A stretch of 64,000 nucleotides of DNA. It comes from Octopus sinensis. Lineage: Eukaryota. The translations under genes were made by a program, and so were the position numbers. Under the pieces are notes generated by a model. That model ran no database searches, was not told where the DNA came from, and was given only the letters and a program-made list of their open reading frames with translations. Shown in pieces: positions 1 through 64,000 of this stretch (positions within the stretch are counted from its first letter, which is position 1; every line of letters begins with the position of its first letter). The DNA lies in assembly GCF_006345805.1 (NCBI RefSeq), contig NC_043010.1, positions 44,206,001 through 44,270,000 on the forward strand, in the 5' to 3' direction.

Positions 1-1183
1 AACGATTCTGCTATTTTGCTGCCTTATAATTATTATTAATGATAACAATGATTTACTTTATTTGCCACCAGGCATCAAATGAAGGGGACAATAATAATAA
101 TGATAATGGTTTCAAATTTTGCCACAAGGGAAGAAATTTTGGGGGAGGGGATAAGTTGATTACATCAACCCCAGTGTTTCACTGGTACTTCATTTATTGA
201 CCCAGAAAGGATGAAAAGCAAAGTTGACCATGACAGAATTTGGAAATAATAATAATGATGACAAGGTTAAAAGTTTTGGAAGATGAGTTAATCAATTAAT
301 CAACCCCTAGTACTTAATTTTATTGAAGCCAGATAGATAAAAGGTGAAGCTGACCTGGATAGGAGTTGAACTCAGAATGAGAATAAATGCCATAAGGCAT
401 TTTGTTTCATGCTATGGAAGGTTTAGCAGCAAATGCTTACCAAGTGTAAGTAAGTGTAATCTTATAGATCAGGAACTGAAAATAAGTCACATTACTTTCC
501 TCATAGTCTTTAAATTAACATGAAAAGAAACTAAACAAATGAGACTAAATGAAACCAAAGTGCCAGTGCTGAAGTGCAAGCAAAGATAGGTAATTACTGC
601 TTCTTGTAGTGTGTAATTCTACATACGGAATATGTTAAAGATATTCTGTAAGAGAAATGACTTGTTATGCTTTGCTTAAGAAATTTATTATTACTTGGGA
701 TATCCATCACTGTGTCAGCAGCAAAGTTAAATTAGAGATGTTACTTAAGACCGAAAATTGTTGACTTTATGGAAGGATTAACTGTGTGTGTAATAAGAAA
801 AAAAAGGTGAGACAGGATGGTGTTAGATTTAAAGAGAAGGGGGGAGAAAAAGGATAAGGGGATAGGAGGGAGGCATGGATAGGAAGGAGAGGAGGATAGG
901 AGGGAGAGGAAAATAGGAAAGGAGGGGGACGGGAGAATAAGAGGAAGAGGAGGAAGAAATGGGAAAGAGAGAGGAGGGCAATTGAGAATTGATTTGTTTC
1001 TTTGAAACTTAACAATTCAGATGAATCTTAAAAACTAAAACATTTTAAAGACCTTGCAGCAAAAACGTACCTTGTTAATTAGTGTTAAGTGCTAACTCAA
1101 TTAGCAATATTTTAGCTACACTTCACAAGTAAAGAGAAGGAAGTATTTAGTTGATAAAAATGCATCATGTTCATATAGTTTAA

Positions 1184-1401
1184 CCCTTTAGCATTTAAAC
1201 TGGCCATATCCAGCCCATATTCTACTAGTTTTATGTTCATACCAGCCAGATCTAGCCTCTCGCACCTGCCATACAATGTTACTGTAAAAATAAATAATTA
1301 CATCACTGAAATCTCAAAGCTACAAGATAATGCATGATTAATTAAAAACTGTGTAATTGAATAAGCATTACATTCAGCAGAGTAATCTGAATGCTAAATG
1401 G
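1184..1401 (+). mobile_element. piggyBac-type MITE (TTAA target site)
   Basis: TTAA|ccctttagcatt...aatgctaaatgg|TTAA. Same family as 57748-57967 in the opposite orientation. Confidence 0.75.
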
Positions 1402-3246
1402 TTAAATGTTTCTTTTGCAATATTTTTGGCTCCAAGTTTGATTCTACTGCTTGACACCCTGAATAAGTGTCTTCTATCATAGCTTTAGGTCAATCCATTA
1501 CTTAGTTTAACATCACTATCTGACCCTTAAGTGCCTTTAGCAGAGTCCACTTTGTTGCAAGCATTTGCATCCATATTAAGCTGGTCTCTAGCCTGAAAAG
1601 AACCTGATATGCTGTTTTCTACCACACCAACCCACAAGTCATGATCCCCATCCCCATTAGTCACACAGGTCCTGCAAAAATGTCATGGATGCTTCTCTTC
1701 CTTGTAGTCCTAGTAAGCTGATAGAAACCCTAAGAAAGCATTTCAAACAATAGTTTTAAACTATCAGAAGTCAATATAGTATGCGCTGATTCACTGGTTA
1801 ATGTACACTTGAAAGTGACTGCTGATGAAAACCAAAATAGAGTCCTGATTCAATGATACCTTGAGGATTCACAACTCAAATTATAATTCCTCACACTCCA
1901 TACAAATATTACAAGAAAACCTTTAAAAAAACAACATTACAATGAAAATTTTCCTACAACAAAATAAGATTCTTGAACTACATAACAAAGCAAAAATAAA
2001 GAAAAAAAACAGTCAGTAGGTAGGTGAAAATTGAACCCACATTTTCAACTGAAAGTCAAAGTAAAATATTGCTAGTTATTTACTTATTTTCAGTTTAAAT
2101 AACTTTATAACTTTACACATACATAAACACACTATAATCAACTTGCATGAGATTTTGTAGCATTATTCTGCTCTTTAGTAACAATCATAATTGTTGAGAG
2201 ATTCTTTACTGTGTAGCAAATAGAAAGTGGTTTTTAATTTCATTCAATGGAACTCCTATCATAACAAAACCCAATTTCTGTCCTTAGGTTACGTTCCACA
2301 GTTTATGGAAATATGTAGCAGAGTACCCTTTCTTCCAAACAACTAACCTAATGCACTCACTTTCAACATCTAAAAATGTAAATAGAGACAGTTCTAAACA
2401 AAAAAGTCTGTCTCATTGGATCTATGTAAGAATCACTTTGGTTTCTTTAAAACTAAATATAAAAATCCGCTTTTTCACAATGGTCACTTGTTTGCGAAAA
2501 CATTGGTGTTTTGCAGTAGCAAAGTCCTAGGATATTTGTTTCAGCATGCATAAACAGAGTTAGCTAATACACATATTCCACTGGTTTTGATTTGTCTCAA
2601 GCTTTCATTTGTTTCCTTACACAGTTCTTTCTGTACATTAATGGTCTTGTTTTTAATTACTATACTACCATTCTCCACTACCCCCTAGTTTTATTCAAAC
2701 TGGTGTTATTCACAGGATACATATCAGACTTGCTCTGTTATATGAGCAAAGACATTAAAAACATCTAATGAATAAGTCACATTTAAAACCGTCAACAATT
2801 GTCAATGATCTTTCATGGCAATCATGCATATATAACATTATCAAAAGTGCATTCCAAAAGCTAGTGTTTGTATTTAGAGTTGGAAAATATTTCCGTCCAT
2901 ATTAGATATATTGCTAGAACTCAAACAAGCTGAAGTTCATGTTGTCATAATGTGTACATAATTAAGACTGCAGCTGTTAAAAACTTATTTTCAAATGAAT
3001 GCTTGTAAACAATCTAAAGCCATTAATTAACCTATGTGATTGTTTTGTCAAATATGAGTTGAGAATTTGTAGTTTTAAAAGATTCTGGATATATTTACTT
3101 AGTTGAGTAAGTGTGAAAGACTAAACAAACAAATATTTGAAAAGGCTGTAAAACAAGAAAACATCAAATTTCAGTGGAAGAAAGACAGCAGTAAATAATG
3201 GCATAAAAAATACAAGAATTTAATCTACTGTTAAATGCAGACTTAC

Positions 3247-3336
3247 CGGTACCAATTGGACAATGGCTTCAGTTCCATTGGCTCCTTGCGATGGATGCTG
3301 GGCAGGGGCTGTTTCCACTGCAACACCACTATCGCT
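3247..3336 (-). CDS. Internal coding exon, 90 nt, phase 0/0: SDSGVAVETAPAQHPSQGANGTEAIVQLVP; gene continues beyond the left end of the window
   Basis: Acceptor tattatttttatag|AGC and donor CCG|gtaagt (3246-3241). It is a GC-richer, stop-free block in AT-rich sequence. Confidence 0.8.
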
Positions 3337-5411
3337 CTATAAAAATAATAAATTCATGGGAATTACAATTTTGAAGAGTAAATTCACATTAATTTTAATA
3401 TAACAAATCATATGATAGCTCTCTTTCTCTGTGAAAAATGTAACAATTTAGATGAAAACCACCTGTGTGTGTGTGTGTGTGTCTGTATGTATGTATGTGT
3501 GTGTGTATGTATGTATGTTTGTATATATATATAATTTATAAACAATTGTGAGCATATAGGCACAAAACAAAGTGGAAAAAATTGTATTCAAATATCAAAG
3601 TTAGAGTAAAATAGCATTTTATTGAAGCTGAAAAGACTTCACAAACTGTTACTCAGAGTAACTAATCATGAGAGAATTGTGGGTATTTAGATGTTTATAT
3701 ACACACATACACACACACAAATTTACAGCTGAGAAGATTTATAAGAAGAAGCAATAATTTATATAGTGGGATGACAGGTTATCTTCCATATTACTGCTGT
3801 AAACTTAAAAGAGAATAGAAATAGAAAGCAGAATAATAGAACATGGTACAAACACGAAATGTTGAATTTCTTAAAGAAACAAATGCTGTTTCTTAAACTT
3901 TTATTTAATGTTTAATTTTTCATATAAAGTATATATTTAACAAAGATAATATTGTCACCAACACAAGAATCTGATCAATATACTGAATCAAATAGTACTA
4001 CCATTGTTAAATATATAGTTTATATAATTACATTTTTTATATTAAAAAGAAAAAAAAAACAGCAAAAACAAAAAAAATTTTTTATTAAATATAAAGACTT
4101 GGAAACAGCTTGCTTGTGCTAGTGATGATTATTGAAAATTCTGTATATCAGATGCCAGTCAGTAGGTTTCAGGGGTCATTAGAAGAAAGTGCACAGTGTT
4201 TTGGGGCCTTCCTCTAAGCTTTACAGCATAGTTGTCCCAACCAATTGATGTGAGCCCCTGCCCTTTACTGGATCAATTGACTTGCATTTGATCTTAAATC
4301 TACCTTAAGATCATCATCACCATTCAAACTGTGGAAGTTTTATCATTTATTTCATTAGAAAATTGAGTAAAGTTCATGTTTGTATTTTATTGTTTTCTGT
4401 TAGGGTTTACTTTTATGTTTACAGCTGTAGTATGAATGATTGCCTGATAGATTCCCCATCAATTGAAATAGGAGAGGGTAAATAAAAGCAAGCGGAATTA
4501 ATAAGAGTATTGCAAGGGAACACAATATAATGGCTGTAGTAAGATCTTAATTTATCACAATCTGAACAGTAGTTTAGTTTTAAATCATTGTACCATACGT
4601 ATTGTTTTATTATAATTTACATGTGGCTTCCCTATCAGAGGAGAGAGTGCTTGAAGTGTGATATAGAGTTAAGTATATTTATTATAATATAGCAGTTAAA
4701 GATGACTATCTGTAACTTAAATTTTCTTTGGCAACAAAGGTGGATTCTCAGCAAAGATTCTTTATGAGATGCTGAGCATGATAAAATTCATGCAACATAC
4801 TTGGTCATGTGGTGGGTCTTAGAAAAGTCTTTCAACATAAGAAACTATGTTGAAAACTGGGATGTATGAATGAAACATGGACTTTACAAGCCACGTCACA
4901 GTCTGCCTATTGAGGACAGCAGTAACTTAATAAGAACTGATGTTGACAGTTAACATCTGTTCAAATCTAACCAACATGAAAAAATAAATGTAAAAATAAT
5001 GACGATCATAGTAATAATGATGGTGATGGGGATGATGATCACTTTGTTCACTTCATTCAATAGTTTGCACTCTTGCTGAGATATTTGCTATACTGCTCAA
5101 CTTGATAGTAGCTGACATTTTTTTAGTTTATATTTTATACTATATATATAATATCATCATTGCCACCAAATTCTATTAAGTCATGATATGGAATCTGCCA
5201 GCATAAAACTTGAAATTACAGAGCAGTAGTTTATATATATAGATATATAAATATATATATATATATAACTAAAAATAAGGGTGTCTGAGAGACACCACCA
5301 TGCCGAAATAGCAGTCAAATCCCTGACTCTAAAAACCATGTTAAATGTTCATATCGCACCATGAGATAAGACAGAGGGACAAAATAGACTAGCAAAAAAT
5401 ATTACTGAATA

Positions 5412-5470
5412 ATTCAAGATCCTGGATTTCTAGCTTTGCTTTAAATAAGCTTTGCCATCATCGGTTGAAT
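5412..5470 (-). ncRNA. Type I hammerhead ribozyme motif (CCGAUGA core variant)
   Basis: Minus strand reads AUUCAA CCGAUGA UGGC-aaagcuuauuuaaagcaaa-GCUA GAAA UCCAGGA UC UUGAAU. Helix I is a perfect 6 bp, helix II is UGGC/GCUA, helix III is near-palindromic and the site is AUC. Confidence 0.7.
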
Positions 5471-6759
5471 ATATCAAAGCACATAAATACAAATATATTT
5501 ATGCAGAACAAATATATATATGCAGAACATATATATATAAATAAGTTTTAGGTGTTTGTATGTTGTCTTTTCACATTCAGTTTTTCCATGCTAGCATGAA
5601 TTACAAGAATACATATTATTGAAGCACTGTTTTAGTTTTGAGTTGAATACCTTTCCTGTTACTGCCCCTTGCTCATCTTTTCAAGTAAAAGAATTTTCAT
5701 TGCATTTGTCAAGGGACACATACACATACATCATCATCATTTTGACATCCGCCTTTCTGTTTGCAAGGATCAGATTGAATCTACTGAGGCAAATTTTCTA
5801 CAGCCAAATGCCGATCCTGTTGTCAACCCTTACCCGTTTCCAAGCAAGGGATTATTTTCTCACGGACAGACATGTTTTTACAGAAGATTAGAAATGAAGG
5901 ACACTTCTTGTTTAAATTATCATCCAATTTCAAGACAAGGAGACACAAAAACACTCCCTGCCCACATAAGCATATTTACATATATGTTAATTTGTTTATG
6001 TCATAACTATGTGGTTCTGAGTTCAAGATGCCATTTACAACTAGATGAAGATGCTACTGTGTGTTGTATATTAAGTAGCAGAGGCCTCCTCTTTCAAAAC
6101 AGAAGTTATTTGCAGCTAAATAAAAAAAAATGAGTTTCAACTATGAGAAAATTTTGTACAAATATCTAGTTAAAATCTATGCCTTTACTAAAGAAAATAT
6201 GATGAATGTAAATTTGGGTGACCCGTTGGAGGCAAGAATGGGAGTAGTGGCTAGTATTACAGGGGGAGGGGAGTCACTAGTTGTAGCTACACATGTACTG
6301 GTAGAAGAAAGAAAGAAAGCAAAGGGATATTATATACTGTCAAATCTGATATAGTCCTCTGATTGTCACTCAAGCTGTGTGGTGTATGTGTGTGTGTGTG
6401 TGAGGGGGGGAGGGCGATATTATTGTATTGGACAAACAACAATTACCTAGCAATGTTAGAGAATGAAGATAGGCCCTAAATAACAAAATAAAAATTTAAA
6501 AAATGAGAGGCAAGCAAGTTGCAGAGAATAGAAGCTGAAGTTGATGTATGGACAAAGTATATCAGATAAATAAGTGGAATTACAGCAGTGTTTCTCAGCC
6601 ATTTTTATCTTATTCTCCACCTTGACTTTCTGGAGATAACAAAAAAAACAAAAAAAAAAAAAACAAAAAAAAAACTTACATCCCACGACAAACAAAGTTA
6701 GCATATAGATAAGAAAATGAGATGACAAAGGAATAAATGATTATCTTATGAACTTCATA

Positions 6760-6840
6760 AGCTAACAGCTGTTTCTGCTATACCACGCAGTGGCCTCATA
6801 GTAGAGTACCCGAGTAACACTTTATAGCTTCATTGGAACC
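6760..6840 (-). ncRNA. Degenerate hammerhead motif with long helix II insert (same family as 42781-42862)
   Basis: GGUU CCAAUGA A GCUAUA-(40 nt)-UAUAGC A GAAA CAGCUG UU AGCU. The flank tgagatgacaaaggaataaa...ttatcttatgaacttcat is shared with the copy at 42740. Confidence 0.55.
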
Positions 6841-8054
6841 ACGAATATGAAATGCAATTTATTTCAATATATATACATACACATTCACTCAAAAGAAGCT
6901 TTCATTTAAACTTTATAGCAAGTTTTATTCACCTATTACTTATATCTCACCAAAATATAGTCTTGCCCCATGGGGGGGGGGTTATGCATCCCTTTTGAAA
7001 CACTGATGTAGATAGATAAATAAATAAGAAGAAAGAATGCAGTTTTAAGTTAGTGTTTGTTATTATCACTAGAATCATCAATGGAAATGATGTAACTGTT
7101 AGGCTGATGAGTAAAAATAAAAGTTAAATGAATAAAAAAATTATCCATTAAAATCAGAGATAATTTTCTCAATTATATGATACCGATCAAATAATTTATA
7201 GAGATTAATGATACTGAACAAATAAATCATCATCACCAGTGGCATATGTGAATAAAATAAACTAAATGAATAAACAAATGTGTAAGTAAAAGTAGATAAA
7301 AAAATAAAGGAGTGAATGAATAGTTCTAAAGATGGCGAAAATCAACTGTCTTTTCATACAATTTCTTCATGGACAATATCTCTGCCTGAAAATTTAGATT
7401 TAATCTAAAGGGCATTATAGCACTCAAACATACACTGTCGGACACATTAATTTATTTGTTGAGCTAGCTGCCAGCAAATGCATTATGTACATCAGGTTCT
7501 CAGATCAAATGAAGTCCTTAATTCGATGTTACTATAAATTCAATGTTGACAAAATAAGACAGATGATATTCTAGAAGGTATTGAAAATGGATGGGCTCTT
7601 TTTGTCCATGAAAAGACTGTATAAAAAACCAGTCACTTATACTTGTATTTAATTCAGTTGCTTTGTGAGTGAATTTGGAAGAAGGAAACTGTGTGGAAGA
7701 CTATCATATGTATATATGTGTGTGCATGTGTTTTTGTGCTTGCCCTTCACCTTGTTTAGCAAAAGAGATCAATGCAATAAACACCAGACTTAAAAAAATA
7801 AGTACAGGAGGCGATTTGCTTTCCTAAACTCTTCAAGATGGTCCCCTAAGCATGGCTAAAGCCCAATGACTAAAATAAATGAAAAATAAAAGATAAAGAT
7901 ACATGCAATGTTGGTGAAAACTTAGATTTATTCTAAAGTATATTATAGTGTAAAAACATGCCTCACTAAATTTATACATTCATACACATATACATACATA
8001 TATGTGTGTGTGTGTGTGTGTATAAATATATATGTATGTATGACCATCCATTTG

Positions 8055-8860
8055 AAATGCTAGAAATAGTAACCAAATTTCCCTTAAATCACAGAGCCTA
8101 CAATTTAAAAAATGCAACATGTACAATTTAGCCTCTGATGCACAAAAAAGACAGATCACAGCTTGAACACTTTTTTTTTTTATCATAGGTCTGAATGATC
8201 AAAGCTAACCTGTAGCTGAGAAATATTTAAAGGACCCTCTACATAGTAGATTGACTATCTAAAAATAGCAGTCATAATTCTCATAAATCACATACTACCA
8301 ACTTCAAAATGTAAGGATATATTGGGGTGCACAATGCCTGATATTTACAAAGATAGATGGAAGGTTTTCGTTGAAGACCTTTTAAAACTAGAAATATCCA
8401 GCAAAAGTTCTTCTAAATTACACATTTTACCATCTTAGAAAAAGGTTATATTGGGATATGTAATCCTTGACATTGACAAAGATGGGCAGAAGGCTTTCAT
8501 TTGAACTCGACTCAGCCTAAGAAATAAATAACCAACTTTCACCAACATCACACATCCTACCATCCTAAAGAAAAAGCTCATATATAAAATACCAATGGCA
8601 ATCTCCTTAAATCACAAACACTAGTCTTTAGAAAAAAAGAGAGGACACATTGGATAAAGTAGTCCCTAATGTATAAAAACAGATGATATTTACAACTAGA
8701 ACACTTTTTTACCAATGGTCTGATCAAGCTGGGTCCACATAACTTAGAGAAACCTTATGTGGTAACCACTAACAGAGCCTCTTAGCAGTTGTCCAAGCTA
8801 TTACAGATAGCAACCAAATCTCCCTCAAACAACACATTCTACATATATTTACTTTAAAAA
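8055..8860 (+). repeat. Decayed head-to-tail array of a dispersed repeat
   Basis: The motif tagaaatagcagccaaat..cctcaaatcacac..ctaccatcttaaaaa...acattggataa recurs about 6 times. Single copies occur at about 11020-11145, 23685, 52320, 54030-54200, 56530-56690 and 62330-62420. Confidence 0.55.
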
Positions 8861-10249
8861 AAATAATTGCCATTAAGTGTATTGCTGGGAAGACAATTGA
8901 ACATATAAAGAGTTTAATTATCAAACACTACACAACTTTAAATTCACTAATTTTTGAATATTTGTTCTCTTAATACAAACAGACAACTAAGATGTGAGAT
9001 AACCTATATCAAGAAATTCATAAAACTGTATAGTTTGCTTCAGGATAGTCAACAAGCTAAAAATTCTTCAGAAGAAATTTCCGCATGTGACAACAGATAG
9101 ACATAACCTCAGCCTTTTGACTTGAGAGTTATGGAAGTCTGTTTCACTACCTAGAACTTATAATTAAGCATATAATTAGATATTCATTTGGAATATGAGT
9201 AGCTCTGTCAATAATATTCCAGGTTATAAAAGAATGATCATGTCTTTGGTCTCTGACTTTCTAAATAAATTGAGACAAGGAAATAGAGTTTGAACTATTC
9301 CTAAAGGAGCACAATGTTGATTGTAATGTGCCTTGAAATTGCAAGTCCCATACAGTTCCTTTTGTATAATTAATGCTTGATATATCACTCCTTTGGAGAG
9401 GTATGATCTTCAGAGCAAACAAATAGATTGATGTCAACAAATGCAAAATGACTATTAAAATGAGGGCAGGGTGGATATGTGATAGTAGATGACAAGAACA
9501 GCTAACCATGACACTGTTCATTAAAACAGTTTACTTTATTTTCAAAGTATACAATGGGAAAAGTTCAAAGAGCTACTGGTTCTGCTCACAGCAAAGGGAT
9601 TCTCTCTGTCTAAAAAGCAAAAACCATAACAGAATTAGAGAATATCTGTGTGCTATGGAAAAGTGAGAAAAAAATGGAAAAATATGAAGAAAGCATAATT
9701 TTTGATAGAGAAAGTTGAGAACTGAGGGTCTATGAGATAGGGAATGAGCGTGGGAAAAAGTAAAGAAAAAGATGACTCAGGTGAGCATTTTATATCAGAT
9801 ATAGAGCTAACAAGAGTTAATATAAAAACTATAGTTGTATACTAGTATTTAAAATAAAAAAAAAAGAAAGAGAGAGAGCCAGAATTGGTTGGAGAGATCT
9901 AGATACTTTAAGGAGCAAATTGCCTTTTTCAAGGACACAAATAAATTTAGTGAGTTGAACAACGAGCTTTGTTATGAATGTCAGAATATCTGATCAATTT
10001 TCATTTGTACAGGAAAGCTAAAAGAGCACTTTTTGTTGTATTAGCCTTTTGTTTAAATAATAAAAAACACTATCTCTGTCCGTTTATTCACAGATGTAGG
10101 AATCACATAATAATGTTCCCATGTAACAGGCTTTTCTAGAAAATATTTTATTCTTCCCCAAAATATAAGCTAATTTTAATGAGGATTCACTGAACACTTT
10201 TTAAAGTATTCATCATAAAATGGATTATAGGAGACTTCATTTGATTAGT

Positions 10250-10452
10250 AGATTTCAAATTTTGGTACAAGACCAGCAATTTTGGGGAAAAGGATAAGTC
10301 AATTACATTGGCTCCAGTACTCATCTAGTACTTATTTTATTGACACTGAAAGGATGAAAGGCAAAGTCAACCTCAGCGGAATTTGAACTCAGAACGTGAA
10401 GATGGATGAAATACCACCAAGCGTTTTGTCTGACATGCTAACAATTCCACCT
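10250..10452 (-). mobile_element. SINE (Meta-like family). Further decayed copies at about 105-420, 30840-31025, 50920-51285, 56360-56480, 57410-57530 and 60540-60680
   Basis: tacttattttattgac..gaaaggatgaaaggcaaagtcaacctcagcggaatttgaactcagaac. Confidence 0.8.
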
Positions 10453-12492
10453 TATTTCATATGATTAATATTGGCATGATACAGTTCAAATAATAATCAG
10501 TAGTGGTAGTAGAATGGAAATGCAAGAGATATAACTTGTAATTTATATTTCGAAAGAAATTAATGGTTTGTCTTTCTAATAAAGATGTATGCTAACCAGC
10601 CGTTCTAATGTAAAGAAAGTTAATTATCAAATTAAAATCAGTTATATATAATCAATTTGTGCTTAAAATACTTATCTGGCATTAAGGCATCAAAAGTAAA
10701 ATAATGTTGAATTATAATAGAAGTTACTGTTTAGGAAATCTCTTTCAGATGTAATCAGACTTAGTTTTCAAGCATAAACTAAAAGAGAGGGAGCTCTAGC
10801 ATAGAGACATTTTATCAGACACTTTAACAACAGAACAAACCAGTAAGTCCATGAAGCTTAGTTACAACCTTATTTATCAAACATTATTTATTTGCAGGTA
10901 TTAATTTTTAATACATTCATGTTTACAAGCCTTTATTTATAAATTAAATACTATGGGCTAAAACAATTGGTTATTGTTTAAATGAGTTCAGTTTTGATCA
11001 AGGAGAGCTATGTTGAAGGCATTCCAGCCTTGATCATTCTGTCTTTTCAGGGTTTTTTAGGACAATATTATCTAATCTGACCTTCCCCTTTTAAAGACAA
11101 TGCTGTGTGATTTAAGGAAGATTTATCTGCTATTCTAGCAGACCTATTCTAGCTCTTTTGTTTGCTTGATTAAATGATTGATTCTGGGGAGAAGACTAAA
11201 GATGGTTTAAACTTGGCAAGAACCAGTTTTATAAGTGTTATTTAACGAACTATTTTAGCTTGGAAGCTGTAATGTACTGCCAATAATGTGAAGATATAAA
11301 AGTGCACTATAGAAGATTTCAAATAAAAATACATTACATATTTGTTAAAACAACAGAATGAGTTATGAGTGAGGGAGGAAAATAGAAGGAAAAAAATCAA
11401 CCAAAACAACATTTGTTGTTATAACAGAAAGATACAAGTGATAGGGGGATAAAATGATTATTTCAGTATAGATACACACAACCATGCATACACACAAATA
11501 CTACCTCATCATGATTGTTCATGAGCCACTGTTGAATGTAGGAATCGCCCATCTCTTTCCATTTTTCATGTGCTTTCTGAAAGCACATACATACATATTT
11601 ATATATACAATCCTTATATATTATATAATTTTTATATTACTGAATATGAAAGAAACGTTGCTATATCTTTTATGTATAACATGCAATTTATTAAATAAAC
11701 AATTTTAAAAGGTGCAAAAGTAGCATAAATACATCTTTCTGGAACAGACAGAAAGAGAGAAAAGTATAAAAAGAACCATTCAGGTAAGTACAGGTAAGTA
11801 GCATTTTATTCCTTGCTTAGTTATGTTCTTTAAAAGGAACTAGACCCAAAGAAGAATTTACTAAATTACTCTTTATTTATGAAAGTTCTTGTTATTTTGT
11901 AAGATGATCTCGGGTGGAGTCGAGATTTACTGATATAATATGAAATATTAAGGCTATCAGAGTACTTCTTGTTTAAGCAGGTATCAGTTGCTTTCTTCTT
12001 ACATTTAATATTTTTCTTTGAAACAGCAAACAAGTGAAACGATCAACTTCTCATGCTATTTGAGACCATCCCAGTCTAAATATTACTTGTGATAATAAAT
12101 TTCAGTTACTATACATGATAATTACATGCATAGCCTGGAAGTTCGTGATAGTGATACTTTAAAGGGCCCATGTGTAAACAACATAATTTCATCTACAGTG
12201 GCATTATTTTGTCCTTACAACTTTATAATATTCTCTCGAGTCTTACACAGGAGGTGGGTTGAGAAAGAAAAATTCTACTGGACATTTTCTTACAGAATGT
12301 GTGTTTCACATCACCATCACACATCATCATGGGTGGTGCTAGAGTAGTACAGCAGTAAATTATTGGCTTCAATTCACACTGGAACCACTTTTATTAGTTG
12401 TATTGCTAATAACCCTAGGGAAATACATAAGCTTAGAAATTCTCTTTGGTACTTCTTATGTTTATGTAAGAAACATTACTACTATTATTATT

Positions 12493-12706
12493 AAGGCATC
12501 AAGGCGGCAGAATTGTTAGCATGCCGGGTTAAATACTTAGCAGCATTTTGTCCATCTGCAAGTTCTGAGTTCAACTTCCACCAAAGTTGTTTTTGCCTTT
12601 CATCCTTTTGGGGTTGATAAAATAAGTACCAGTTGAGTACTGGTGTTGATATAATTGACTATCTCCCTCTCCCAAAATTCCAGGCCTTGTGCCTTTAGTA
12701 GAAATG

Positions 12707-12747
<41 letters not shown>

Positions 12748-12960
12748 GGCAATGAACTGGCAGAATCATTAGCATGCTGGGTAAAATGCTTAGTGGTATT
12801 TCGTCTGTCTTTATGTTCTGAGTTCAAATTCTGCCAAGGTTGACTTTGCCTTTCATCCTTTTGGGCTTGATAAAATAAATACCAGTTGAGCACTGGGGTT
12901 GATGTAATCAACTTACTCCCACCCTAAAGTAACTGGCTTTATGCCATAGTTTAAAGCCAT
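12493..12960 (+). mobile_element. Two tandem SINE copies (Meta-like family) separated by (ATT)n
   Basis: aaggc...gagttcaa..gcctttcatccttttggggttgataaaataagtaccagttgag occurs at 12493-12706 and 12746-12960. Confidence 0.85.
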
Positions 12961-13359
12961 CATTATTATTATCATTAATAATGGGAACTGGTACAGATGG
13001 TACAAAGTCATACTGGATGCTCAACAGCATATAGTAATAACTAGTTTCAAAATTGAGATCTAGTAGTAAAATGACTAATCACAATACAATTGGTGAATAA
13101 TTATACAAAATAACCCCCCCCCCCCAAAAAAAACTAGCAGTTATAGATTAACAAAAACAAAAACTCTAAATAGTAGTGTGACACTACTAAAAGCGAAGTC
13201 TCTTTCAAACAAGCAAAACTGCACTATTATGTCATTAATATTACAAAATGCATTACACTGCTTTATTAACAAAAACATATACACATTCTCAGATATGTGT
13301 GCAAATGAATGGTGCATACTAAATCAGCAATAAGAATATAACAGGAAAATCTCTTATTT

Positions 13360-14222
13360 ATAAGTTACATGCATGAATTTGTGGCATCTTTTCAGTTTGA
13401 AACACCAGATCTGATTTTTTTGAATATTTATTCACAAATGTAGTTTTTTATGCGGATGACCATCTCTTCATTCATTTTTTTCTGCCCCCTATTGCTGGGA
13501 GGGAGGTGAGGGTAGAATCCTCAGGCACCTCCTTCATAGGGTTCTAGAAGCAACCATCATTACATTTTCCGGTTGGATTCCCAAGCGAGACCAACTGGGA
13601 CTGGATATTATCCAACTGTCTTGTTCTTGGTCTACACTTAGGTTTCCTGCCAGTTGGCTTGGCTTGAATCTGTATTGTGATTCTTTCCTGTGACAGTCTG
13701 TAATCAAGCCAATGGCAAAAATCATAACTATTTTTGGGAGAAATTGATAAAAAGTTACAAACTTTTAAAGATTAAAATTTTTTTGAATTTCAGCCAATCA
13801 CAGATATAAGCAATCTTGAAGCATCAGAAATTGGAATTGCTATATATTCCTATAGTTATACCTGGTAGTGGTGGTGTTGATGGTGATGGTACACACAACA
13901 CCCACCACCATAGCCCCTAAACTGTCACTACAGCCACCAGATAGTAGTAGTACTGCAACCGCTTTTTTGAAATGGAAACATGGTAATTCAAACATCTGGC
14001 ATGTTGAGATTGACTGCATGTAATTTAATGAAATTCGAAGGGGTATGTGGAGAAACAATCTTTAAAGGTTTTTAACTTTTTAATTATTAACTTCTCTCCA
14101 AAATAGTTATGATTTTCATAATTAGCATGAAAAACTACACCAGTGTAGAAATCCTTGTAAAAGAATCAGATCTGACGTTTGAAAGTGAAAAGATTTTATT
14201 TGTGAATTAAAAACGACCTTGA
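13360..14222. mobile_element. Foldback-like element with long imperfect inverted arms; left arm interrupted at about 13450-13690
   Basis: 13385-13420 is inverted at about 14158-14195 (atcttttcagtttgaaacaccagatctgatt / aatcagatctgacgtttgaaagtgaaaagat). 13714-13773 is inverted at about 14056-14120. Confidence 0.65.
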
Positions 14223-15841
14223 TAATAATGAGTGAGTGTGCACATAGCAGTACTTGTAATACCCATTGGTATTTACAATGGTACATGTGGTGATAGCTAT
14301 AATGTTATTAATTATCATAACAATTGTGGGTACAGTGATGATACCAAAGTTATAAAAACAATGACAAAAAAGGAGTTCTATGTATATATGGGCTGTGATT
14401 TTGTCTGCATTTCAAGGCACCTTTTATAATAGGGATTGTTTGGTTTTCCATTTCCATATTCTGGATATCTATATTTCCAGGACAATCATCTCATTTCCTT
14501 GCAATATATATTAATCATCCGTGAAGGCATGTGGCTCACTCTCTCCCATCAAGATGTCCATGTATAAAAAATTGCATCAAACCTGTTCACATCTGATACA
14601 TCTTTTCCAAGCTGTCAGCCATTACTCCCTCCAGTCAAGGCCTTGCTACAGATGTCCATTATTCTCTCTTATCATTGTCTTCCCTATTGCTATCCATTAC
14701 TTGATTTTTCTCTTACAAGCAAACATGTAACTGTCATCACTGTCTTTCTTCCATTACTCTCCATCATTACTATTTCTCTTCCATTACCTTCTCCAGCTCT
14801 CTCTCTCTCTCTTTCATTATCCCCCTCCCTTCCATTAATTCTTCTTACTCCTCTTACTCAACTCATTTTCTCCTATCATACTTTCACTCCCTCCATCAAA
14901 TCATCTAGTTCTCCGGAGAACTCTTTTTTCTAGCAGGACACAAGGTAACACTGTTAATGCTAATTATTTAATAAAATGCACATACTGTAAAGTGGTTGCT
15001 GAACAAGCAAAGACAATGTAGTGGGGTGGAGGATCTTTGAGCCTGCTCTTAGTGCCGGTGCCATGATAGAATACATTGAGTAGACCTTTGTAAAGAGTTT
15101 GGTGTTAACATAATACATAGGTGGAGGTTTCAAATCTCTGCCAGGAAATAAGGGCATTCAGCCATACGAACTATGCCAAAAATGGAAGGCATGAGTGAGA
15201 GATGGTCTATGGTTGAGATAATCCGGTAAATTAATGTCAGTATAGAAATAAATATAACAATTACAGATAGACAGAGAACTAGGGGCATAGGAGTAGCTAA
15301 AGCTCTTGAAATGAAGTTAATGAACTGTTGAGTGGATTCATTTGATGTTGTTGATAGGCTTTGTTGATTTTAAATAGGTGCAAGGATTGGAGTGGTGGAA
15401 GCAACAGTAGTGTTTGACTGGTACTATTTTATCAACCTCAAAAGAGTGAAAAACAAAGTCGACTCCAGAGCAAAAAGTCAGGGAAAAATGTCACACATAT
15501 GCATACATATATACATACACATACATATATACATACATACATACAGACACACATATATACATACACACATACATATATATCATTAATTGAATATATTCTG
15601 TTAGAATATTATACACTGAATTTATAATGAGTGATCTTGGTATAAAATGTCAAAAATATTAATACTATAAAGTATTTAGACATTAATATGAGCGATTATA
15701 TACACTGTATTTTGAAATATTAGTATGAAATTCAATATCAAAAAAATTCATCATGAATATATATATGTCTAAAATAGCATTGTATTAAAAATATATGTAA
15801 ATATATGAAACATGACAGTTTAAAAATTTGTTAATTAATGT

Positions 15842-15931
15842 ATCTTACGATCGTTTCATGAAAGTATTGTCATTATAATGGAACCCATTGTTGATACACA
15901 TGGATAGACAATAATTCTGTTCGTCAGAGAT
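15842..15931 (-). ncRNA. Type I hammerhead ribozyme with intact catalytic core and extended helix II
   Basis: AUCU CUGACGA A-cagaau-UAUUGUC...GACAAUA-cuuuca-U GAAA CGAUCG UA AGAU. All core nucleotides are present, helix I is AUCU/AGAU, helix III is the palindrome CGAUCG and the site is GUA. Confidence 0.75.
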
Positions 15932-16207
15932 GGAGAAGATAGATTTTTATAATGTATTGAATGTTGTTTTAAAATTAGAAGAATATATGAGAAAGTATTT
16001 TTGAAAATAGATTAAAATTTACTGGTTTAGATCTATGCAGGTGGACTTAGGTAATAAAATTTAAAGTTTGTATATATAACCTTGGTAAGTTCATCCCAGT
16101 AATTCATGACTGGTTTTGATTTATGCAGATAGACTTTGGTAAGAAGCTTTCGAGTTTGTATATATATCTTTGTTAAATTCATCTTGATAATCCATGACAA
16201 TTTTGTG

Positions 16208-16302
16208 TAAACAGTACCTTATCCTGCATTTCATATTTGAGATTTAGAAGGATTGACGATATATGTATCTCACATATGGAATGCAGGATAAGGTACTGTT
16301 TA
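16208..16302. repeat. 36-bp inverted repeat / hairpin with 23-nt loop
   Basis: taaacagtaccttatcctgcatttcatatttgagat (16208-16243) versus atctcacatatggaatgcaggataaggtactgttta (16267-16302), 34/36 complementary. Confidence 0.95.
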
Positions 16303-16438
16303 TATATATATGGTTTTAAATGAAGATAAGTTTGATTTGTTTCACTTTGGAAAAGAAGAAACTTTGAAATTTCCATATGCTCTTCCCTCAGGTAACTCCT
16401 TAGTGTCATCTAACAGCTTCAGAGACCTTGGAGTAATT

Positions 16439-17380
16439 CATCATCATCATCATCATCATCATCATTTAACGTCCGCTTTCCATGCTAGCATGGGTTGGAC
16501 GGTTCAACTGGGGTCTGGGGAGCCCGAAAGCTGCACCAGTCCAGTCAGATCTGGCAGTGTTTCTACAGCTGGATGCCCTTCCTAACGCCAACCACTCCGA
16601 GAGTGTAGTGGGTGATTTTATGTGCCACCGACACAGGTGCCAGACGAGGCTGGCAAACGGCCACGCTCGGATGGTGTTTTTATGTGCCACCGACACAGGT
16701 GCCAGACGAGGCTGGCAGACGGCCACGCTCGGATGGTGTTTTTTATGTGCCACCGACACAGGTGCCAGACGAGGCTGGCAGACGGCCACGCTCGGATGGT
16801 GTTTTTATGTGCCACCGACACAGGTGCCAGACGAGGCTGGCAGACGGCCACGCTCGGATGGTGTTTTTATGTGCCACCGACACAGGTGCCAGATGAGGCT
16901 GGCAAACGGCCACGATCGGATGGTGCTTGTTACGTGCCCACAGCATGGAGGCCAGTCGATGCGGTACTGGCTACGGCCACGTTCGGATGGTTTTCTTATG
17001 TGCCACGTGCCACCGGCACTGGTACCACAAGATACAAATTCCATTGATGTTCATCTATTTTGATTTGTTTTGATTTTCACTTGCCTCAACAGGTCTTCAC
17101 AAGTGTCACAAGAAGGAAGGTATGCACAGGTGGACTGACTACGTCCCAGGTAGGGGCCATGGGTTATGGCCTGACTAGTCTTGCCGGGTCTTCGGATGGT
17201 GTTTTTATGTGCCACCGACACAGGTGCTAGATGAGGCTGGCGAACGGCCACGATCGGATGGTGTTTGTCATGTGCCCACTGCACTGACTACGGCACTGAT
17301 GGATTTCTTGTGTGCCACAGGCACTGGTACCACAAGATACAAATTCCATTGATGTTCATCTATTTTGTCTATTTTGATTT
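16439..17380 (-). mobile_element. Young RTE-3'-end-derived element with (GAT)n tail and internal tandem expansion
   Basis: (CAT)n at the left end, followed by ttaacgtccgctttccatgctagcatgggttggacgg...ggatgcccttcctaacgccaaccac. This sequence is shared with 19563, 22455, 33820, 56750 and 60721. CpGs are retained. Confidence 0.8.
16616..16925 (+). repeat. Minisatellite: 5 x 62-bp unit (sixth copy at about 17202-17262)
   Basis: Unit tttttatgtgccaccgacacaggtgccagacgaggctggcagacggccacgctcggatggtg; the atgtgcc anchor occurs at 16620, 16682, 16745, 16807, 16869 and 17207. Confidence 0.95.
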
Positions 17381-18959
17381 GATAACAATCTAAGCTGGAG
17401 TTCCCATGTAAACAGCAAGTTTGACTTGACCTGCAAGATGTGCTCCTGGATTCTGAGAACTTTCTGGTCTAGAGATGCCTGCACCATCATCCTCTTCTAC
17501 TCTACTTTTGCACGACCGCTCCTTGAATACTGTTGCCCACTGTGCACCCCTCCCTCCGATACGAAGCTACTCATTATAAAAGTAGAAGCACTCCAGAGGT
17601 TAATAACAAGAAAGATAGATTGCATGAGAGGCATTGATTATTGCAGTTGACTAAAAAAAACTCAATCTCTACTCTCTCCAATGCCACTGGGAGCACTACA
17701 TCATTTGTGTTATGTGGAAAATATTCTATCAATATTACACAAATGATGTTGGCATCAGTTTTAAAATCCATCCAAGACTTGGCCCCCGTGCTATCCGCAC
17801 ACTACTAAAATCGAACTCGGTACACATAGCAACATTACATCACAATTACTTCAACTGGTTCAGCTCTCTTTAATACCATACCAAAATACGTGAATTAGAT
17901 GTTTTATAACTGATGCCTTTCATATCACCGAGGCTCATAAAATGAAACTAAAACCCCTTTTATAAAACTGACTATATGCCAAGTAAAAAGATATCCTTTT
18001 TGTAGCTATTATTATGAGAAAAATTTACCTTTCACCCACCAGGTTAACAATAACCTGTAAAATATTCAAGTTGAGTCAATTGGCCACAAAACAAAGTAGT
18101 ATTACACTTAGAGGGAAGCAAGTTGTAACAAGCAGTACACCAGAGGACTTAAATTACCTTAAATTTAATTTTGACCTTTCAGCTTATGTGTTAAAACCAT
18201 GTTAAGTAGAAATATGTTTTCTTCATTTCTTCATTCAGAATCAAGAACACAAATACCAGTAAAACACAGGAGTCAAATCACTCTACTACATCCTTCCTCC
18301 CAGAAGTATAACTTTAAGAAAAATATTGATTTTGTCACCTTGTCAGAATCATATCACGAAATGCTAAACTTTTCTTTTCTTTCTCCACAATTTCTTATTA
18401 AGCAATAGAATAGTTTTTGTACCATTTGGAACTGCATTGAAATCTACCTTCTACTTCAAAACGGAAGTACACATATGATTCCATGCACTTCCTTTTCCAT
18501 TACTGAACATACTGAAAGCCATCAAAAATGGTAATAAATCAATAATAGGATAGTCACTTCATCAAAACTAGGTTTCATAGTCAAAGTGAAAATAATTTTA
18601 GAAGATCACTAAAAATACTTAATAGTTAAAAGAAAATGGCATTATAGCGACTCTCATGCATTTTACTATTCTATCATATCTTTACCATGTAACTGTTCTC
18701 AGTTGACTACTCACTTCTTTAATATTACACCTTCCACAAATTTTAATTTTATTTAATTTATAAGAAAATGAATAAAAAAATTTTGTTAACAAAGTACATA
18801 TTAAATCTTCTACCATAGAAAAGTGAGAGGGGACAATAAAACCTATAAGTTCACCATTCTTTACACCGTTGATATATATATATATATATATCAATCAGTA
18901 CATGTTATAACTGCTTTACTTCTTTCTAGGTAAACTGATATCTGGCTGATGAAAGTAAC

Positions 18960-19495
18960 TGGTAGCAATTTCTCTTGAAAATAGACAAAATTTGGCATCA
19001 TGGTGTTAGCAAATACCTGCACAAAAAGGGTTTAGCCACCAAGGACATTAGGGGATGTTCCAGCTTTATCAACAGTGTAAAAGCAGGCAGCTAAATTTAG
19101 GAGAGGAAGGGTGAGACTTGAAGATGATCCAAAGTCTGGACATCCTGCAACTGAGGAAAATATTGATCATGTTTGCCACATGCTAATGGATGACAGGCGA
19201 CTGACAATAAATCAAATAGCCAATGCTACTAGCATATCCTGTGAGAGGATCGAGAATATTCTGCACAGTGAACTTGGCACCACGACAGTTTTTGCCTGGT
19301 GGATGCCACATCTTCTGACACCTGATCAAAAGTGCAGCAGGCTGATCACATCAGGGGAAAATCAGATGTTGTTTGAGGCAGATCCAGCTGGTTTACTTGA
19401 ATGGTCTCTAAGCCAGGATGAGTGTTGGGTTCATCACTTTGAGCCAGAGACAAAGAAACAATTCATGCAGTGGAAACACTCGTCCTCACCCTGTA
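18960..19495 (+). pseudogene. 5' fragment of a second mariner-family transposase
   Basis: ORF 19111-19509 contains EDDPKSGHP, DDRRLTINQIA, WWMPHLLT (WVPHEL-like) and QDECWVHHFEPETKKQFMQW. It is truncated after the first catalytic D. Confidence 0.88.
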
Positions 19496-19562
19496 AAAAT
19501 GAGTTCTGATGTCGATTTGTTCAACTAAACCCTTCAAGGCAGTTCCTCAGCATGACTACAGA

Positions 19563-19830
19563 TCATCATCATCATCATCATCATCGTTTAACGTCTGTTT
19601 TCCATGCTAGCATGGGTTGGACGGTTCAACTGGGGTCAGGGAAGCCAGAAGGCTGCACCAGGCCCAGTCTGATCTGGAAGTGTTTCTACAGCTGGATGCC
19701 CTTCCTAACGCCAACCACTCCGTGAGTGTAGTGGGTGCTTTTTACGTGCCACCTGCACAGGTGCCAGACGAGGCTGGCAAACGGCCACGATCGGATGGTG
19801 CTTTTTACGTGCCACCGGTACGGGGGCCGA
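19563..19830 (-). mobile_element. RTE-tail element copy with a single 62-bp unit
   Basis: (CAT)n tail and high similarity to 16439-16680. Confidence 0.8.
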
Positions 19831-20601
19831 TAAAAAATAAACGATTCCTTGGTATGCTTCTGACGAGAGAAATTCATCATCTATGTTCAAATTCATGTCA
19901 AACATAAGTGATTTTTGTTTGACATGATTAAAGTTCTACTTTTCAGGAGTGGGTGGATGCAGAAGACTGAATTGACCCTATTATATGACTGGTACTTATT
20001 TTATTGATTCAGGATGAAGAAAAAGTATGTCTATTCCAACAGTATTTAATCTAAAACTTGAAAAGACAGAATTAAATGTAAGATATGAATTTGCTTTCTT
20101 CTAAATACAATGCAAATATGTTTTGTAGCTAACAAATTTAACTGCAATACTGCAAAGACTCCATAATGAAGAAATAGATGACCAAATCAAACCTTACAAG
20201 ATATTTGTAATTGCAATTAGAGTACTGTGTCTTACTCGGATGATAAATAACGAATTAGTTGAAATAACTGAAAGATGACCCCAGGGCTGAATAGCAAGCA
20301 AGACTCACAATAGTTTAAATATAAAATCCCCAAAACTACCACTTAAGTGAAATAACTATAACTAGAAAAAAACAGGAGTTACTTCCCCTCTTAAAATAAT
20401 TTTTAGCATTTTAGTTTGCTATTGTCAATATTGCAATTAAAAAAAAAACCGTGCGCGTGAACATACAAATATTGTTACTCTGAATTAATTTAATAAAACA
20501 GAATACCTATATTTATAAGGAAGTGGTAGTCAATTGCATTTTTCAAGTGTAATTTAGACAAATTTAGAAGAAAATAAAACAAAAGACTTTAAATCATCCC
20601 A

Positions 20602-20950
20602 AGGCGTGGCTGTGAGGTGAGAAGTTTGCTTCCTAACCACATGGTTCCGAGTTCAGTCCTGCTGCGTGGCACATTGGGCAAGTGTCTTCTACTATAAACC
20701 CGAGTCGACCAAAGCCTTGCAAATGGATTTGGTAGACGGAAACTGAAAGAAATCCATCGCGTGTGTGTATGTGTCCCATCACCACTTGACAACTGGCGTT
20801 GGTTTGTTTACGTCCTCATGATATAGCGGTTTATAGAGTAAGTACCAGGCTTTAAAAAAAAATGTACTGGGGCTGATTCTTTCAACTAAAAATTCTTCAA
20901 GGTGTTGCCCCAGCATGGTTGCAGTCTAATGATTGAAACAAGTAAAAGAG
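20602..20950 (+). mobile_element. tRNA-derived SINE with CORE-like domain and internal (TG/TA)n. Other copies at 34501-34853, 36027-36195, 37171-37612 and 62934-63250; partial at 7660-7900, 29660-29860 and 42556-42715
   Basis: ggcgtggctgtg.ggt.agaagtttgcttcc.aaccacatggttccgagttcagtcc...ttgggcaagtgtcttctactata...cccagcatgg..gcagtctaatga.tgaaacaagtaaaag recurs across the window. Confidence 0.85.
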
Positions 20951-23143
20951 AGATCCAAAATACTTTGAGGAATTTTTGTCAATTCTACAATATCTCCCGA
21001 GGCACTACTTTCTGTAACCCAATAATTCTAACATGTAACTGCATTAAGACTGGTATACAATTTTTACACACCGAAAACGAATGAAAGAGCTGCCAACTGG
21101 TGGCTGATATTCGGACTCAGAAATATCACAAAAATATCCTAACTCGGGCATTGTTCGTTTGTATGGATTTACCGTATTTAATGGCATAAAAGACGCACTG
21201 GTATATGAGATGCACCCCAATTTCAACAATGCATATTCAGGGAAAAAGTTTTAGTGTATTAAAACTTCTAGTAGGACCAACATTTTTGAGAGAGAGAGAG
21301 AAAATACACAAGTTCAAATACGAAAGAATTGGAACATTTGAACCAAAATAATTTGTGTATATATTCCTGACTGTATCATCTCCCCTTACGTTAAAGTCCA
21401 TTTTGTATGGCATGAACAGGATGACCCCCACCCCACCCAACAACTACGAATTAATGGGGTCGATAAACTTGAAGGCAAAGCCCCCCCCCCTCGTTATGGA
21501 AAAAAATGGAACAAGAATTTGATACGGATAATAGCATCAGAAAAGCTAGCAAGTTGATAATGTGTCAAGAGAACAAAAGATTAACCCAGGAAGAGGAGGA
21601 GGAAAGTTATTTAGATAACCTTGTTGTAGTAAAAGATTAACTTTATAAATGAAAGCAGGTGTTTATGGATTAGATAACAGATGGCTAATCTATTAGAGCT
21701 TAGAGATTATGTTTCCAGTTGTAGACTGTACACCAGCAGAAAAAGACTAGCAAAATAAAGATATAACAAAACAGATGTAACTTTAAAAAAAAAGATAATA
21801 AAAATTAAATTAAAACTGGTTTTAATTTTAGGCGAATGAAATAATTCTATATAAGAAATTATTTCTAGACTTTCTCAGAAACAATTTAAAGCCTTGTAAT
21901 AACAAGGGAGCAAAGATTTGATTTATTGGGTTATATTTTGCCTTGATTCAGTTAAAACACACTCGCTCAATCAGATTGTTCTTATATAAATACTAGTGTA
22001 TTAATAAAGTGTTGGTTATGAATAAATGAATATATATATGGACTACTGTGGAATTAGTCTCATAAGGGATTGTTTTATCAGACTGGGATGCAAATCAATT
22101 TGTCCACGTTCATTATTTAACAATTCATCAGAATAGTTGCTCTTCAACTGCTAATAATAGGAATGGAAGGCTTCTTATTAGAATGTAATCAAGACTTATA
22201 AATGAAACAACTCATTTGCATAATAGTATAAATTACCAGAGTACAAATTTAGAATGGGATATGAATAAATACACTGACTTATACCTGTAAGTATTTAGTT
22301 TTACAGTGAAATCAAGTCTATAAGAGTATTTTGATGAGAGATGGGTAAATCCTGATGATTTAACACAAGAGTTTGCACACTTATCTGTTTAAATATCAAA
22401 CATTATCCAAGACACAGCATCTTAGAGTGAAGAATTTAGGGCCAGAACTAACACCATCATCACCATTTAACATCTGCTTTCAATGCTGACAGGAGCTGGC
22501 AAGCCAGAAGACTGCACCAGACTTCACTATCTGTTTTGGTATGGTTTTTACAGCTGGATGCCCTTCCTAATGCCATACATGGATTTCATTAACTCACATA
22601 CTCTGTGTAATTTATCCTTGATATTGACAAATGTGATTTATTTTTGATATATATCCTGACTGAAAGAGACTAAACAAGGTTGAAATCCTTAACTTTTGGT
22701 AGTCGAATATACATTCTTCCTTGTTGCTCATATTGCCAAAAATATTTTAGAGCAAGATACAAATAATTTATTGACTTGATGTTTTTATTGGTGTGTGCAC
22801 AAGTTTATCTAGGATATTATAACTATCACATAACAGTTACATCTATGTAACTGTTATCTAGGATATTATAATTATCATATAACAGTTATAACATTATATA
22901 TATATATATATACAAACACACACACACACATATATATATATACATACACACAAAATAGATTGTCTGGTTGATTTTGATGCATGAGGTTCTAACAGCATTT
23001 TTTTTCTTTTGTTTTAGCTCTGATGTGAATGTTTCTCATGAGACATTAATCCCACTAATGATTTACAAATAAATCGATAGATTGGACATAAGAAAGGATT
23101 GTTATACAAAGCATTTGACATATTAGTTCAAGACTTTGTCTTT

Positions 23144-23188
<45 letters not shown>

Positions 23189-24969
23189 AGAGAGAGAGAG
23201 AGCTCTGTTGTTGAATAAGCCAAAATCAATTAAAGGATTAGACAAAGTTTGGTGACAATCCACAAAACTAAAACACTTGACACATCATAGTAAAATTACA
23301 CTAAGAAGGCGAAGTGAAACATCTCATTGACTTTCATTGAACCTATAGCCATATTATCAAATCTGTTAATCATGTAAAAAGTATTTATTAACTATTTTGA
23401 AACAAACTATAATGTCTGTTACAAAGAACAAAACAAAAATGATCTATTAAAATAAAAAAGATCCATTACAGTCACATGAATAAGTAATAGCCTCTTAGCT
23501 TGTAAGCTGTTAACCTGCATTCCCTAGTTGGTAGTGCACTGCAAGCATTAATTTTCATTGACAAAATTTTGCCATTAAAAAGATAAAAAAAAAGTTTAAT
23601 AAAACATTAAGAAAACATGCTTGTTATTAACTTCATTAAGCCAACTAAGAAGATATGTTTTTATGATTGCTCTTTCCTATTTCACCTGCTGGAAATAACT
23701 AAATTCATTTTCATCACACTATCTTAAAAAAATAGAATAAAAAGGGCAGGAAGTTAATCTAGTCTTACATGGATACACTAAGTCTAGGAAGAAAAAATGA
23801 CAGTCATGGCCATCAAAGCAGACCTGGGTTAAAGAAAACAGACTATACTAGCTATGAGTGAGAGAAGGTTCCTTGTTAGACTTTTCCTCTAGTTCTTTCT
23901 AACTAAAATGAAAAAACACTAAAAATGTAATAGTAGTAAAGCACTTGATTCAGCAGTCAACTATTTCCAAAAATCTTGTAATTAATTTTCAAATGAAAAT
24001 TATTTGATATCACTGTAATACAATTTTTTTTCTTGAGTAGCAACTGTTATTTCTGATTCGCTGGAAAAATGGTAAATATTTCCTTCTAACTTTGTTTTTG
24101 TTACGATATTTATTCAAACCCTGAGGAATCCCTCTCAACACATGGCTATGATGCTCCCCCACTATGCCAGCTCATGATCAAAGATGCACATATTATCAGC
24201 CACTAAGGGATATGCTCAAGTGGTTAAGGTCAAGCAAATCTGTGGTTTTGAGCAGAATAGATGGTTCTAGAAAATTCTGCATCAGCAACAGAGCACTGAA
24301 TCTGCCTGAAATATAATGGGAAATATGTCAGTTTCAAAACATTGTCCAGGTTACAAGAGCAATGTTTTAATGGAATAGTAGTAATTTCCTTTGATTTCTA
24401 GATATAATCAAATAGGAAATAACAGTTATTAGCCAAAGAAAAATTAAATAAATAAATAAATTTTTATATTGTCCAAAAATTTTTATCAACTAAACTTACA
24501 GTAGCTATCTATTTTGCTTGTTTTTAACTCATATGGGGAGTTTTTGTCTACCAATAAATAACTTGGTTATTAACCAATCAAAGATTTCCACTGTAATATA
24601 TATGTATATATGAAATTATTACTCTATTTCTATTTAGAATGTTGAGCACTCTTCAGTGATATTGTTGAAATGGTTAATACCCAATATGGGCTGTAGTGAA
24701 AGATATAATTATCACATTTTTTCTATTTCTGCTTATGTTTTGTGACAAAAATATGAAACACTAGAGTTTCATAAAAAAAAATGATATTAAGCAGATTGGC
24801 AGTAATGAAAGAAGGTGAACAGAGGCAGTGCAAGAATTCTTTAAATTTATCTAGAGCATGCAAAGATGTACTTTTGAATGGGATAACAGGATGAAAAGTT
24901 ACCAGAATTTAGTGAAAATTTTTTAGACAACAGCAAAATGTAAGAGTCAATGAAAAATGTTATTAAAAA

Positions 24970-25180
24970 GTTCAAGATATGCTTGATGAAAATGTAAGCC
25001 ATAGAAGAGAAATAGGAAGATAAAATAGTGAGAGAACAGAATAAGGGTGTTTTAATAAGTTGGCAATCCTATGTTATTACAAGATTCAAGACGTGCTTGA
25101 TAAAATAAGTCATGGAAGAGAAATAGAAAAACAAAATAGTGATAGAATAAGAAATGAGTGTTTTAAGTTGGCAGTCCTAA
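24970..25180 (+). repeat. Old direct duplication, about 114-bp period
   Basis: ttcaaga..tgcttgat..aaat..ag.cat.gaagagaaatag...aaaatagtga...aagttggca.tccta occurs twice. Confidence 0.75.
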
Positions 25181-25528
25181 GGGCATAGTGTTAATAAATG
25201 GATAGATACCACATCACATGACTAGGCATGCAGCACATCATGCCACTAAAACAGCCATTTTCAGTGTAGCAGTAGCAGTAGTAGTGGTAGTAGTAGCATA
25301 AGTATTTTTCAAGAGCAAGTCATTCCAAAATTGACAAAAAGAGAGAAAACAACATCATCAACAAAAAACAAATAGACAAAAAAAAAAATGAAATAATAAT
25401 TGAATAATTTGCTTGTTGTTGTTGATGTTATTTTCTGATTTTCTTTTGCTCTCTAACTTTCAATCACTTTATACAGTGGTTATTAGGTCAAAAATTGCTC
25501 CATGGATTGTTTTTACTTAAATACATAC

Positions 25529-25789
25529 ATTGGCTTCGTAATTGACCACATTCACATTGGTCTCATCAAAGCAGCAGCCATAGGGGAGTGGGCTGTCCAA
25601 AACAAGACCACTGTCTGTGTGTGACCAGGACAATCCTTCCAAAGAGTCCTGTGACAGACCTATGGATGAATCTTCTATTTCAGTGAAGTTGTGAATTTGT
25701 TCCACCCAAGAATCTCCCATGGCAGGAGGGAAGTCTCGAGCATCATGATAAAACTCTAAGTCATCAGTTTCTTTTTCTTCTTTATCAAA
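25529..25789 (-). CDS. Internal coding exon, 261 nt, phase 0/0: FDKEEKETDDLEFYHDARDFPPAMGDSWVEQIHNFTEIEDSSIGLSQDSLEGLSWSHTDSGLVLDSPLPYGCCFDETNVNVVNYEAN
   Basis: Long pyrimidine tract ending tcttctgtcag|TTT at 25790/25789 and donor AAT|gtatgt at 25529/25528. There are 87 stop-free codons with higher GC than the flanks. Confidence 0.8.
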
Positions 25790-28700
25790 CTGACAGAAGA
25801 AATTAAAAGAAAATGGAAAAAAAAATAACAGAAAAAAAATGATAAAATAAAAAATATTACGAATGGGTCAAAGAGAAAGAGAGAAAAAGAAAAAAAAATG
25901 TAATGAAATGACCTGTAAGAGAAAATATACATAAAAAAAAAAGAAAATAACATTTGGAGAATTTAATCTTTTGACAGCAAAAAACTATCAGTAAGATGCA
26001 CAATATTCATTTCACTGAGAGTAAACAACAATAAGGGATTTGAGGGAACATAAAAAAAAAAAAAGAAAAATGACTTACTCATATGGCTGAAGTTTTAAAA
26101 TAGCTTCAAGATATTTTAAAGTTATATTTTCAAGTCATAGTTTTGTGTTAATTAATTAGTGACTAAATACAGTTCAAATTAAATAAGTAGAATAACAAAT
26201 TATATGAAATATTATTTATAAGTAACTTCATAACAACATAATGAAACTTGTCTAATAAATATTAAGATACAAAACTAGACACAATTAGTGTGTTTATTAG
26301 GCCTGTGACTGTGTGAAGGATTGTGCACATGTAAACAAATGAAGTTATATTTTCACATTTACACATTACATATGCTTTAAATATGTATACTTTGGTATAT
26401 AATAATTATTTCTTATACAGGCAGCAAACCATAAGATTTTTAGAGGTAGCCCAAAATAATAATGCTCATATCATTTACCAACGGTGTTAGCAGAATTAAG
26501 TGAAATGGTGTTAAATAAGAATCAAACTGATATGGGTAATGAAGATTTTTTCATAATTACTTATTTTCTTAATGATACAAAAATAAAATATAATTATGTG
26601 GATAAGAAATACAAGCTACATACTCCCCACAAAGGAAGGTGCTACATTTGTTTCAAGCTTCTTATATCTAATAATTTGTTCCTTTTACTAAACTTCAAGT
26701 ATATTTGAGACACATACCAAACTTTATTATTTTAAGTAGTAAATGATAACATATTCAATATACAGAATGTTAAAAAAGCTAACTAGAATTTCTTATGCAG
26801 TGAGGGAAAAAGCATTATTCAACAACTGACATGGACCTGAGACAATTCTGGACATGTTTTGGTCATATTCTGGTTACCTCAGTACTATACTAGCTGAAGT
26901 AATGATGAAAGAAGCACTAAATAAAGGTACAAAATTGGACATTTATTGGTGTGATAAAATAAAATTGTTTAGAGATTAGACCATTTAAGGAAAGTATTTA
27001 GGTAAAAAAAAATTGTTAAGCTTGTTATCTTTCATGAGTTTAATTGTTGTCTATAACAACAACAACACAGCTGTTGTTGCAGTTGTCATCATCACTGTGA
27101 AATTATCACTGTAACCCATGCTGACATGGGTTAGACATATCTACAATACAGAAATTTACCACTTCTCACAATCACATAAACACACACAATTTTTTGGGAT
27201 ATCATGGATTCTGCAAAACAAAAGCATTCCCACCCCGATTAAACCTGTATAGTTTTTCAGAAAATGTATGTTCATCTGTTTCCAAGATGATTAATAGAGT
27301 GTCATTTGAGATTTGTTTGCTGTTTCTATTAGGCTGAGCAGCTGTGCAAAGGCGTCTTGATACAATAATGTGGCAGATTGTCACTAGTCTCACCTCTCTC
27401 ATAACACACACAAATTCACTATTTAGTCCTTTCTGATGAAACACCATGGATTCTTGAAATCCAGACATTTACATGAACTGTTCAAAGTATGTTTTATAGC
27501 AAGAAACAGCTTATTAACACTCACCATTCATTAAAAAAAAATAATAATGCAATTTATTTCCTAAACAGGCAGAGAGGAGAAAACAGAATGAAGAAAACAA
27601 CATGATGACAATTGTAAAGTTTCTGCTCCATTGTCTGGCACTTCAGCAAAATGTTTTGTGTTCTCATAATTTCATAGGTAAATTTTAACACAGCAGACCA
27701 GAACAATTGATAGGGACTTATTATTTTTCTTATATTTCCAAAAACAGGGTAAAACAAGAAATGTTCAAAATAACCGAAAGAATGACAGACATAATTAAAA
27801 TTACAAAGGATCTCTTTGAAGGAATAAATAACATTTGATGAGATGACAAGTATAAGGAAAGAGAGCCTAAGAAAGATGAAAATATATTTTGGTAGAAGAA
27901 TTATTGTAATAATGAAAGTAACAATATTAAGGAGTTTAAGAAGATATTTAAGACAGAATTATGGAAGAATATGGAGGGGTGGGATTAGAGAGAAAGAGAA
28001 TAAGGATAACAAAATGAACCTGATTATGCAAGCAAACTGCAAAAGACACAAAACCATTCATAGACAGAAGTTATATAAACAGGAACAAGTATGTGAACAC
28101 ATTTTTGGGGGTAGGGTGGGAGAAAGGTGGTAATGGCACAAGTGTTCACCTTACAAAATGATCACCAAAATGAATTAGGATAAATTAGATTTTCTCAACA
28201 GAAAGCTTTAGAGAAGGAAGGATATTGTGGACAAAACCTATAAATATTGTTTTATCTCACAACTACACTGCTACAGAATCTGAAATTACAGTTACTGTAA
28301 ACATGGCTTCATAGTTTGTTTAAGCAAAAACACTATTCATTGAGGAAGCATTCATGTATGCATATGCATGCACACACGCGTGCTCGTGCAAACACACACA
28401 CACACACACAAAACACTTGTTGCTTATATGGATGGTTAATATATTTAGATGTTTCAAGTAATGATTTTGAGGTTCTAAGAAGGAAAGAAAAAATAAGTTG
28501 ATATTTTATTAGGCTGAAGTGATGAGACAAGAGAGAATAGAAGTAGTATGAGGGAAACTGCAAACAGGACAAAGAAATAAGAGATGCTGAAACAAATAGG
28601 ATGGAAAGAAAATAAAAGAAAAAATAACCCTGCTTCTAATTGAGAACAGTCTGTATATGAAGAAGTAGCAACTGGTGGACAAAACTATGCAGTATAGGCA

Positions 28701-29865
28701 AAGGAGTAATATGGGGTGGAACAGATCTTAAATTATGTTAATGAAGTAGACTTATAAAATTTGGCAGGTTACATACATATCCATATCCTCAAAAAATATA
28801 ACTATTACAGCTATAATTTCTACTTTAACCATCTTTATATATGCTTCATACAAGATAATTTTGTGAATCTACAAGAACTGCTTGAGCAGATATTCTATTA
28901 TAGACATTCTTTTTAACACTAACCATTTAAGTAAGAAATTTGGAGTGGTGTCTGCTTTTTCTTCAGTTCCTTTGACTAAAGCTATGCTGAATGTTGCATC
29001 TTGTTGATGGGTTACTTACAAAATGTCTTTATCTGGGTTTAAAACGTTTTACTGAAAATAAGATGTATACGTCAGTAAAAGCAAACACTCCTAATTGCTT
29101 TTATATACCACCAGAACATTTATAAATAAATGTATTTTTAAAGGCAAATTTATAAATAAGCATCATGAGATTCATTGTCATAAATAACAAAATCATATAT
29201 TTTCTCTGTGTGTTTGTATCACTACTCTGTTTACATTTAATTTTTCATACTGGCACCAGTTAGATAGATTATAGATTTCATTCTCATCTATTTGTCTATC
29301 TTTTGCTTCTTATTAAATCACAAAGACTGCATTCAGCAGCAGCAACACCACCACCACCAGCAGCAGTAGCTGCCATTATTACCATTGTCACAACCATAAT
29401 TTCTTCTAATCTGTGCCCCATCTTCATGGCTTTTTTCAATCTCATTATTTATTTTCATCTACATCCATCAGTAACTAAACATCAATGGCATTTATTGATT
29501 TGATTTCCACTGTTTATCGTCTATCTTGGAGCCATTCCCTTTATCATCCATCTTAAAGTACACTTGCCTACTATAACTCTTCTTTACTATAGGATCAAAC
29601 ATTTTTATATTCTATATTTTTCATATATAATTTTGGTTATCATATTCTAAATGGTTGTATCTTTTATCTTTAACATGTTTCAATCATTGGACAGTGGCCA
29701 TGCTGGGGCATGAATTGACCTCAATAATTAATTTCTTCTTTCAAGCTTGATACTTATCCTACTGGTCTCTTATGTTGAACTGCTAAATTATGAGAATGTA
29801 AACAAACCATCACCAGTTGTCAAGTAGTGGTAAGGGACAAACTCTCACTCACACAGACATACAAT

Positions 29866-30100
29866 GGCATGGCCACACTTGGAATTTGTGTCACCGGTCT
29901 CAAACCCCTAACTTGCTCAGGACACTGACCTCCTCAAAACTGTTCAGAGATGTGCAACCAAGCAAATGACCTTTCATCAGGCATCTACCATACTCTGAAT
30001 GCCTTGCTTCCCTGGGTATAGATACATTGAAACTCTGACGTCTAGCAACTGACTTGGTAAACACCCACAAAATTATTAACCATCGTACCAACAATCACCA
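29866..30100 (+). mobile_element. CR1-clade LINE fragment
   Basis: PHLEFVSPVSNP*LAQDTDLLKTVQRCATKQ...IRHLPYSECLASLGIDTLKL*RLATDLVNTHKII. Confidence 0.75.
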
Positions 30101-31254
30101 CAAGTACCTTAGTTTTTCACACTTGATAATTATGTACATGAGTGGGGTGGGGGTAACTGAGAGGTAATTAACTAACCATGTACAGAATGGGTTTGTACAT
30201 AGAGTGAATTATGAGTTGTAAAATCAGTTACTCAACCTAGATACAAGTATAAAATCTTTCCTTACCTCCATGCGTACATGGAGGAGAGAGAGAGAGAGAG
30301 GAGGGATTATGATAATGAGTTCAGAATACATGCTCAGTTTTTAATATCATCTAAAAAGAGGAACTAGGCATAAAGAAAATGAAAATTTGCCCAGGATATT
30401 CATACTCCACCCTGTCCCCCTGACCTGCTAATTTGGTGCTTTTGAAAATGAAAAAGATATTTACATTCGTTCTTGTTTTTTGATGACTGTTGTTCATACA
30501 ATTCATGTTTTACAATCAAATTTTATTACTACAGTGGTTAGTTTATCCTAAATGGAAAATGAAACTGAGATGCAGATTTAATTCATTAAAAACTGTAATT
30601 ATAATATACCAAACAGCACTAAGGATCATGATATGGACAGGACACGATTCTTGCAACAGGAAATAACCACAGAATATAGGGCATCAGTTTGCTGCGTTAG
30701 TAATTGAAAAATTTGCAAGGAGTAGGCTGTTCTTCTATTTATTTAGTTCCATATTATATTAATTATATTTCAAGAAAAAGCAGTCTGACCAAGTATTTTA
30801 ATTTTCAAAGTTTTGAGATCTGTAACTTGTAACTTGTTGGCTAGTTAGCATGCTGGGTAAAATGCTTAACATTTCATCCAACTTTATGAGTTGAGATTCT
30901 GCCAAGGTTGACTTTACCTTTCATCCTTTTGTGGTTGATAAAATAAGTACCAGCTGAGAATTAGGATGATGTAATTGAGTTATCCCCTACTTGAACTTGC
31001 TAGCCTTGTGCCAATTTTAAAACCAATATAAGATAATGTTTGAAACACACTTAAATGCTAGCTTCTTATACAAAACAATGGAAAGATTTTTATGGTTTGG
31101 GAACGTTATGTATTTTGATCAAGAGCTAAGAGAATAAAGCTTGAAGGAAATAGATACAACTACCTTTTGAGATATAGTTACCAAAGATTGGATCTAACAA
31201 CAATGCAAATGTTTACATTTACTAAACCCATTCAATTCATTAGCACAAAGACAT

Positions 31255-31270
31255 ATGTGTGTGTGTGTGT

Positions 31271-31310
<40 letters not shown>
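31255..31310. repeat. (GT)n microsatellite. Others: (GT)n 33057-33095, (TA)n 23147-23185, (ATT)n 12707-12745, (GA)n 53230-53265
   Basis: Direct reading of the sequence. Confidence 0.95.
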
Positions 31311-31311
<1 letters not shown>

Positions 31312-31629
31312 CTGATAACAGCAATAACAAAAAACACCAGTAAAAACTGACAGCTTTGTAGCATTCTGATGTTAATTAGAGAGAGGGGAAAGAGAAAGAA
31401 GGAAAAGAGGGAGAGAGAGAGAGAGATTGAGTGGTGAAGGGAAAAAAAAGCAATGGGTATGTGATAAGATTAGGTGATGACAGCTGTACAAGGACTTATC
31501 ATCAAGTAGAGTTGCTTTATGGCAGTTAGGAAGTATTATTAGGGCACTGAAAATTAGAAAAGGCACAAGCTATGATAAAAGCGTCTAACTTCAGAATGTT
31601 GGCTTAGTTTAAATGTTTGCAGCTATCTG

Positions 31630-32210
31630 CACACTGCCACCCCATAAATGTTAAAGAATAGATTTAAAGATGTGACGACAAAAGATTTTTTTAAAAATAT
31701 TTTCATACGGCACAACATAAAATTAGTATGTGATGGGTAACTAGAAGCTGAATGCTGAACTTATTGATGCTTAAAGGTTGAAAAGTAAAGACATTATGAT
31801 GAGCTTTCACAAGTTACCTCTTGAACAAGAAGTTGGAAATGTAACTGAATGCAAAACTATATTAAAGCTTTGATAAAAAATGGAGCTTTAACAGGACAAT
31901 GAGTTTGGATAGCTAGACTTAGAATGGCACAAAGTAACATAAATTTATTATTTAGAATGGAAAAGATGGACTCTTCACTATGTTTGTCATATTCTATAAC
32001 AATAAATAAAGCACAAGGTCAGTCTTTAAGTAAAGCAGAAATATATTTGCTGCAGCAAGTCTTCAGTTACGGACAATTATGTCTCTCTTGGAAGAGCTTC
32101 AAAATCATTAGATATTGGAGCTAATGTTGTGCAGACCAACAAACTAGGGAAACAACAAGACTTATAGATATAACAAAAAAAAAACATTGTATTTGGTTGA
32201 GTTTCTCAGC
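31630..32210 (+). mobile_element. Helitron PIF1-like helicase C-terminal relic
   Basis: LPPHK (31634), LCLSYSITINKAQGQSLSKAEIYLLQQVFSYGQL (cf. AFAMTINKSQGQSL...VFSHGQLYVA) and a terminal KNIV. Confidence 0.75.
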
Positions 32211-33052
32211 AAAATATTGTAGAGAACAAAGTCTTGAGAAAAATATCAGAATTTTCTAAATTTATATTTGCTGTGTTATGCTTAATATTTATAATATTGT
32301 TACTAACACTATAACTTCTATATGGTCAGAAAAATCTGACATAATGAAGCAATGTTATCACAATGTATAAATTTACGCATCAAAATACAAGTAAGAAAAT
32401 TTATAAAACATGGAATTTCCACATGTCTCATTTATTCAATTATTAATTCCTGCTCCCTCTCCAAAATACCAGTTTGGTTTCTGAAACTTTCATCATATTA
32501 TATGCTCATTGTTTAACAACCAGTTATTCCACATTAATGCTGGAAGGATGTCCAAATTCTATATCAGTAGTTATTTTATCACAGTATATGGACAGCAAAT
32601 CAATACTTTTTGTGACTAGAAGATATAATTAAGCAACATATACACTGACAAGCACAAATTCTAGATTTTGGATGCCATGAAACTATTCAAAGGAGAGCAG
32701 TATGATGCTTAACATTTTGTTGGAAATTTTGATCATAACAAGAACAATGTTAATTATATTAAAACCAATTTGAACAACAGCAATTTAAACCAAGTGAAAT
32801 ATGGAAACTAAACTGAACTAAGCATTGTAGTTCAACCTAAAAACCTGGAAGGCATTAAAAAGCTGTCAGATATTTACACTAAACAGTTTTAGCAGAGATT
32901 TGTAATTACTACTGGATCTGAACTTGAGCAATATAATTAATGCTAATTAAAACACGTAGTAAAGCTAGCAATTTTTACTACTACTAACTATCCCAACTTT
33001 GAGAAAAGAAGAAAATTTCAGTTGCGTGTAACTACAACCTAAATACTGTAAC

Positions 33053-33100
<48 letters not shown>

Positions 33101-33819
33101 TTATAAACGAAAAAATTCTGAATTTAACATACCAAATGACAGTTTGACATCAAATTTGATAAATGGGAACAGAACACCATTTGTCAGAGAGGTTATTCAT
33201 TAAACTAGTGGAGGTCACTATAGATATATATTAGTACCTTGCTGGAATAAGTAGCAAAAACAAATAAACTAGACCATGAATAATATTTGTGTCATTACCA
33301 AATTCTCTGTTCATTGATCCAGCATTGTAAATGTGTTATTTAGTGTTGATTCAGAATAATTTAGCAATTGACAGACATTATTATTGACAGGTAAAAAGGT
33401 CAATGGATTTTTATATATTTACTTCCATTTATAGAATTAAAAAAATGACTACTGACAATCAGCACTGAATGGTAATTGATTTACAAACAGCTGTTGCTCA
33501 AAGTTAATGGTGTAAGAAATTATATAGGAAGATTTTGTGTTGACAGACTGTCAAGGCCTATGTTGCTAGCCAGTCAGTAGATACATGGGTTTGTATTTCC
33601 TGATATGAGAAAATGGAGTGCAGTCAACACATTTTAATCATTAATAAGAATTGTTTCTTACAATTCTCAGGTCAGAAACATGAAATTTTTATGAGAAGGA
33701 AACTGTGAACTATAACAGTTTTGATGTACAAAAGAGCAATTACAATGCAATTTAATAGTTAATACCTTAAAATTTGTGTACTGAAAATGGACTTTATCAG
33801 ATGTTTTTAGGAACCTGTG

Positions 33820-34147
33820 AAAGAGGTAGACCCAGAATGATGTGAGATGAGATGGTGAACTATGATCTTTGGATGTTGAGTGTCAAGGAGGTGATGGCAG
33901 GTGACTGAAATTTTTGGTGATTTGCTGTGCTTAGCCAGTGGCACTGCCACATGAAAGGTACCCATGTCAGTGACATGTAAAAAACACCCAGTACATTCTG
34001 TGAAGTGGTTGGCATTAGGAAGGGCATCCAGCTGTAGAAACAAAGCAAAAACAGACTGGAACCTAGTGCAGCACTTTGGCTTACTAGCTCCAGTTAAACC
34101 ATCTAACCCATGTCAGAATGGGAAATGGATGCTAAATGATGATGATG
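33820..34147 (+). mobile_element. RTE LINE 3' end, (GAT)n tail
   Basis: ggcattaggaagggcatccagctgtagaaac...aacccatg...taaatgatgatgatg, the reverse complement of the family at 16439. Confidence 0.75.
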
Positions 34148-35085
34148 AAAGCAAGAAAATAGTTAAAGCAGAATGGTAATGAAAATGAAGAAAAAGGAAA
34201 AATAGAAGTGGAAATAAAAGAAGCAGGATTACAGATGAAATACATAAAATACAAAAAGAAACAGAGAACCAAGTAACACCTAATATAATTCCATTAATAT
34301 CTAGAATGCATTGGAGGAATATAAACTGACCGAGTACTTAAGTGATATCAACCCTGGTGGAATGAGAGAAAGGCTTTGGCAGGATTTAAACTTAGAACAT
34401 AAAAAATTATAACTAAATGTTGTAAGACATTGTTCTCCACAGCTAACCATTCTGCTCTCCCACAGCATTAAAATTTTTGAAAAAATATTTGCATATAGAG
34501 ATGGCTGTGTGGTAAGAAGTTTCCTTCCCAACCACATGGTTCTGGGTTCAACCCCACTGTGTGGCACTTTGAGCAAGTGCCTTGTGAGTAGATTTGCTAG
34601 ATAGAAACACAAAGTATGTGTGTGTGTCTTTGTTTGTTTGCTGCTGCCACCACCACCACCACCACCACCACTTGACAACCAGTGCTGGTGTGTTTATGCC
34701 TCTATGACTTAGTGGTTTGGCAAAAGAGAGTGATAGAATAGGTACCAGGCTTAAAAAAAAAGAAAGTACTGGAGTTAATTCATTCAGCAAAAAATTGTTC
34801 AAGGAAGTGCCCCAGCATGGCTGCAGTCTAATGACTGAAACAAGTAAAAGATACACACCTCTATCTGTGCAATGAATTAAAACAATTCATCAGAGAATTT
34901 TAAGATCAATGGTATATGTATATAGCATGGTGGTGTGGTCAAGTTTATTTTGTGACAACATATATAGCTGCAAAGCAAATTTCTAAACCAAATAGATCCA
35001 TGATACTTTGAGCAATATCTTCTACCATAACTTCGGCTTGACAGATATCTTGTAAATGAAATTTAACAGATGGAAACATATATAT

Positions 35086-36207
35086 ATATATATATATATA
35101 TATCCTGTTTTAACCTCCTACTCTTTGGACTTACGTATCTTAACTACTGTCTGAACTTTCTGAACCTCTTCTCATCTACATACCAGCACTCCACTCAGAT
35201 TACCACTGGATATACTGACTCTACTTTCACGGATTTCACTGGACTCTTCCATTGATGTAAAATCACTCCAATATACCATGACTTCTGAACTTTTTTGAAC
35301 TCTTCAAACTTTTTGAACTTTCTGATTTTTCATACTCTGTATGTCTAAATTGACAAGTTTTTTTTTATTCTCTCTCTGTTTATTTTTCTCTTATTCCTTC
35401 TGCTGAAGAGTGCAAGCTCAAAATGTAAAATACTTTCTCACATTCGCAAGCTTCAAACTAATACAACTGTTTGTTGTTTATACACCTGTCTTCATCTTTT
35501 GTTTTTCTGTAAATTTTAACTATATATATATACGTATATGCTGTGCTCGTGAGCAGATGAGAACTTGTACATTCAAACAGAAATACCATGTGTACTCAAT
35601 TCTAACTGAATTACTTCCCTTCACAACATTTTGTATAAGAAGCCTAATGGAATAAGTACCAGATGAAGAGCTGTTGTGAAAGCAATGCCTTAGTATGGCT
35701 GCAGTTTAACGACTACAGCCAGTAAAAGAACACACACACACTAATGTCCTAATTCTTTTCTCTTTTTACCTAAATGAATGCATAATGATGAGAATCTTGG
35801 AGCAGTGATAGACTGAATCATCAGCTTCAATGTTTAAACTCTACTATGTGTGTTCTCCCATTTGTACATCACTTGTGACATGCAGTGATTCAGCTAATCA
35901 GAGGAAAAAGGAAGAAACCCCCACCCAAAATGCACACATGTATGTATGAGATTTTTAAAAAGTAAATTAATATAAAACTTTTACAAACGTACCAAAGCCT
36001 CTGAATTATTGGGAAAAGGTAAATATAGGTGTAGGTGTGGCTGTGTGTTAAGAAGTTTGCTTCGCAACCGCATGGTTCTGGGTTCAGTCCCACCATGTGG
36101 CACTTTGGGCCATCAGAACGTCTACTATATTCTTGAGCTGACCAAAGCCTTGTGAGTGGATTCGGTAGATGGAAACTGAAAGGAGCCCATCGTATATGTG
36201 TATATAT

Positions 36208-36246
<39 letters not shown>

Positions 36247-37336
36247 CCTGTTTTAACCTCCTACTCTTTGGACTTACGTATCTTAACTACTGTCTGAACT
36301 TTCTGAACCTCTTCTCATCTACATACCAGCACTCCACTCAGATTACCACTGGATATACTGACTCTACTTTCACGGATTTCACTGGACTCTTCCATTGATG
36401 TAAAATCACTCCAATATACCATGACTTCTGAACTTTTTTGAACTCTTCAAACTTTTTGAACTTTCTGATTTTTCATACTCTGTATGTCTAAATTGACAAG
36501 TTTTTTTTTATTCTCTCTCTGTTTATTTTTCTCTTATTCCTTTCTGCTGAAGAGTGCAAGCTCAAAATGTAAAATACTTTCTCACATTCGCAAGCTTCAA
36601 ACTAATACAACTGTTTGTTGTTTATACACCTGTCTTCATCTTTTGTTTTTCTGTAAATTTTAACTATATATATATACGTATATGCTGTGCTCGTGAGCAG
36701 ATGAGAACTTGTACATTCAAACAGAAATACCATGTGTACTCAATTCTAACTGAATTACTTCCCTTCACAACATTTTGTATAAGAAGCCTAATGGAATAAG
36801 TACCAGATGAAGAGCTGTTGTGAAAGCAATGCCTTAGTATGGCTGCAGTTTAACGACTACAGCCAGTAAAAGAACACACACACACTAATGTCCTAATTCT
36901 TTTCTCTTTTTACCTAAATGAATGCATAATGATGAGAATCTTGGAGCAGTGATAGACTGAATCATCAGCTTCAATGTTTAAACTCTACTATGTGTGTTCT
37001 CCCATTTGTACATCACTTGTGACATGCAGTGACTCAGCTAATCAGAGGAAAAAGGAAGAAACCCCCACCCAAAATGCACACATGTATGTATGAGATTTTT
37101 AAAAAGTAAATTAATATAAAACTTTTACAAACGTACCAAAGCCTCTGAATTATTGGGAAAAGGTAAATATAGGTGTAGGTGTGGCTGTGTGGTAAGAAGT
37201 TTGCTTCGCAACCGCATGGTTCTGGGTTCAGTCCCACCATGTGGCACTTTGGGCCATCAGAACGTCTACTATATTCTTGAGCTGACCAAAGCCTTGTGAG
37301 TGGATTCGGTAGATGGAAACTGAAAGGAGCCCATCA

Positions 37337-37345
<9 letters not shown>
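35086..37345 (+). repeat. Near-identical tandem duplication, unit about 1144 bp
   Basis: Identical spurious ORFs are offset by 1143-1144 (35410/36554, 35890/37034). I see only 1 indel and about 3 substitutions between the copies. Confidence 0.95.
35398..35430 (+). ncRNA. Degenerate minimal hammerhead motif (second copy at 36541-36574)
   Basis: UU CUGCUGA A GAGU-GCAA-GCUC AAAA UG UA AAA. The changes GAAA>AAAA and CG>UG are both consistent with CpG decay. It lies in a (TA)n-bounded element. Confidence 0.45.
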
Positions 37346-37378
<33 letters not shown>

Positions 37379-38015
37379 CACACACACCTGTGTGTGCGTG
37401 TGTTTGTCTTCTACCACTGCTTGATAACCAGTGTTGGTGTGTTTACATCTCTAATTTAGCAGTTTGACAAAAGAGACTGACAGAACAAGTACCAAGCTTA
37501 AAAAAAAGTAAATAAATAACTACTGGGATTGATTCATTTGCCTAAAAATTCTTCAAGGCAGTGCCCCAGCATGGCTGTAATATAATGACTGAAACAAGAA
37601 AACGATAAAAGATATCAAAGCTTCAGATCTATTAGGAGAAGGTAAATAAAACTGCAATTTCATTCTGCACTCAAAACAGAATGAAAACGCCTATAATATT
37701 GATACAAATCTTAGTTATAATAGCAATTAGAGGTAGTATAATATTTCACTTTCGTTTCTTAGCCCAAAATAGCTGATTCCAGCAATAGAGATTACACGCA
37801 ATTTAAAAGAAAAATGCAATGGTCCTTGATAGCAATTTGATGAAATATTCTGCTTATGAAACACCTATGATTTTATTAACCATGAGATTTAAACATTTAA
37901 ATAATGTTGTAAATCTCTGAATTTGAAATTATCTAATTTTTCATAGAACTAGTCCAATTTCTGATAAATTTCTAAATGCATAAAAAAGAAAAGCATAAGA
38001 AACTATTTCCCAAAC

Positions 38016-38052
<37 letters not shown>

Positions 38053-38753
38053 TAGATGGTTTTTTTTTCTAGCTAATCTAGCCTTGTATTTTCATGACCT
38101 ATATCTGATACACACCAAAGAATTTGCATCAAATTATTATGTTGTAAATCTTAAACAAAATGTTGTCTCATCATTATCTGATGCAATCAATATATAGATG
38201 GAACTAGTCTCAAAATGGGATATTTTTTTCAACAGTCAATAGGTATGCACTGAGGTGTTTCTTACTTGTTTTTCACCTGTTAATGAGGTGTTTTTAGAGA
38301 ATGTTCTCTAAAACCTTTTCTTGCTTGTTTTGGATAAAAATCAATGATTCTAATGAATAGAATCATCTACCTGCATTCAGAAGTCATGAATGCACTGAAG
38401 TAGAATGAAAACTCATATAACACAATCTCAGCCATAATAGTAATAGGAGTAGTAATAACATTTCATTCTTTCTTCTCTTAGCTGATTCTTATAGTACACA
38501 TAGCATGCAAAGGCATTCACCATATTTAGCTAAGAAAGCATCTGTACTGATTAAAATCATACCCATAAAAAAAAAAAAATCATCAGTGTTAAGTGATAAT
38601 TCTTGCCAGAGGCATAGGAGACAGCATTGAAATTCTAATTGCGTAGAAATTGAATGAGGGAATGCAGAGGGAAATATAACTCTTGGTGGCAACTCTGGAT
38701 ATATTTTAAACATACCCGACAACCTCAATGAAGAATTGATTTACTTGTACCAT

Positions 38754-39035
38754 GCTCTTAATCACTACGCCATATGCACACAGGCATATGGAGTAGTGGT
38801 TAAGAGCGCAGGCTACTAACCCCAAGATTCCGAGTTCGATTCCAGACAGTGACCTGAATAATAATAATAATAACATTGCAAAATACCTTAGGAATGAGAA
38901 CCCAGGTTTGAAATTTCCCCAAGACACCTGACGAAGGCTGGAGGGTATATCAGCCGAAACGTGTTAACAACAAACAAGATGAGGACAAATGTAAATAATG
39001 TACATAATTCCTCATCTCTTAAATATAGAACTGTA
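38754..39035 (+). mobile_element. Non-autonomous element: inverted tRNA-like head + (TAA)n + hammerhead
   Basis: A-box-like TGGAGTAGTGG, anticodon-loop-like CTACTAA and B-box GAGTTCGATTCC at 38784-38845. A 24-bp inverted copy of the head lies at 38754-38777 and the hammerhead at 38923-38965. Confidence 0.65.
38923..38965 (+). ncRNA. Hammerhead motif lacking the NUH triplet, inside a tRNA-headed element
   Basis: GACAC CUGACGA A GGCUG-gagggua uau-CAGCC GAAA C GUGUU. Helix I is GACAC/GUGUU and helix II is a perfect 5 bp. Only one nucleotide separates GAAA from helix I. Confidence 0.6.
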
Positions 39036-39099
39036 TATAAATTTTTAGTGAAAAACATTCATTGATTACTTCATGCTCTTGCTTGATGAGGCTTGAGTC

Positions 39100-39590
39100 A
39101 TCCCAGATTAGTGGTCCTATGCTTAGAGCAGATCAGGTCCACCAGAGCTCCTCATCACTGGCAGTCCTGTACCAGCCCCTCTGCATCCTCCAAGATGATG
39201 TCAAACATCTGGAGATCTTCTTTAATCACCTCCAGCCATGGGGGCTCTTCCAGTCTGCAGCAGCTGTGTTGAATGAGAGTAAAGCCCTGGTAGGATGATC
39301 TGGAGGAAGGCAGAATATATGTCCATACCAGAAGATGGCTATGAGGTGGGAGGCTGTGGGCTGAAAAGTGCATGCAGAGCTGTTTATTGGAAACATGGCA
39401 GTACCATCTGATGTTCTTGATGGTTCTCAGGGCTCTGCTAATAAAGAAGTCATTCCTCAACGTCAGGGTCTTTGTGAGGGGTCATGTTTCTGCTCCAGAG
39501 AGCAATTTGAAATGGTGACATGGAGAACATTTTTCATGAATGCCTTGTGTATGAAGATCATATACTTAAAAGTGGGGTGAGGGGCTAACA
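39100..39590 (-). mobile_element. Degraded RTE-group LINE RT C-terminal fragment
   Basis: ALRTIKNIRWYCHVSNKQL...PPWLEVIKEDLQMFDIILEDAEGLVQD resembles RTE C-termini. Confidence 0.55.
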
Positions 39591-40216
39591 TATTTAATGT
39601 AAGGAGTACCAAGAAAGGTTTGATTAATTAAAATTACTCACATAATGAAAATAAAAATGATTAGTACAAGTAATTCTTGTCAAAATTTATGATTATAAAT
39701 GGCAAATAATGGAATAATGAGGAAATAAAGAAAATATGAAAACACAAGGAAAGTAAATTATGATTTCTTTTCCAGAAATGAATCCCTTTTTTAAATGAAT
39801 TGAACTCTTGTGTACTGTACATATAACACTTGGCAGAAAAGTATGTAGGGAAATGGAATAACTAAGTGGTAGAGCAATGAACTCTACATACAGATTGATA
39901 ATTTAAAATGCCAAGATGTAATTAATTTGAACAGATATCTAGGAGAGGGGGTCAGTGGATTAAACAGATTACATAAGTTAATTTACTTCCTCTTGGTTCA
40001 GAGCTCAAATTAACATTGCTCAAAATATAGCTTAGAGCTCTCAAGTACACACAAGAAATGAATAAGTGTGCTACTAAAAATAGCTGTAGCACTATCTTGA
40101 AGAATTGGTGAATTTTTACTATTACATCCATCTCACTTTGAAGATGAAACGTATGTTATTCCTACATTCTCAATGAATCTAACCATCAAAACTGTCAGAA
40201 ATCATTCGTTCTTTAA

Positions 40217-40442
40217 CCCTTTTGTTACCAACCCGGCTGAAACTGGCTCTGGCTCTGGCTCTTAGTACAAATGTCTTGTTTTCATGAGTTTTGAATCAAA
40301 ATCTTCCACCAAACTTTAGTCACAGTTTATGTTCCTAACACTAGCTTAATGATAAAGAAGTTATTTTACTAAATTCTTTGTTATATTTGAAGTAATTGAA
40401 AGAAACACAGAGCATTTCAAAATAAATGCAGTAACGAAAGGG
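40217..40442. mobile_element. piggyBac-type MITE, second family
   Basis: TTAA|cccttttgttac...gtaacgaaaggg|TTAA. Confidence 0.8.
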
Positions 40443-40759
40443 TTAATTAAACCCTTCTCTGTAACTGACAGCCAGAGTGAGGGAACCACTATATGAAGTA
40501 TCTTTACCTGTCAAAATTAGCAGATGAACTGTGCCTCACTAGAAATGTATCTTTGTGTGCAGATATGCAAACTGATTACATTGAATAACCTGAATACTGG
40601 AAAAACTTCATGTCAGATGCACATTTTCAGTTATTACTGCTGCATTGTTGATTTCTATGAGAATTATGGTGAAAGCCTTGACTTTCTGTGTTTTCAGTAC
40701 TCTACTGAAAGTAGACATCCAACCCTATTACAAAACAGAGTGTACATATTAAGAAGAGA

Positions 40760-41175
40760 AGTTATGGCATTGCAAGAAACGTTATGTTGTGTTGAAAACC
40801 AAGAAAAGATGTTACTTTGACTATTCTGTTTCAGACTTTAAAGGTTCTTTTCTGACAACAATAATATTCCTCTGTAGAAAATTATCCTTTTTGAGAATCA
40901 TGTATTTTTAGCTGTTTATGAGATCACAGTACTATGATGCGGGTACCTAAACCTGCCTGCAAAGTTGTCTGTGGATTGGTATTCATTTTGTTGCAAAGTT
41001 ACAGATGCCTGATTTTCTAACCAGGAATCAACTGGTAGAGAAGGGTTTGAGGAGAAAATTGATGAAAGTTTTATTGTTCAAGGCAAGTATGAAAGAGGTT
41101 GGGTTCTCTGCCAGATTTGCTTGTTTGATAGGATTGAATGGGTGACCAAACAATGTTTCAGTATGACATTAACAG
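40760..41175 (+). mobile_element. Merlin (IS1016/ISXO2-like) DNA transposase relic
   Basis: DWYSFC...EKIDESFIVQGKYERGWVLCQICLFDRIEWVTKQCF resembles the Merlin motif VEIDES...RKYxRGR...WVFGGIER..K.CF. Confidence 0.6.
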
Positions 41176-42223
41176 GCTCCAGTAGTGAGAAATGCAACAA
41201 AGCAACATTCGTTCCTCTCATTGGTGCACTCTTCTCTTAATGGTACACAATCTTCTGCTTTGTAAACACTACTGAAATGATTCTTGCCAGTGCAGATCTC
41301 CACAAGTTCCTTTTCACAAGACTCTAGAGTTTTCTTATATAATAATATTGACAGGTAACTGCTCCTCACTCACAAATGCCTACTCAAACACACTACAGCA
41401 AGACTTTCAAGTGATTTTAAATAAATCACGACACATTTCTAGTACTATAAAGTTTAATTATTGAGGAACTGGGTCGAAAGAAAAAAGTTATATTTGAAAT
41501 TAATAATAAGAATCAAGAAATAATTTGTTGAAGGTCAAATTGTAATGATACATAAAGAAGTAGAAACAAATTTTCCATGAATAAAATAATGCATAACAAA
41601 AGTTGGACAATATATAAAACTATTCAAAGTGGTTATAATTAAGCTGAATTTCAGCTAATGATGTTAATGACAATCTTGTAAACATTTATTTAGTAAGTGA
41701 CTTATAGTATTATTTTTTGTGGTGATGGTAGTGGTGAAGGTGTTAAATAAATAACGAGGAGAGAGAAGACTGTAAAGAGTCAGGTTTTCGGCCGATGAAA
41801 GACTGACAACAAGGCCATTTGGTAAATAAAGGCGCAGGAAGATATAAATGGTAGTACAAGTTGAAGTGGGAGAACTGAGAAAAGTTATGATATAACACAT
41901 ACTTGTTTTGTTGATAGAGGGGGAGGGTGGGAAGAAAGAAATGCAAGGAAAGATAAGAGTGTGAAAAAGCATGTCTGCGACAAAGGAGATGACTGTGAAA
42001 TATTCAACAATGAATTTGAATAAGAAAAGGGGAAAAAAGGCCAAGACGTGGGAATTTCCAGCATCATCCAGAGAAACCCAGACATTTTAGATAGGCTAAA
42101 ACTCTGAAACGTTCACACTAAACTCGGAAACATTCACACTTTCTCATTTTGCACCCAAACCGTTGCTCTGAAAAGAAACAATTTTTCCCAGCTTTGTTGA
42201 CCAATAGAAATGATTTCACTTAC

Positions 42224-42388
42224 CTTTTCTTCTTTTTGACTAAATGACATGTTGTCAACATTATCAAACTCCCTTTTTTTCATGGCGGCTGTTCCGCCTC
42301 CTCCTGATTTAGCATCAAGAGATTTATTGGGATGGTGTCGATATATTTTATTGATAGATGCCTTGTTGGATGGTTCCGAAGATGTCAT
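42224..42388 (-). CDS. Probable first coding exon (exon 42407-42224, ATG at 42388) of an unidentified minus-strand gene: MTSSEPSNKASINKIYRHHPNKSLDAKSGGGGTAAMKKREFDNVDNMSFSQKEEK
   Basis: Polypyrimidine acceptor ttcttctttag|G at 42408/42407 and donor AAG|gtaagt at 42224/42223. The frame is open and ends in phase 0, matching the next exon. The start codon is inferred. Confidence 0.7.
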
Positions 42389-42780
42389 CTGTCTAAATTC
42401 ATTCCCCCTAAAGAAGAAGAAAGAAATAGAGTAATTAGTATCATGAAATCTTATCAAATATTTTATCTTATTTTTTAAAAATCAGTAGAGGGAAGGGGAC
42501 AGAATGAGAGATGAGAGAGAGTGTTAAATAACTATTTCTAAGCAGAAATAATTATAGGCATAGCTGTGTGATGGAGAATGTCATTTAAGAACCAGATGGT
42601 TCTGGATTTGATCCCAGTATGCAGCACTTACAGTAAGCGGTGCATCTACTATAGCATTAGGTTGATCACTGTCATGTGAGGAATTTGGTGCACAGAAACT
42701 AGCGAAGCCCTTCATATTCATACATACATATATGAAAATGAGATGACAAAGGAATAAACAATTATCTTATGAACTTCATT

Positions 42781-42862
42781 AGCTTACAGCTGTTTCTGCT
42801 ATAAGACACAGTGCAGTGGACTGATAGGTGAGTGCCTGAGGAACATTAACTTTATCAGAGCC
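42781..42862 (-). ncRNA. Degenerate hammerhead motif (CUGAUAA core) with long helix II insert
   Basis: GGCU CUGAUAA A GUUA...UUAUAGC A GAAA CAGCUG UA AGCU. Helix III is the palindrome CAGCUG and the site is GUA. Confidence 0.6.
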
Positions 42863-45800
42863 TTGAATATGAAGTGCAACTGAAGTGCACCAGGATATGA
42901 CTCTCACAATGCCTAAGCAAAATATATACATATATGTGTATGCCTGTGTGGATAACCTGGTGAGGGATGCACCACACAAAATATATTGTGCTATTTAGTC
43001 CACTGAATCTCTTAGGTGGATATATTACTATTCAATAAATAGACATTGACAAATTATGTACTAGATAAAATACTGGGACCCACAGAATCAAATAGAAACC
43101 CTAAAATATGGCTGCAACTAAATTGTTTTTGGGGTCCAATTAAAAAATGGTTGTAAAATCATGCTGATGATGTTGCTAATTGTACGCATTTGGAATTCTT
43201 GGAAATATTTTACTTAATGTCTTTCTCAATCCTAGGTATGAACAGATTGGTTAGATGGTAATGTATTGGACTAAACTAAAGGGTGTGAGTTCAAATTTAC
43301 AGTAAGAGTTTTCTTCGAGAAACACTATTCTATATTGCCTAAAAAGAATTAGGTGCCAGATCATCCAGGAACCATGAATGAAGACTGGTAAACTATCCAG
43401 ATAAAAAATTTCTCACATTTGAAACTAGAGTAAAACACCATTGGCTTTAGCGGTAATTACTTTACATACTGTACTGTAAAGTTACTAATTTTCTCTATTA
43501 ATTATATATATACATAAAACTTTGACAGAAAGAAAATGGAATTCATGAGATGCTGTACAAACAATTGTGTTGCATTGTAGGTGTGGATGTATCTTACCAG
43601 GTGACTTGTCAAAAGGTACCTCATTTTTAAATCTTCATTTTGCTAATGTTCATGACATCAGGTGACTGAATACTGTTAACAGGGTTTTAAATGGCATACT
43701 ACAAGGTGTATACTTGAATATGAAATTATTGCATGCATGCATACATACATCACTACCAGCTCTGATAATTTTAGGCACAAATTTATGTACATTAAACATC
43801 CAATCATTAACCACTGTATCAATACTTATTTTTATTACTACAATTGTAAACTGTTTTGTATATAAGCCTGTACCTAGAGAGAGAGATTCAAACTATCCTA
43901 CTGTTTCATAACACCTGATTTCTGTTGGATACAGTTATAATATAAATCCAGATATAAGATCGAGATTAACATTAGAGTAATCCAACATTAAAATAAACGT
44001 AAACATTAGCTCTACCAAATTACAAAGTTATTTACAAAAGTTGGTAATTAAGTAGAAAATAGTTTGCCAAACAAATTTTGAGAGCTATAATATTAGAATG
44101 GCTGTTCTAAATATTTTAATTTATAATCTTGTGTCAATCTGAGAAATTAATATCTACATTTTATAGGCAAGAACCAGAGTAAGCTCCTGGCACATTCATT
44201 GGTAGCTTGGTTGTAATTTTTTATTCTTAAAAATGTATCTTGTTTGAGAAGAAAGGACAGCACTTGTGACCTTTACAATTTTATAGACCTGTCACTGTTA
44301 TGAAAGATCATCAAAGACCATGAAGCCCAGCATTTGTAAAAGTTTGAGTCTTGTATGCTGTTTATGAGTAAGAAAAGTATAACACTGTTTCCATTGCATA
44401 CATGTAGTGATTGCATCTTGGTGCTGCAAAAGAGGAGGAAGTAGTTCATAACAAACATGCAATCCTTCCATATTTTGACAACTGTAAATGCTCAAAGAAT
44501 ACTTCTGCAGCATTGCTTGGATATTTGTTCTGGAAATCTGTAACTCTAAAATAAATTGATTCAAAGATTCAGTTGCCAGCCTGTTTTGATGACCATGCAC
44601 CAAATGCTTCTTATTTACTTTGAATTAAATTATGCCAGGGTTTTCACTGACCAAGATTGATTATGCCTTTGTCCATGCATGTGTAGGCCTGGGCAAGAAT
44701 TGAAGAAGACTGCAAGTTGTCTATGCATGCAAGCAAGTCTCCCATCTCCCCGATACTAAGTCACCAACTTAGGCCAATTTACAACTAGTCATAACTGTCA
44801 TTGCAAGCATCAATTATAGTCAGAATGCAAAGAACCAGAACAGCTATCACAAAGCATCTTGCCTGACCCACCAATAGTTCTGGATTGATGGAACTATTCT
44901 TAAATATAAAGTATACAAACTCTGAGTATAATTCAAACTGGCCAATCTACTGCAGTCTCTATGCAAATAGAGAGTTTTGTAGGGTTAAGAATAAGTTATT
45001 AAATATTCAAGGAACACGTGAATGTTTAATATATATTCACAGAATTATTATAATCTTTCAGGAGTCGGTATTTTTGAATACTGCTTTTCTAAAGCGGATC
45101 AATGGTACACAAATTATCAATCTAAAACCTGTTGGTGGTAACCTATTAACTCAGTTTTCAGAAGATATAAACCTGTCAGTTTATTATTGGCACACTATTT
45201 TATTAATCTCAGAAGAGTGAAAGAAAAAGTTAAACATGGTAAGATATGGATTCAGATCACTAAGCTGCTGAGCAGCTTGCAGATTTATAAAGTCTAGATG
45301 AATAGTCTGCCATTAGAACATAATCCAACTTGTAAAGTCTGACCAAATTTTACTCCAGGCTGGGCATCATAAGGAAATGAATACGTAGATACAGCAATTT
45401 AGATACTTAAATTTGTCTACTGCAAGTCAAGTAGCTTACATACCAGCTTCTTCTTTACTTCATCTAATCATAAGTAGTTCATTTGTATGTTATTAAATCT
45501 AACCATGAACAACAAGCCTGGAGATTTCCACAGAATTTTCTTAATTTGTTTTGGACTATTTATAGAAGGTATAAAGGAAATAAGGTAGCAAATAAAAAAA
45601 ATAATAAAAAAAAGCGAAGGCATGGCAGATATTTGGTAGACTTGCAAGAATAAAATAAAATTATTTTTCCCTATTTTTGAATATTTGTTTTGAGAAATTT
45701 TAATTTCCTCACAAAGAATTTCTCAATCCATTTGATGTAATTTATTAAATTATATGAAGTTATATAAAAATATCTTAAAACAAAATTAGGGGAAAAAAAG

Positions 45801-45927
45801 AGAAAGTTCTTGGCAATTAATAATAATCATTCGTAACCTGTTTAAAACAACTCAGTTGATGCCAAGAAAATTAGATACATATGTATATACAAGCAAATAC
45901 ACATGCATAGAGAGAGACTTTGACATA

Positions 45928-47183
45928 TCAGGTCATTAAGAATGAAATATCCGATTTTGAAGTGAAAGTTTATTTTACTCTATCTCAACAAAAAGCAATG
46001 CAGTTAACCAAGTATGCACCTAAATTATCAACACAACTTTGCCATTTTATTGGAAGCTTATTTATGCTGGCAGCGAAGAATTCTGGAGAGCAAGAGGTGA
46101 TGAAATCATGAAAGGCTGTTTTTTCATCTTCTTCGGATTTGAAGTTTATTCCTTGCAAAAAGTTGTCTAATGCCTGGAAAATGTTATAGTCAGTTGGTGC
46201 AAGGTCTGGTGAATATGGTGGATGACAGAGTACTTCCAGTTCAGTTCCTGTAACTTGAGTAGTTATATCTTTGTGCAACATGTGGTTGAGCATTGTCTTG
46301 CAAGAGAATTGGCCCATCTCTATTGACCAATCTTGGTTGTTTAATTGCAAGCTCACTCATCATTTCATCCATCTGGTTGATGTATACATCTGCTGTAATT
46401 GACTTACCAAGTCTCATGAAGCTGTAATGGATGACACCAGCGCTGGACCACCAAACAGACACCATTGGCTTTTTTTGATGAACATTCTCTTTTGGATTGT
46501 GTTTTGGCACTTTGTTTCTATCCAACCACCATGCAGAATGCTTGCTATTGTTGAAAAAAATCCATTTTTCATCACATGTAACAATATGATGCAAAAATGG
46601 TTTGTTTTTATGCTGTGACAGCAAAGAACAGCAGGTTTCAAGACATGTGGTACCCACCTGTCCAGCTTCTCTACCTTGCCAATTTGTTTCAGATGATCCA
46701 ATAGAGCTGGAATCAAAACATCAAACCTTGCTGCTAACTCAAGTGTAGTTTGAGATGTTTTAGCTTCCATTACAATTTCCAGCTTACCATTATCCACTTT
46801 GGTCTCAGGTCTACCACAGGGCTGATTTTCAAGAGTAAAGTCACCAGACAGGAACTTCTCAAACCATCGATGTACAGTGTGCTGATTCACCACATCTTCA
46901 CCAAATACCTCATTGATGTTTTGAGCTGTCTGGGATGCATTGGTTCTACGATGGAACTCATTTTCATAAACAACACAAATTTTTTATCTATCCATGGGTT
47001 CACAAAAACTGATTTACAAGAGAAAACTCACAATAAAATCAGACACCATAATTGCGTTTTGAAAAGTGATGATGTAACTTTTCAATGTTGTAAAACAAAG
47101 AATTGTCAGAATAACACATTAGAGCTAACGACTGTCAAACTTGGTGCATACGAAAATTGGACATTTCATCCTTAATGACCTGA
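45928..47183 (-). mobile_element. Full-length (1256 bp) inactive mariner transposon
   Basis: About 30-bp TIRs (tcaggtcattaagaatgaaatatccgattttg / cgaaaattggacatttcatccttaatgacctga) with TA at both ends (45926-45927, 47184-47185). Confidence 0.95.
45985..46995 (-). pseudogene. Mariner transposase pseudogene (DD34D type), frameshifted into three ORFs
   Basis: Motifs WVPHVL, IVTCDEKW, LLQDNAQPH and HPPYSPDLAPTDY occur in three different frames. There is an early stop after the ATG at 46995. Confidence 0.93.
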
Positions 47184-48098
47184 TAGTACAATTCTATGTA
47201 TTTATCAATGACATTTTAAAATTGTAAAAATATATTTTGTAATTTTCTCTTGAATGAGTATTTTAAAAGAACAGCTATTGTTTTACGGGAGCAAGAAAGA
47301 GTCATAATTAGCTGCTAAAAGTGTACTGAAGGAGTGGGATTATAAGTTGTTAAATTAAGTGTTATATAACAACACAGCAGCTGCAGCAGTGGTGGTACTT
47401 GTATGGAATGAGGTCAGTTTGAGATGGCTATCTTTACACAAGATTTTATTGTATTTTCTACAGAATAGGATGTTTAACGACTAAATGGGAAGAAATATAT
47501 TTAGTTATTTGTTAGAATGGATTTATTTAGAACAGATTTATTTTTCATCTTTTACTTGTTTCAGTTAATTGGAATGTGGCCATGCTGGAGCACCATCATG
47601 AAGGGTTCAGTCAAACAAATTGGCTCCAGGATTTATATTTCAAGTTTGTTTTACAGATATTAAAATTGGAGTTAACTTAGACTTTTAAGCATACTGAGTG
47701 GGAGTTTTAGTCTACTAAGAGCATGAATAATCTCAGATAATTGAAGTTTCTCAAGTCATGCGACCTGCTTCTCAAAAAAGCTTGCCCATAACTGGGGCAG
47801 AGCCTGAGAGGTTGGTGTTTTGTATCCTGTCACTGGACTGAGTTTGTGACCAAGTAATTCAACTATCAAATGGCTCAGTCCACCTAAATTACAATGTAGG
47901 AAGCACTGTGAAACTGACACACTACATGAAGTTACACTCTATAAAGACAGAATATTGAGTGGTAGACATGTTACACTGGGTTAAAGAATTCATTGTTAAT
48001 CATATTTTGAAATTACATTTTTATTTTTGTTTTCCTTCCTTAAGCTCTATACATTGTCTTTCTGTCAGTAGATATCACCACCATTTATTTCACTACAC

Positions 48099-48401
48099 CA
48101 GTGGTTCCTAACTGAGATCCAGATAAGATACACATATTTTCTTTCCTGTTTATTTTTTTTTTGGGGGGGGGGGGATCCATACAAGCAAAATAGTAAATTG
48201 GAGATCCAAAGTTGTATTTTAAGGGCCCATGAAAAATTTTGATTTAAATGAAACAGCTAGGTTTCCTTCTCTAACATTTTACATAAGAATGAGTGAATAA
48301 CAAAAGAGGAATGTTTTTAAACACTGAATGACTATGGAGGTCCACCAGAATAAAATAGTTACCAAAGGGGTCCATAGGTACAAAATGATTGAGAACCATT
48401 G
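48099..48401. mobile_element. hAT-type MITE
   Basis: Ends cagtggttcctaa / ttgagaaccattg, with an 8-bp TSD cactacac (48091-48098) / cattacac (48402-48409). Confidence 0.75.
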
Positions 48402-48714
48402 CATTACACAATAATTTCCATAGACATTCTATTTTGTTCATCATAACAGCTATAGGGATTAACATTCTAAGGTTTGATATAATCCCTACTTGATTTTGTT
48501 TTTTTTCATCAGTACTGATATAGTTGTTTATTCCCTCTTGAATAAAAATCAGGTACTTTCCCTGATCACAAGACTGTCCCATGTCAAGAAGGGATGGAAA
48601 TCTTGAGCTCCTCTTCACCTGGCTGATTTCTCAGATTAAAAAAAAAAAAAGGCAAGAAAATGCATCAAAGTGATTTCTGAAATCTGAAACTTCAGAAAGA
48701 TATTCTAGGGGGTC

Positions 48715-49950
48715 AAAATGAAGGACTGCAGTAATTAATAGAGAGATGATGTATTATGGTATAGACATTGCTGCACCATCAGAAACATGACTAAGAGAGC
48801 TAGGAAAGTTATGAGAGCAAAACTACAACCTCATCTGAGTAGGAAGTAAGGATGTTCTACAGAGTGAAGGTCATGTTGGCCTAGCTATTATGATCCCTCT
48901 TGTCATCAAACTGATGTCATTTGCAATTGCTATATCTGATAGACTAATGAAGGTGGAATTAAACAGCAACCAAAATATAACTCTTTTTAGTGTTTATGTT
49001 ACAGTGATGACAAATAAGTGGAACTAGAAAGAAGATTTCTATGATTTGTTGCATAGATCCCCAGACACAAAGCCAACAACTGGTAGGCTGCTTGTCTCAG
49101 GTATTTTAATGAAAGAACGAGGTGGGATTACCAAACCTGGGACTACATGTTAGGTCACTTTAGAAAAAAGCAACTCAACTGACCACCCATCACCATTGAA
49201 AATGTCTACTGAAACTATCCAACAAATATAATCTAGCTGTAACAAACAGCTTTCAAAAAGTGGATTTGCAGCTGGTGCCATCTTCCCTTGAAATGATGAT
49301 AACTGTGGAACTATGCTCTTACTTGCAGAGACAACATTACAGGCATAAGCTGTAAGCATGCCATGAAGGGTAAGAAGGCCGATTGCTTCACTGACCACAC
49401 ACTGATAAGTGCTACAAGCAATTTTTCTGTGAAGACAAAGACAAGGAAGATAGCAGAATTGAAACGAAAAGACTAGATAACAACAAATTGAGAAATAATA
49501 AAGTGCAACATGAAGTTGCCACAAATATGACCACCAAATTGAAAATGTTACTCAATAATGTACTAGCTGACAGCACAAAGCAATCTGCAAAACAGCTGCT
49601 ACATCAATTGGCTTCCTAATCATAAATATGTTGACTGGTTTGATGAAAATGCAAATATACGACAGCTGTTAAGTGAAAAATGAAAGTATGATCAAGCCAG
49701 CCATGAATGGACAAAATTCATGGCAAGTTACTAGCTGACCCCAAAGATGCAAATGTCTTGCTACAAAGAAAATTGAAGCTGTTGAAGAACTGATTGTTGC
49801 CAGAAGGCAGACAAAATTCAGGCCTTTGCTGACACTAACAATGTAAATGCCTTCTATGCTAGTCTGATAAAAGTCTACTGTCCTCACAAAGGTGGTAATG
49901 CATTGAGAAAAGTGATACTATGAAATATTGGTAAGGACATTTTTGTAACC
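48715..49950 (+). mobile_element. Highly degraded RTE (BovB-like) LINE, AP-endonuclease region
   Basis: RTAVI.RE...YGIDIAAPSET (cf. RRTALIARELARYNIDIAALSETR), SDRLM, FSVYV.VMT, FYDLL and a GDFNAR-like remnant, all in order but with many stops. Confidence 0.65.
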
Positions 49951-50415
49951 TCAACAATTTTTAATCACAAGAAATGTGTTCAGACAGATTCCAGGAGATA
50001 TCAGATTAAATTTACTATCAAACATGGAGAAACTGGAAACTACCATATATGAGGAGGGGATAGAAAAATGATCCTGATACTAACAACACTCTCATGGTAG
50101 TTTATAAGCATGAAAGGAAGGAATTGCACTGCATATACATATAAGTTTGTAATTATCTGTAGACATAAATAACTTTCAATGTTTAAATTTTTCAAGAATA
50201 ATCAAACTACAGGATTCTAATTTAGCCTTACTTCATATTATGGACTCTTCTAAAACTTTATATTTTATATATAGCATCATAATATACCTTATATTATACA
50301 TTGTGTCGTAATACATTTTAACTTCATGTCTGAAGAGAATGGTTTAATCAAACATTCGATTTTTAAAATTATTTAACCCACCATTTCTTTAAAATTTTAA
50401 CCTTGTGATTCTATT

Positions 50416-50504
50416 AACTCAGATGAGAGAAATATAGAATATTGCTATGCTTGGAGTTAATTCACCCAAAGCAACCTAAATATTTTCAAAACGGCCGTAA
50501 GACT
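50416..50504 (+). ncRNA. Degenerate hammerhead motif
   Basis: AACU CAGAUGA GAGAAAUAU...AUAUUUUC AAAA CGGCCG UA AGACU. The palindrome CGGCCG and the GUA site are retained, with two core substitutions. Confidence 0.45.
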
Positions 50505-50606
50505 TTATACATGATCCAGACTCCTGATGAATCATCCTTTTCATTCGGACTTCGCAAGGTCTTCAGAAATACTGCCCAAATATGTGAAAATTTTCATCAT
50601 TCTTAC

Positions 50607-50715
50607 ACATCAAAATAATGTTTAATTTTCTAAACATCTTTCAGAGAATGAGCTTACAAGAGATGAGTGATCTGTATAAAGGACACTAGGATGTAAAGTT
50701 GCAGAGTTAAAGTAA
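50607..50715 (-). other. Candidate non-coding (5'-UTR) exon of the minus-strand gene
   Basis: Very strong acceptor: branch-like CTGAC, then about 28 nt of pyrimidines, then ttcag| at 50716/50715. Alternative donors are gtaagc (exon end 50658) and gtaaga (exon end 50607). No reading frame with a start codon joins in frame to the 42.4-kb exon. Confidence 0.45.
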
Positions 50716-52972
50716 CTGAAAAACAAAAGGAAAGAGAGAGAAAAAAGTCAGAGCAAGAGAAGTTTATTATTATTTAATTCCATGTCCTATATACTAAGCA
50801 TTGGTTTGCTAAAGTTGTCAAAATGTAAAATTAGACTAGAAAGTTTCCCTATTTTGAGAGTTATGCTGACAGTTTGGACTTGGTTGTATATAGGTTAATA
50901 GATTTTGTTTTTACACTCATTTATCATATTGACCCCAATGCTTGACTAGAACTTATTTCACTGACCTCAAAAGGATGAAAAGCAAACTTGACCATAAACA
51001 TAAAGACAGATGAAATGCCACTAAGTATTTTGTCCGGCATGCTAAGTCAGCTGACTCAAGGCAACAACAACAACAATAATAATAGTTTCAAATTTTGGCA
51101 AAAGGCCAGCAACTTCAGGAGAGAGGTAAGTTGATTACACTGACTCCAGCGCTCAATTAGTACTTATTCTATTGTCACCGAAAGGATGAAAGGTAAATTC
51201 AATCTCAGTGGAATTTGAATTCAGAACATAGAGATGGACAAAATACTGCTAAGCATTTTGCCTGATGTGCTAACGATTCTGCCACTTAATAATAAAAAAA
51301 TGAGAACCATATCCTTTTTTGCCCAATATTACTCGAGAACAAAACTCTGAATCTATTTTAATTCATATTAAACCTAAACAGGATGAAAAACTAGTATATT
51401 TTTGGTGCTTTTTGAACTTAATTACAACTACAGTTACTACTCGATAAAGCCAGTGGCAGACTGCACAAACAGCCTTGTGGTTTTTATTTACAGTCTTTTA
51501 CATTCTGAGCATAAATCTTGTCAGAGTCAACTTTTGTCTTACATTTCTCTGGATAGATTTAATTGACTTATAGCACTTGCCTAAACAGGCCTTATGCCCA
51601 TGTTATAAAAGGAAAAATTATGATTACTGCAATTAAGGTATGTAATTTAAATATCTTATTAATTAACACTGCAATTAAAAACATTGTTTCTGAAATTCAG
51701 TGGTTCAGCATATCATAGCCAAGCTCAAATTTGATAAAGTTTGGCCAGCCTCTTGTAAAAGATTCATATACATTATTTTGCATAACACTCCTTTCTCTCT
51801 CTCTCTCTCTCTCTCTCTGACACACACACACACACTATCATAAAGTATGACATATTCTCAGACCTATAAATAACAGTAATACACATAACATCTGCAAGTA
51901 CAAACACAGTTCTTGAGATACTATAATACAAACACGAGCCCCAAGCTGATAGGAAGAGTTGTTGATTGAGTAGACCCCTGATTAAAGCATCCCAATTATA
52001 ACCATTCAATTATCGTTTTAGGGATATCTAAGGCTACATTGTTTAATGTTTTCATTTATTTATTATTTAACCAACAGGATATAATTTGAGAGAGATCTGG
52101 CTGCAAATTCTAGCCAGAAGGACAACCGCGTTGAGATCCCCAAGTTGTGTCGAAACCTTTTAAACAAAATCAGAACATTTTGACGTTTTTGTTTTAAATC
52201 GTAAATATCATAGCAATTTGTGAAAAGCATTAAAGTTACAATTGTTTCTTTCACTTAGCAGACGCATCAACTTATTCTACGTCGAGTCAATGATTCATTT
52301 TTCTGTGTAATAGTCCGATCTGCTAGACATAGCAGCTAAATTCCTTTGAATAACACACTTATTGCCTTAAAAAGGGAAGGAAAAATCGGATAATGTTGCC
52401 CTAAATATACAAAAAGACGGTCACAGTTGGAACACATTTTTACTTCGTAGGTTTGTTTGCTCAATCGACGCATTTAGTGAACTTTATTGATTTTTGCCGA
52501 CGTCAATCACCGCACTAATTCCCTCGAATTACTATATCGAGTTTTATATATTATATTATTATATTATATTATTGTTACTATGGGGCAACAGGATATAAAC
52601 ATTAAATCTGTATAATAATATATTTGTTAAATAGTAGGGAAAAGAGAAGGCAAGTGGAACAGAAAGACCGACAGTATAAATAACATTGATTGATAAGGAT
52701 GAAAGAGAGAGAGAGAACGGGGGGAGGCGACGGGAAAACAAAATGAAGTGATACTCACACATAAGAAAGAGATTTCGATGGATTTGATTTTGATAATTGA
52801 AAATAGAAATAGCGAATGCTTGATGTTTTATTTTGTCATAACAAATGACAGCAGTAAAATCTGGACTAACAGTTGTCTGCTGCGTTATTGAGAGGAGGTG
52901 GAAGGAGAAACATAGAGACGGGAAGGGAGGCGAAAAAAAGAAAGAAAGAAAGAAAACGATAGAAAGGAAAGC

Positions 52973-52999
<27 letters not shown>

Positions 53000-53004
<5 letters not shown>

Positions 53005-53225
53005 TATGAGAACAAATTAAAGATAGTGAAGAGAAAGAGTCGCAGAGAAATGAAGAGAGTATATAAGGGGAGTACATGAGGAGAAAGGAAGGAAAAAGTG
53101 CGGAGAAAGAAAGAAAGAAGAGAGAGAGAGTATGAGAACAAATTAAAGATAGTAAAGAGAAAGAGTCGCAGAGAAATGAAGAGAGTATATAAGGGGAGTA
53201 CAAGAGGAGAAAGGAAGGAAAAAGT

Positions 53226-53228
<3 letters not shown>
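53000..53228 (+). repeat. Direct duplication with 126-bp period inside a purine-rich (GA)n tract
   Basis: tatgagaacaaattaaagatagt...gtcgcagagaaatgaagagagtatataaggggagtac...ggaaaaagtgc starts at 53005 and again at 53131. Confidence 0.9.
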
Positions 53229-53268
<40 letters not shown>

Positions 53269-53562
53269 TTAAAAAAGGAGTGAGTTATAAAAGAGAAAAG
53301 AGAATGTAAAATAACAAAGTCGTATTGAATACGATAAGAAATATTATAGTGTGGAGCGTAAAGCAAAAGAGGATGGACAAAAAGTCTGAATATACGAGTC
53401 AAAGGAAGAAACAAAATTTACACTGATGATGTGTTGAGTACATACATACATACATGTTGAAATTTTTACACAATGTTGTGCAGATACAAAGAGCAAACGT
53501 AAATGTAAAAAAAAAAAAAGGATAAATAAAGCTCAAAGAAGCCGAGTAAGAATCGAACCTAC

Positions 53563-53680
53563 GTCTTCTTTGTCGATGCCTAAGTGCAATTATTGCCGTA
53601 CTACAAACCCTCAACAAAGGTAAGGAGAGTTCGATTCTTACTAGAATCTCAGTTTCTTTTCACGTTCGCTCAATATATCT
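53563..53680 (-). promoter_or_regulatory. Candidate first exon / promoter of the minus-strand gene within a CpG-retaining patch
   Basis: Minus-strand donor GAC|gtaggt at 53563/53562. CpGs are visibly more frequent in about 52.1-54.1 kb than in the introns. TSS position unknown. Confidence 0.4.
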
Positions 53681-53754
53681 GAGCAAATCTGTTAAAAGAA
53701 ATATGGATGGATAATATTCATTTTTCAAATTATAGTTTAGTAAGTGTTGAATTC

Positions 53755-53980
53755 TTTATTGTCCGTAGGGGGCTAAGCATAGAGGGGACAAACAAGGACA
53801 GACGAAGGGATTAAGTCGATTACTTTGATCCCAGTGCGTAACTGGTACTTATTTAATCGACCCCGAAAGGATGAAAGGCAAAGTAGACCTCGGCGGAATT
53901 AGAACTCAGAACGTAACAGCAGACGAAATACCACTAAGCACTTCGCCCGGTGTGCTAACGATTCTACCAGTTCGCCGTCC
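53755..53980 (-). mobile_element. Young SINE, same subfamily as 58214
   Basis: Near reverse complement of 58214-58448, with CpGs retained. Confidence 0.88.
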
Positions 53981-55082
53981 TTTAGTAAGTATAGAAACAA
54001 AAATACGCGCGGGTACGCATTGTTGTTTAACTCCGGGTCAGATTAGATCGAGCAGACAGACCTAAGACAGTAGGTATACCAGCCATAACCGTCTCCTCTT
54101 TTTCAGGGAACTTAGGCGTTATACATGTGACTTTTCTTTTAGAATGCGACATCAAGGAGATTTAGCTGCTGTTTCTAGCAGGCTGAGCAACCACTTAGAT
54201 GCTACCACATTCTCTCTCTCTCTCTCTGACACGAACACACACGCACATCGTTACATGCATAGGTGTACAGTATATATGCATGGCTATTTGGAAAGATATT
54301 CTCATTGATTTCTATATCAGCATACAAATAGATTTTATTGATAATCGTAGGTAATAGAAAACAAAGATTAAAATGAAAACTAGAGCAGGGAAGAATCTTC
54401 TTTGAGAGCTAAAGTATTTGTTCAAGAGAACTTATCTATCGATAAGCAGATAGTAATGATGGTGGTATTGGTGGTTTTGGGAGGCATCTACACTAGAAAA
54501 GATTAGTTGAAAGAGGCGGAGTGGGGGAGACGGTAGTTTAAGAAAGTAGAACAGAGTTATGTGGAATGGATTGTCAAATATTCAAGCATCTAAATCTTTT
54601 AGCAATCTACACTTCATACCTGTTCAGTTTTTGATTATTTTTTTAATTACTATCGGTATGCATAAAATCCTTAGTAAAAGATACAATTTGGCAGTCACTA
54701 AAAATCTATAAGACACTGCTTTCCAACTTATTCTTAAAAAAAAACTGTTTTCTTTATTAAACACCAAGGGTTCACAAAAAGATTTTGGGGAAGGTACAGG
54801 ACAATACAATGTGGGGGTAACATAAAAAGCATGTAAAAAAGCAAAAAAAAATTACAAAATTATAAATTTTAACTAAGAATAATTCCTCCAAAAAGGAAGA
54901 CTAGGGCTGCTTGTGGAAACCCCACAAAACTACAGAGGCCCTGAATACAGAGTGTCTCTCCATATCGAGAACAGGGTCATGTTTAGAGTAGGCCCATTCA
55001 CTTGTATCATTCCTGCCATGTTCACCCACCTTTCAACAAGCACTTCTCTTTCTACCTTCACATTCCCTTTCAAATAATAATA

Positions 55083-55416
55083 AGAGCACTCAGAGAGCGC
55101 AAACCTCAGCCAAGGCAACACTAACATCTTCTCAATGATTTTTAAAACGATTTTTAAAATGAAATAAAAACTCAACTACTTTCACAAATGAGAGTATTAA
55201 AAATGAATCCGACTGCTTTCAAAAATTAAGTGAAAAAACAGGAAAAATAATCCAGAATCCTTGTCCGGTACCAGATCAATCCCAAAATCTAACCAGTTTG
55301 TGCCAGCCACGAGGCTAAACATCCCTGCAAGTTTCATCCAAATGCATCCAGCAGTTCTTGAGATATCTTGTCCACGGATTGAAAACAATACCTCCGCCTT
55401 TGCTAAGACAGAGTTA
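55083..55416. mobile_element. Non-autonomous Helitron/Helentron-type (HINE/DINE-like) element
   Basis: aagtttcatccaaatgcatccagcagttcttgagatatc motif and a subterminal imperfect hairpin acctccgccttt-gctaagacagagtt. Confidence 0.55.
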
Positions 55417-55420
55417 ATAA

Positions 55421-55970
55421 TACAAGAAAAGATATGACAACCCAGGGGGAGTAATCCACTGGGAGTTACATAGAAAGCTAGGATTTGAGCATACTGGTAA
55501 ATGGTATGAACATAAACCCAGTAAAGTACTAGAAAGTACGAAATATAAGATGTGGGACTTTAACATTCAGATGGACAGAGTATTAGAAGCTAGAAGGCCT
55601 GATATAGTAGAAGTAGATAAAGAGAATAGAAAGTGCCAGCTAATTGACTTTACAGTCCCAAATGATGAGAAAGTCAATATGAGAAGTATAGAGAAAGTAG
55701 CAAAGAACCAGGACCTAGCCATTGAGTTACAGAAACTATGGAAATTGCAGGTAAAGTGTATCCCTGTAGTTATAGGTGTATTAGGAACTATTTCTAAAGA
55801 TTTGAACAGATGGATAGAGGAAATAGGCATAAAACCCAGTTTAGTACAGCTCCAGAAAACAGTGTTATTAGGGATAGCAAGGATACTCAAGGATACTTTT
55901 TGGCATTTAAGGTTACTTGTTGTAGCCCAATGTTAGGAAATTTTCTTTTCCAACAGTAATAATAATAATA
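55421..55970 (+). mobile_element. 5'-truncated R4/Dong-clade non-LTR retrotransposon (restriction-like endonuclease domain)
   Basis: YKKRYDN..VIHWEL..KWYEHKP..WDFNIQMDRVLEARRPDIV...LIDFTVP...EKVAKNQDLAIEL...IPVVIGVLG. It is flanked by taataa on the left and (TAA)n on the right. Confidence 0.9.
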
Positions 55971-56344
55971 GGAGCACTCCGTCGGTTGCGACGATGAGGG
56001 TCCCAGCTGATACGATCAACGGAACAGCTTGCTTGTGATATTAACGTGCAAGTGGCTGAGCACTCCACAGACATGTGTACCCTTAACGTAGTTCTTGAGG
56101 AGATTCAGCATGACACAGAGTGTGACAAGGCTGGCCCTTTGAAATACAGGTACAAGAGAAACAGGAAGAAAGAGCGAGAGAAAGTTGTGGTGAAAGAGTA
56201 CAGCAGGGTTCACCACCACCCCCTGCCGGAGCCTCGTGGAGCTTTAGGTGTTTTCGCTCAATAAACACTCACAATGCCCAGTCTGGGAATCGAAACCGCG
56301 ATCCTCCGACCGCGAGTCCGCTGCCCTAACTACTGCGCCATTGC
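55971..56344 (-). mobile_element. tRNA-derived SINE, young copy
   Basis: Minus-strand head gcaatggcgcagtagttagggcagcggactcgcggtcggaggatcgcggtttcgattcccagac with A and B boxes. Ends in (TAT)n. Confidence 0.8.
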
Positions 56345-56749
56345 AATCACCATCATCATCATTTTGGCACATGGGCAGCAACTTCAGGGGAGTGGGGGGG
56401 GGTTTAAGTCAGTTACATCAACCCCATTGTTCAACTGGTACTTATGTTACTGACCCCGAAAGGATGAAAGGCAAAGTCATATATGCATGAGAAAGTGTAT
56501 ACATGTTGGTTCTTATTATTGAACTTTAGCAGCAGATCTATGATAAAGGTGTTCTAGACATGATTATTTCATCCTTTTTTTTCCCCAGACACAGAGTATC
56601 TAGGACTAGGTTATCCAATGTATCATTCTTGGTGACAGATTATGATTTGAGGGATATCTGGCTGTTATTTCTATCATGCTGAGGAACTGCTCATATATAG
56701 GTAGGTGGTTGTGTATGACTGTTAGATATGTATGTGGTAAATACATAGA

Positions 56750-57038
56750 GGTGTTGGTATAAGTGATAAAGTCCTTTGGTGATGTGCTGTACTTGAGAAG
56801 ACTCATCAAACCAAATGAAATCGTAGTCATAGTTGATGCCGGTATCATGCAACTGGCACCCATGATGGTGATTGTAAAAAGCACCCATTACACTCTTGGA
56901 GTGGTTGCTGTCAGGAAGGGCATCCAGCAGTAGAAACCATGCCAAATCAGATTGGAACTTGGTGCAACTCTCTGGCTTACCAGTTCCAGTCAAACTGTCT
57001 AACCCATGCCAGCATGGAAAGCAGACACTAAATGATGA
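56750..57038 (+). mobile_element. RTE LINE 3' end
   Basis: ggaagggcatccagcagtagaaacc...aacccatgccagcatggaaagcagacactaaatgatgat. Confidence 0.75.
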
Positions 57039-57747
57039 TATGCATCTGCATGTAAATAAGTTCATATGTTAATGTGTAAGAATAAATACACATATGATTA
57101 ATCTGCTCTATTATTTAATAGACAAGCCATCTCAATGAAGAAAGAAATAGAAGTCTCTCTTCCCATTATGCACCAAATGAATTCTTAATTCCTTCCTCAT
57201 CCCATAACTGCAGCCAAATTTGATTCATTGCAGTGTGGTACTGGAACTTTTCCTAGTAAAGTCGTCGTCACATCTGATCCTTTATATTCAGAAGCTTTAT
57301 TCAAATGAATGTCCAACCTTCTGACATCAAAATGGTTGTCCCCTCACATAGTCTTGATCATGTGTAAGCATGTAAAATGCATGCAATGCGACAATATTTT
57401 ACTTTCAACTATAGGCACAAGGCCTGGAATTATATTGATTCCCCCCACCCCCACCCAGTGCTCAACTGGTACTTATTTTATCGACTTCAAAAGGAGGCAA
57501 GGCAAAGTCAACTTTGGTCAAATCTGATCACAGCATAAAGCCAGAAAGCATAACAATGGTATTACACACCCTGGAAACTATTTTCTTTCATTATTCATGA
57601 ACTGTTTTAGCATTGTTTACAATGTTTGTTTCTGTATCAGTTGACAAATGACACTCCAAAAGAATTTGAAATAGCATTAAGTTTGAGAGATTGATTTCGC
57701 CTTTTGTTCCCTATCAAAATATTAATTTGATTAGTATACATCTTTAA

Positions 57748-57967
57748 CCCTTTAACGTTCAGATTTCTTTGTCAAATGTAATGCTTATTTATTCACATTC
57801 TTTACAGTTAATCATATATGATTTTGTATCTATGAGATTTCAAAGTTATGATTGTTTATTTTGAGAATGACATTGCAGGGTAGGTGTGAGAGGCTGGATT
57901 TGGTCAGTTTGAAGACAGAACAGGTAGACTATTTAGGCTGGATATAGTTGGTGTAAATGCTAAAGGG
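57748..57967 (-). mobile_element. piggyBac-type MITE
   Basis: TTAA|ccctttaacgtt...aatgctaaaggg|TTAA. Confidence 0.8.
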
Positions 57968-58168
57968 TTAAGAAGTACAATTATATGTATACCTGCTTCA
58001 GATATAAATAAATTTAGCTTGTGATTCATCATTTCTTCTACATCAGTACCAAACTGAAGCTGTAGTTTCAGAAGATGCTGTAGAAATTGGTTGTATTTTT
58101 CTGTCCATCAAAGCAAATGAATGAGTCATACTGAGAGAAAAACGGACTGATAACTCAAAAGTATATGA

Positions 58169-58215
58169 TTGAAATATATATTAGCAGAACATACTTCTGC
58201 TAATATATATTTCAA
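58169..58215. repeat. Perfect 21-bp hairpin with 5-nt loop at a SINE 5' junction
   Basis: ttgaaatatatattagcagaa catac ttctgctaatatatatttcaa. Confidence 0.95.
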
Positions 58216-58448
58216 GGTGGCGAGCTGGCAGAAACGTTAGCACACCGAGCGAAATGCTTAGAGGTATTTCGTCTGCCGCTACATTCTGAGTTCAAATTCC
58301 GCCGAGGTCGACTTAGCTTTTCATCCTTTCAGGGTCGATAAATTAAGTACCAGTTACGCACTGGGGTTGATGTAATCGACTTAATCCCTTTGTCTGTCCT
58401 TGTTTGTCTCCTCTATGTTTAGCCCCTTGTGGGCAATAAAGAAATAAG
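58214..58448 (+). mobile_element. Young SINE with Meta-like central domain, inserted in the Gypsy integrase
   Basis: ggtggcgagctggcagaaacgttagc...gagttcaaattcc...tttcatcctttcagggtcgataaattaagtaccag. The 14-bp TSD is agaacatRcttctg (58186-58199, 58447-58460). Confidence 0.88.
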
Positions 58449-60720
58449 AACATGCTTCTGTCAGCTATTCATTTAGCTATCTTGATTGAATAAAATGGAA
58501 GTTATCACATGTTTACTTCTGGTCTTATTAAACCATCAACATGAGCTGTTATCATGAAGTTAAAGGTATTGTCAGGCACAAATGTTTCTGGAACACTAGT
58601 TCAGGAAAACATAAATCTTAACTGTTTCTACTTTATTCTTAACTCTTCTTACTTCTGGCCACCGAGAGTATGAATCACTTGACATAAGCATGATCTGATC
58701 TATAGGCATACATATCTACATAACCATGTTCAGTTTGTCAAGTCTATGGTTGCACTGTGTGGTAACTCCAGTTTTACTCTAGTCGATGGCAAATACCTTC
58801 TTACATTAATCCCATATCTTCATAGAAACCTGATGACTATATACATTATTATGCATAATTTTTATCATCAATTTTCTTAACAATTCTACATTTCATAAGA
58901 TATCTCCAACTGTTATATCATTTTCAATGATTTAAATGGCTTTTCAAACAACAGACATGTGTTCCTATTAAGAATGCTTTTTTAATATATGAGATAATAG
59001 AGAATTAATTGTTTGTCTCTAATTTTAAATTTCATGCCTTAAAACATTAGTTTCTAGCAGGTAAATGAAATAGAAAATTAACACAATAAATTCCAACTGT
59101 GTGTATATCCAATACACGATATTTCATATCCCTTTGCATATAACAAAATGCTGTCATTTTCAGGCTCATCGTATAATACACAGAGATGTTACTTTCGGTA
59201 AATCATAATTTTTGAGACCAATTTAAATTTTCAACCAAGCAGAAAATGCCAAGCAGAAAATGCCAAGCTCTTTGAGTATACCATACAATTGTCATTTCAA
59301 ATTCAAGTTTCTTGCTTTAGCTGTGATCAATGCTGTTCATAAATATAGTACAGGATGGCAGTCTTGTGGAAGTATTCCTGATACACTCTTTCACCTGCAT
59401 CAGTTGTTGAAGCAAACTCTTTTGTTGACATTAGAAATCTGGATTACTGGATTTAATGTTAACATTAGTTATATATCATAAAATTGTTGGACTAGATGAA
59501 CATGGGACACCACATTTACAAAGTGATGCATGTGACAATATGCAGTCTAAATAATCATACATATCCCATAGATATTGATAATATCTACTCCTTTGTCAGT
59601 CTATATCCTGTAAAAAAAAAGACAAGTCATCAGTCTTCAGAGATGAGTGAATTGTCTTTTTCCTTTTTTCTTTTTTGATTGAACATGTCTGATAAATGAT
59701 TCCAATCTTTTATGATTTTTATCTACCTTCTTGATATGTTGACTTTCAATACAACTTAATGGTTGTAACTTATCTTGCTTCAGAACATAGTTTCTTGTCT
59801 GATCACAGGCTATTTTTAAATCTAATTTAGCAAAATAATTTAACACTAGAAAGAGAATGAAATAACAGTTTATTAACAAGAATTGGATTAGAATCTTAAC
59901 AGATTCCTTTATTTGCACATGTCTTAAGATCTCTATCTGCTTTCATATAACTACTAAAAAGGCCCGTGTACTCCCTTCAGGAGCAATCTTTTCTAAAATA
60001 TCTTTATTCAAGAGTTTCTTCAGCTTTGTAGTGATTACTGATTTAATGTGCACTGATGATGGTCTTACCTCAAAATAACATGGCCAGATAATTCCCTTTA
60101 AAACATCTTAATCTCCCAAAATATTCTAGAATTATTAACATTCATCACTTCCATCCATACTGACAAATTATGATTTTTCTTATACTCAGTACCAATAACA
60201 CAACACCTATTCAATCTTCAAGTTCCACTAATGCATCAAACTTTCTGTTAATTTCAATGAATAATCATCAAATTATTTTAATTTGAGATCACATTACTTC
60301 TCTGCATTGAGAGGTCATAGCCCCAATACGCATCAATTCTGCTGTGGCAGACAGCTCTTCTTGAGTACAGCAAGATGTCAGATATCTTGGTCCTTAGTTA
60401 TCTCCTTTATAAGGCTCAGTGTCTTGAGATCGACCTTCAAAACTTCAACACGTCTTCTTGGGTCTCCCTCTTCCACAAGTTCCATCTATTTTAAGTGATT
60501 GCACAAGTTCAATCCACTCCAATAGCAATAATTAAAAAATTTTGGGACATGACCACAAGTTTTGTGAGAGAATGTGATAATACTCAGTGCTAGAGAGGAC
60601 CAAACACTTTATCATTTTATTGATATTGAAAGGATGACAGGTAAGTTGATCCAAGTGGGATTAAAATTCAGAACCTATTGAGATATAATTAAATACTACT
60701 ACACTCTTTACACAGAATTC

Positions 60721-61295
60721 ATCATTATCATCATCATTTAGCACCTGTTTTCCATGCTGGAATGGGTAAGATGGTTTCACTGAAGTTGGTAAGCACTAGG
60801 CTCTAGTCTGTTTTGGCTTGCCTTCAATGACTGGATGCCCTTCCTAATAACTACTCCAGAGCATACTGGAGTCTTTTTATGTGTCACTAGTATGGGTGCC
60901 TTTCATGTGTTCCCAGCACTGGCCATGACTACGATTCCACTTAGCTTGACGTGTCTTCTTAAGCACAGCAAATTGCCGTAAGTTATGATCACTTGTCATT
61001 GCCTCCATGAGATTCAACAACTAAAGATCATATTTCACCACTTTGTCCCATGACTTCCTGAGTCTACTTCTTCCACAGGTTCCCTCCACAGTTAGAGATA
61101 AGCACTTCTTTACATAGCTGTCCTTGTCCATACACATCACATGACCATACTAGTGCAGTCTTCTCTTTTGTACGCTACATCTGATGCCTCTTATACCCAA
61201 TTTTTCTCTTAAGACACTCTGTCGTACAAGCACACTGACATTGCACATCTAGGGGAGCATACTAGATTCATTTCTTTCAAGCCTTCACATGTCCT
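60721..61295 (-). mobile_element. 5'-truncated RTE LINE (RT C-terminus + 3' UTR)
   Basis: The minus strand translates to LREKLGIRGIRCSVQKRRLH*YGHVMCMDKDSYVKKCLSLTVEGTCGRSRLRKSWDKVV (RTE WxGHVxRM...GRPRKxW motif) and ends in (GAT)n. This shows the short copies are RTE 3' ends. Confidence 0.85.
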
Positions 61296-64000
61296 CTTAT
61301 AATTAAATTAATTACTATTATCCCACTGCAACATGTGTGTTCAACACAAAGTTATCACAAGTAATTTCATTCATTTTTCCAGTGAAGAAAACTCATCAAT
61401 ATACAACAGTAGTGTAATAAAGATTATTTAACAGATGCTGATTATTTTGGTAAAAAAGTTTCTTGGGAAACCATCTCAGTATGGAATAGTTTTAGAAAAC
61501 AGATTTGTATTTAGAAAGAAAAAAACCCCACTGAAAGCAATGCTAACAATAGCATGTTTATGTTGAGTTTGTAGTATAACAGCTGTAGCAGGGATTACAG
61601 AGCAGAAGTAATAAAAAAAAGTCAAGAGGGAAAACTTTATTGGCTATAAATCAATGTATGGCAGACTGATCAAGCTAGTTAAGTAACAATTTCCCAAAAT
61701 TGCTTTTTTATATGCGAGTAGGGAGTGAGAGACATAATGAAGTAATATATATAACACCGACTTCTGAGATAAAATAATTCCACAGGCTGTTATTCAAACA
61801 CAAGGCATGAGAAGTCTTCAAACTTTGATATATTTTATTACTGGTGTGATTATAAGCCAGACTGGCTTGCCCTCTCTCCCTCAAAGCTAGTCATAGGAGT
61901 AGGATAGTAGTATTCAACTATAAAGATTCTAACTCAGTTTTATGAAATACAATGTCAAGATTGAATCATAGAAAGCTGCTGTCATCTCATTCCGGAATGG
62001 AAAGTTAGATTAAAGCTGATGATGAAGTTTCAATCCCTTGAGAAACCATTCTTTACTACATCTGAACATTAAAGAGTATGAAGGTTCAAAACTTTCCAGC
62101 ATCCATATTACTAACTTCAAATCTGAGATCATACAAAACAGTTTATAATATTTCAAAGCATACTTCAAGGACAATTGTAACAAGAAACAGGCTACGCTCT
62201 TCTTTATAGAATATAGGAAGTCAACTCTAAGCGACAGAAAATAGTAAATGGAGAACTAAAGAGATACAGGAAAAGAGTATAGTTAAGGAAACATATGGAA
62301 AGTAGTTGTAAGAGAGATGTTTGTATGGGAAATTGTTTGTGTGTCCTTTCTGAGATGGTAGGGTAAGGTTTGACGGAGACTTGTTTGCTATTCTGAGCAA
62401 GCTGAGTGACCAAGTAGAGGCTCCCTATATTTTGTACAGTAAGTTATACTAATTGTATTGTATATTATATAGCACAATCTTTTGTTATTCCAGATTTAAA
62501 ATATCTGTAAACACTGCTGCTCTTAGTGGTGATCAACATAAATTTCTAACATATATGTAGAATTCTAGTTTCTATGTGTTTAAAAAATACTTAAAGACTG
62601 AAATAGAATAAGTGAATATTAAGAATACAGGTAATATATGATTGACAAGTGTTTTGTTAACTTGTAGCTTTATGGTTGGATCAATCCATGGAAAATAAGA
62701 AACAACTCTTTGATAGTATTCCAGGTTATTGGATACAATTATTTTCAGTTAGAATGGTCCAGGCTGATGCTATACTAATAACTTTGGAATTGAGTATATG
62801 AGTCTGTAGACCAGCGCTATCATTTGTCAAGCAACATACTACTTGATGAAAAATATTTTCAGAATGACTTTTGTTAATTATTATCATATATAAATTGGGA
62901 TGTAAGCCTATTTTTATAGGTTAAAAAAAAATGAGGCTGTGCGGTGAGAAGCTTGCTTCCCAACCACATGGTTCCGAGTTCAGTCCCACTGTGTAGCACC
63001 TTGGGCAAGTGTCTTCTACTATAGACTCAGGCTGACCAAAACGTTGTGAGTGGATTTGGTATATATACACACACACACACACATATATATATATGCGCTG
63101 GTGTGTTTACATCCCTGTAACTTAGACTGAGAACATGAGTACTAGGCTTTACAGAATAAGTCCTGGGGTCGATTTATTTGACTAAAACCCTTCAAGGCAG
63201 TGTCCCAGCATGGCCACAGTTTAATGACTGAAACAAGTTAAAAATAAAAAAGATAGCAAGAAAATAGCAATAATAAAAAGTGTCATACATTAAGCTATAA
63301 TTTTCTACACTAACCAGAATCTCACCTTTTCCTTCTGTTTCTACAAAAGTCTGCCTCATTAGGTTTTTTTCTGTTCCAGTACAAAGTCTACTCACTATAT
63401 CAAATTTTCTATTTCCTCCCATTTCTCTGTAAAACATTTGTAAATTTTTTTTTAAGTTATTCCTCAAAAGTTGCACTGTTCTGCAAGTTCTTTTCTATTC
63501 AAGTATTTTCCAGACCACTTACCTCCAAATCTAGTAACAAATGCTACACTTGACCAATTTCTGTTTCCTAATACAAGTAAAATGTTATGACATGTAAGAA
63601 ATGATTACTACATATAACTATAGCAGCCACCTAGACAGACTATCAAAACAATCCTCTAAAGTAAATACTAGCAGAGTTATTCTCACAGACAGTAAACTCA
63701 CAAGACTATAGTTAAGTGAGTCATCACGATGGTAAATGTCAGAATTAGTTAACTGACTAATAGCCAATATATACCTCAATATTCATAAGGCAATTCTCAG
63801 GTGGAATTCAGCAAGGCTGAACTTTTGAACTGCGGATACAATACAATCTAACTGAAGGATATCCAAACAGTTTCTGTTTACCTTATTTCATTAATAAACT
63901 GGAGGCTATGGTAAATAACACCAGCCCAAGATACCTTGCAGTGGTTATGATCTTGTGGTTATGAAGTGAACTTCTTAGCTTATTACGAAACTGACCAAGA

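Follow-up and report, generated by a model that had tools for sequence, protein, structure and literature searches.

The window, a 64,000-nucleotide stretch of the Octopus sinensis genome, contains two host exons and hammerhead-ribozyme-like sequence at all eight positions where a sequence-only reading had placed type I hammerheads (Table 1). The eight motifs represent seven insertions, one pair being a local duplication, from six dispersed repeat families, here called A to F. All had been proposed to lie in introns of one gene. What stands of this proposal is the presence of two minus-strand exons, the strand of 42224–42407 being taken from splice signals in the sequence; they and all the sites may belong to a single gene. 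No further exons of the TACC-like protein were found in the window plus 10 kb on each side, and no joint linking the two exons occurs among the contig joints listed.

Table 1. Features of the window; PLE, Penelope-like element. Clade names are provisional assignments from motifs.
Feature	Position	Strand	Remarks
Family A copy	5270..5512	-	Copy, truncated at its 5' end, of a 484-nt head-to-tail unit without an ORF; beyond its 3' end, (TA)n at 5232-5267
Hammerhead A	5412..5470	-	6-bp helix I; U4C (C3 at 5464); helix III UCCAGGA; C17
Family B copy 1	6703..6879	-	Hammerhead 6760-6840; U4C and G5A; helix III CAGCUG
Family C, 3' stub of Hydra-type PLE	15551..16256	-	Hammerhead 15842-15931; helix III CGAUCG; TA/TATG tract 15502-15579
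Host exon	25613..25750	-	Protein match to an abalone sequence named TACC3-like, with 70% identity across 46 aa
Tandem duplication	35075..37372		1,156 bp, 99.5% identical, around both family D copies
Family D copy 1, 3' stub of Neptune-type PLE	35345..35530	+	Hammerhead 35396-35431, then (TA)n
Family D copy 2	36498..36673	+	Same insertion, duplicated; hammerhead about 36540-36575, C3 at 36544
Family E inverted arm	38747..38779	-	Short inverted copy of the family E 5' end, as in PLEs
Family E, pLTR/3' end of Poseidon-type PLE	38783..39036	+	Hammerhead 38923-38965 (C3 at 38928); helix III CG
Family E tRNA-like head	38783..38855	+	A-box-like and B-box motifs at tRNA spacing
Host exon	42224..42407	-	184 nt; no differences to longer contigs in three of four RNA-like runs
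Family B copy 2	42714..42934	-	Hammerhead 42781-42862; G8A
Family F, 3' stub of Hydra-type PLE	50147..50547	+	Hammerhead 50416-50504; helix III CGGCCG

None of the eight window copies retains an intact hammerhead motif in a descriptor scan of the 64-kb window. With at most one core mismatch the scan returned two matches, against none in each of six shuffles; with at most two it returned six, against 4, 0 and 2 in three shuffles, and only three of the eight sites passed. Single copies do not fold better than shuffled sequence (z = −1.6 to +0.4), and Rfam finds no hammerhead in the window at E ≤ 10. The overlap with shuffles at two mismatches, the ordinary folding and the silence of Rfam all speak for chance matches in AT-rich introns, a reading to which we nevertheless attach almost no probability: family copies restore the hammerhead core at the positions mutated in the window copies, strict matches number 106 in fetched loci against none in the shuffle, and the motifs are placed in pLTRs as expected. 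At the family level the chance reading is refuted. It is at this level that the evidence for hammerheads sits.

In alignments of the family copies, the most frequent letters of each of the six families form a type I hammerhead, the architecture that had been proposed. The samples are the 30 best matches per search rather than random copies, and within them CUGANGA is present in 13/29 copies of A, 18/29 of B, 23/29 of C, 0/28 of D, 25/29 of E and 22/29 of F. The complete core (CUGANGA, GAAA and UH with helices I–III) is found in 12/29, 11/29 and 11/29 copies of A, B and C, 7/29 of E and 5/29 of F. The proposal of several distinct hammerhead families is borne out, most copies carrying the core. 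Inverted, 5'-truncated arms in head-to-head arrangement occur in all six families, and the partial tandem and tail, likewise PLE features, are clearest in A. Targeting of TA repeats had also been proposed and applies to five families: a TA tract adjoins the 3' end in 24/29 copies of A, 16/29 of B, 14/29 of C, 22/28 of D and 16/29 of F, but in only 1/29 of E, the family of the 38923 site (background 4–16%). The end-finding in this test can run into shared TA tracts; a first test of F was uninformative (background 0.68) and was redone.

As had been noted, the window contains no PLE open reading frame (ORF), as judged by tblastn with 11 fixed PLE fragments and further frames from three loci. Elsewhere in the genome, families C, D, E and F continue directly from PLE endonuclease frames, so that they are truncated 3' ends. 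As 5'-truncated ends of ORF-bearing PLEs they need no separate partner, and the suggestion of distinct mini-elements mobilised in trans fails for these four; only A was shown to be ORF-less. Motifs point to one Poseidon-type (E), one putative Neptune-type (D) and two Hydra-type families (C and F), while Pfam gives no significant match on the short PLE fragments themselves. For family F, 10 of 29 other loci have a Hydra-type endonuclease on the same strand whose end lies 140–260 nt upstream of where the query starts. In line with the Hydra pattern (CxCX5C linker, no CCHH, CxxC near the end, RWK and DKT in the reverse transcriptase, (TA)n), the frame in locus L183 shows the linker and CxxC, and its closest proteins have RWK and DKT; a Naiad identity of this frame was rejected, the endonuclease being C-terminal with Hydra motifs. 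The window copy of F carries U4A, G12A and a 2-bp helix I, and a 13-nt duplication in this family, scored by eye, is double in about 17 and single in 11 of 30 copies. The Hydra assignment of C is based on CxxC and 37% identity to F in one ORF-bearing locus (L132, endonuclease part), where a Hydra-like endonuclease runs into the family, plus one partial locus (L150) with the same flank. The window hammerhead of C has an intact core and a broken base of helix II.

Reverse transcriptase and endonuclease are followed by family D in loci L181 and L059, and the intervening stretch is common to L041, L044 and L051. The start of this endonuclease is similar to a Neptune-type frame in L189, and where the CX2-5CxxC linker of the Neptune clade would be expected L181 has no more than a decayed linker. 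The L189 frame itself and zf-RVT frames in L128 and L143 were set aside as unrelated neighbours. The part upstream of the window copy (35104–35345) matches no other fetched locus. The two D sites, listed before as separate, are both present but stem from one insertion within the tandem duplication. Their core had also been misplaced: with the CUGAAGA register helix I is missing and helix II is broken, and that core occurs only in the five copies with C at position 6. The true core, CUG(U/C)UGA, lies 3 nt upstream, with C3 at 35400 in copy 1, which bears the changes A6C, G12A and C15.2U. Position 6 is U in 23, C in five and A in none of 28 copies. A natural A6C hammerhead is active but slow in Mg2+ (PMC3088659, PMC7151607).

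Family A is a true ORF-less unit. Among 30 loci picked on its 5' part and scored by eye, the unit is preceded by its own 3' end in 18 and followed by a tail of about 100 nt in 15; none runs on into an ORF. Two tandem hammerheads were located, by eye, in three of the 30 (L343, L345 and L364), so that A appears, from its sequence, to be a non-LTR retrozyme in the sense of a tandem unit that lacks an ORF and has two or more hammerheads in succession. C4 is carried by about half of the nearest copies. For family B, a continuous PLE ORF was not found in 30 upstream-picked loci; in L370 a Hydra reverse-transcriptase piece lies 1.4 kb upstream, separated by other repeats. In about nine of the 30 loci the copies share a recurrent 5' start, some 110 nt upstream of the query and without an ORF. 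Indel tallies for B and C used loose anchors and were not relied on.

Family E is linked to a Poseidon-type PLE: all 30 loci chosen solely on the endonuclease end run into E within about 30 nt. The relatives contain RVT_1, YVDD and a CxC-type GIY-YIG-like motif, and the zinc-finger linker CX2-5CxxC before the endonuclease is absent from the three relatives checked and from L188. The tRNA-like head lies directly behind the PLE stop and so belongs to an ORF-bearing element, and it shares with tRNA-derived SINEs the A and B boxes at tRNA spacing and a fixed 5' end. The short E copies might accordingly be a SINE-like class in which the head acts as a Pol III promoter within the pLTR, giving a hammerhead RNA of about 255 nt that is copied by the Poseidon protein. 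The head can be aligned with tRNAs of the same genome (z = 1.7–4.0 against shuffles, 15 distinct tRNAs, Arg-TCT and Ala being best). Strict A and B boxes are found in 27 and 25 of 50 heads (38 and 35 when CpG decay is allowed), and the sense strand of the window copy lacks a run of four T. Moreover, of 11 tail-picked copies extending into the head, eight end no more than about 4 nt from tRNA position 1 (P = 2e-7; by eye, with the query copy counted; 6/9 by the strictest count), and schistosome SINE-like hammerhead repeats are described as Pol III transcribed (PMC6765202). Yet a 12-bp palindrome lies at this same stop point, and palindromes have been described from pLTR 5' ends and from inverted junctions, where they were interpreted as self-priming sites (PMC3846280); 19 of 30 tail-picked copies end before the head; and neither ARAGORN (32 E loci) nor Rfam (one E copy and the window) calls a tRNA. 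We hold the Pol III origin as a tentative proposal, with the odds somewhat against it.

Of 104 family E copies, 34 carry a 3-nt deletion whose end falls at the predicted scissile bond, and the window copy has it too. Within single insertions, the two arms carry or lack this deletion independently of each other. A tree of 15 of the 30 ORF-picked copies (the other 15 being unscorable at the site) is star-like and too weak to decide; on it the deletion is not clustered (6 changes against 5.3 in shuffles, likewise a weak test). Alignment columns that seemed linked to the deletion were dismissed, as they lay at alignment cut ends or mirrored sampling. The deletion is a possible footprint of hammerhead cutting in the animal. 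A fuller version, which we consider rather unlikely, is that it would be an insertion-time scar: the RNA would be cut by the hammerhead and the reverse transcriptase would jump the break via a 2-nt GU repeat, so that the genome would log that Penelope RNA is cut in vivo, and how often (in about one-third of templates), in a pLTR with its own tRNA-derived Pol III promoter.

Helix III had been proposed to be family-specific and to act as a dimerization code. To be sure, it is palindromic and favours dimers: formed in cis, it costs +1.7 kcal/mol or is impossible, whereas in trans it yields −1.7 to −14.1 kcal/mol. A scan that did not impose the palindrome, covering 1.27 Mb of fetched loci (including 30 bystander loci from a flank), returned 24 hammerhead types, 15 with an exact palindrome, and no matches in the shuffle. 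Specificity is another matter, CG being the helix III of two of the six window families. On the strongest form of the proposal, all six families would be retrozyme mini-elements dependent on an autonomous partner, with helix III selected as a family-specific code. The ORF-less, tandem family A fits this, as do the repeated 5' start of B in about 9/30 loci and the far greater stability of homodimers (−6.4 to −14.1 kcal/mol) than of most heterodimers (mean −1.6, best −5.7). But C, D, E and F run on from ORFs; CG is common to D, E and a third type; and both CAGCUG and CGUACG recur, each in two or more dissimilar types. Nine of 11 six-mer palindromes are distinct, as in random draws from 16 (mean 8.1, P = 0.37), whereas a code predicts that all 11 would be (P = 0.01 by chance). 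Any two different palindromes are orthogonal by nature, so that orthogonality needs no selection. The same palindromes turn up in unrelated families, with a spread equal to that of random draws, so that there is no code; selection for one is largely refuted, and we regard the combined proposal as very improbable.

The eight sites are best explained as mutated hammerheads in the pLTRs of six PLE families, of which four run on from PLE coding frames elsewhere in the genome and one, the 484-nt unit without an ORF, is likely moved in trans (probability about 0.88), a reading that draws on PMC4209133, PMC8557442, PMC3846280 and PMC11167929. A PLE protein would likely begin reverse transcription 70–200 nt downstream of the hammerhead and would usually stop early; the short 3' stubs that result often have an inverted arm. 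Insertion would be into (TA)n for the Neptune and Hydra types, A and B, whereas the Poseidon type shows no TA bias. The stubs and their targets are seen in the genome; the reverse-transcription reaction we infer. The literature and duplex energies suggest that in tandem transcripts one hammerhead would pair with an identical one by way of the self-complementary helix III, and that cleavage would follow. The palindrome would be needed because both partners have the same sequence, and its identity in each family would drift freely. Cleavage is likely dispensable for spreading, because the whole of family D lacks A6.

The main finding is expected biology, PLE hammerheads being known as many, diverse and palindromic; earlier papers already describe a multitude of related families within a genome, a palindromic helix III and a (TA)n bias (PMC4209133, PMC3088659 and PMC8557442). 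Its importance is modest and lies in missing annotation, as Rfam misses these octopus hammerheads and the main text of an octopus repeat paper (PMC13282606) contains neither 'hammerhead' nor 'ribozyme'. We found no printed account of a U/C6 family, a tRNA-like Poseidon pLTR head or a 3-nt cut-site deletion, although Lunse et al. (2017) may describe U6, C4 or palindromes, and the supplements of PMC8557442 and PMC4209133 and Repbase may list octopus families.

The closest known hammerhead families likewise comprise several consensus families per genome, mostly as single truncated copies, with a long helix II, a short helix I, an extra nucleotide after A9, palindromic 15.2–16.2 and loop 3, and dual copies on opposite strands; a D. 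virilis type with a 2-bp helix I resembles F. Unlike them, D has U/C at position 6 in 28/28 copies, C4 is present in about half of the nearest A copies and palindromes reach 8–9 nt. The Hydra, Neptune and Penelope/Poseidon clades, as described in PMC8557442, share the C-terminal endonuclease, partial tandem, inverted 5'-truncated arm, tail and canonical hammerheads, and Hydra and Neptune also the (TA)n bias. Family E departs from them in its tRNA-like head on a Poseidon pLTR, and A in its tail of about 100 nt, against 30–40 bp described. Animal non-LTR retrozymes (PMC7229834) share with A the ORF-less head-to-tail unit and the type I hammerhead, and bioRxiv 10.64898/2026.07.22.740005 argues that such units are non-autonomous PLE derivatives. 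However, A measures 484 nt against about 220–390 nt in these two sources, and, in place of long arrays, forms one to two units that bear an inverted arm and tail of the PLE type. The schistosome repeats resemble E in joining tRNA-derived boxes to a hammerhead repeat (PMC6765202), and TRIMp3/Helenus in placing such boxes in a terminal repeat (PMC10886601); Helenus is an LTR retrotransposon that is not autonomous, whereas the tRNA-like part of E directly follows the stop of an ORF-bearing PLE. PMC8557442 calls in vivo cutting by PLE hammerheads, and its importance, unclear. The Anolis Poseidon element PAc, like E, bears a pLTR hammerhead; its cleavage is unneeded for insertion in vitro, in line with the spread of D without A6, and no RNA ends were found at its cleavage site (PMC11167929), whereas in E a recurrent deletion ends there. 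The E deletion and the spread of D thus bear on whether PLE hammerheads cut in vivo and whether cutting matters.

Hammerhead-like motifs lie at all eight sites where the sequence-only reading had placed them, and these sort into six families (A-F), in keeping with its count of about six different elements. Hammerhead numbering, the NUH rule and the A- and B-box consensus follow standard usage. Each site heads a dispersed family in the 2.72 Gb genome (106 to 4115 first-look candidates, which are not copy numbers), and it is at the family level that the hammerheads are proven: the complete type I core is present in 12, 11, 11, 7 and 5 of the 29 nearest copies of A, B, C, E and F, respectively (28-29 copies were tallied per family), and about half of the nearest family A copies carry U4C. 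The claimed architecture thus stands for the families and not for the window, where every copy is damaged. A descriptor scan of the window returned no intact hammerhead, two motifs with one core mismatch (none in six shuffles) and six with two mismatches (4, 0 and 2 in three shuffles); Rfam reported no hammerhead there, and single window copies folded no differently from shuffles. Both D sites are one insertion within a 1,156-bp duplication. Four sites (A, B, B and C) share the strand of two host exons and, being damaged and single, probably leave the host pre-mRNA uncut. In family D position 6 is U or C in 28/28 copies, the register being set by helices I and II, both 4 bp long and the latter with G10.1-C11.1, and by an extra nucleotide after A9, the last a listed trait of Penelope-like elements (PLEs; PMC4209133). 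Hammerheads with a natural A6C cleave slowly in Mg2+ and are active in Mn2+ (PMC7151607), so the D hammerhead may not be dead.

Features of the window and of one fetched locus
Location	Feature	Details
5412	Hammerhead A	U4C
6760	Hammerhead B, copy 1	U4C, G5A
42781	Hammerhead B, copy 2	G8A
15842	Hammerhead C	Base of helix II broken
35398, 36541	Hammerhead D	A6C, G12A, C15.2U
38923	Hammerhead E	3-nt deletion removing cleavage triplet
50416	Hammerhead F	U4A, G12A; one unit of the 13-nt duplication
16021-16302	88-bp tandem duplication, 36-nt inverted piece	5' side of C copy
16611-17004	62-bp tandem array	Within common interspersed repeat; related copy at 19562-19817
19081-19509 (+)	Mariner-type transposase remnant	
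45988-46983 (-)	Mariner-type transposase remnant	HTH_48, Transposase_1
25613-25750 (-)	46-aa stretch	70% identity to internal segment of abalone TACC3-like protein; no other TACC exons found nearby
31903-32124 (+)	Frame, presumably resembling a Pif1/Helitron helicase C-terminal piece	No Pfam match
55421-55936 (+)	171-aa frame, presumably similar to the restriction-like endonuclease at the C terminus of a non-LTR element	No Pfam match
L189:4231-6092 (-)	Near-complete Neptune-type PLE frame	Adjoins family F copy; 3' end without any of the six families

The window holds no PLE frame, as had been noted, and non-autonomous elements with a partner in trans had been proposed. This fits the ORF-less family A and not C, D, E and F, which belong to established PLE clades whose hammerheads are known. 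Family E follows in every one of 30 loci chosen only for the terminal part of a Poseidon-type endonuclease frame, and E relatives possess RVT_1 and lack a zinc-finger linker. A Hydra-type endonuclease with a CxCX5C linker lies just upstream of F on the same strand in 10/29 other loci, and the closest proteins to this frame carry RWK and DKT, the motifs by which Hydra is defined (PMC8557442). One locus (L132) passes from a Hydra-like endonuclease into C, and L150 has the same flank. In L181 reverse transcriptase and endonuclease are followed by D, the intervening stretch being common to three more loci; D is graded only as likely Neptune-type because the linker in its locus is decayed. Family A is retrozyme-like: copies of its 484-nt unit are 89-97% alike and, counted by eye in 30 loci, its own 3' end precedes the unit start in 18 (17 insertions), 15 have a trailing tail of about 100 nt, two tandem hammerheads occur in three and none continues into an ORF. 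Family B spans at most about 400 nt, often with TA on both sides, and no ORF link was found for it. The suggested TA targeting applies to A, B, C, D and F, in which a TA tract lies behind the 3' end in 48-83% of copies (background 8-16%), and not to E (1/29).

A hairpin is an unfavourable form of helix III and a two-copy duplex a favourable one; the dimer architecture is therefore real. When every fetched locus was scanned with no palindrome imposed (1.27 Mb, with overlapping loci counted), 106 hits of 24 types came up against none in the shuffle; 15 types had an exact palindrome and several others were one change off, which confirms the palindromic helix III. The idea of a family-specific dimerisation code finds no support: CG is common to D, E and a third type, CAGCUG and CGUACG each recur in unlike types, and the diversity of six-mers (9 distinct of 11) equals that of random draws. 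Heterodimer helices are weak (mean -1.6 kcal/mol), as any two different palindromes would be, and imply no code. In family A the palindrome centre is A in 20/24 copies and U in 4/24, and an A-type copy pairs perfectly with a U-type one (-12.7 versus -7.6 kcal/mol). The flanks of fetched loci contain at least 15 further hammerhead types, which have palindromes of their own (L043, L044, L047, L059, L070, L094, L100, L145, L146, L147, L219, L294, L301, L344, L348, L350 and L355); by eye those of L059 and L044 look related, a double change keeping the palindrome (CCAUGG/CCUAGG).

In 34/104 E copies, a sample partly biased by the queries, 3 nt are deleted right up to the predicted scissile bond, versus 6/104 for a true (AAC)2 contraction 5 nt away; ORF-picked copies show the deletion in 7/15 scorable cases. 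A reverse transcriptase jump across a cut via a 2-nt GU repeat would give exactly this deletion. Against this, slippage by the enzyme on uncut RNA would yield the same product, as would a later hot spot in the DNA or two master templates for each insertion. Between arms of inverted pairs the deletion state differs in 8/22, as under independence (14 concordant versus 12.4 at random, P = 0.36), whereas the arms have other minor non-CpG variants in common more often than pairs drawn at random (6 versus 2.1, a value reached in 1 of 300 re-pairings), with a non-CpG divergence of only 3.7%. Further points against a cleavage scar are the small numbers, the post hoc nature of the test and the absence of such a scar from families A and D. 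More than half of family F copies (e.g. L152 and L154) have a 13-nt tandem duplication whose start coincides exactly with the predicted cleavage site.

The E terminal repeat (pLTR) begins with a tRNA-like segment directly after the frame's stop, 8 nt behind the query end, with a strict A box in 27/50 heads and a strict B box in 25/50. Tail-picked copies reaching the head stop at tRNA position 1 in 8/11 cases (6/9 by the strictest count). A Pol III start could explain this end point, as could self-priming at a 12-bp palindrome located there, palindromes being known from pLTRs (PMC3846280).

Direct observations comprise the stubs, inverted arms, tails, targets and ORF links; going by established PLE biology, the underlying route would involve internal priming close to the 3' end (PMC11167929), premature termination of reverse transcription and dimeric cleavage within tandem transcripts (PMC4209133). 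Cleavage is dispensable for insertion in vitro (PMC11167929), which the spread of D without A6 fits.

The motifs are real and of a known kind, with new variants; in literature outside Lunse 2017, Repbase and supplements we found no report of the six families, the fixed U6 core, the tRNA-headed pLTR or the cleavage-site scar. The six families work like known PLE clades: the inverted head-to-head arms present in all of them are like those described for PLEs (PMC8557442; PMC3846280), and the TA preference of five matches the bias published for Hydra and Neptune (PMC8557442).

Follow-up and report, generated by a model that had tools for sequence, protein, structure and literature searches.

The segment at positions 38782-39035 of the window, the 64,000-nt stretch of Octopus sinensis DNA (contig NC_043010.1, read on the forward strand) that was analysed, is almost certainly a solo pLTR of a Poseidon-type Penelope element. 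This terminal repeat opens with a tRNA-like head bearing a predicted Pol III promoter and continues, through a trinucleotide tract, into the start of the element's own open reading frame, which reads in frame across a minimal hammerhead. A preliminary description of the locus had treated the same segment as a non-autonomous chimera of tRNA-like heads and a ribozyme; it is no separate chimera, since the coding element's own pLTR comprises the entire unit from the head onward. The best overall model, held with moderate confidence and resting on sequence analysis, is that Pol III transcription from the head, combined with an RT start in the first pLTR, would generate the many SINE-like copies of this family.

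Positions within the repeat are numbered E1-E268, equivalent to 38782-39035 of the window, after a 268-nt unit taken from the alignment of the 29 top copies. The features of the locus are as follows.

38754-38779, minus strand: short inverted arm, a reverse copy of pLTR positions 1-26 and a by-product of insertion
38780-38781, plus strand: palindrome centre AC, the head's two natural upstream bases and putative transcription start region
38782-38856, plus strand: tRNA-like pLTR segment E1-75, a predicted Pol III type-2 promoter
38857-38874, plus strand: (AAT)n/(AAC)n tract, frequently longer elsewhere in the family and a second cluster point for 5' ends
38894-39035, plus strand: start of the Penelope ORF (ATG at 38894-38896); in the family this part spans 52 codons, across the hammerhead and tail
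38905-38916, plus strand: B-box-like string, which is coding, holds a 6-nt palindrome and forms no second promoter
38923-38965, plus strand: minimal type I hammerhead, with the architecture described in the accessible part of PMC4209133
38923-38927 and 38961-38965, plus strand: helix I; hammerhead core at 38928-38934; bulged A at 38935
38936-38940 and 38951-38955, plus strand: helix II; GAAAC at 38956-38960; triplet deleted here
38977-39017, plus strand: stem-loop with a 9-bp outer stem and an A-rich loop that holds the first putative RT start
About 38999-39008 (E232-241), plus strand: first putative RT start site
39009-39035, plus strand: one-sided Penelope 'tail', ending at the second putative RT start, E268 (compare PMC11167929, in excerpt)

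All of the anatomy first described is indeed present. The inverted copy of the head (arms 38754-38777 and 38784-38807) is complementary at 22 of 24 positions across 6 intervening nucleotides, and AC or GT lies at the centre of most head-to-head joins in the family. The A box (38789-38799, with one substitution in this copy) and the B box (38832-38843) begin at E8 and E51, the canonical tRNA spacing from 38782; the tract that follows reads (AAT)5-AAC; and the hammerhead at 38923-38965 has a perfect 5-bp helix II and lacks its cleavage triplet, the three bases after GAAAC being gone. The second B-box-like string is also there, lacking its closing CC, and corresponds to codons 4-8 of the Penelope frame. 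The resemblance of the head to genomic tRNAs (score 59, where the best of 200 shuffles reached 47.5) does not single out tRNA-Thr-AGT, first named as the closest by eye: in a comparison set limited to 7 isotypes (41 distinct sequences of genomic tRNAs), Thr-AGT (55.5) scored below Arg-TCT (59), Cys (58) and Ala (56), and a Thr origin is inseparable from the other three by score. The head has no tRNA fold; ARAGORN reported no tRNA at the head in the window and none in the family majority at relaxed score, and Rfam (gathering and E-value thresholds) returned nothing relevant on the window and left the hammerhead unscored. As a separate observation, about seven tRNA-Cys genes and variants are clustered within 3 kb at one other locus (L167). 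The copy at 38782-39035 is dead. Its ORF start carries deletions of 3 nt and 11 nt, and no flanking direct repeat or target-site duplication was found at 38754-39035. A T5 run lies at 39042-39046, 7 nt past the end of the copy, and a Pol III transcript from this copy would therefore halt at once.

The coding partner was identified from the flanks of copies, after a search with the GIY-YIG family had returned 30 loci of other elements without similarity beyond (AAT)n. In 4 of the first 55 distinct copies (L016, L030, L068 and L074), the sequence immediately 5' of the head codes for Penelope protein, with the ORF stop about 30 nt before the head in ORF-linked copies; the 268-nt unit that encodes the first 52 codons of the RT/GIY-YIG frame recurs after it. 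At L098, the 3' end of the unit runs in frame into an ORF whose start at E113 places the hammerhead inside the reading frame, and the same hammerhead-coded peptide stands at the N-terminus of an outside protein, P0001 (53% identical). Both ends of the ORF bear a pLTR at L098 and L283, and each of the 30 loci found by searching with an outside protein of 41% identity is a member of the same family. The repeating unit is about 2.65 kb long (2,648 nt in the majority sequence), holds an 835-codon frame, and is ordered as tRNA-like head, (AAT)n, ATG, in-frame hammerhead, stem-loop and tail, RT, GIY-YIG, stop and head again. Copies diverge by 6-8% from this majority, and none of those examined was an intact natural copy. 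Natural fragments matched RVT_1 with E-values of 3e-6 and 8e-7, falling narrowly short of the curated cut-off, and the family's own fragments gave no match to Pfam GIY-YIG; a 547-aa frame at L262 is 42% identical over its length to P0013, a protein with Pfam RVT_1 and GIY-YIG domains. The L262 translation has the CxC motif and is without the CX2-5CxxC finger between RT and EN (criterion as given in the available part of PMC8557442), and these motifs fit the EN+ Penelope/Poseidon clade. The dependence on Penelope machinery originally proposed is correct. Head and hammerhead also travel together rather than by chance nesting: each of 30 successive matches to the head along a single contig continued into the remainder of the tRNA-like segment, usually with (AAT)n after it and never with a different recurring tail. 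Contigs from four sequencing runs cover the ORF end and pLTR; among the pieces listed, the ORF-head junction is bridged in X16 and X19, which bear the codes of different organisms. Summed read depth rises across the head in all four but, being no measure of copy number, carries no weight here. A metagenome scan based on P0001 confirmed 0 of 73 candidates, a scan of viral contigs 0 of 24, and a PDB search gave no match.

The family is large, with more than 12,000 arms; a single tail-region 19-mer has 12,175 exact matches in the genome, and the first genome search scored 40 among 4,703 candidates, at 84-91% identity. Copies are dispersed as single or inverted arms, with no tandem arrays, and the 29 top copies align as a sharp-ended unit. 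Their 3' ends are sharp and non-repetitive, unlike a LINE-type tail. In an unbiased set of ends, comprising the first 100 exact matches of the tail 19-mer on contig C1, 58 fell at E222-245, 41 at E258-280 and one beyond. Forty-one of the 44 two-armed insertions pair one 3' end of each class (P = 1.6e-9 against one half) and carry a one-sided tail of roughly 27-36 nt, while the other three pair two short ends and none pairs two long ones. Such a distribution would be expected if the element's RT/endonuclease cut AT-rich DNA and cDNA began inside the RNA at E232-241 and E268, one site per side of the break. The copies run from the head to 50-86 nt beyond the hammerhead cut site, and the suggestion that ribozyme processing defines their ends is contradicted by a cut site (E182) that is internal to copies that start at the head.

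Six copies that contain the ORF start (L375, L376, L380, L381, L382 and L396) end at E494-531 joined to a second pLTR piece, which may reflect a further RT start, a jump-acceptor site or query-end bias. Four others (L103, L107, L111 and L113) share a different continuation of several hundred bases beyond E183-232, representing either a chimeric sublineage or the duplication of a genomic segment. Within the pLTR, (AAT)n reaches hundreds of bases in some copies (L213, L222, L075 and L014), and the family therefore seeds microsatellites. Open frames of other retroelements, LINE-like or of another PLE type, lie 1-2 kb from copies at L095, L097, L119, L196 and L239.

The 5' ends are concentrated at the head. 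Exact genome matches rise from 838 just before the head to 5,447 within it. Of the 40 arms that extend to E9, 28 stop at E-8 to E9 (two values were hand-corrected for long (AAT)n), compared with 56% per 100 nt in two short intervals and 16-33% per 100 nt across the remaining ones. The (AAT)n tract is the stopping point of 21 of 70 arms, and other palindromes also gather 5' ends. The 58 heads at unbiased loci divide into 10 linked to the ORF, 20 that meet a mirror head and 28 with some other partner; among these 28, the bases that naturally precede the head fade out from -2 to -6. The 'back-to-back heads' are thus one outcome of Penelope insertion rather than a family feature, and the 20 palindromic heads could arise by annealing alone; longer inverted heads do occur elsewhere in the family, as had been anticipated. 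Copies containing the ORF start were recovered at 30 loci, of which 4 duplicates were set aside to leave 26 distinct copies. Three begin at the head (the full-length L283/L371, L378 and L390), with full-length L283 and the N-terminal copy L378 both starting at E-2 on unrelated flanks. Another three extend 60-282 nt upstream of the head, so templates passing through the head exist, and the remainder are 5'-truncated within E26-E290. In three ORF-start copies, ORF-internal sequence is joined to an arm starting at E-4, E1 or E11, the outcome predicted for an RNA whose end lies at that point. The pattern of ends makes a transcript start site at the head likely.

The hammerhead itself is intact in most of the family, and an intact example adopts the drawn fold with z = -2.9. 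At the triplet positions most arms read GTT, in line with the predicted consensus of GAAAC-GUH-GUGUU. In unbiased loci, 99 of 120 arms have no gap at E176-187; the other 21 have gaps, most often of 3 nt (13 arms), with lengths of 2 nt in 3 arms and 5 nt in 2, and other forms in 3. The loss appears to have arisen repeatedly. Among 61 opposite-strand arm pairs, drawn from all loci including loss-biased sets and with a few pairs sharing one arm, the triplet is lost from neither arm in 34, from one in 22 and from both in 5. The arms thus disagree in 22 of the 27 pairs with a loss while the marker at E151 agrees in 42 of 48, so that triplet loss arises per arm and is not passed down within a subfamily; a subfamily origin is rejected by this discordance and by the occurrence of the loss with both E151 variants. 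A search for 5' ends enriched exactly at the cut was set aside, the 4 of 100 anchors at E181-184 being confounded by an 8-nt palindrome.

A loss of this kind could record ribozyme cleavage. The dimeric hammerhead would cut some templates and RT would cross the cut on a 2-nt GU overlap, such that a cDNA stopping at the predicted cut after GUU and re-priming on the GU of the upstream fragment would lose exactly 3 nt. For the triplet loss alone, polymerase slippage, at reverse transcription or later in DNA, stands at only slightly less than an even chance. The triplet sits in a GT-rich micro-repeat where slippage is possible, the 2-, 3- and 5-nt deletions all fit local direct repeats, and an 11-nt microhomology deletion recurs nearby at E208-218. 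Slippage accounts less well for the dominance of the 3-nt form, the one with the 2-nt overlap, over the 2-nt and 5-nt forms (13:3:2), or for the much rarer loss of the adjacent perfect AAC repeat (4 of 120 arms; gaps at E145-175 number 0). In the available part of the Anolis study, RNA-seq yielded no reads ending at the hammerhead site (PMC11167929).

If the head is a Pol III promoter that is read through the coding sequence, the unit should be free of terminators, and the absence of T4 runs had been predicted before they were counted. The sense strand of the 2,648-nt majority holds none. The count is still zero in a majority rebuilt from 365 alignments (depth 27-258), where no site reaches 10% of copies or more. 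Synonymous shuffling (12,000 shuffles) gives an expectation of 3.63 runs (P = 0.0097, from the largest of three runs that returned 0.0135, 0.0043 and 0.0097), and near-T4 motifs are likewise reduced (4 against 11.2 expected, P = 0.0095), in what is a test of one family and one majority sequence. By comparison, 25 outside relatives, picked from 80 for their nearly open frames, show observed/expected ratios of 1.05 and 1.00 with none reaching P under 0.05, and all 80 together hold 455 T4 runs against 404 expected; A plus B boxes after the ORF were found in 0 of the 80, many of which have short flanks. Runs of A5 are also low in the unit (7 against 12.4 expected, P = 0.018), as is T4 in five LINE-like frames of the same genome (4 against 7.7) and, in total, in 15 other frames (26 against 31.2), so a general avoidance of runs is possible. 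The depletion of T4 lends moderate, indirect support to Pol III transcription. A natural contrast to the tRNA-headed family is offered by a young PLE family of another type in the same analysis (L046, L050 and L054-L060), with near-identical endonuclease matches, frames of up to 781-883 aa and normal T4 content. Its tandem 3' repeats, downstream of the GIY-YIG frame, carry ATTGG and TGACGTC, which we take to resemble CCAAT and CRE boxes, that is, a Pol II-type promoter.

Together, these features are most economically accommodated by a single RNA made from the head. Initiation by Pol III would fall 0-5 nt before the head and, as the unit lacks T4, the polymerase could continue through the ORF into the next pLTR. 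An RT start in the first pLTR would then run off at the 5' end of the RNA after 240-270 nt, giving many short SINE-like copies, and a start in the second pLTR would give ORF-bearing copies. Two cDNAs may join head to head, often via the 12-nt near-palindrome around the start, and a join of this type would have produced the 24-nt inverted head at 38754-38777. The parts of this model differ in strength. Pol III transcription of short RNAs from the head is likely; its extension to the whole coding unit is less probable than its absence. The joint proposition, of a coding element of about 2.9 kb read entirely by Pol III, purged of T4, with one RNA giving both element and SINE-like copies and with copies that record cleavage in vivo, can be advanced only tentatively. 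Pol III RNA has no cap, and translation consequently needs an extra assumption; the protein could stem from Pol II read-through of host genes.

That difficulty is avoided by a division of labour, somewhat unlikely in our estimate, whereby Pol III would make only short RNAs from the head as SINE-like templates and Pol II would provide both protein and long copies. In its favour, short copies exceed those linked to the ORF by about 6 to 1 when counted at the head, and autonomous partners have been argued to need Pol II (PMC10886601, in the part available), but it does not account for 2.4 kb of coding sequence free of T4 or for the full-length copy starting at E-2. Less probable again is an ordinary Penelope with a passenger tRNA or SINE fragment, transcribed by Pol II from its own TATA-less promoter or by host read-through. 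The 5' pile-up would in that case reflect RT stalling or cDNA annealing at the near-palindrome, with its AC/GT centres, and the absence of T4 would reflect chance or run avoidance. Such a reading draws on the 5' ends collected by other palindromes and (AAT)n, on the A5 depletion and low T4 of some other LINE-like frames, on the read-through templates, and on the LINE-type internal promoter of the Drosophila virilis Penelope (PMC2377424, in excerpt). It has more difficulty with the 28 of 58 heads that stop without a mirror partner, their upstream bases fading from -2 to -6, with a stop that falls where the A and B boxes predict a start, and with relatives that show no T4 depletion. Finally, an independent, ribozyme-processed SINE lineage mobilised in trans is suggested by the predominance of 268-nt, head-to-tail SINE-like units, yet it is very improbable and already largely refuted by a head that belongs to the coding element's own pLTR, by markers E64, E78 and E151 common to short and ORF-linked copies (small counts), and by copy ends that are independent of the cut site.

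The closest described systems, compared here with the accessible portions of the cited sources, are Anolis PAc and the Poseidon EN+ PLEs. The octopus element shares with them a single RT frame with a C-terminal GIY-YIG (PMC11167929; PMC8557442), a CxC between the GIY and YIG halves without a linker zinc finger, pLTRs with an inverted 5' arm, and an ORF start overlapping the hammerhead; inverted arms and tails of PLEs are also in print (PMC8557442). As in PAc, a one-sided tail lies between two internal RT starts near a stem-loop, and two-site RT initiation has been shown in vitro for Anolis Poseidon (PMC11167929). The family differs from what is described of these elements in its tRNA-like A/B-box segment within the pLTR, with 5' ends at its +1, and in a unit that lacks T4 and recurrently loses the cleavage triplet. 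The D. virilis pLTR promoter, for its part, is described as resembling the TATA-less internal promoters of LINEs (PMC2377424). The ribozyme is identical in kind to the minimal type I hammerheads of metazoan PLEs, with a bulged base before helix II, G10.1-C11.1, a 5-bp helix I, palindromic 15.2-16.2 and a predicted dimer, and the per-arm deletion at the cut site is new relative to the available account (PMC4209133).

Other families combine some of these parts. Schistosoma Sm-alpha and Sj-alpha likewise place a Pol III promoter (a predicted one in the octopus) ahead of a hammerhead, but they are non-coding, often tandem, and freed as units by cleavage (PMC6765202, in part), whereas here the cut site is internal and the unit serves a coding element as its terminal repeat. 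The TRIMp3 elements Cassandra, Helenus and Ajax carry a small-RNA-derived Pol III promoter inside a terminal repeat, as predicted here, and are described as non-autonomous LTR elements of less than 1.3 kb (PMC10886601, in part); the autonomous PLE anatomy places the octopus family outside TRIMp3, with only the promoter-in-repeat layout common to both. Metazoan non-LTR retrozymes are similar in having short pLTR-related repeats with type I hammerheads that are spread by PLE enzymes (excerpt of bioRxiv 10.64898/2026.07.22.740005), and differ from the octopus family, which forms no tandem arrays, has ends away from the cut site and retains the unit as the parent's pLTR. With regard to SINE2 elements, the tRNA-derived head does stand at the 5' ends of copies, and these copies do not form a distinct non-autonomous lineage. 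The literature searched, mostly non-subscription, contained no PLE with an A/B-box pLTR, +1-fixed ends, T4 absence or triplet loss, and neither a tRNA-type promoter in an autonomous PLE nor a Pol III-read coding retrotransposon; Repbase and Dfam lay outside its scope, and the family may be deposited there. What is new here is the +1 pile-up of 5' ends, the absence of T4, the one-of-each pairing of RT starts and the per-arm loss of the triplet.

The accounts consulted, in their accessible text, assign autonomous retroelements to Pol II and regard a Pol III head as the signature of a non-coding dependent (PMC10886601; PMC5786205). A coding element that had acquired a tRNA promoter and shed its terminators would, if true, break this division, and would provide a direct route to SINE-like families without a separate partner, SINE and partner being combined in one unit; the translation of an RNA that Pol III leaves uncapped would then need explaining. 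The one-of-each pairing of RT starts provides genomic support for the two-site initiation of Anolis Poseidon, and the per-arm deletion at the cut site makes in vivo cleavage by Penelope hammerheads directly testable. For annotation, pLTR copies of this kind are easily filed as tRNA-SINEs.
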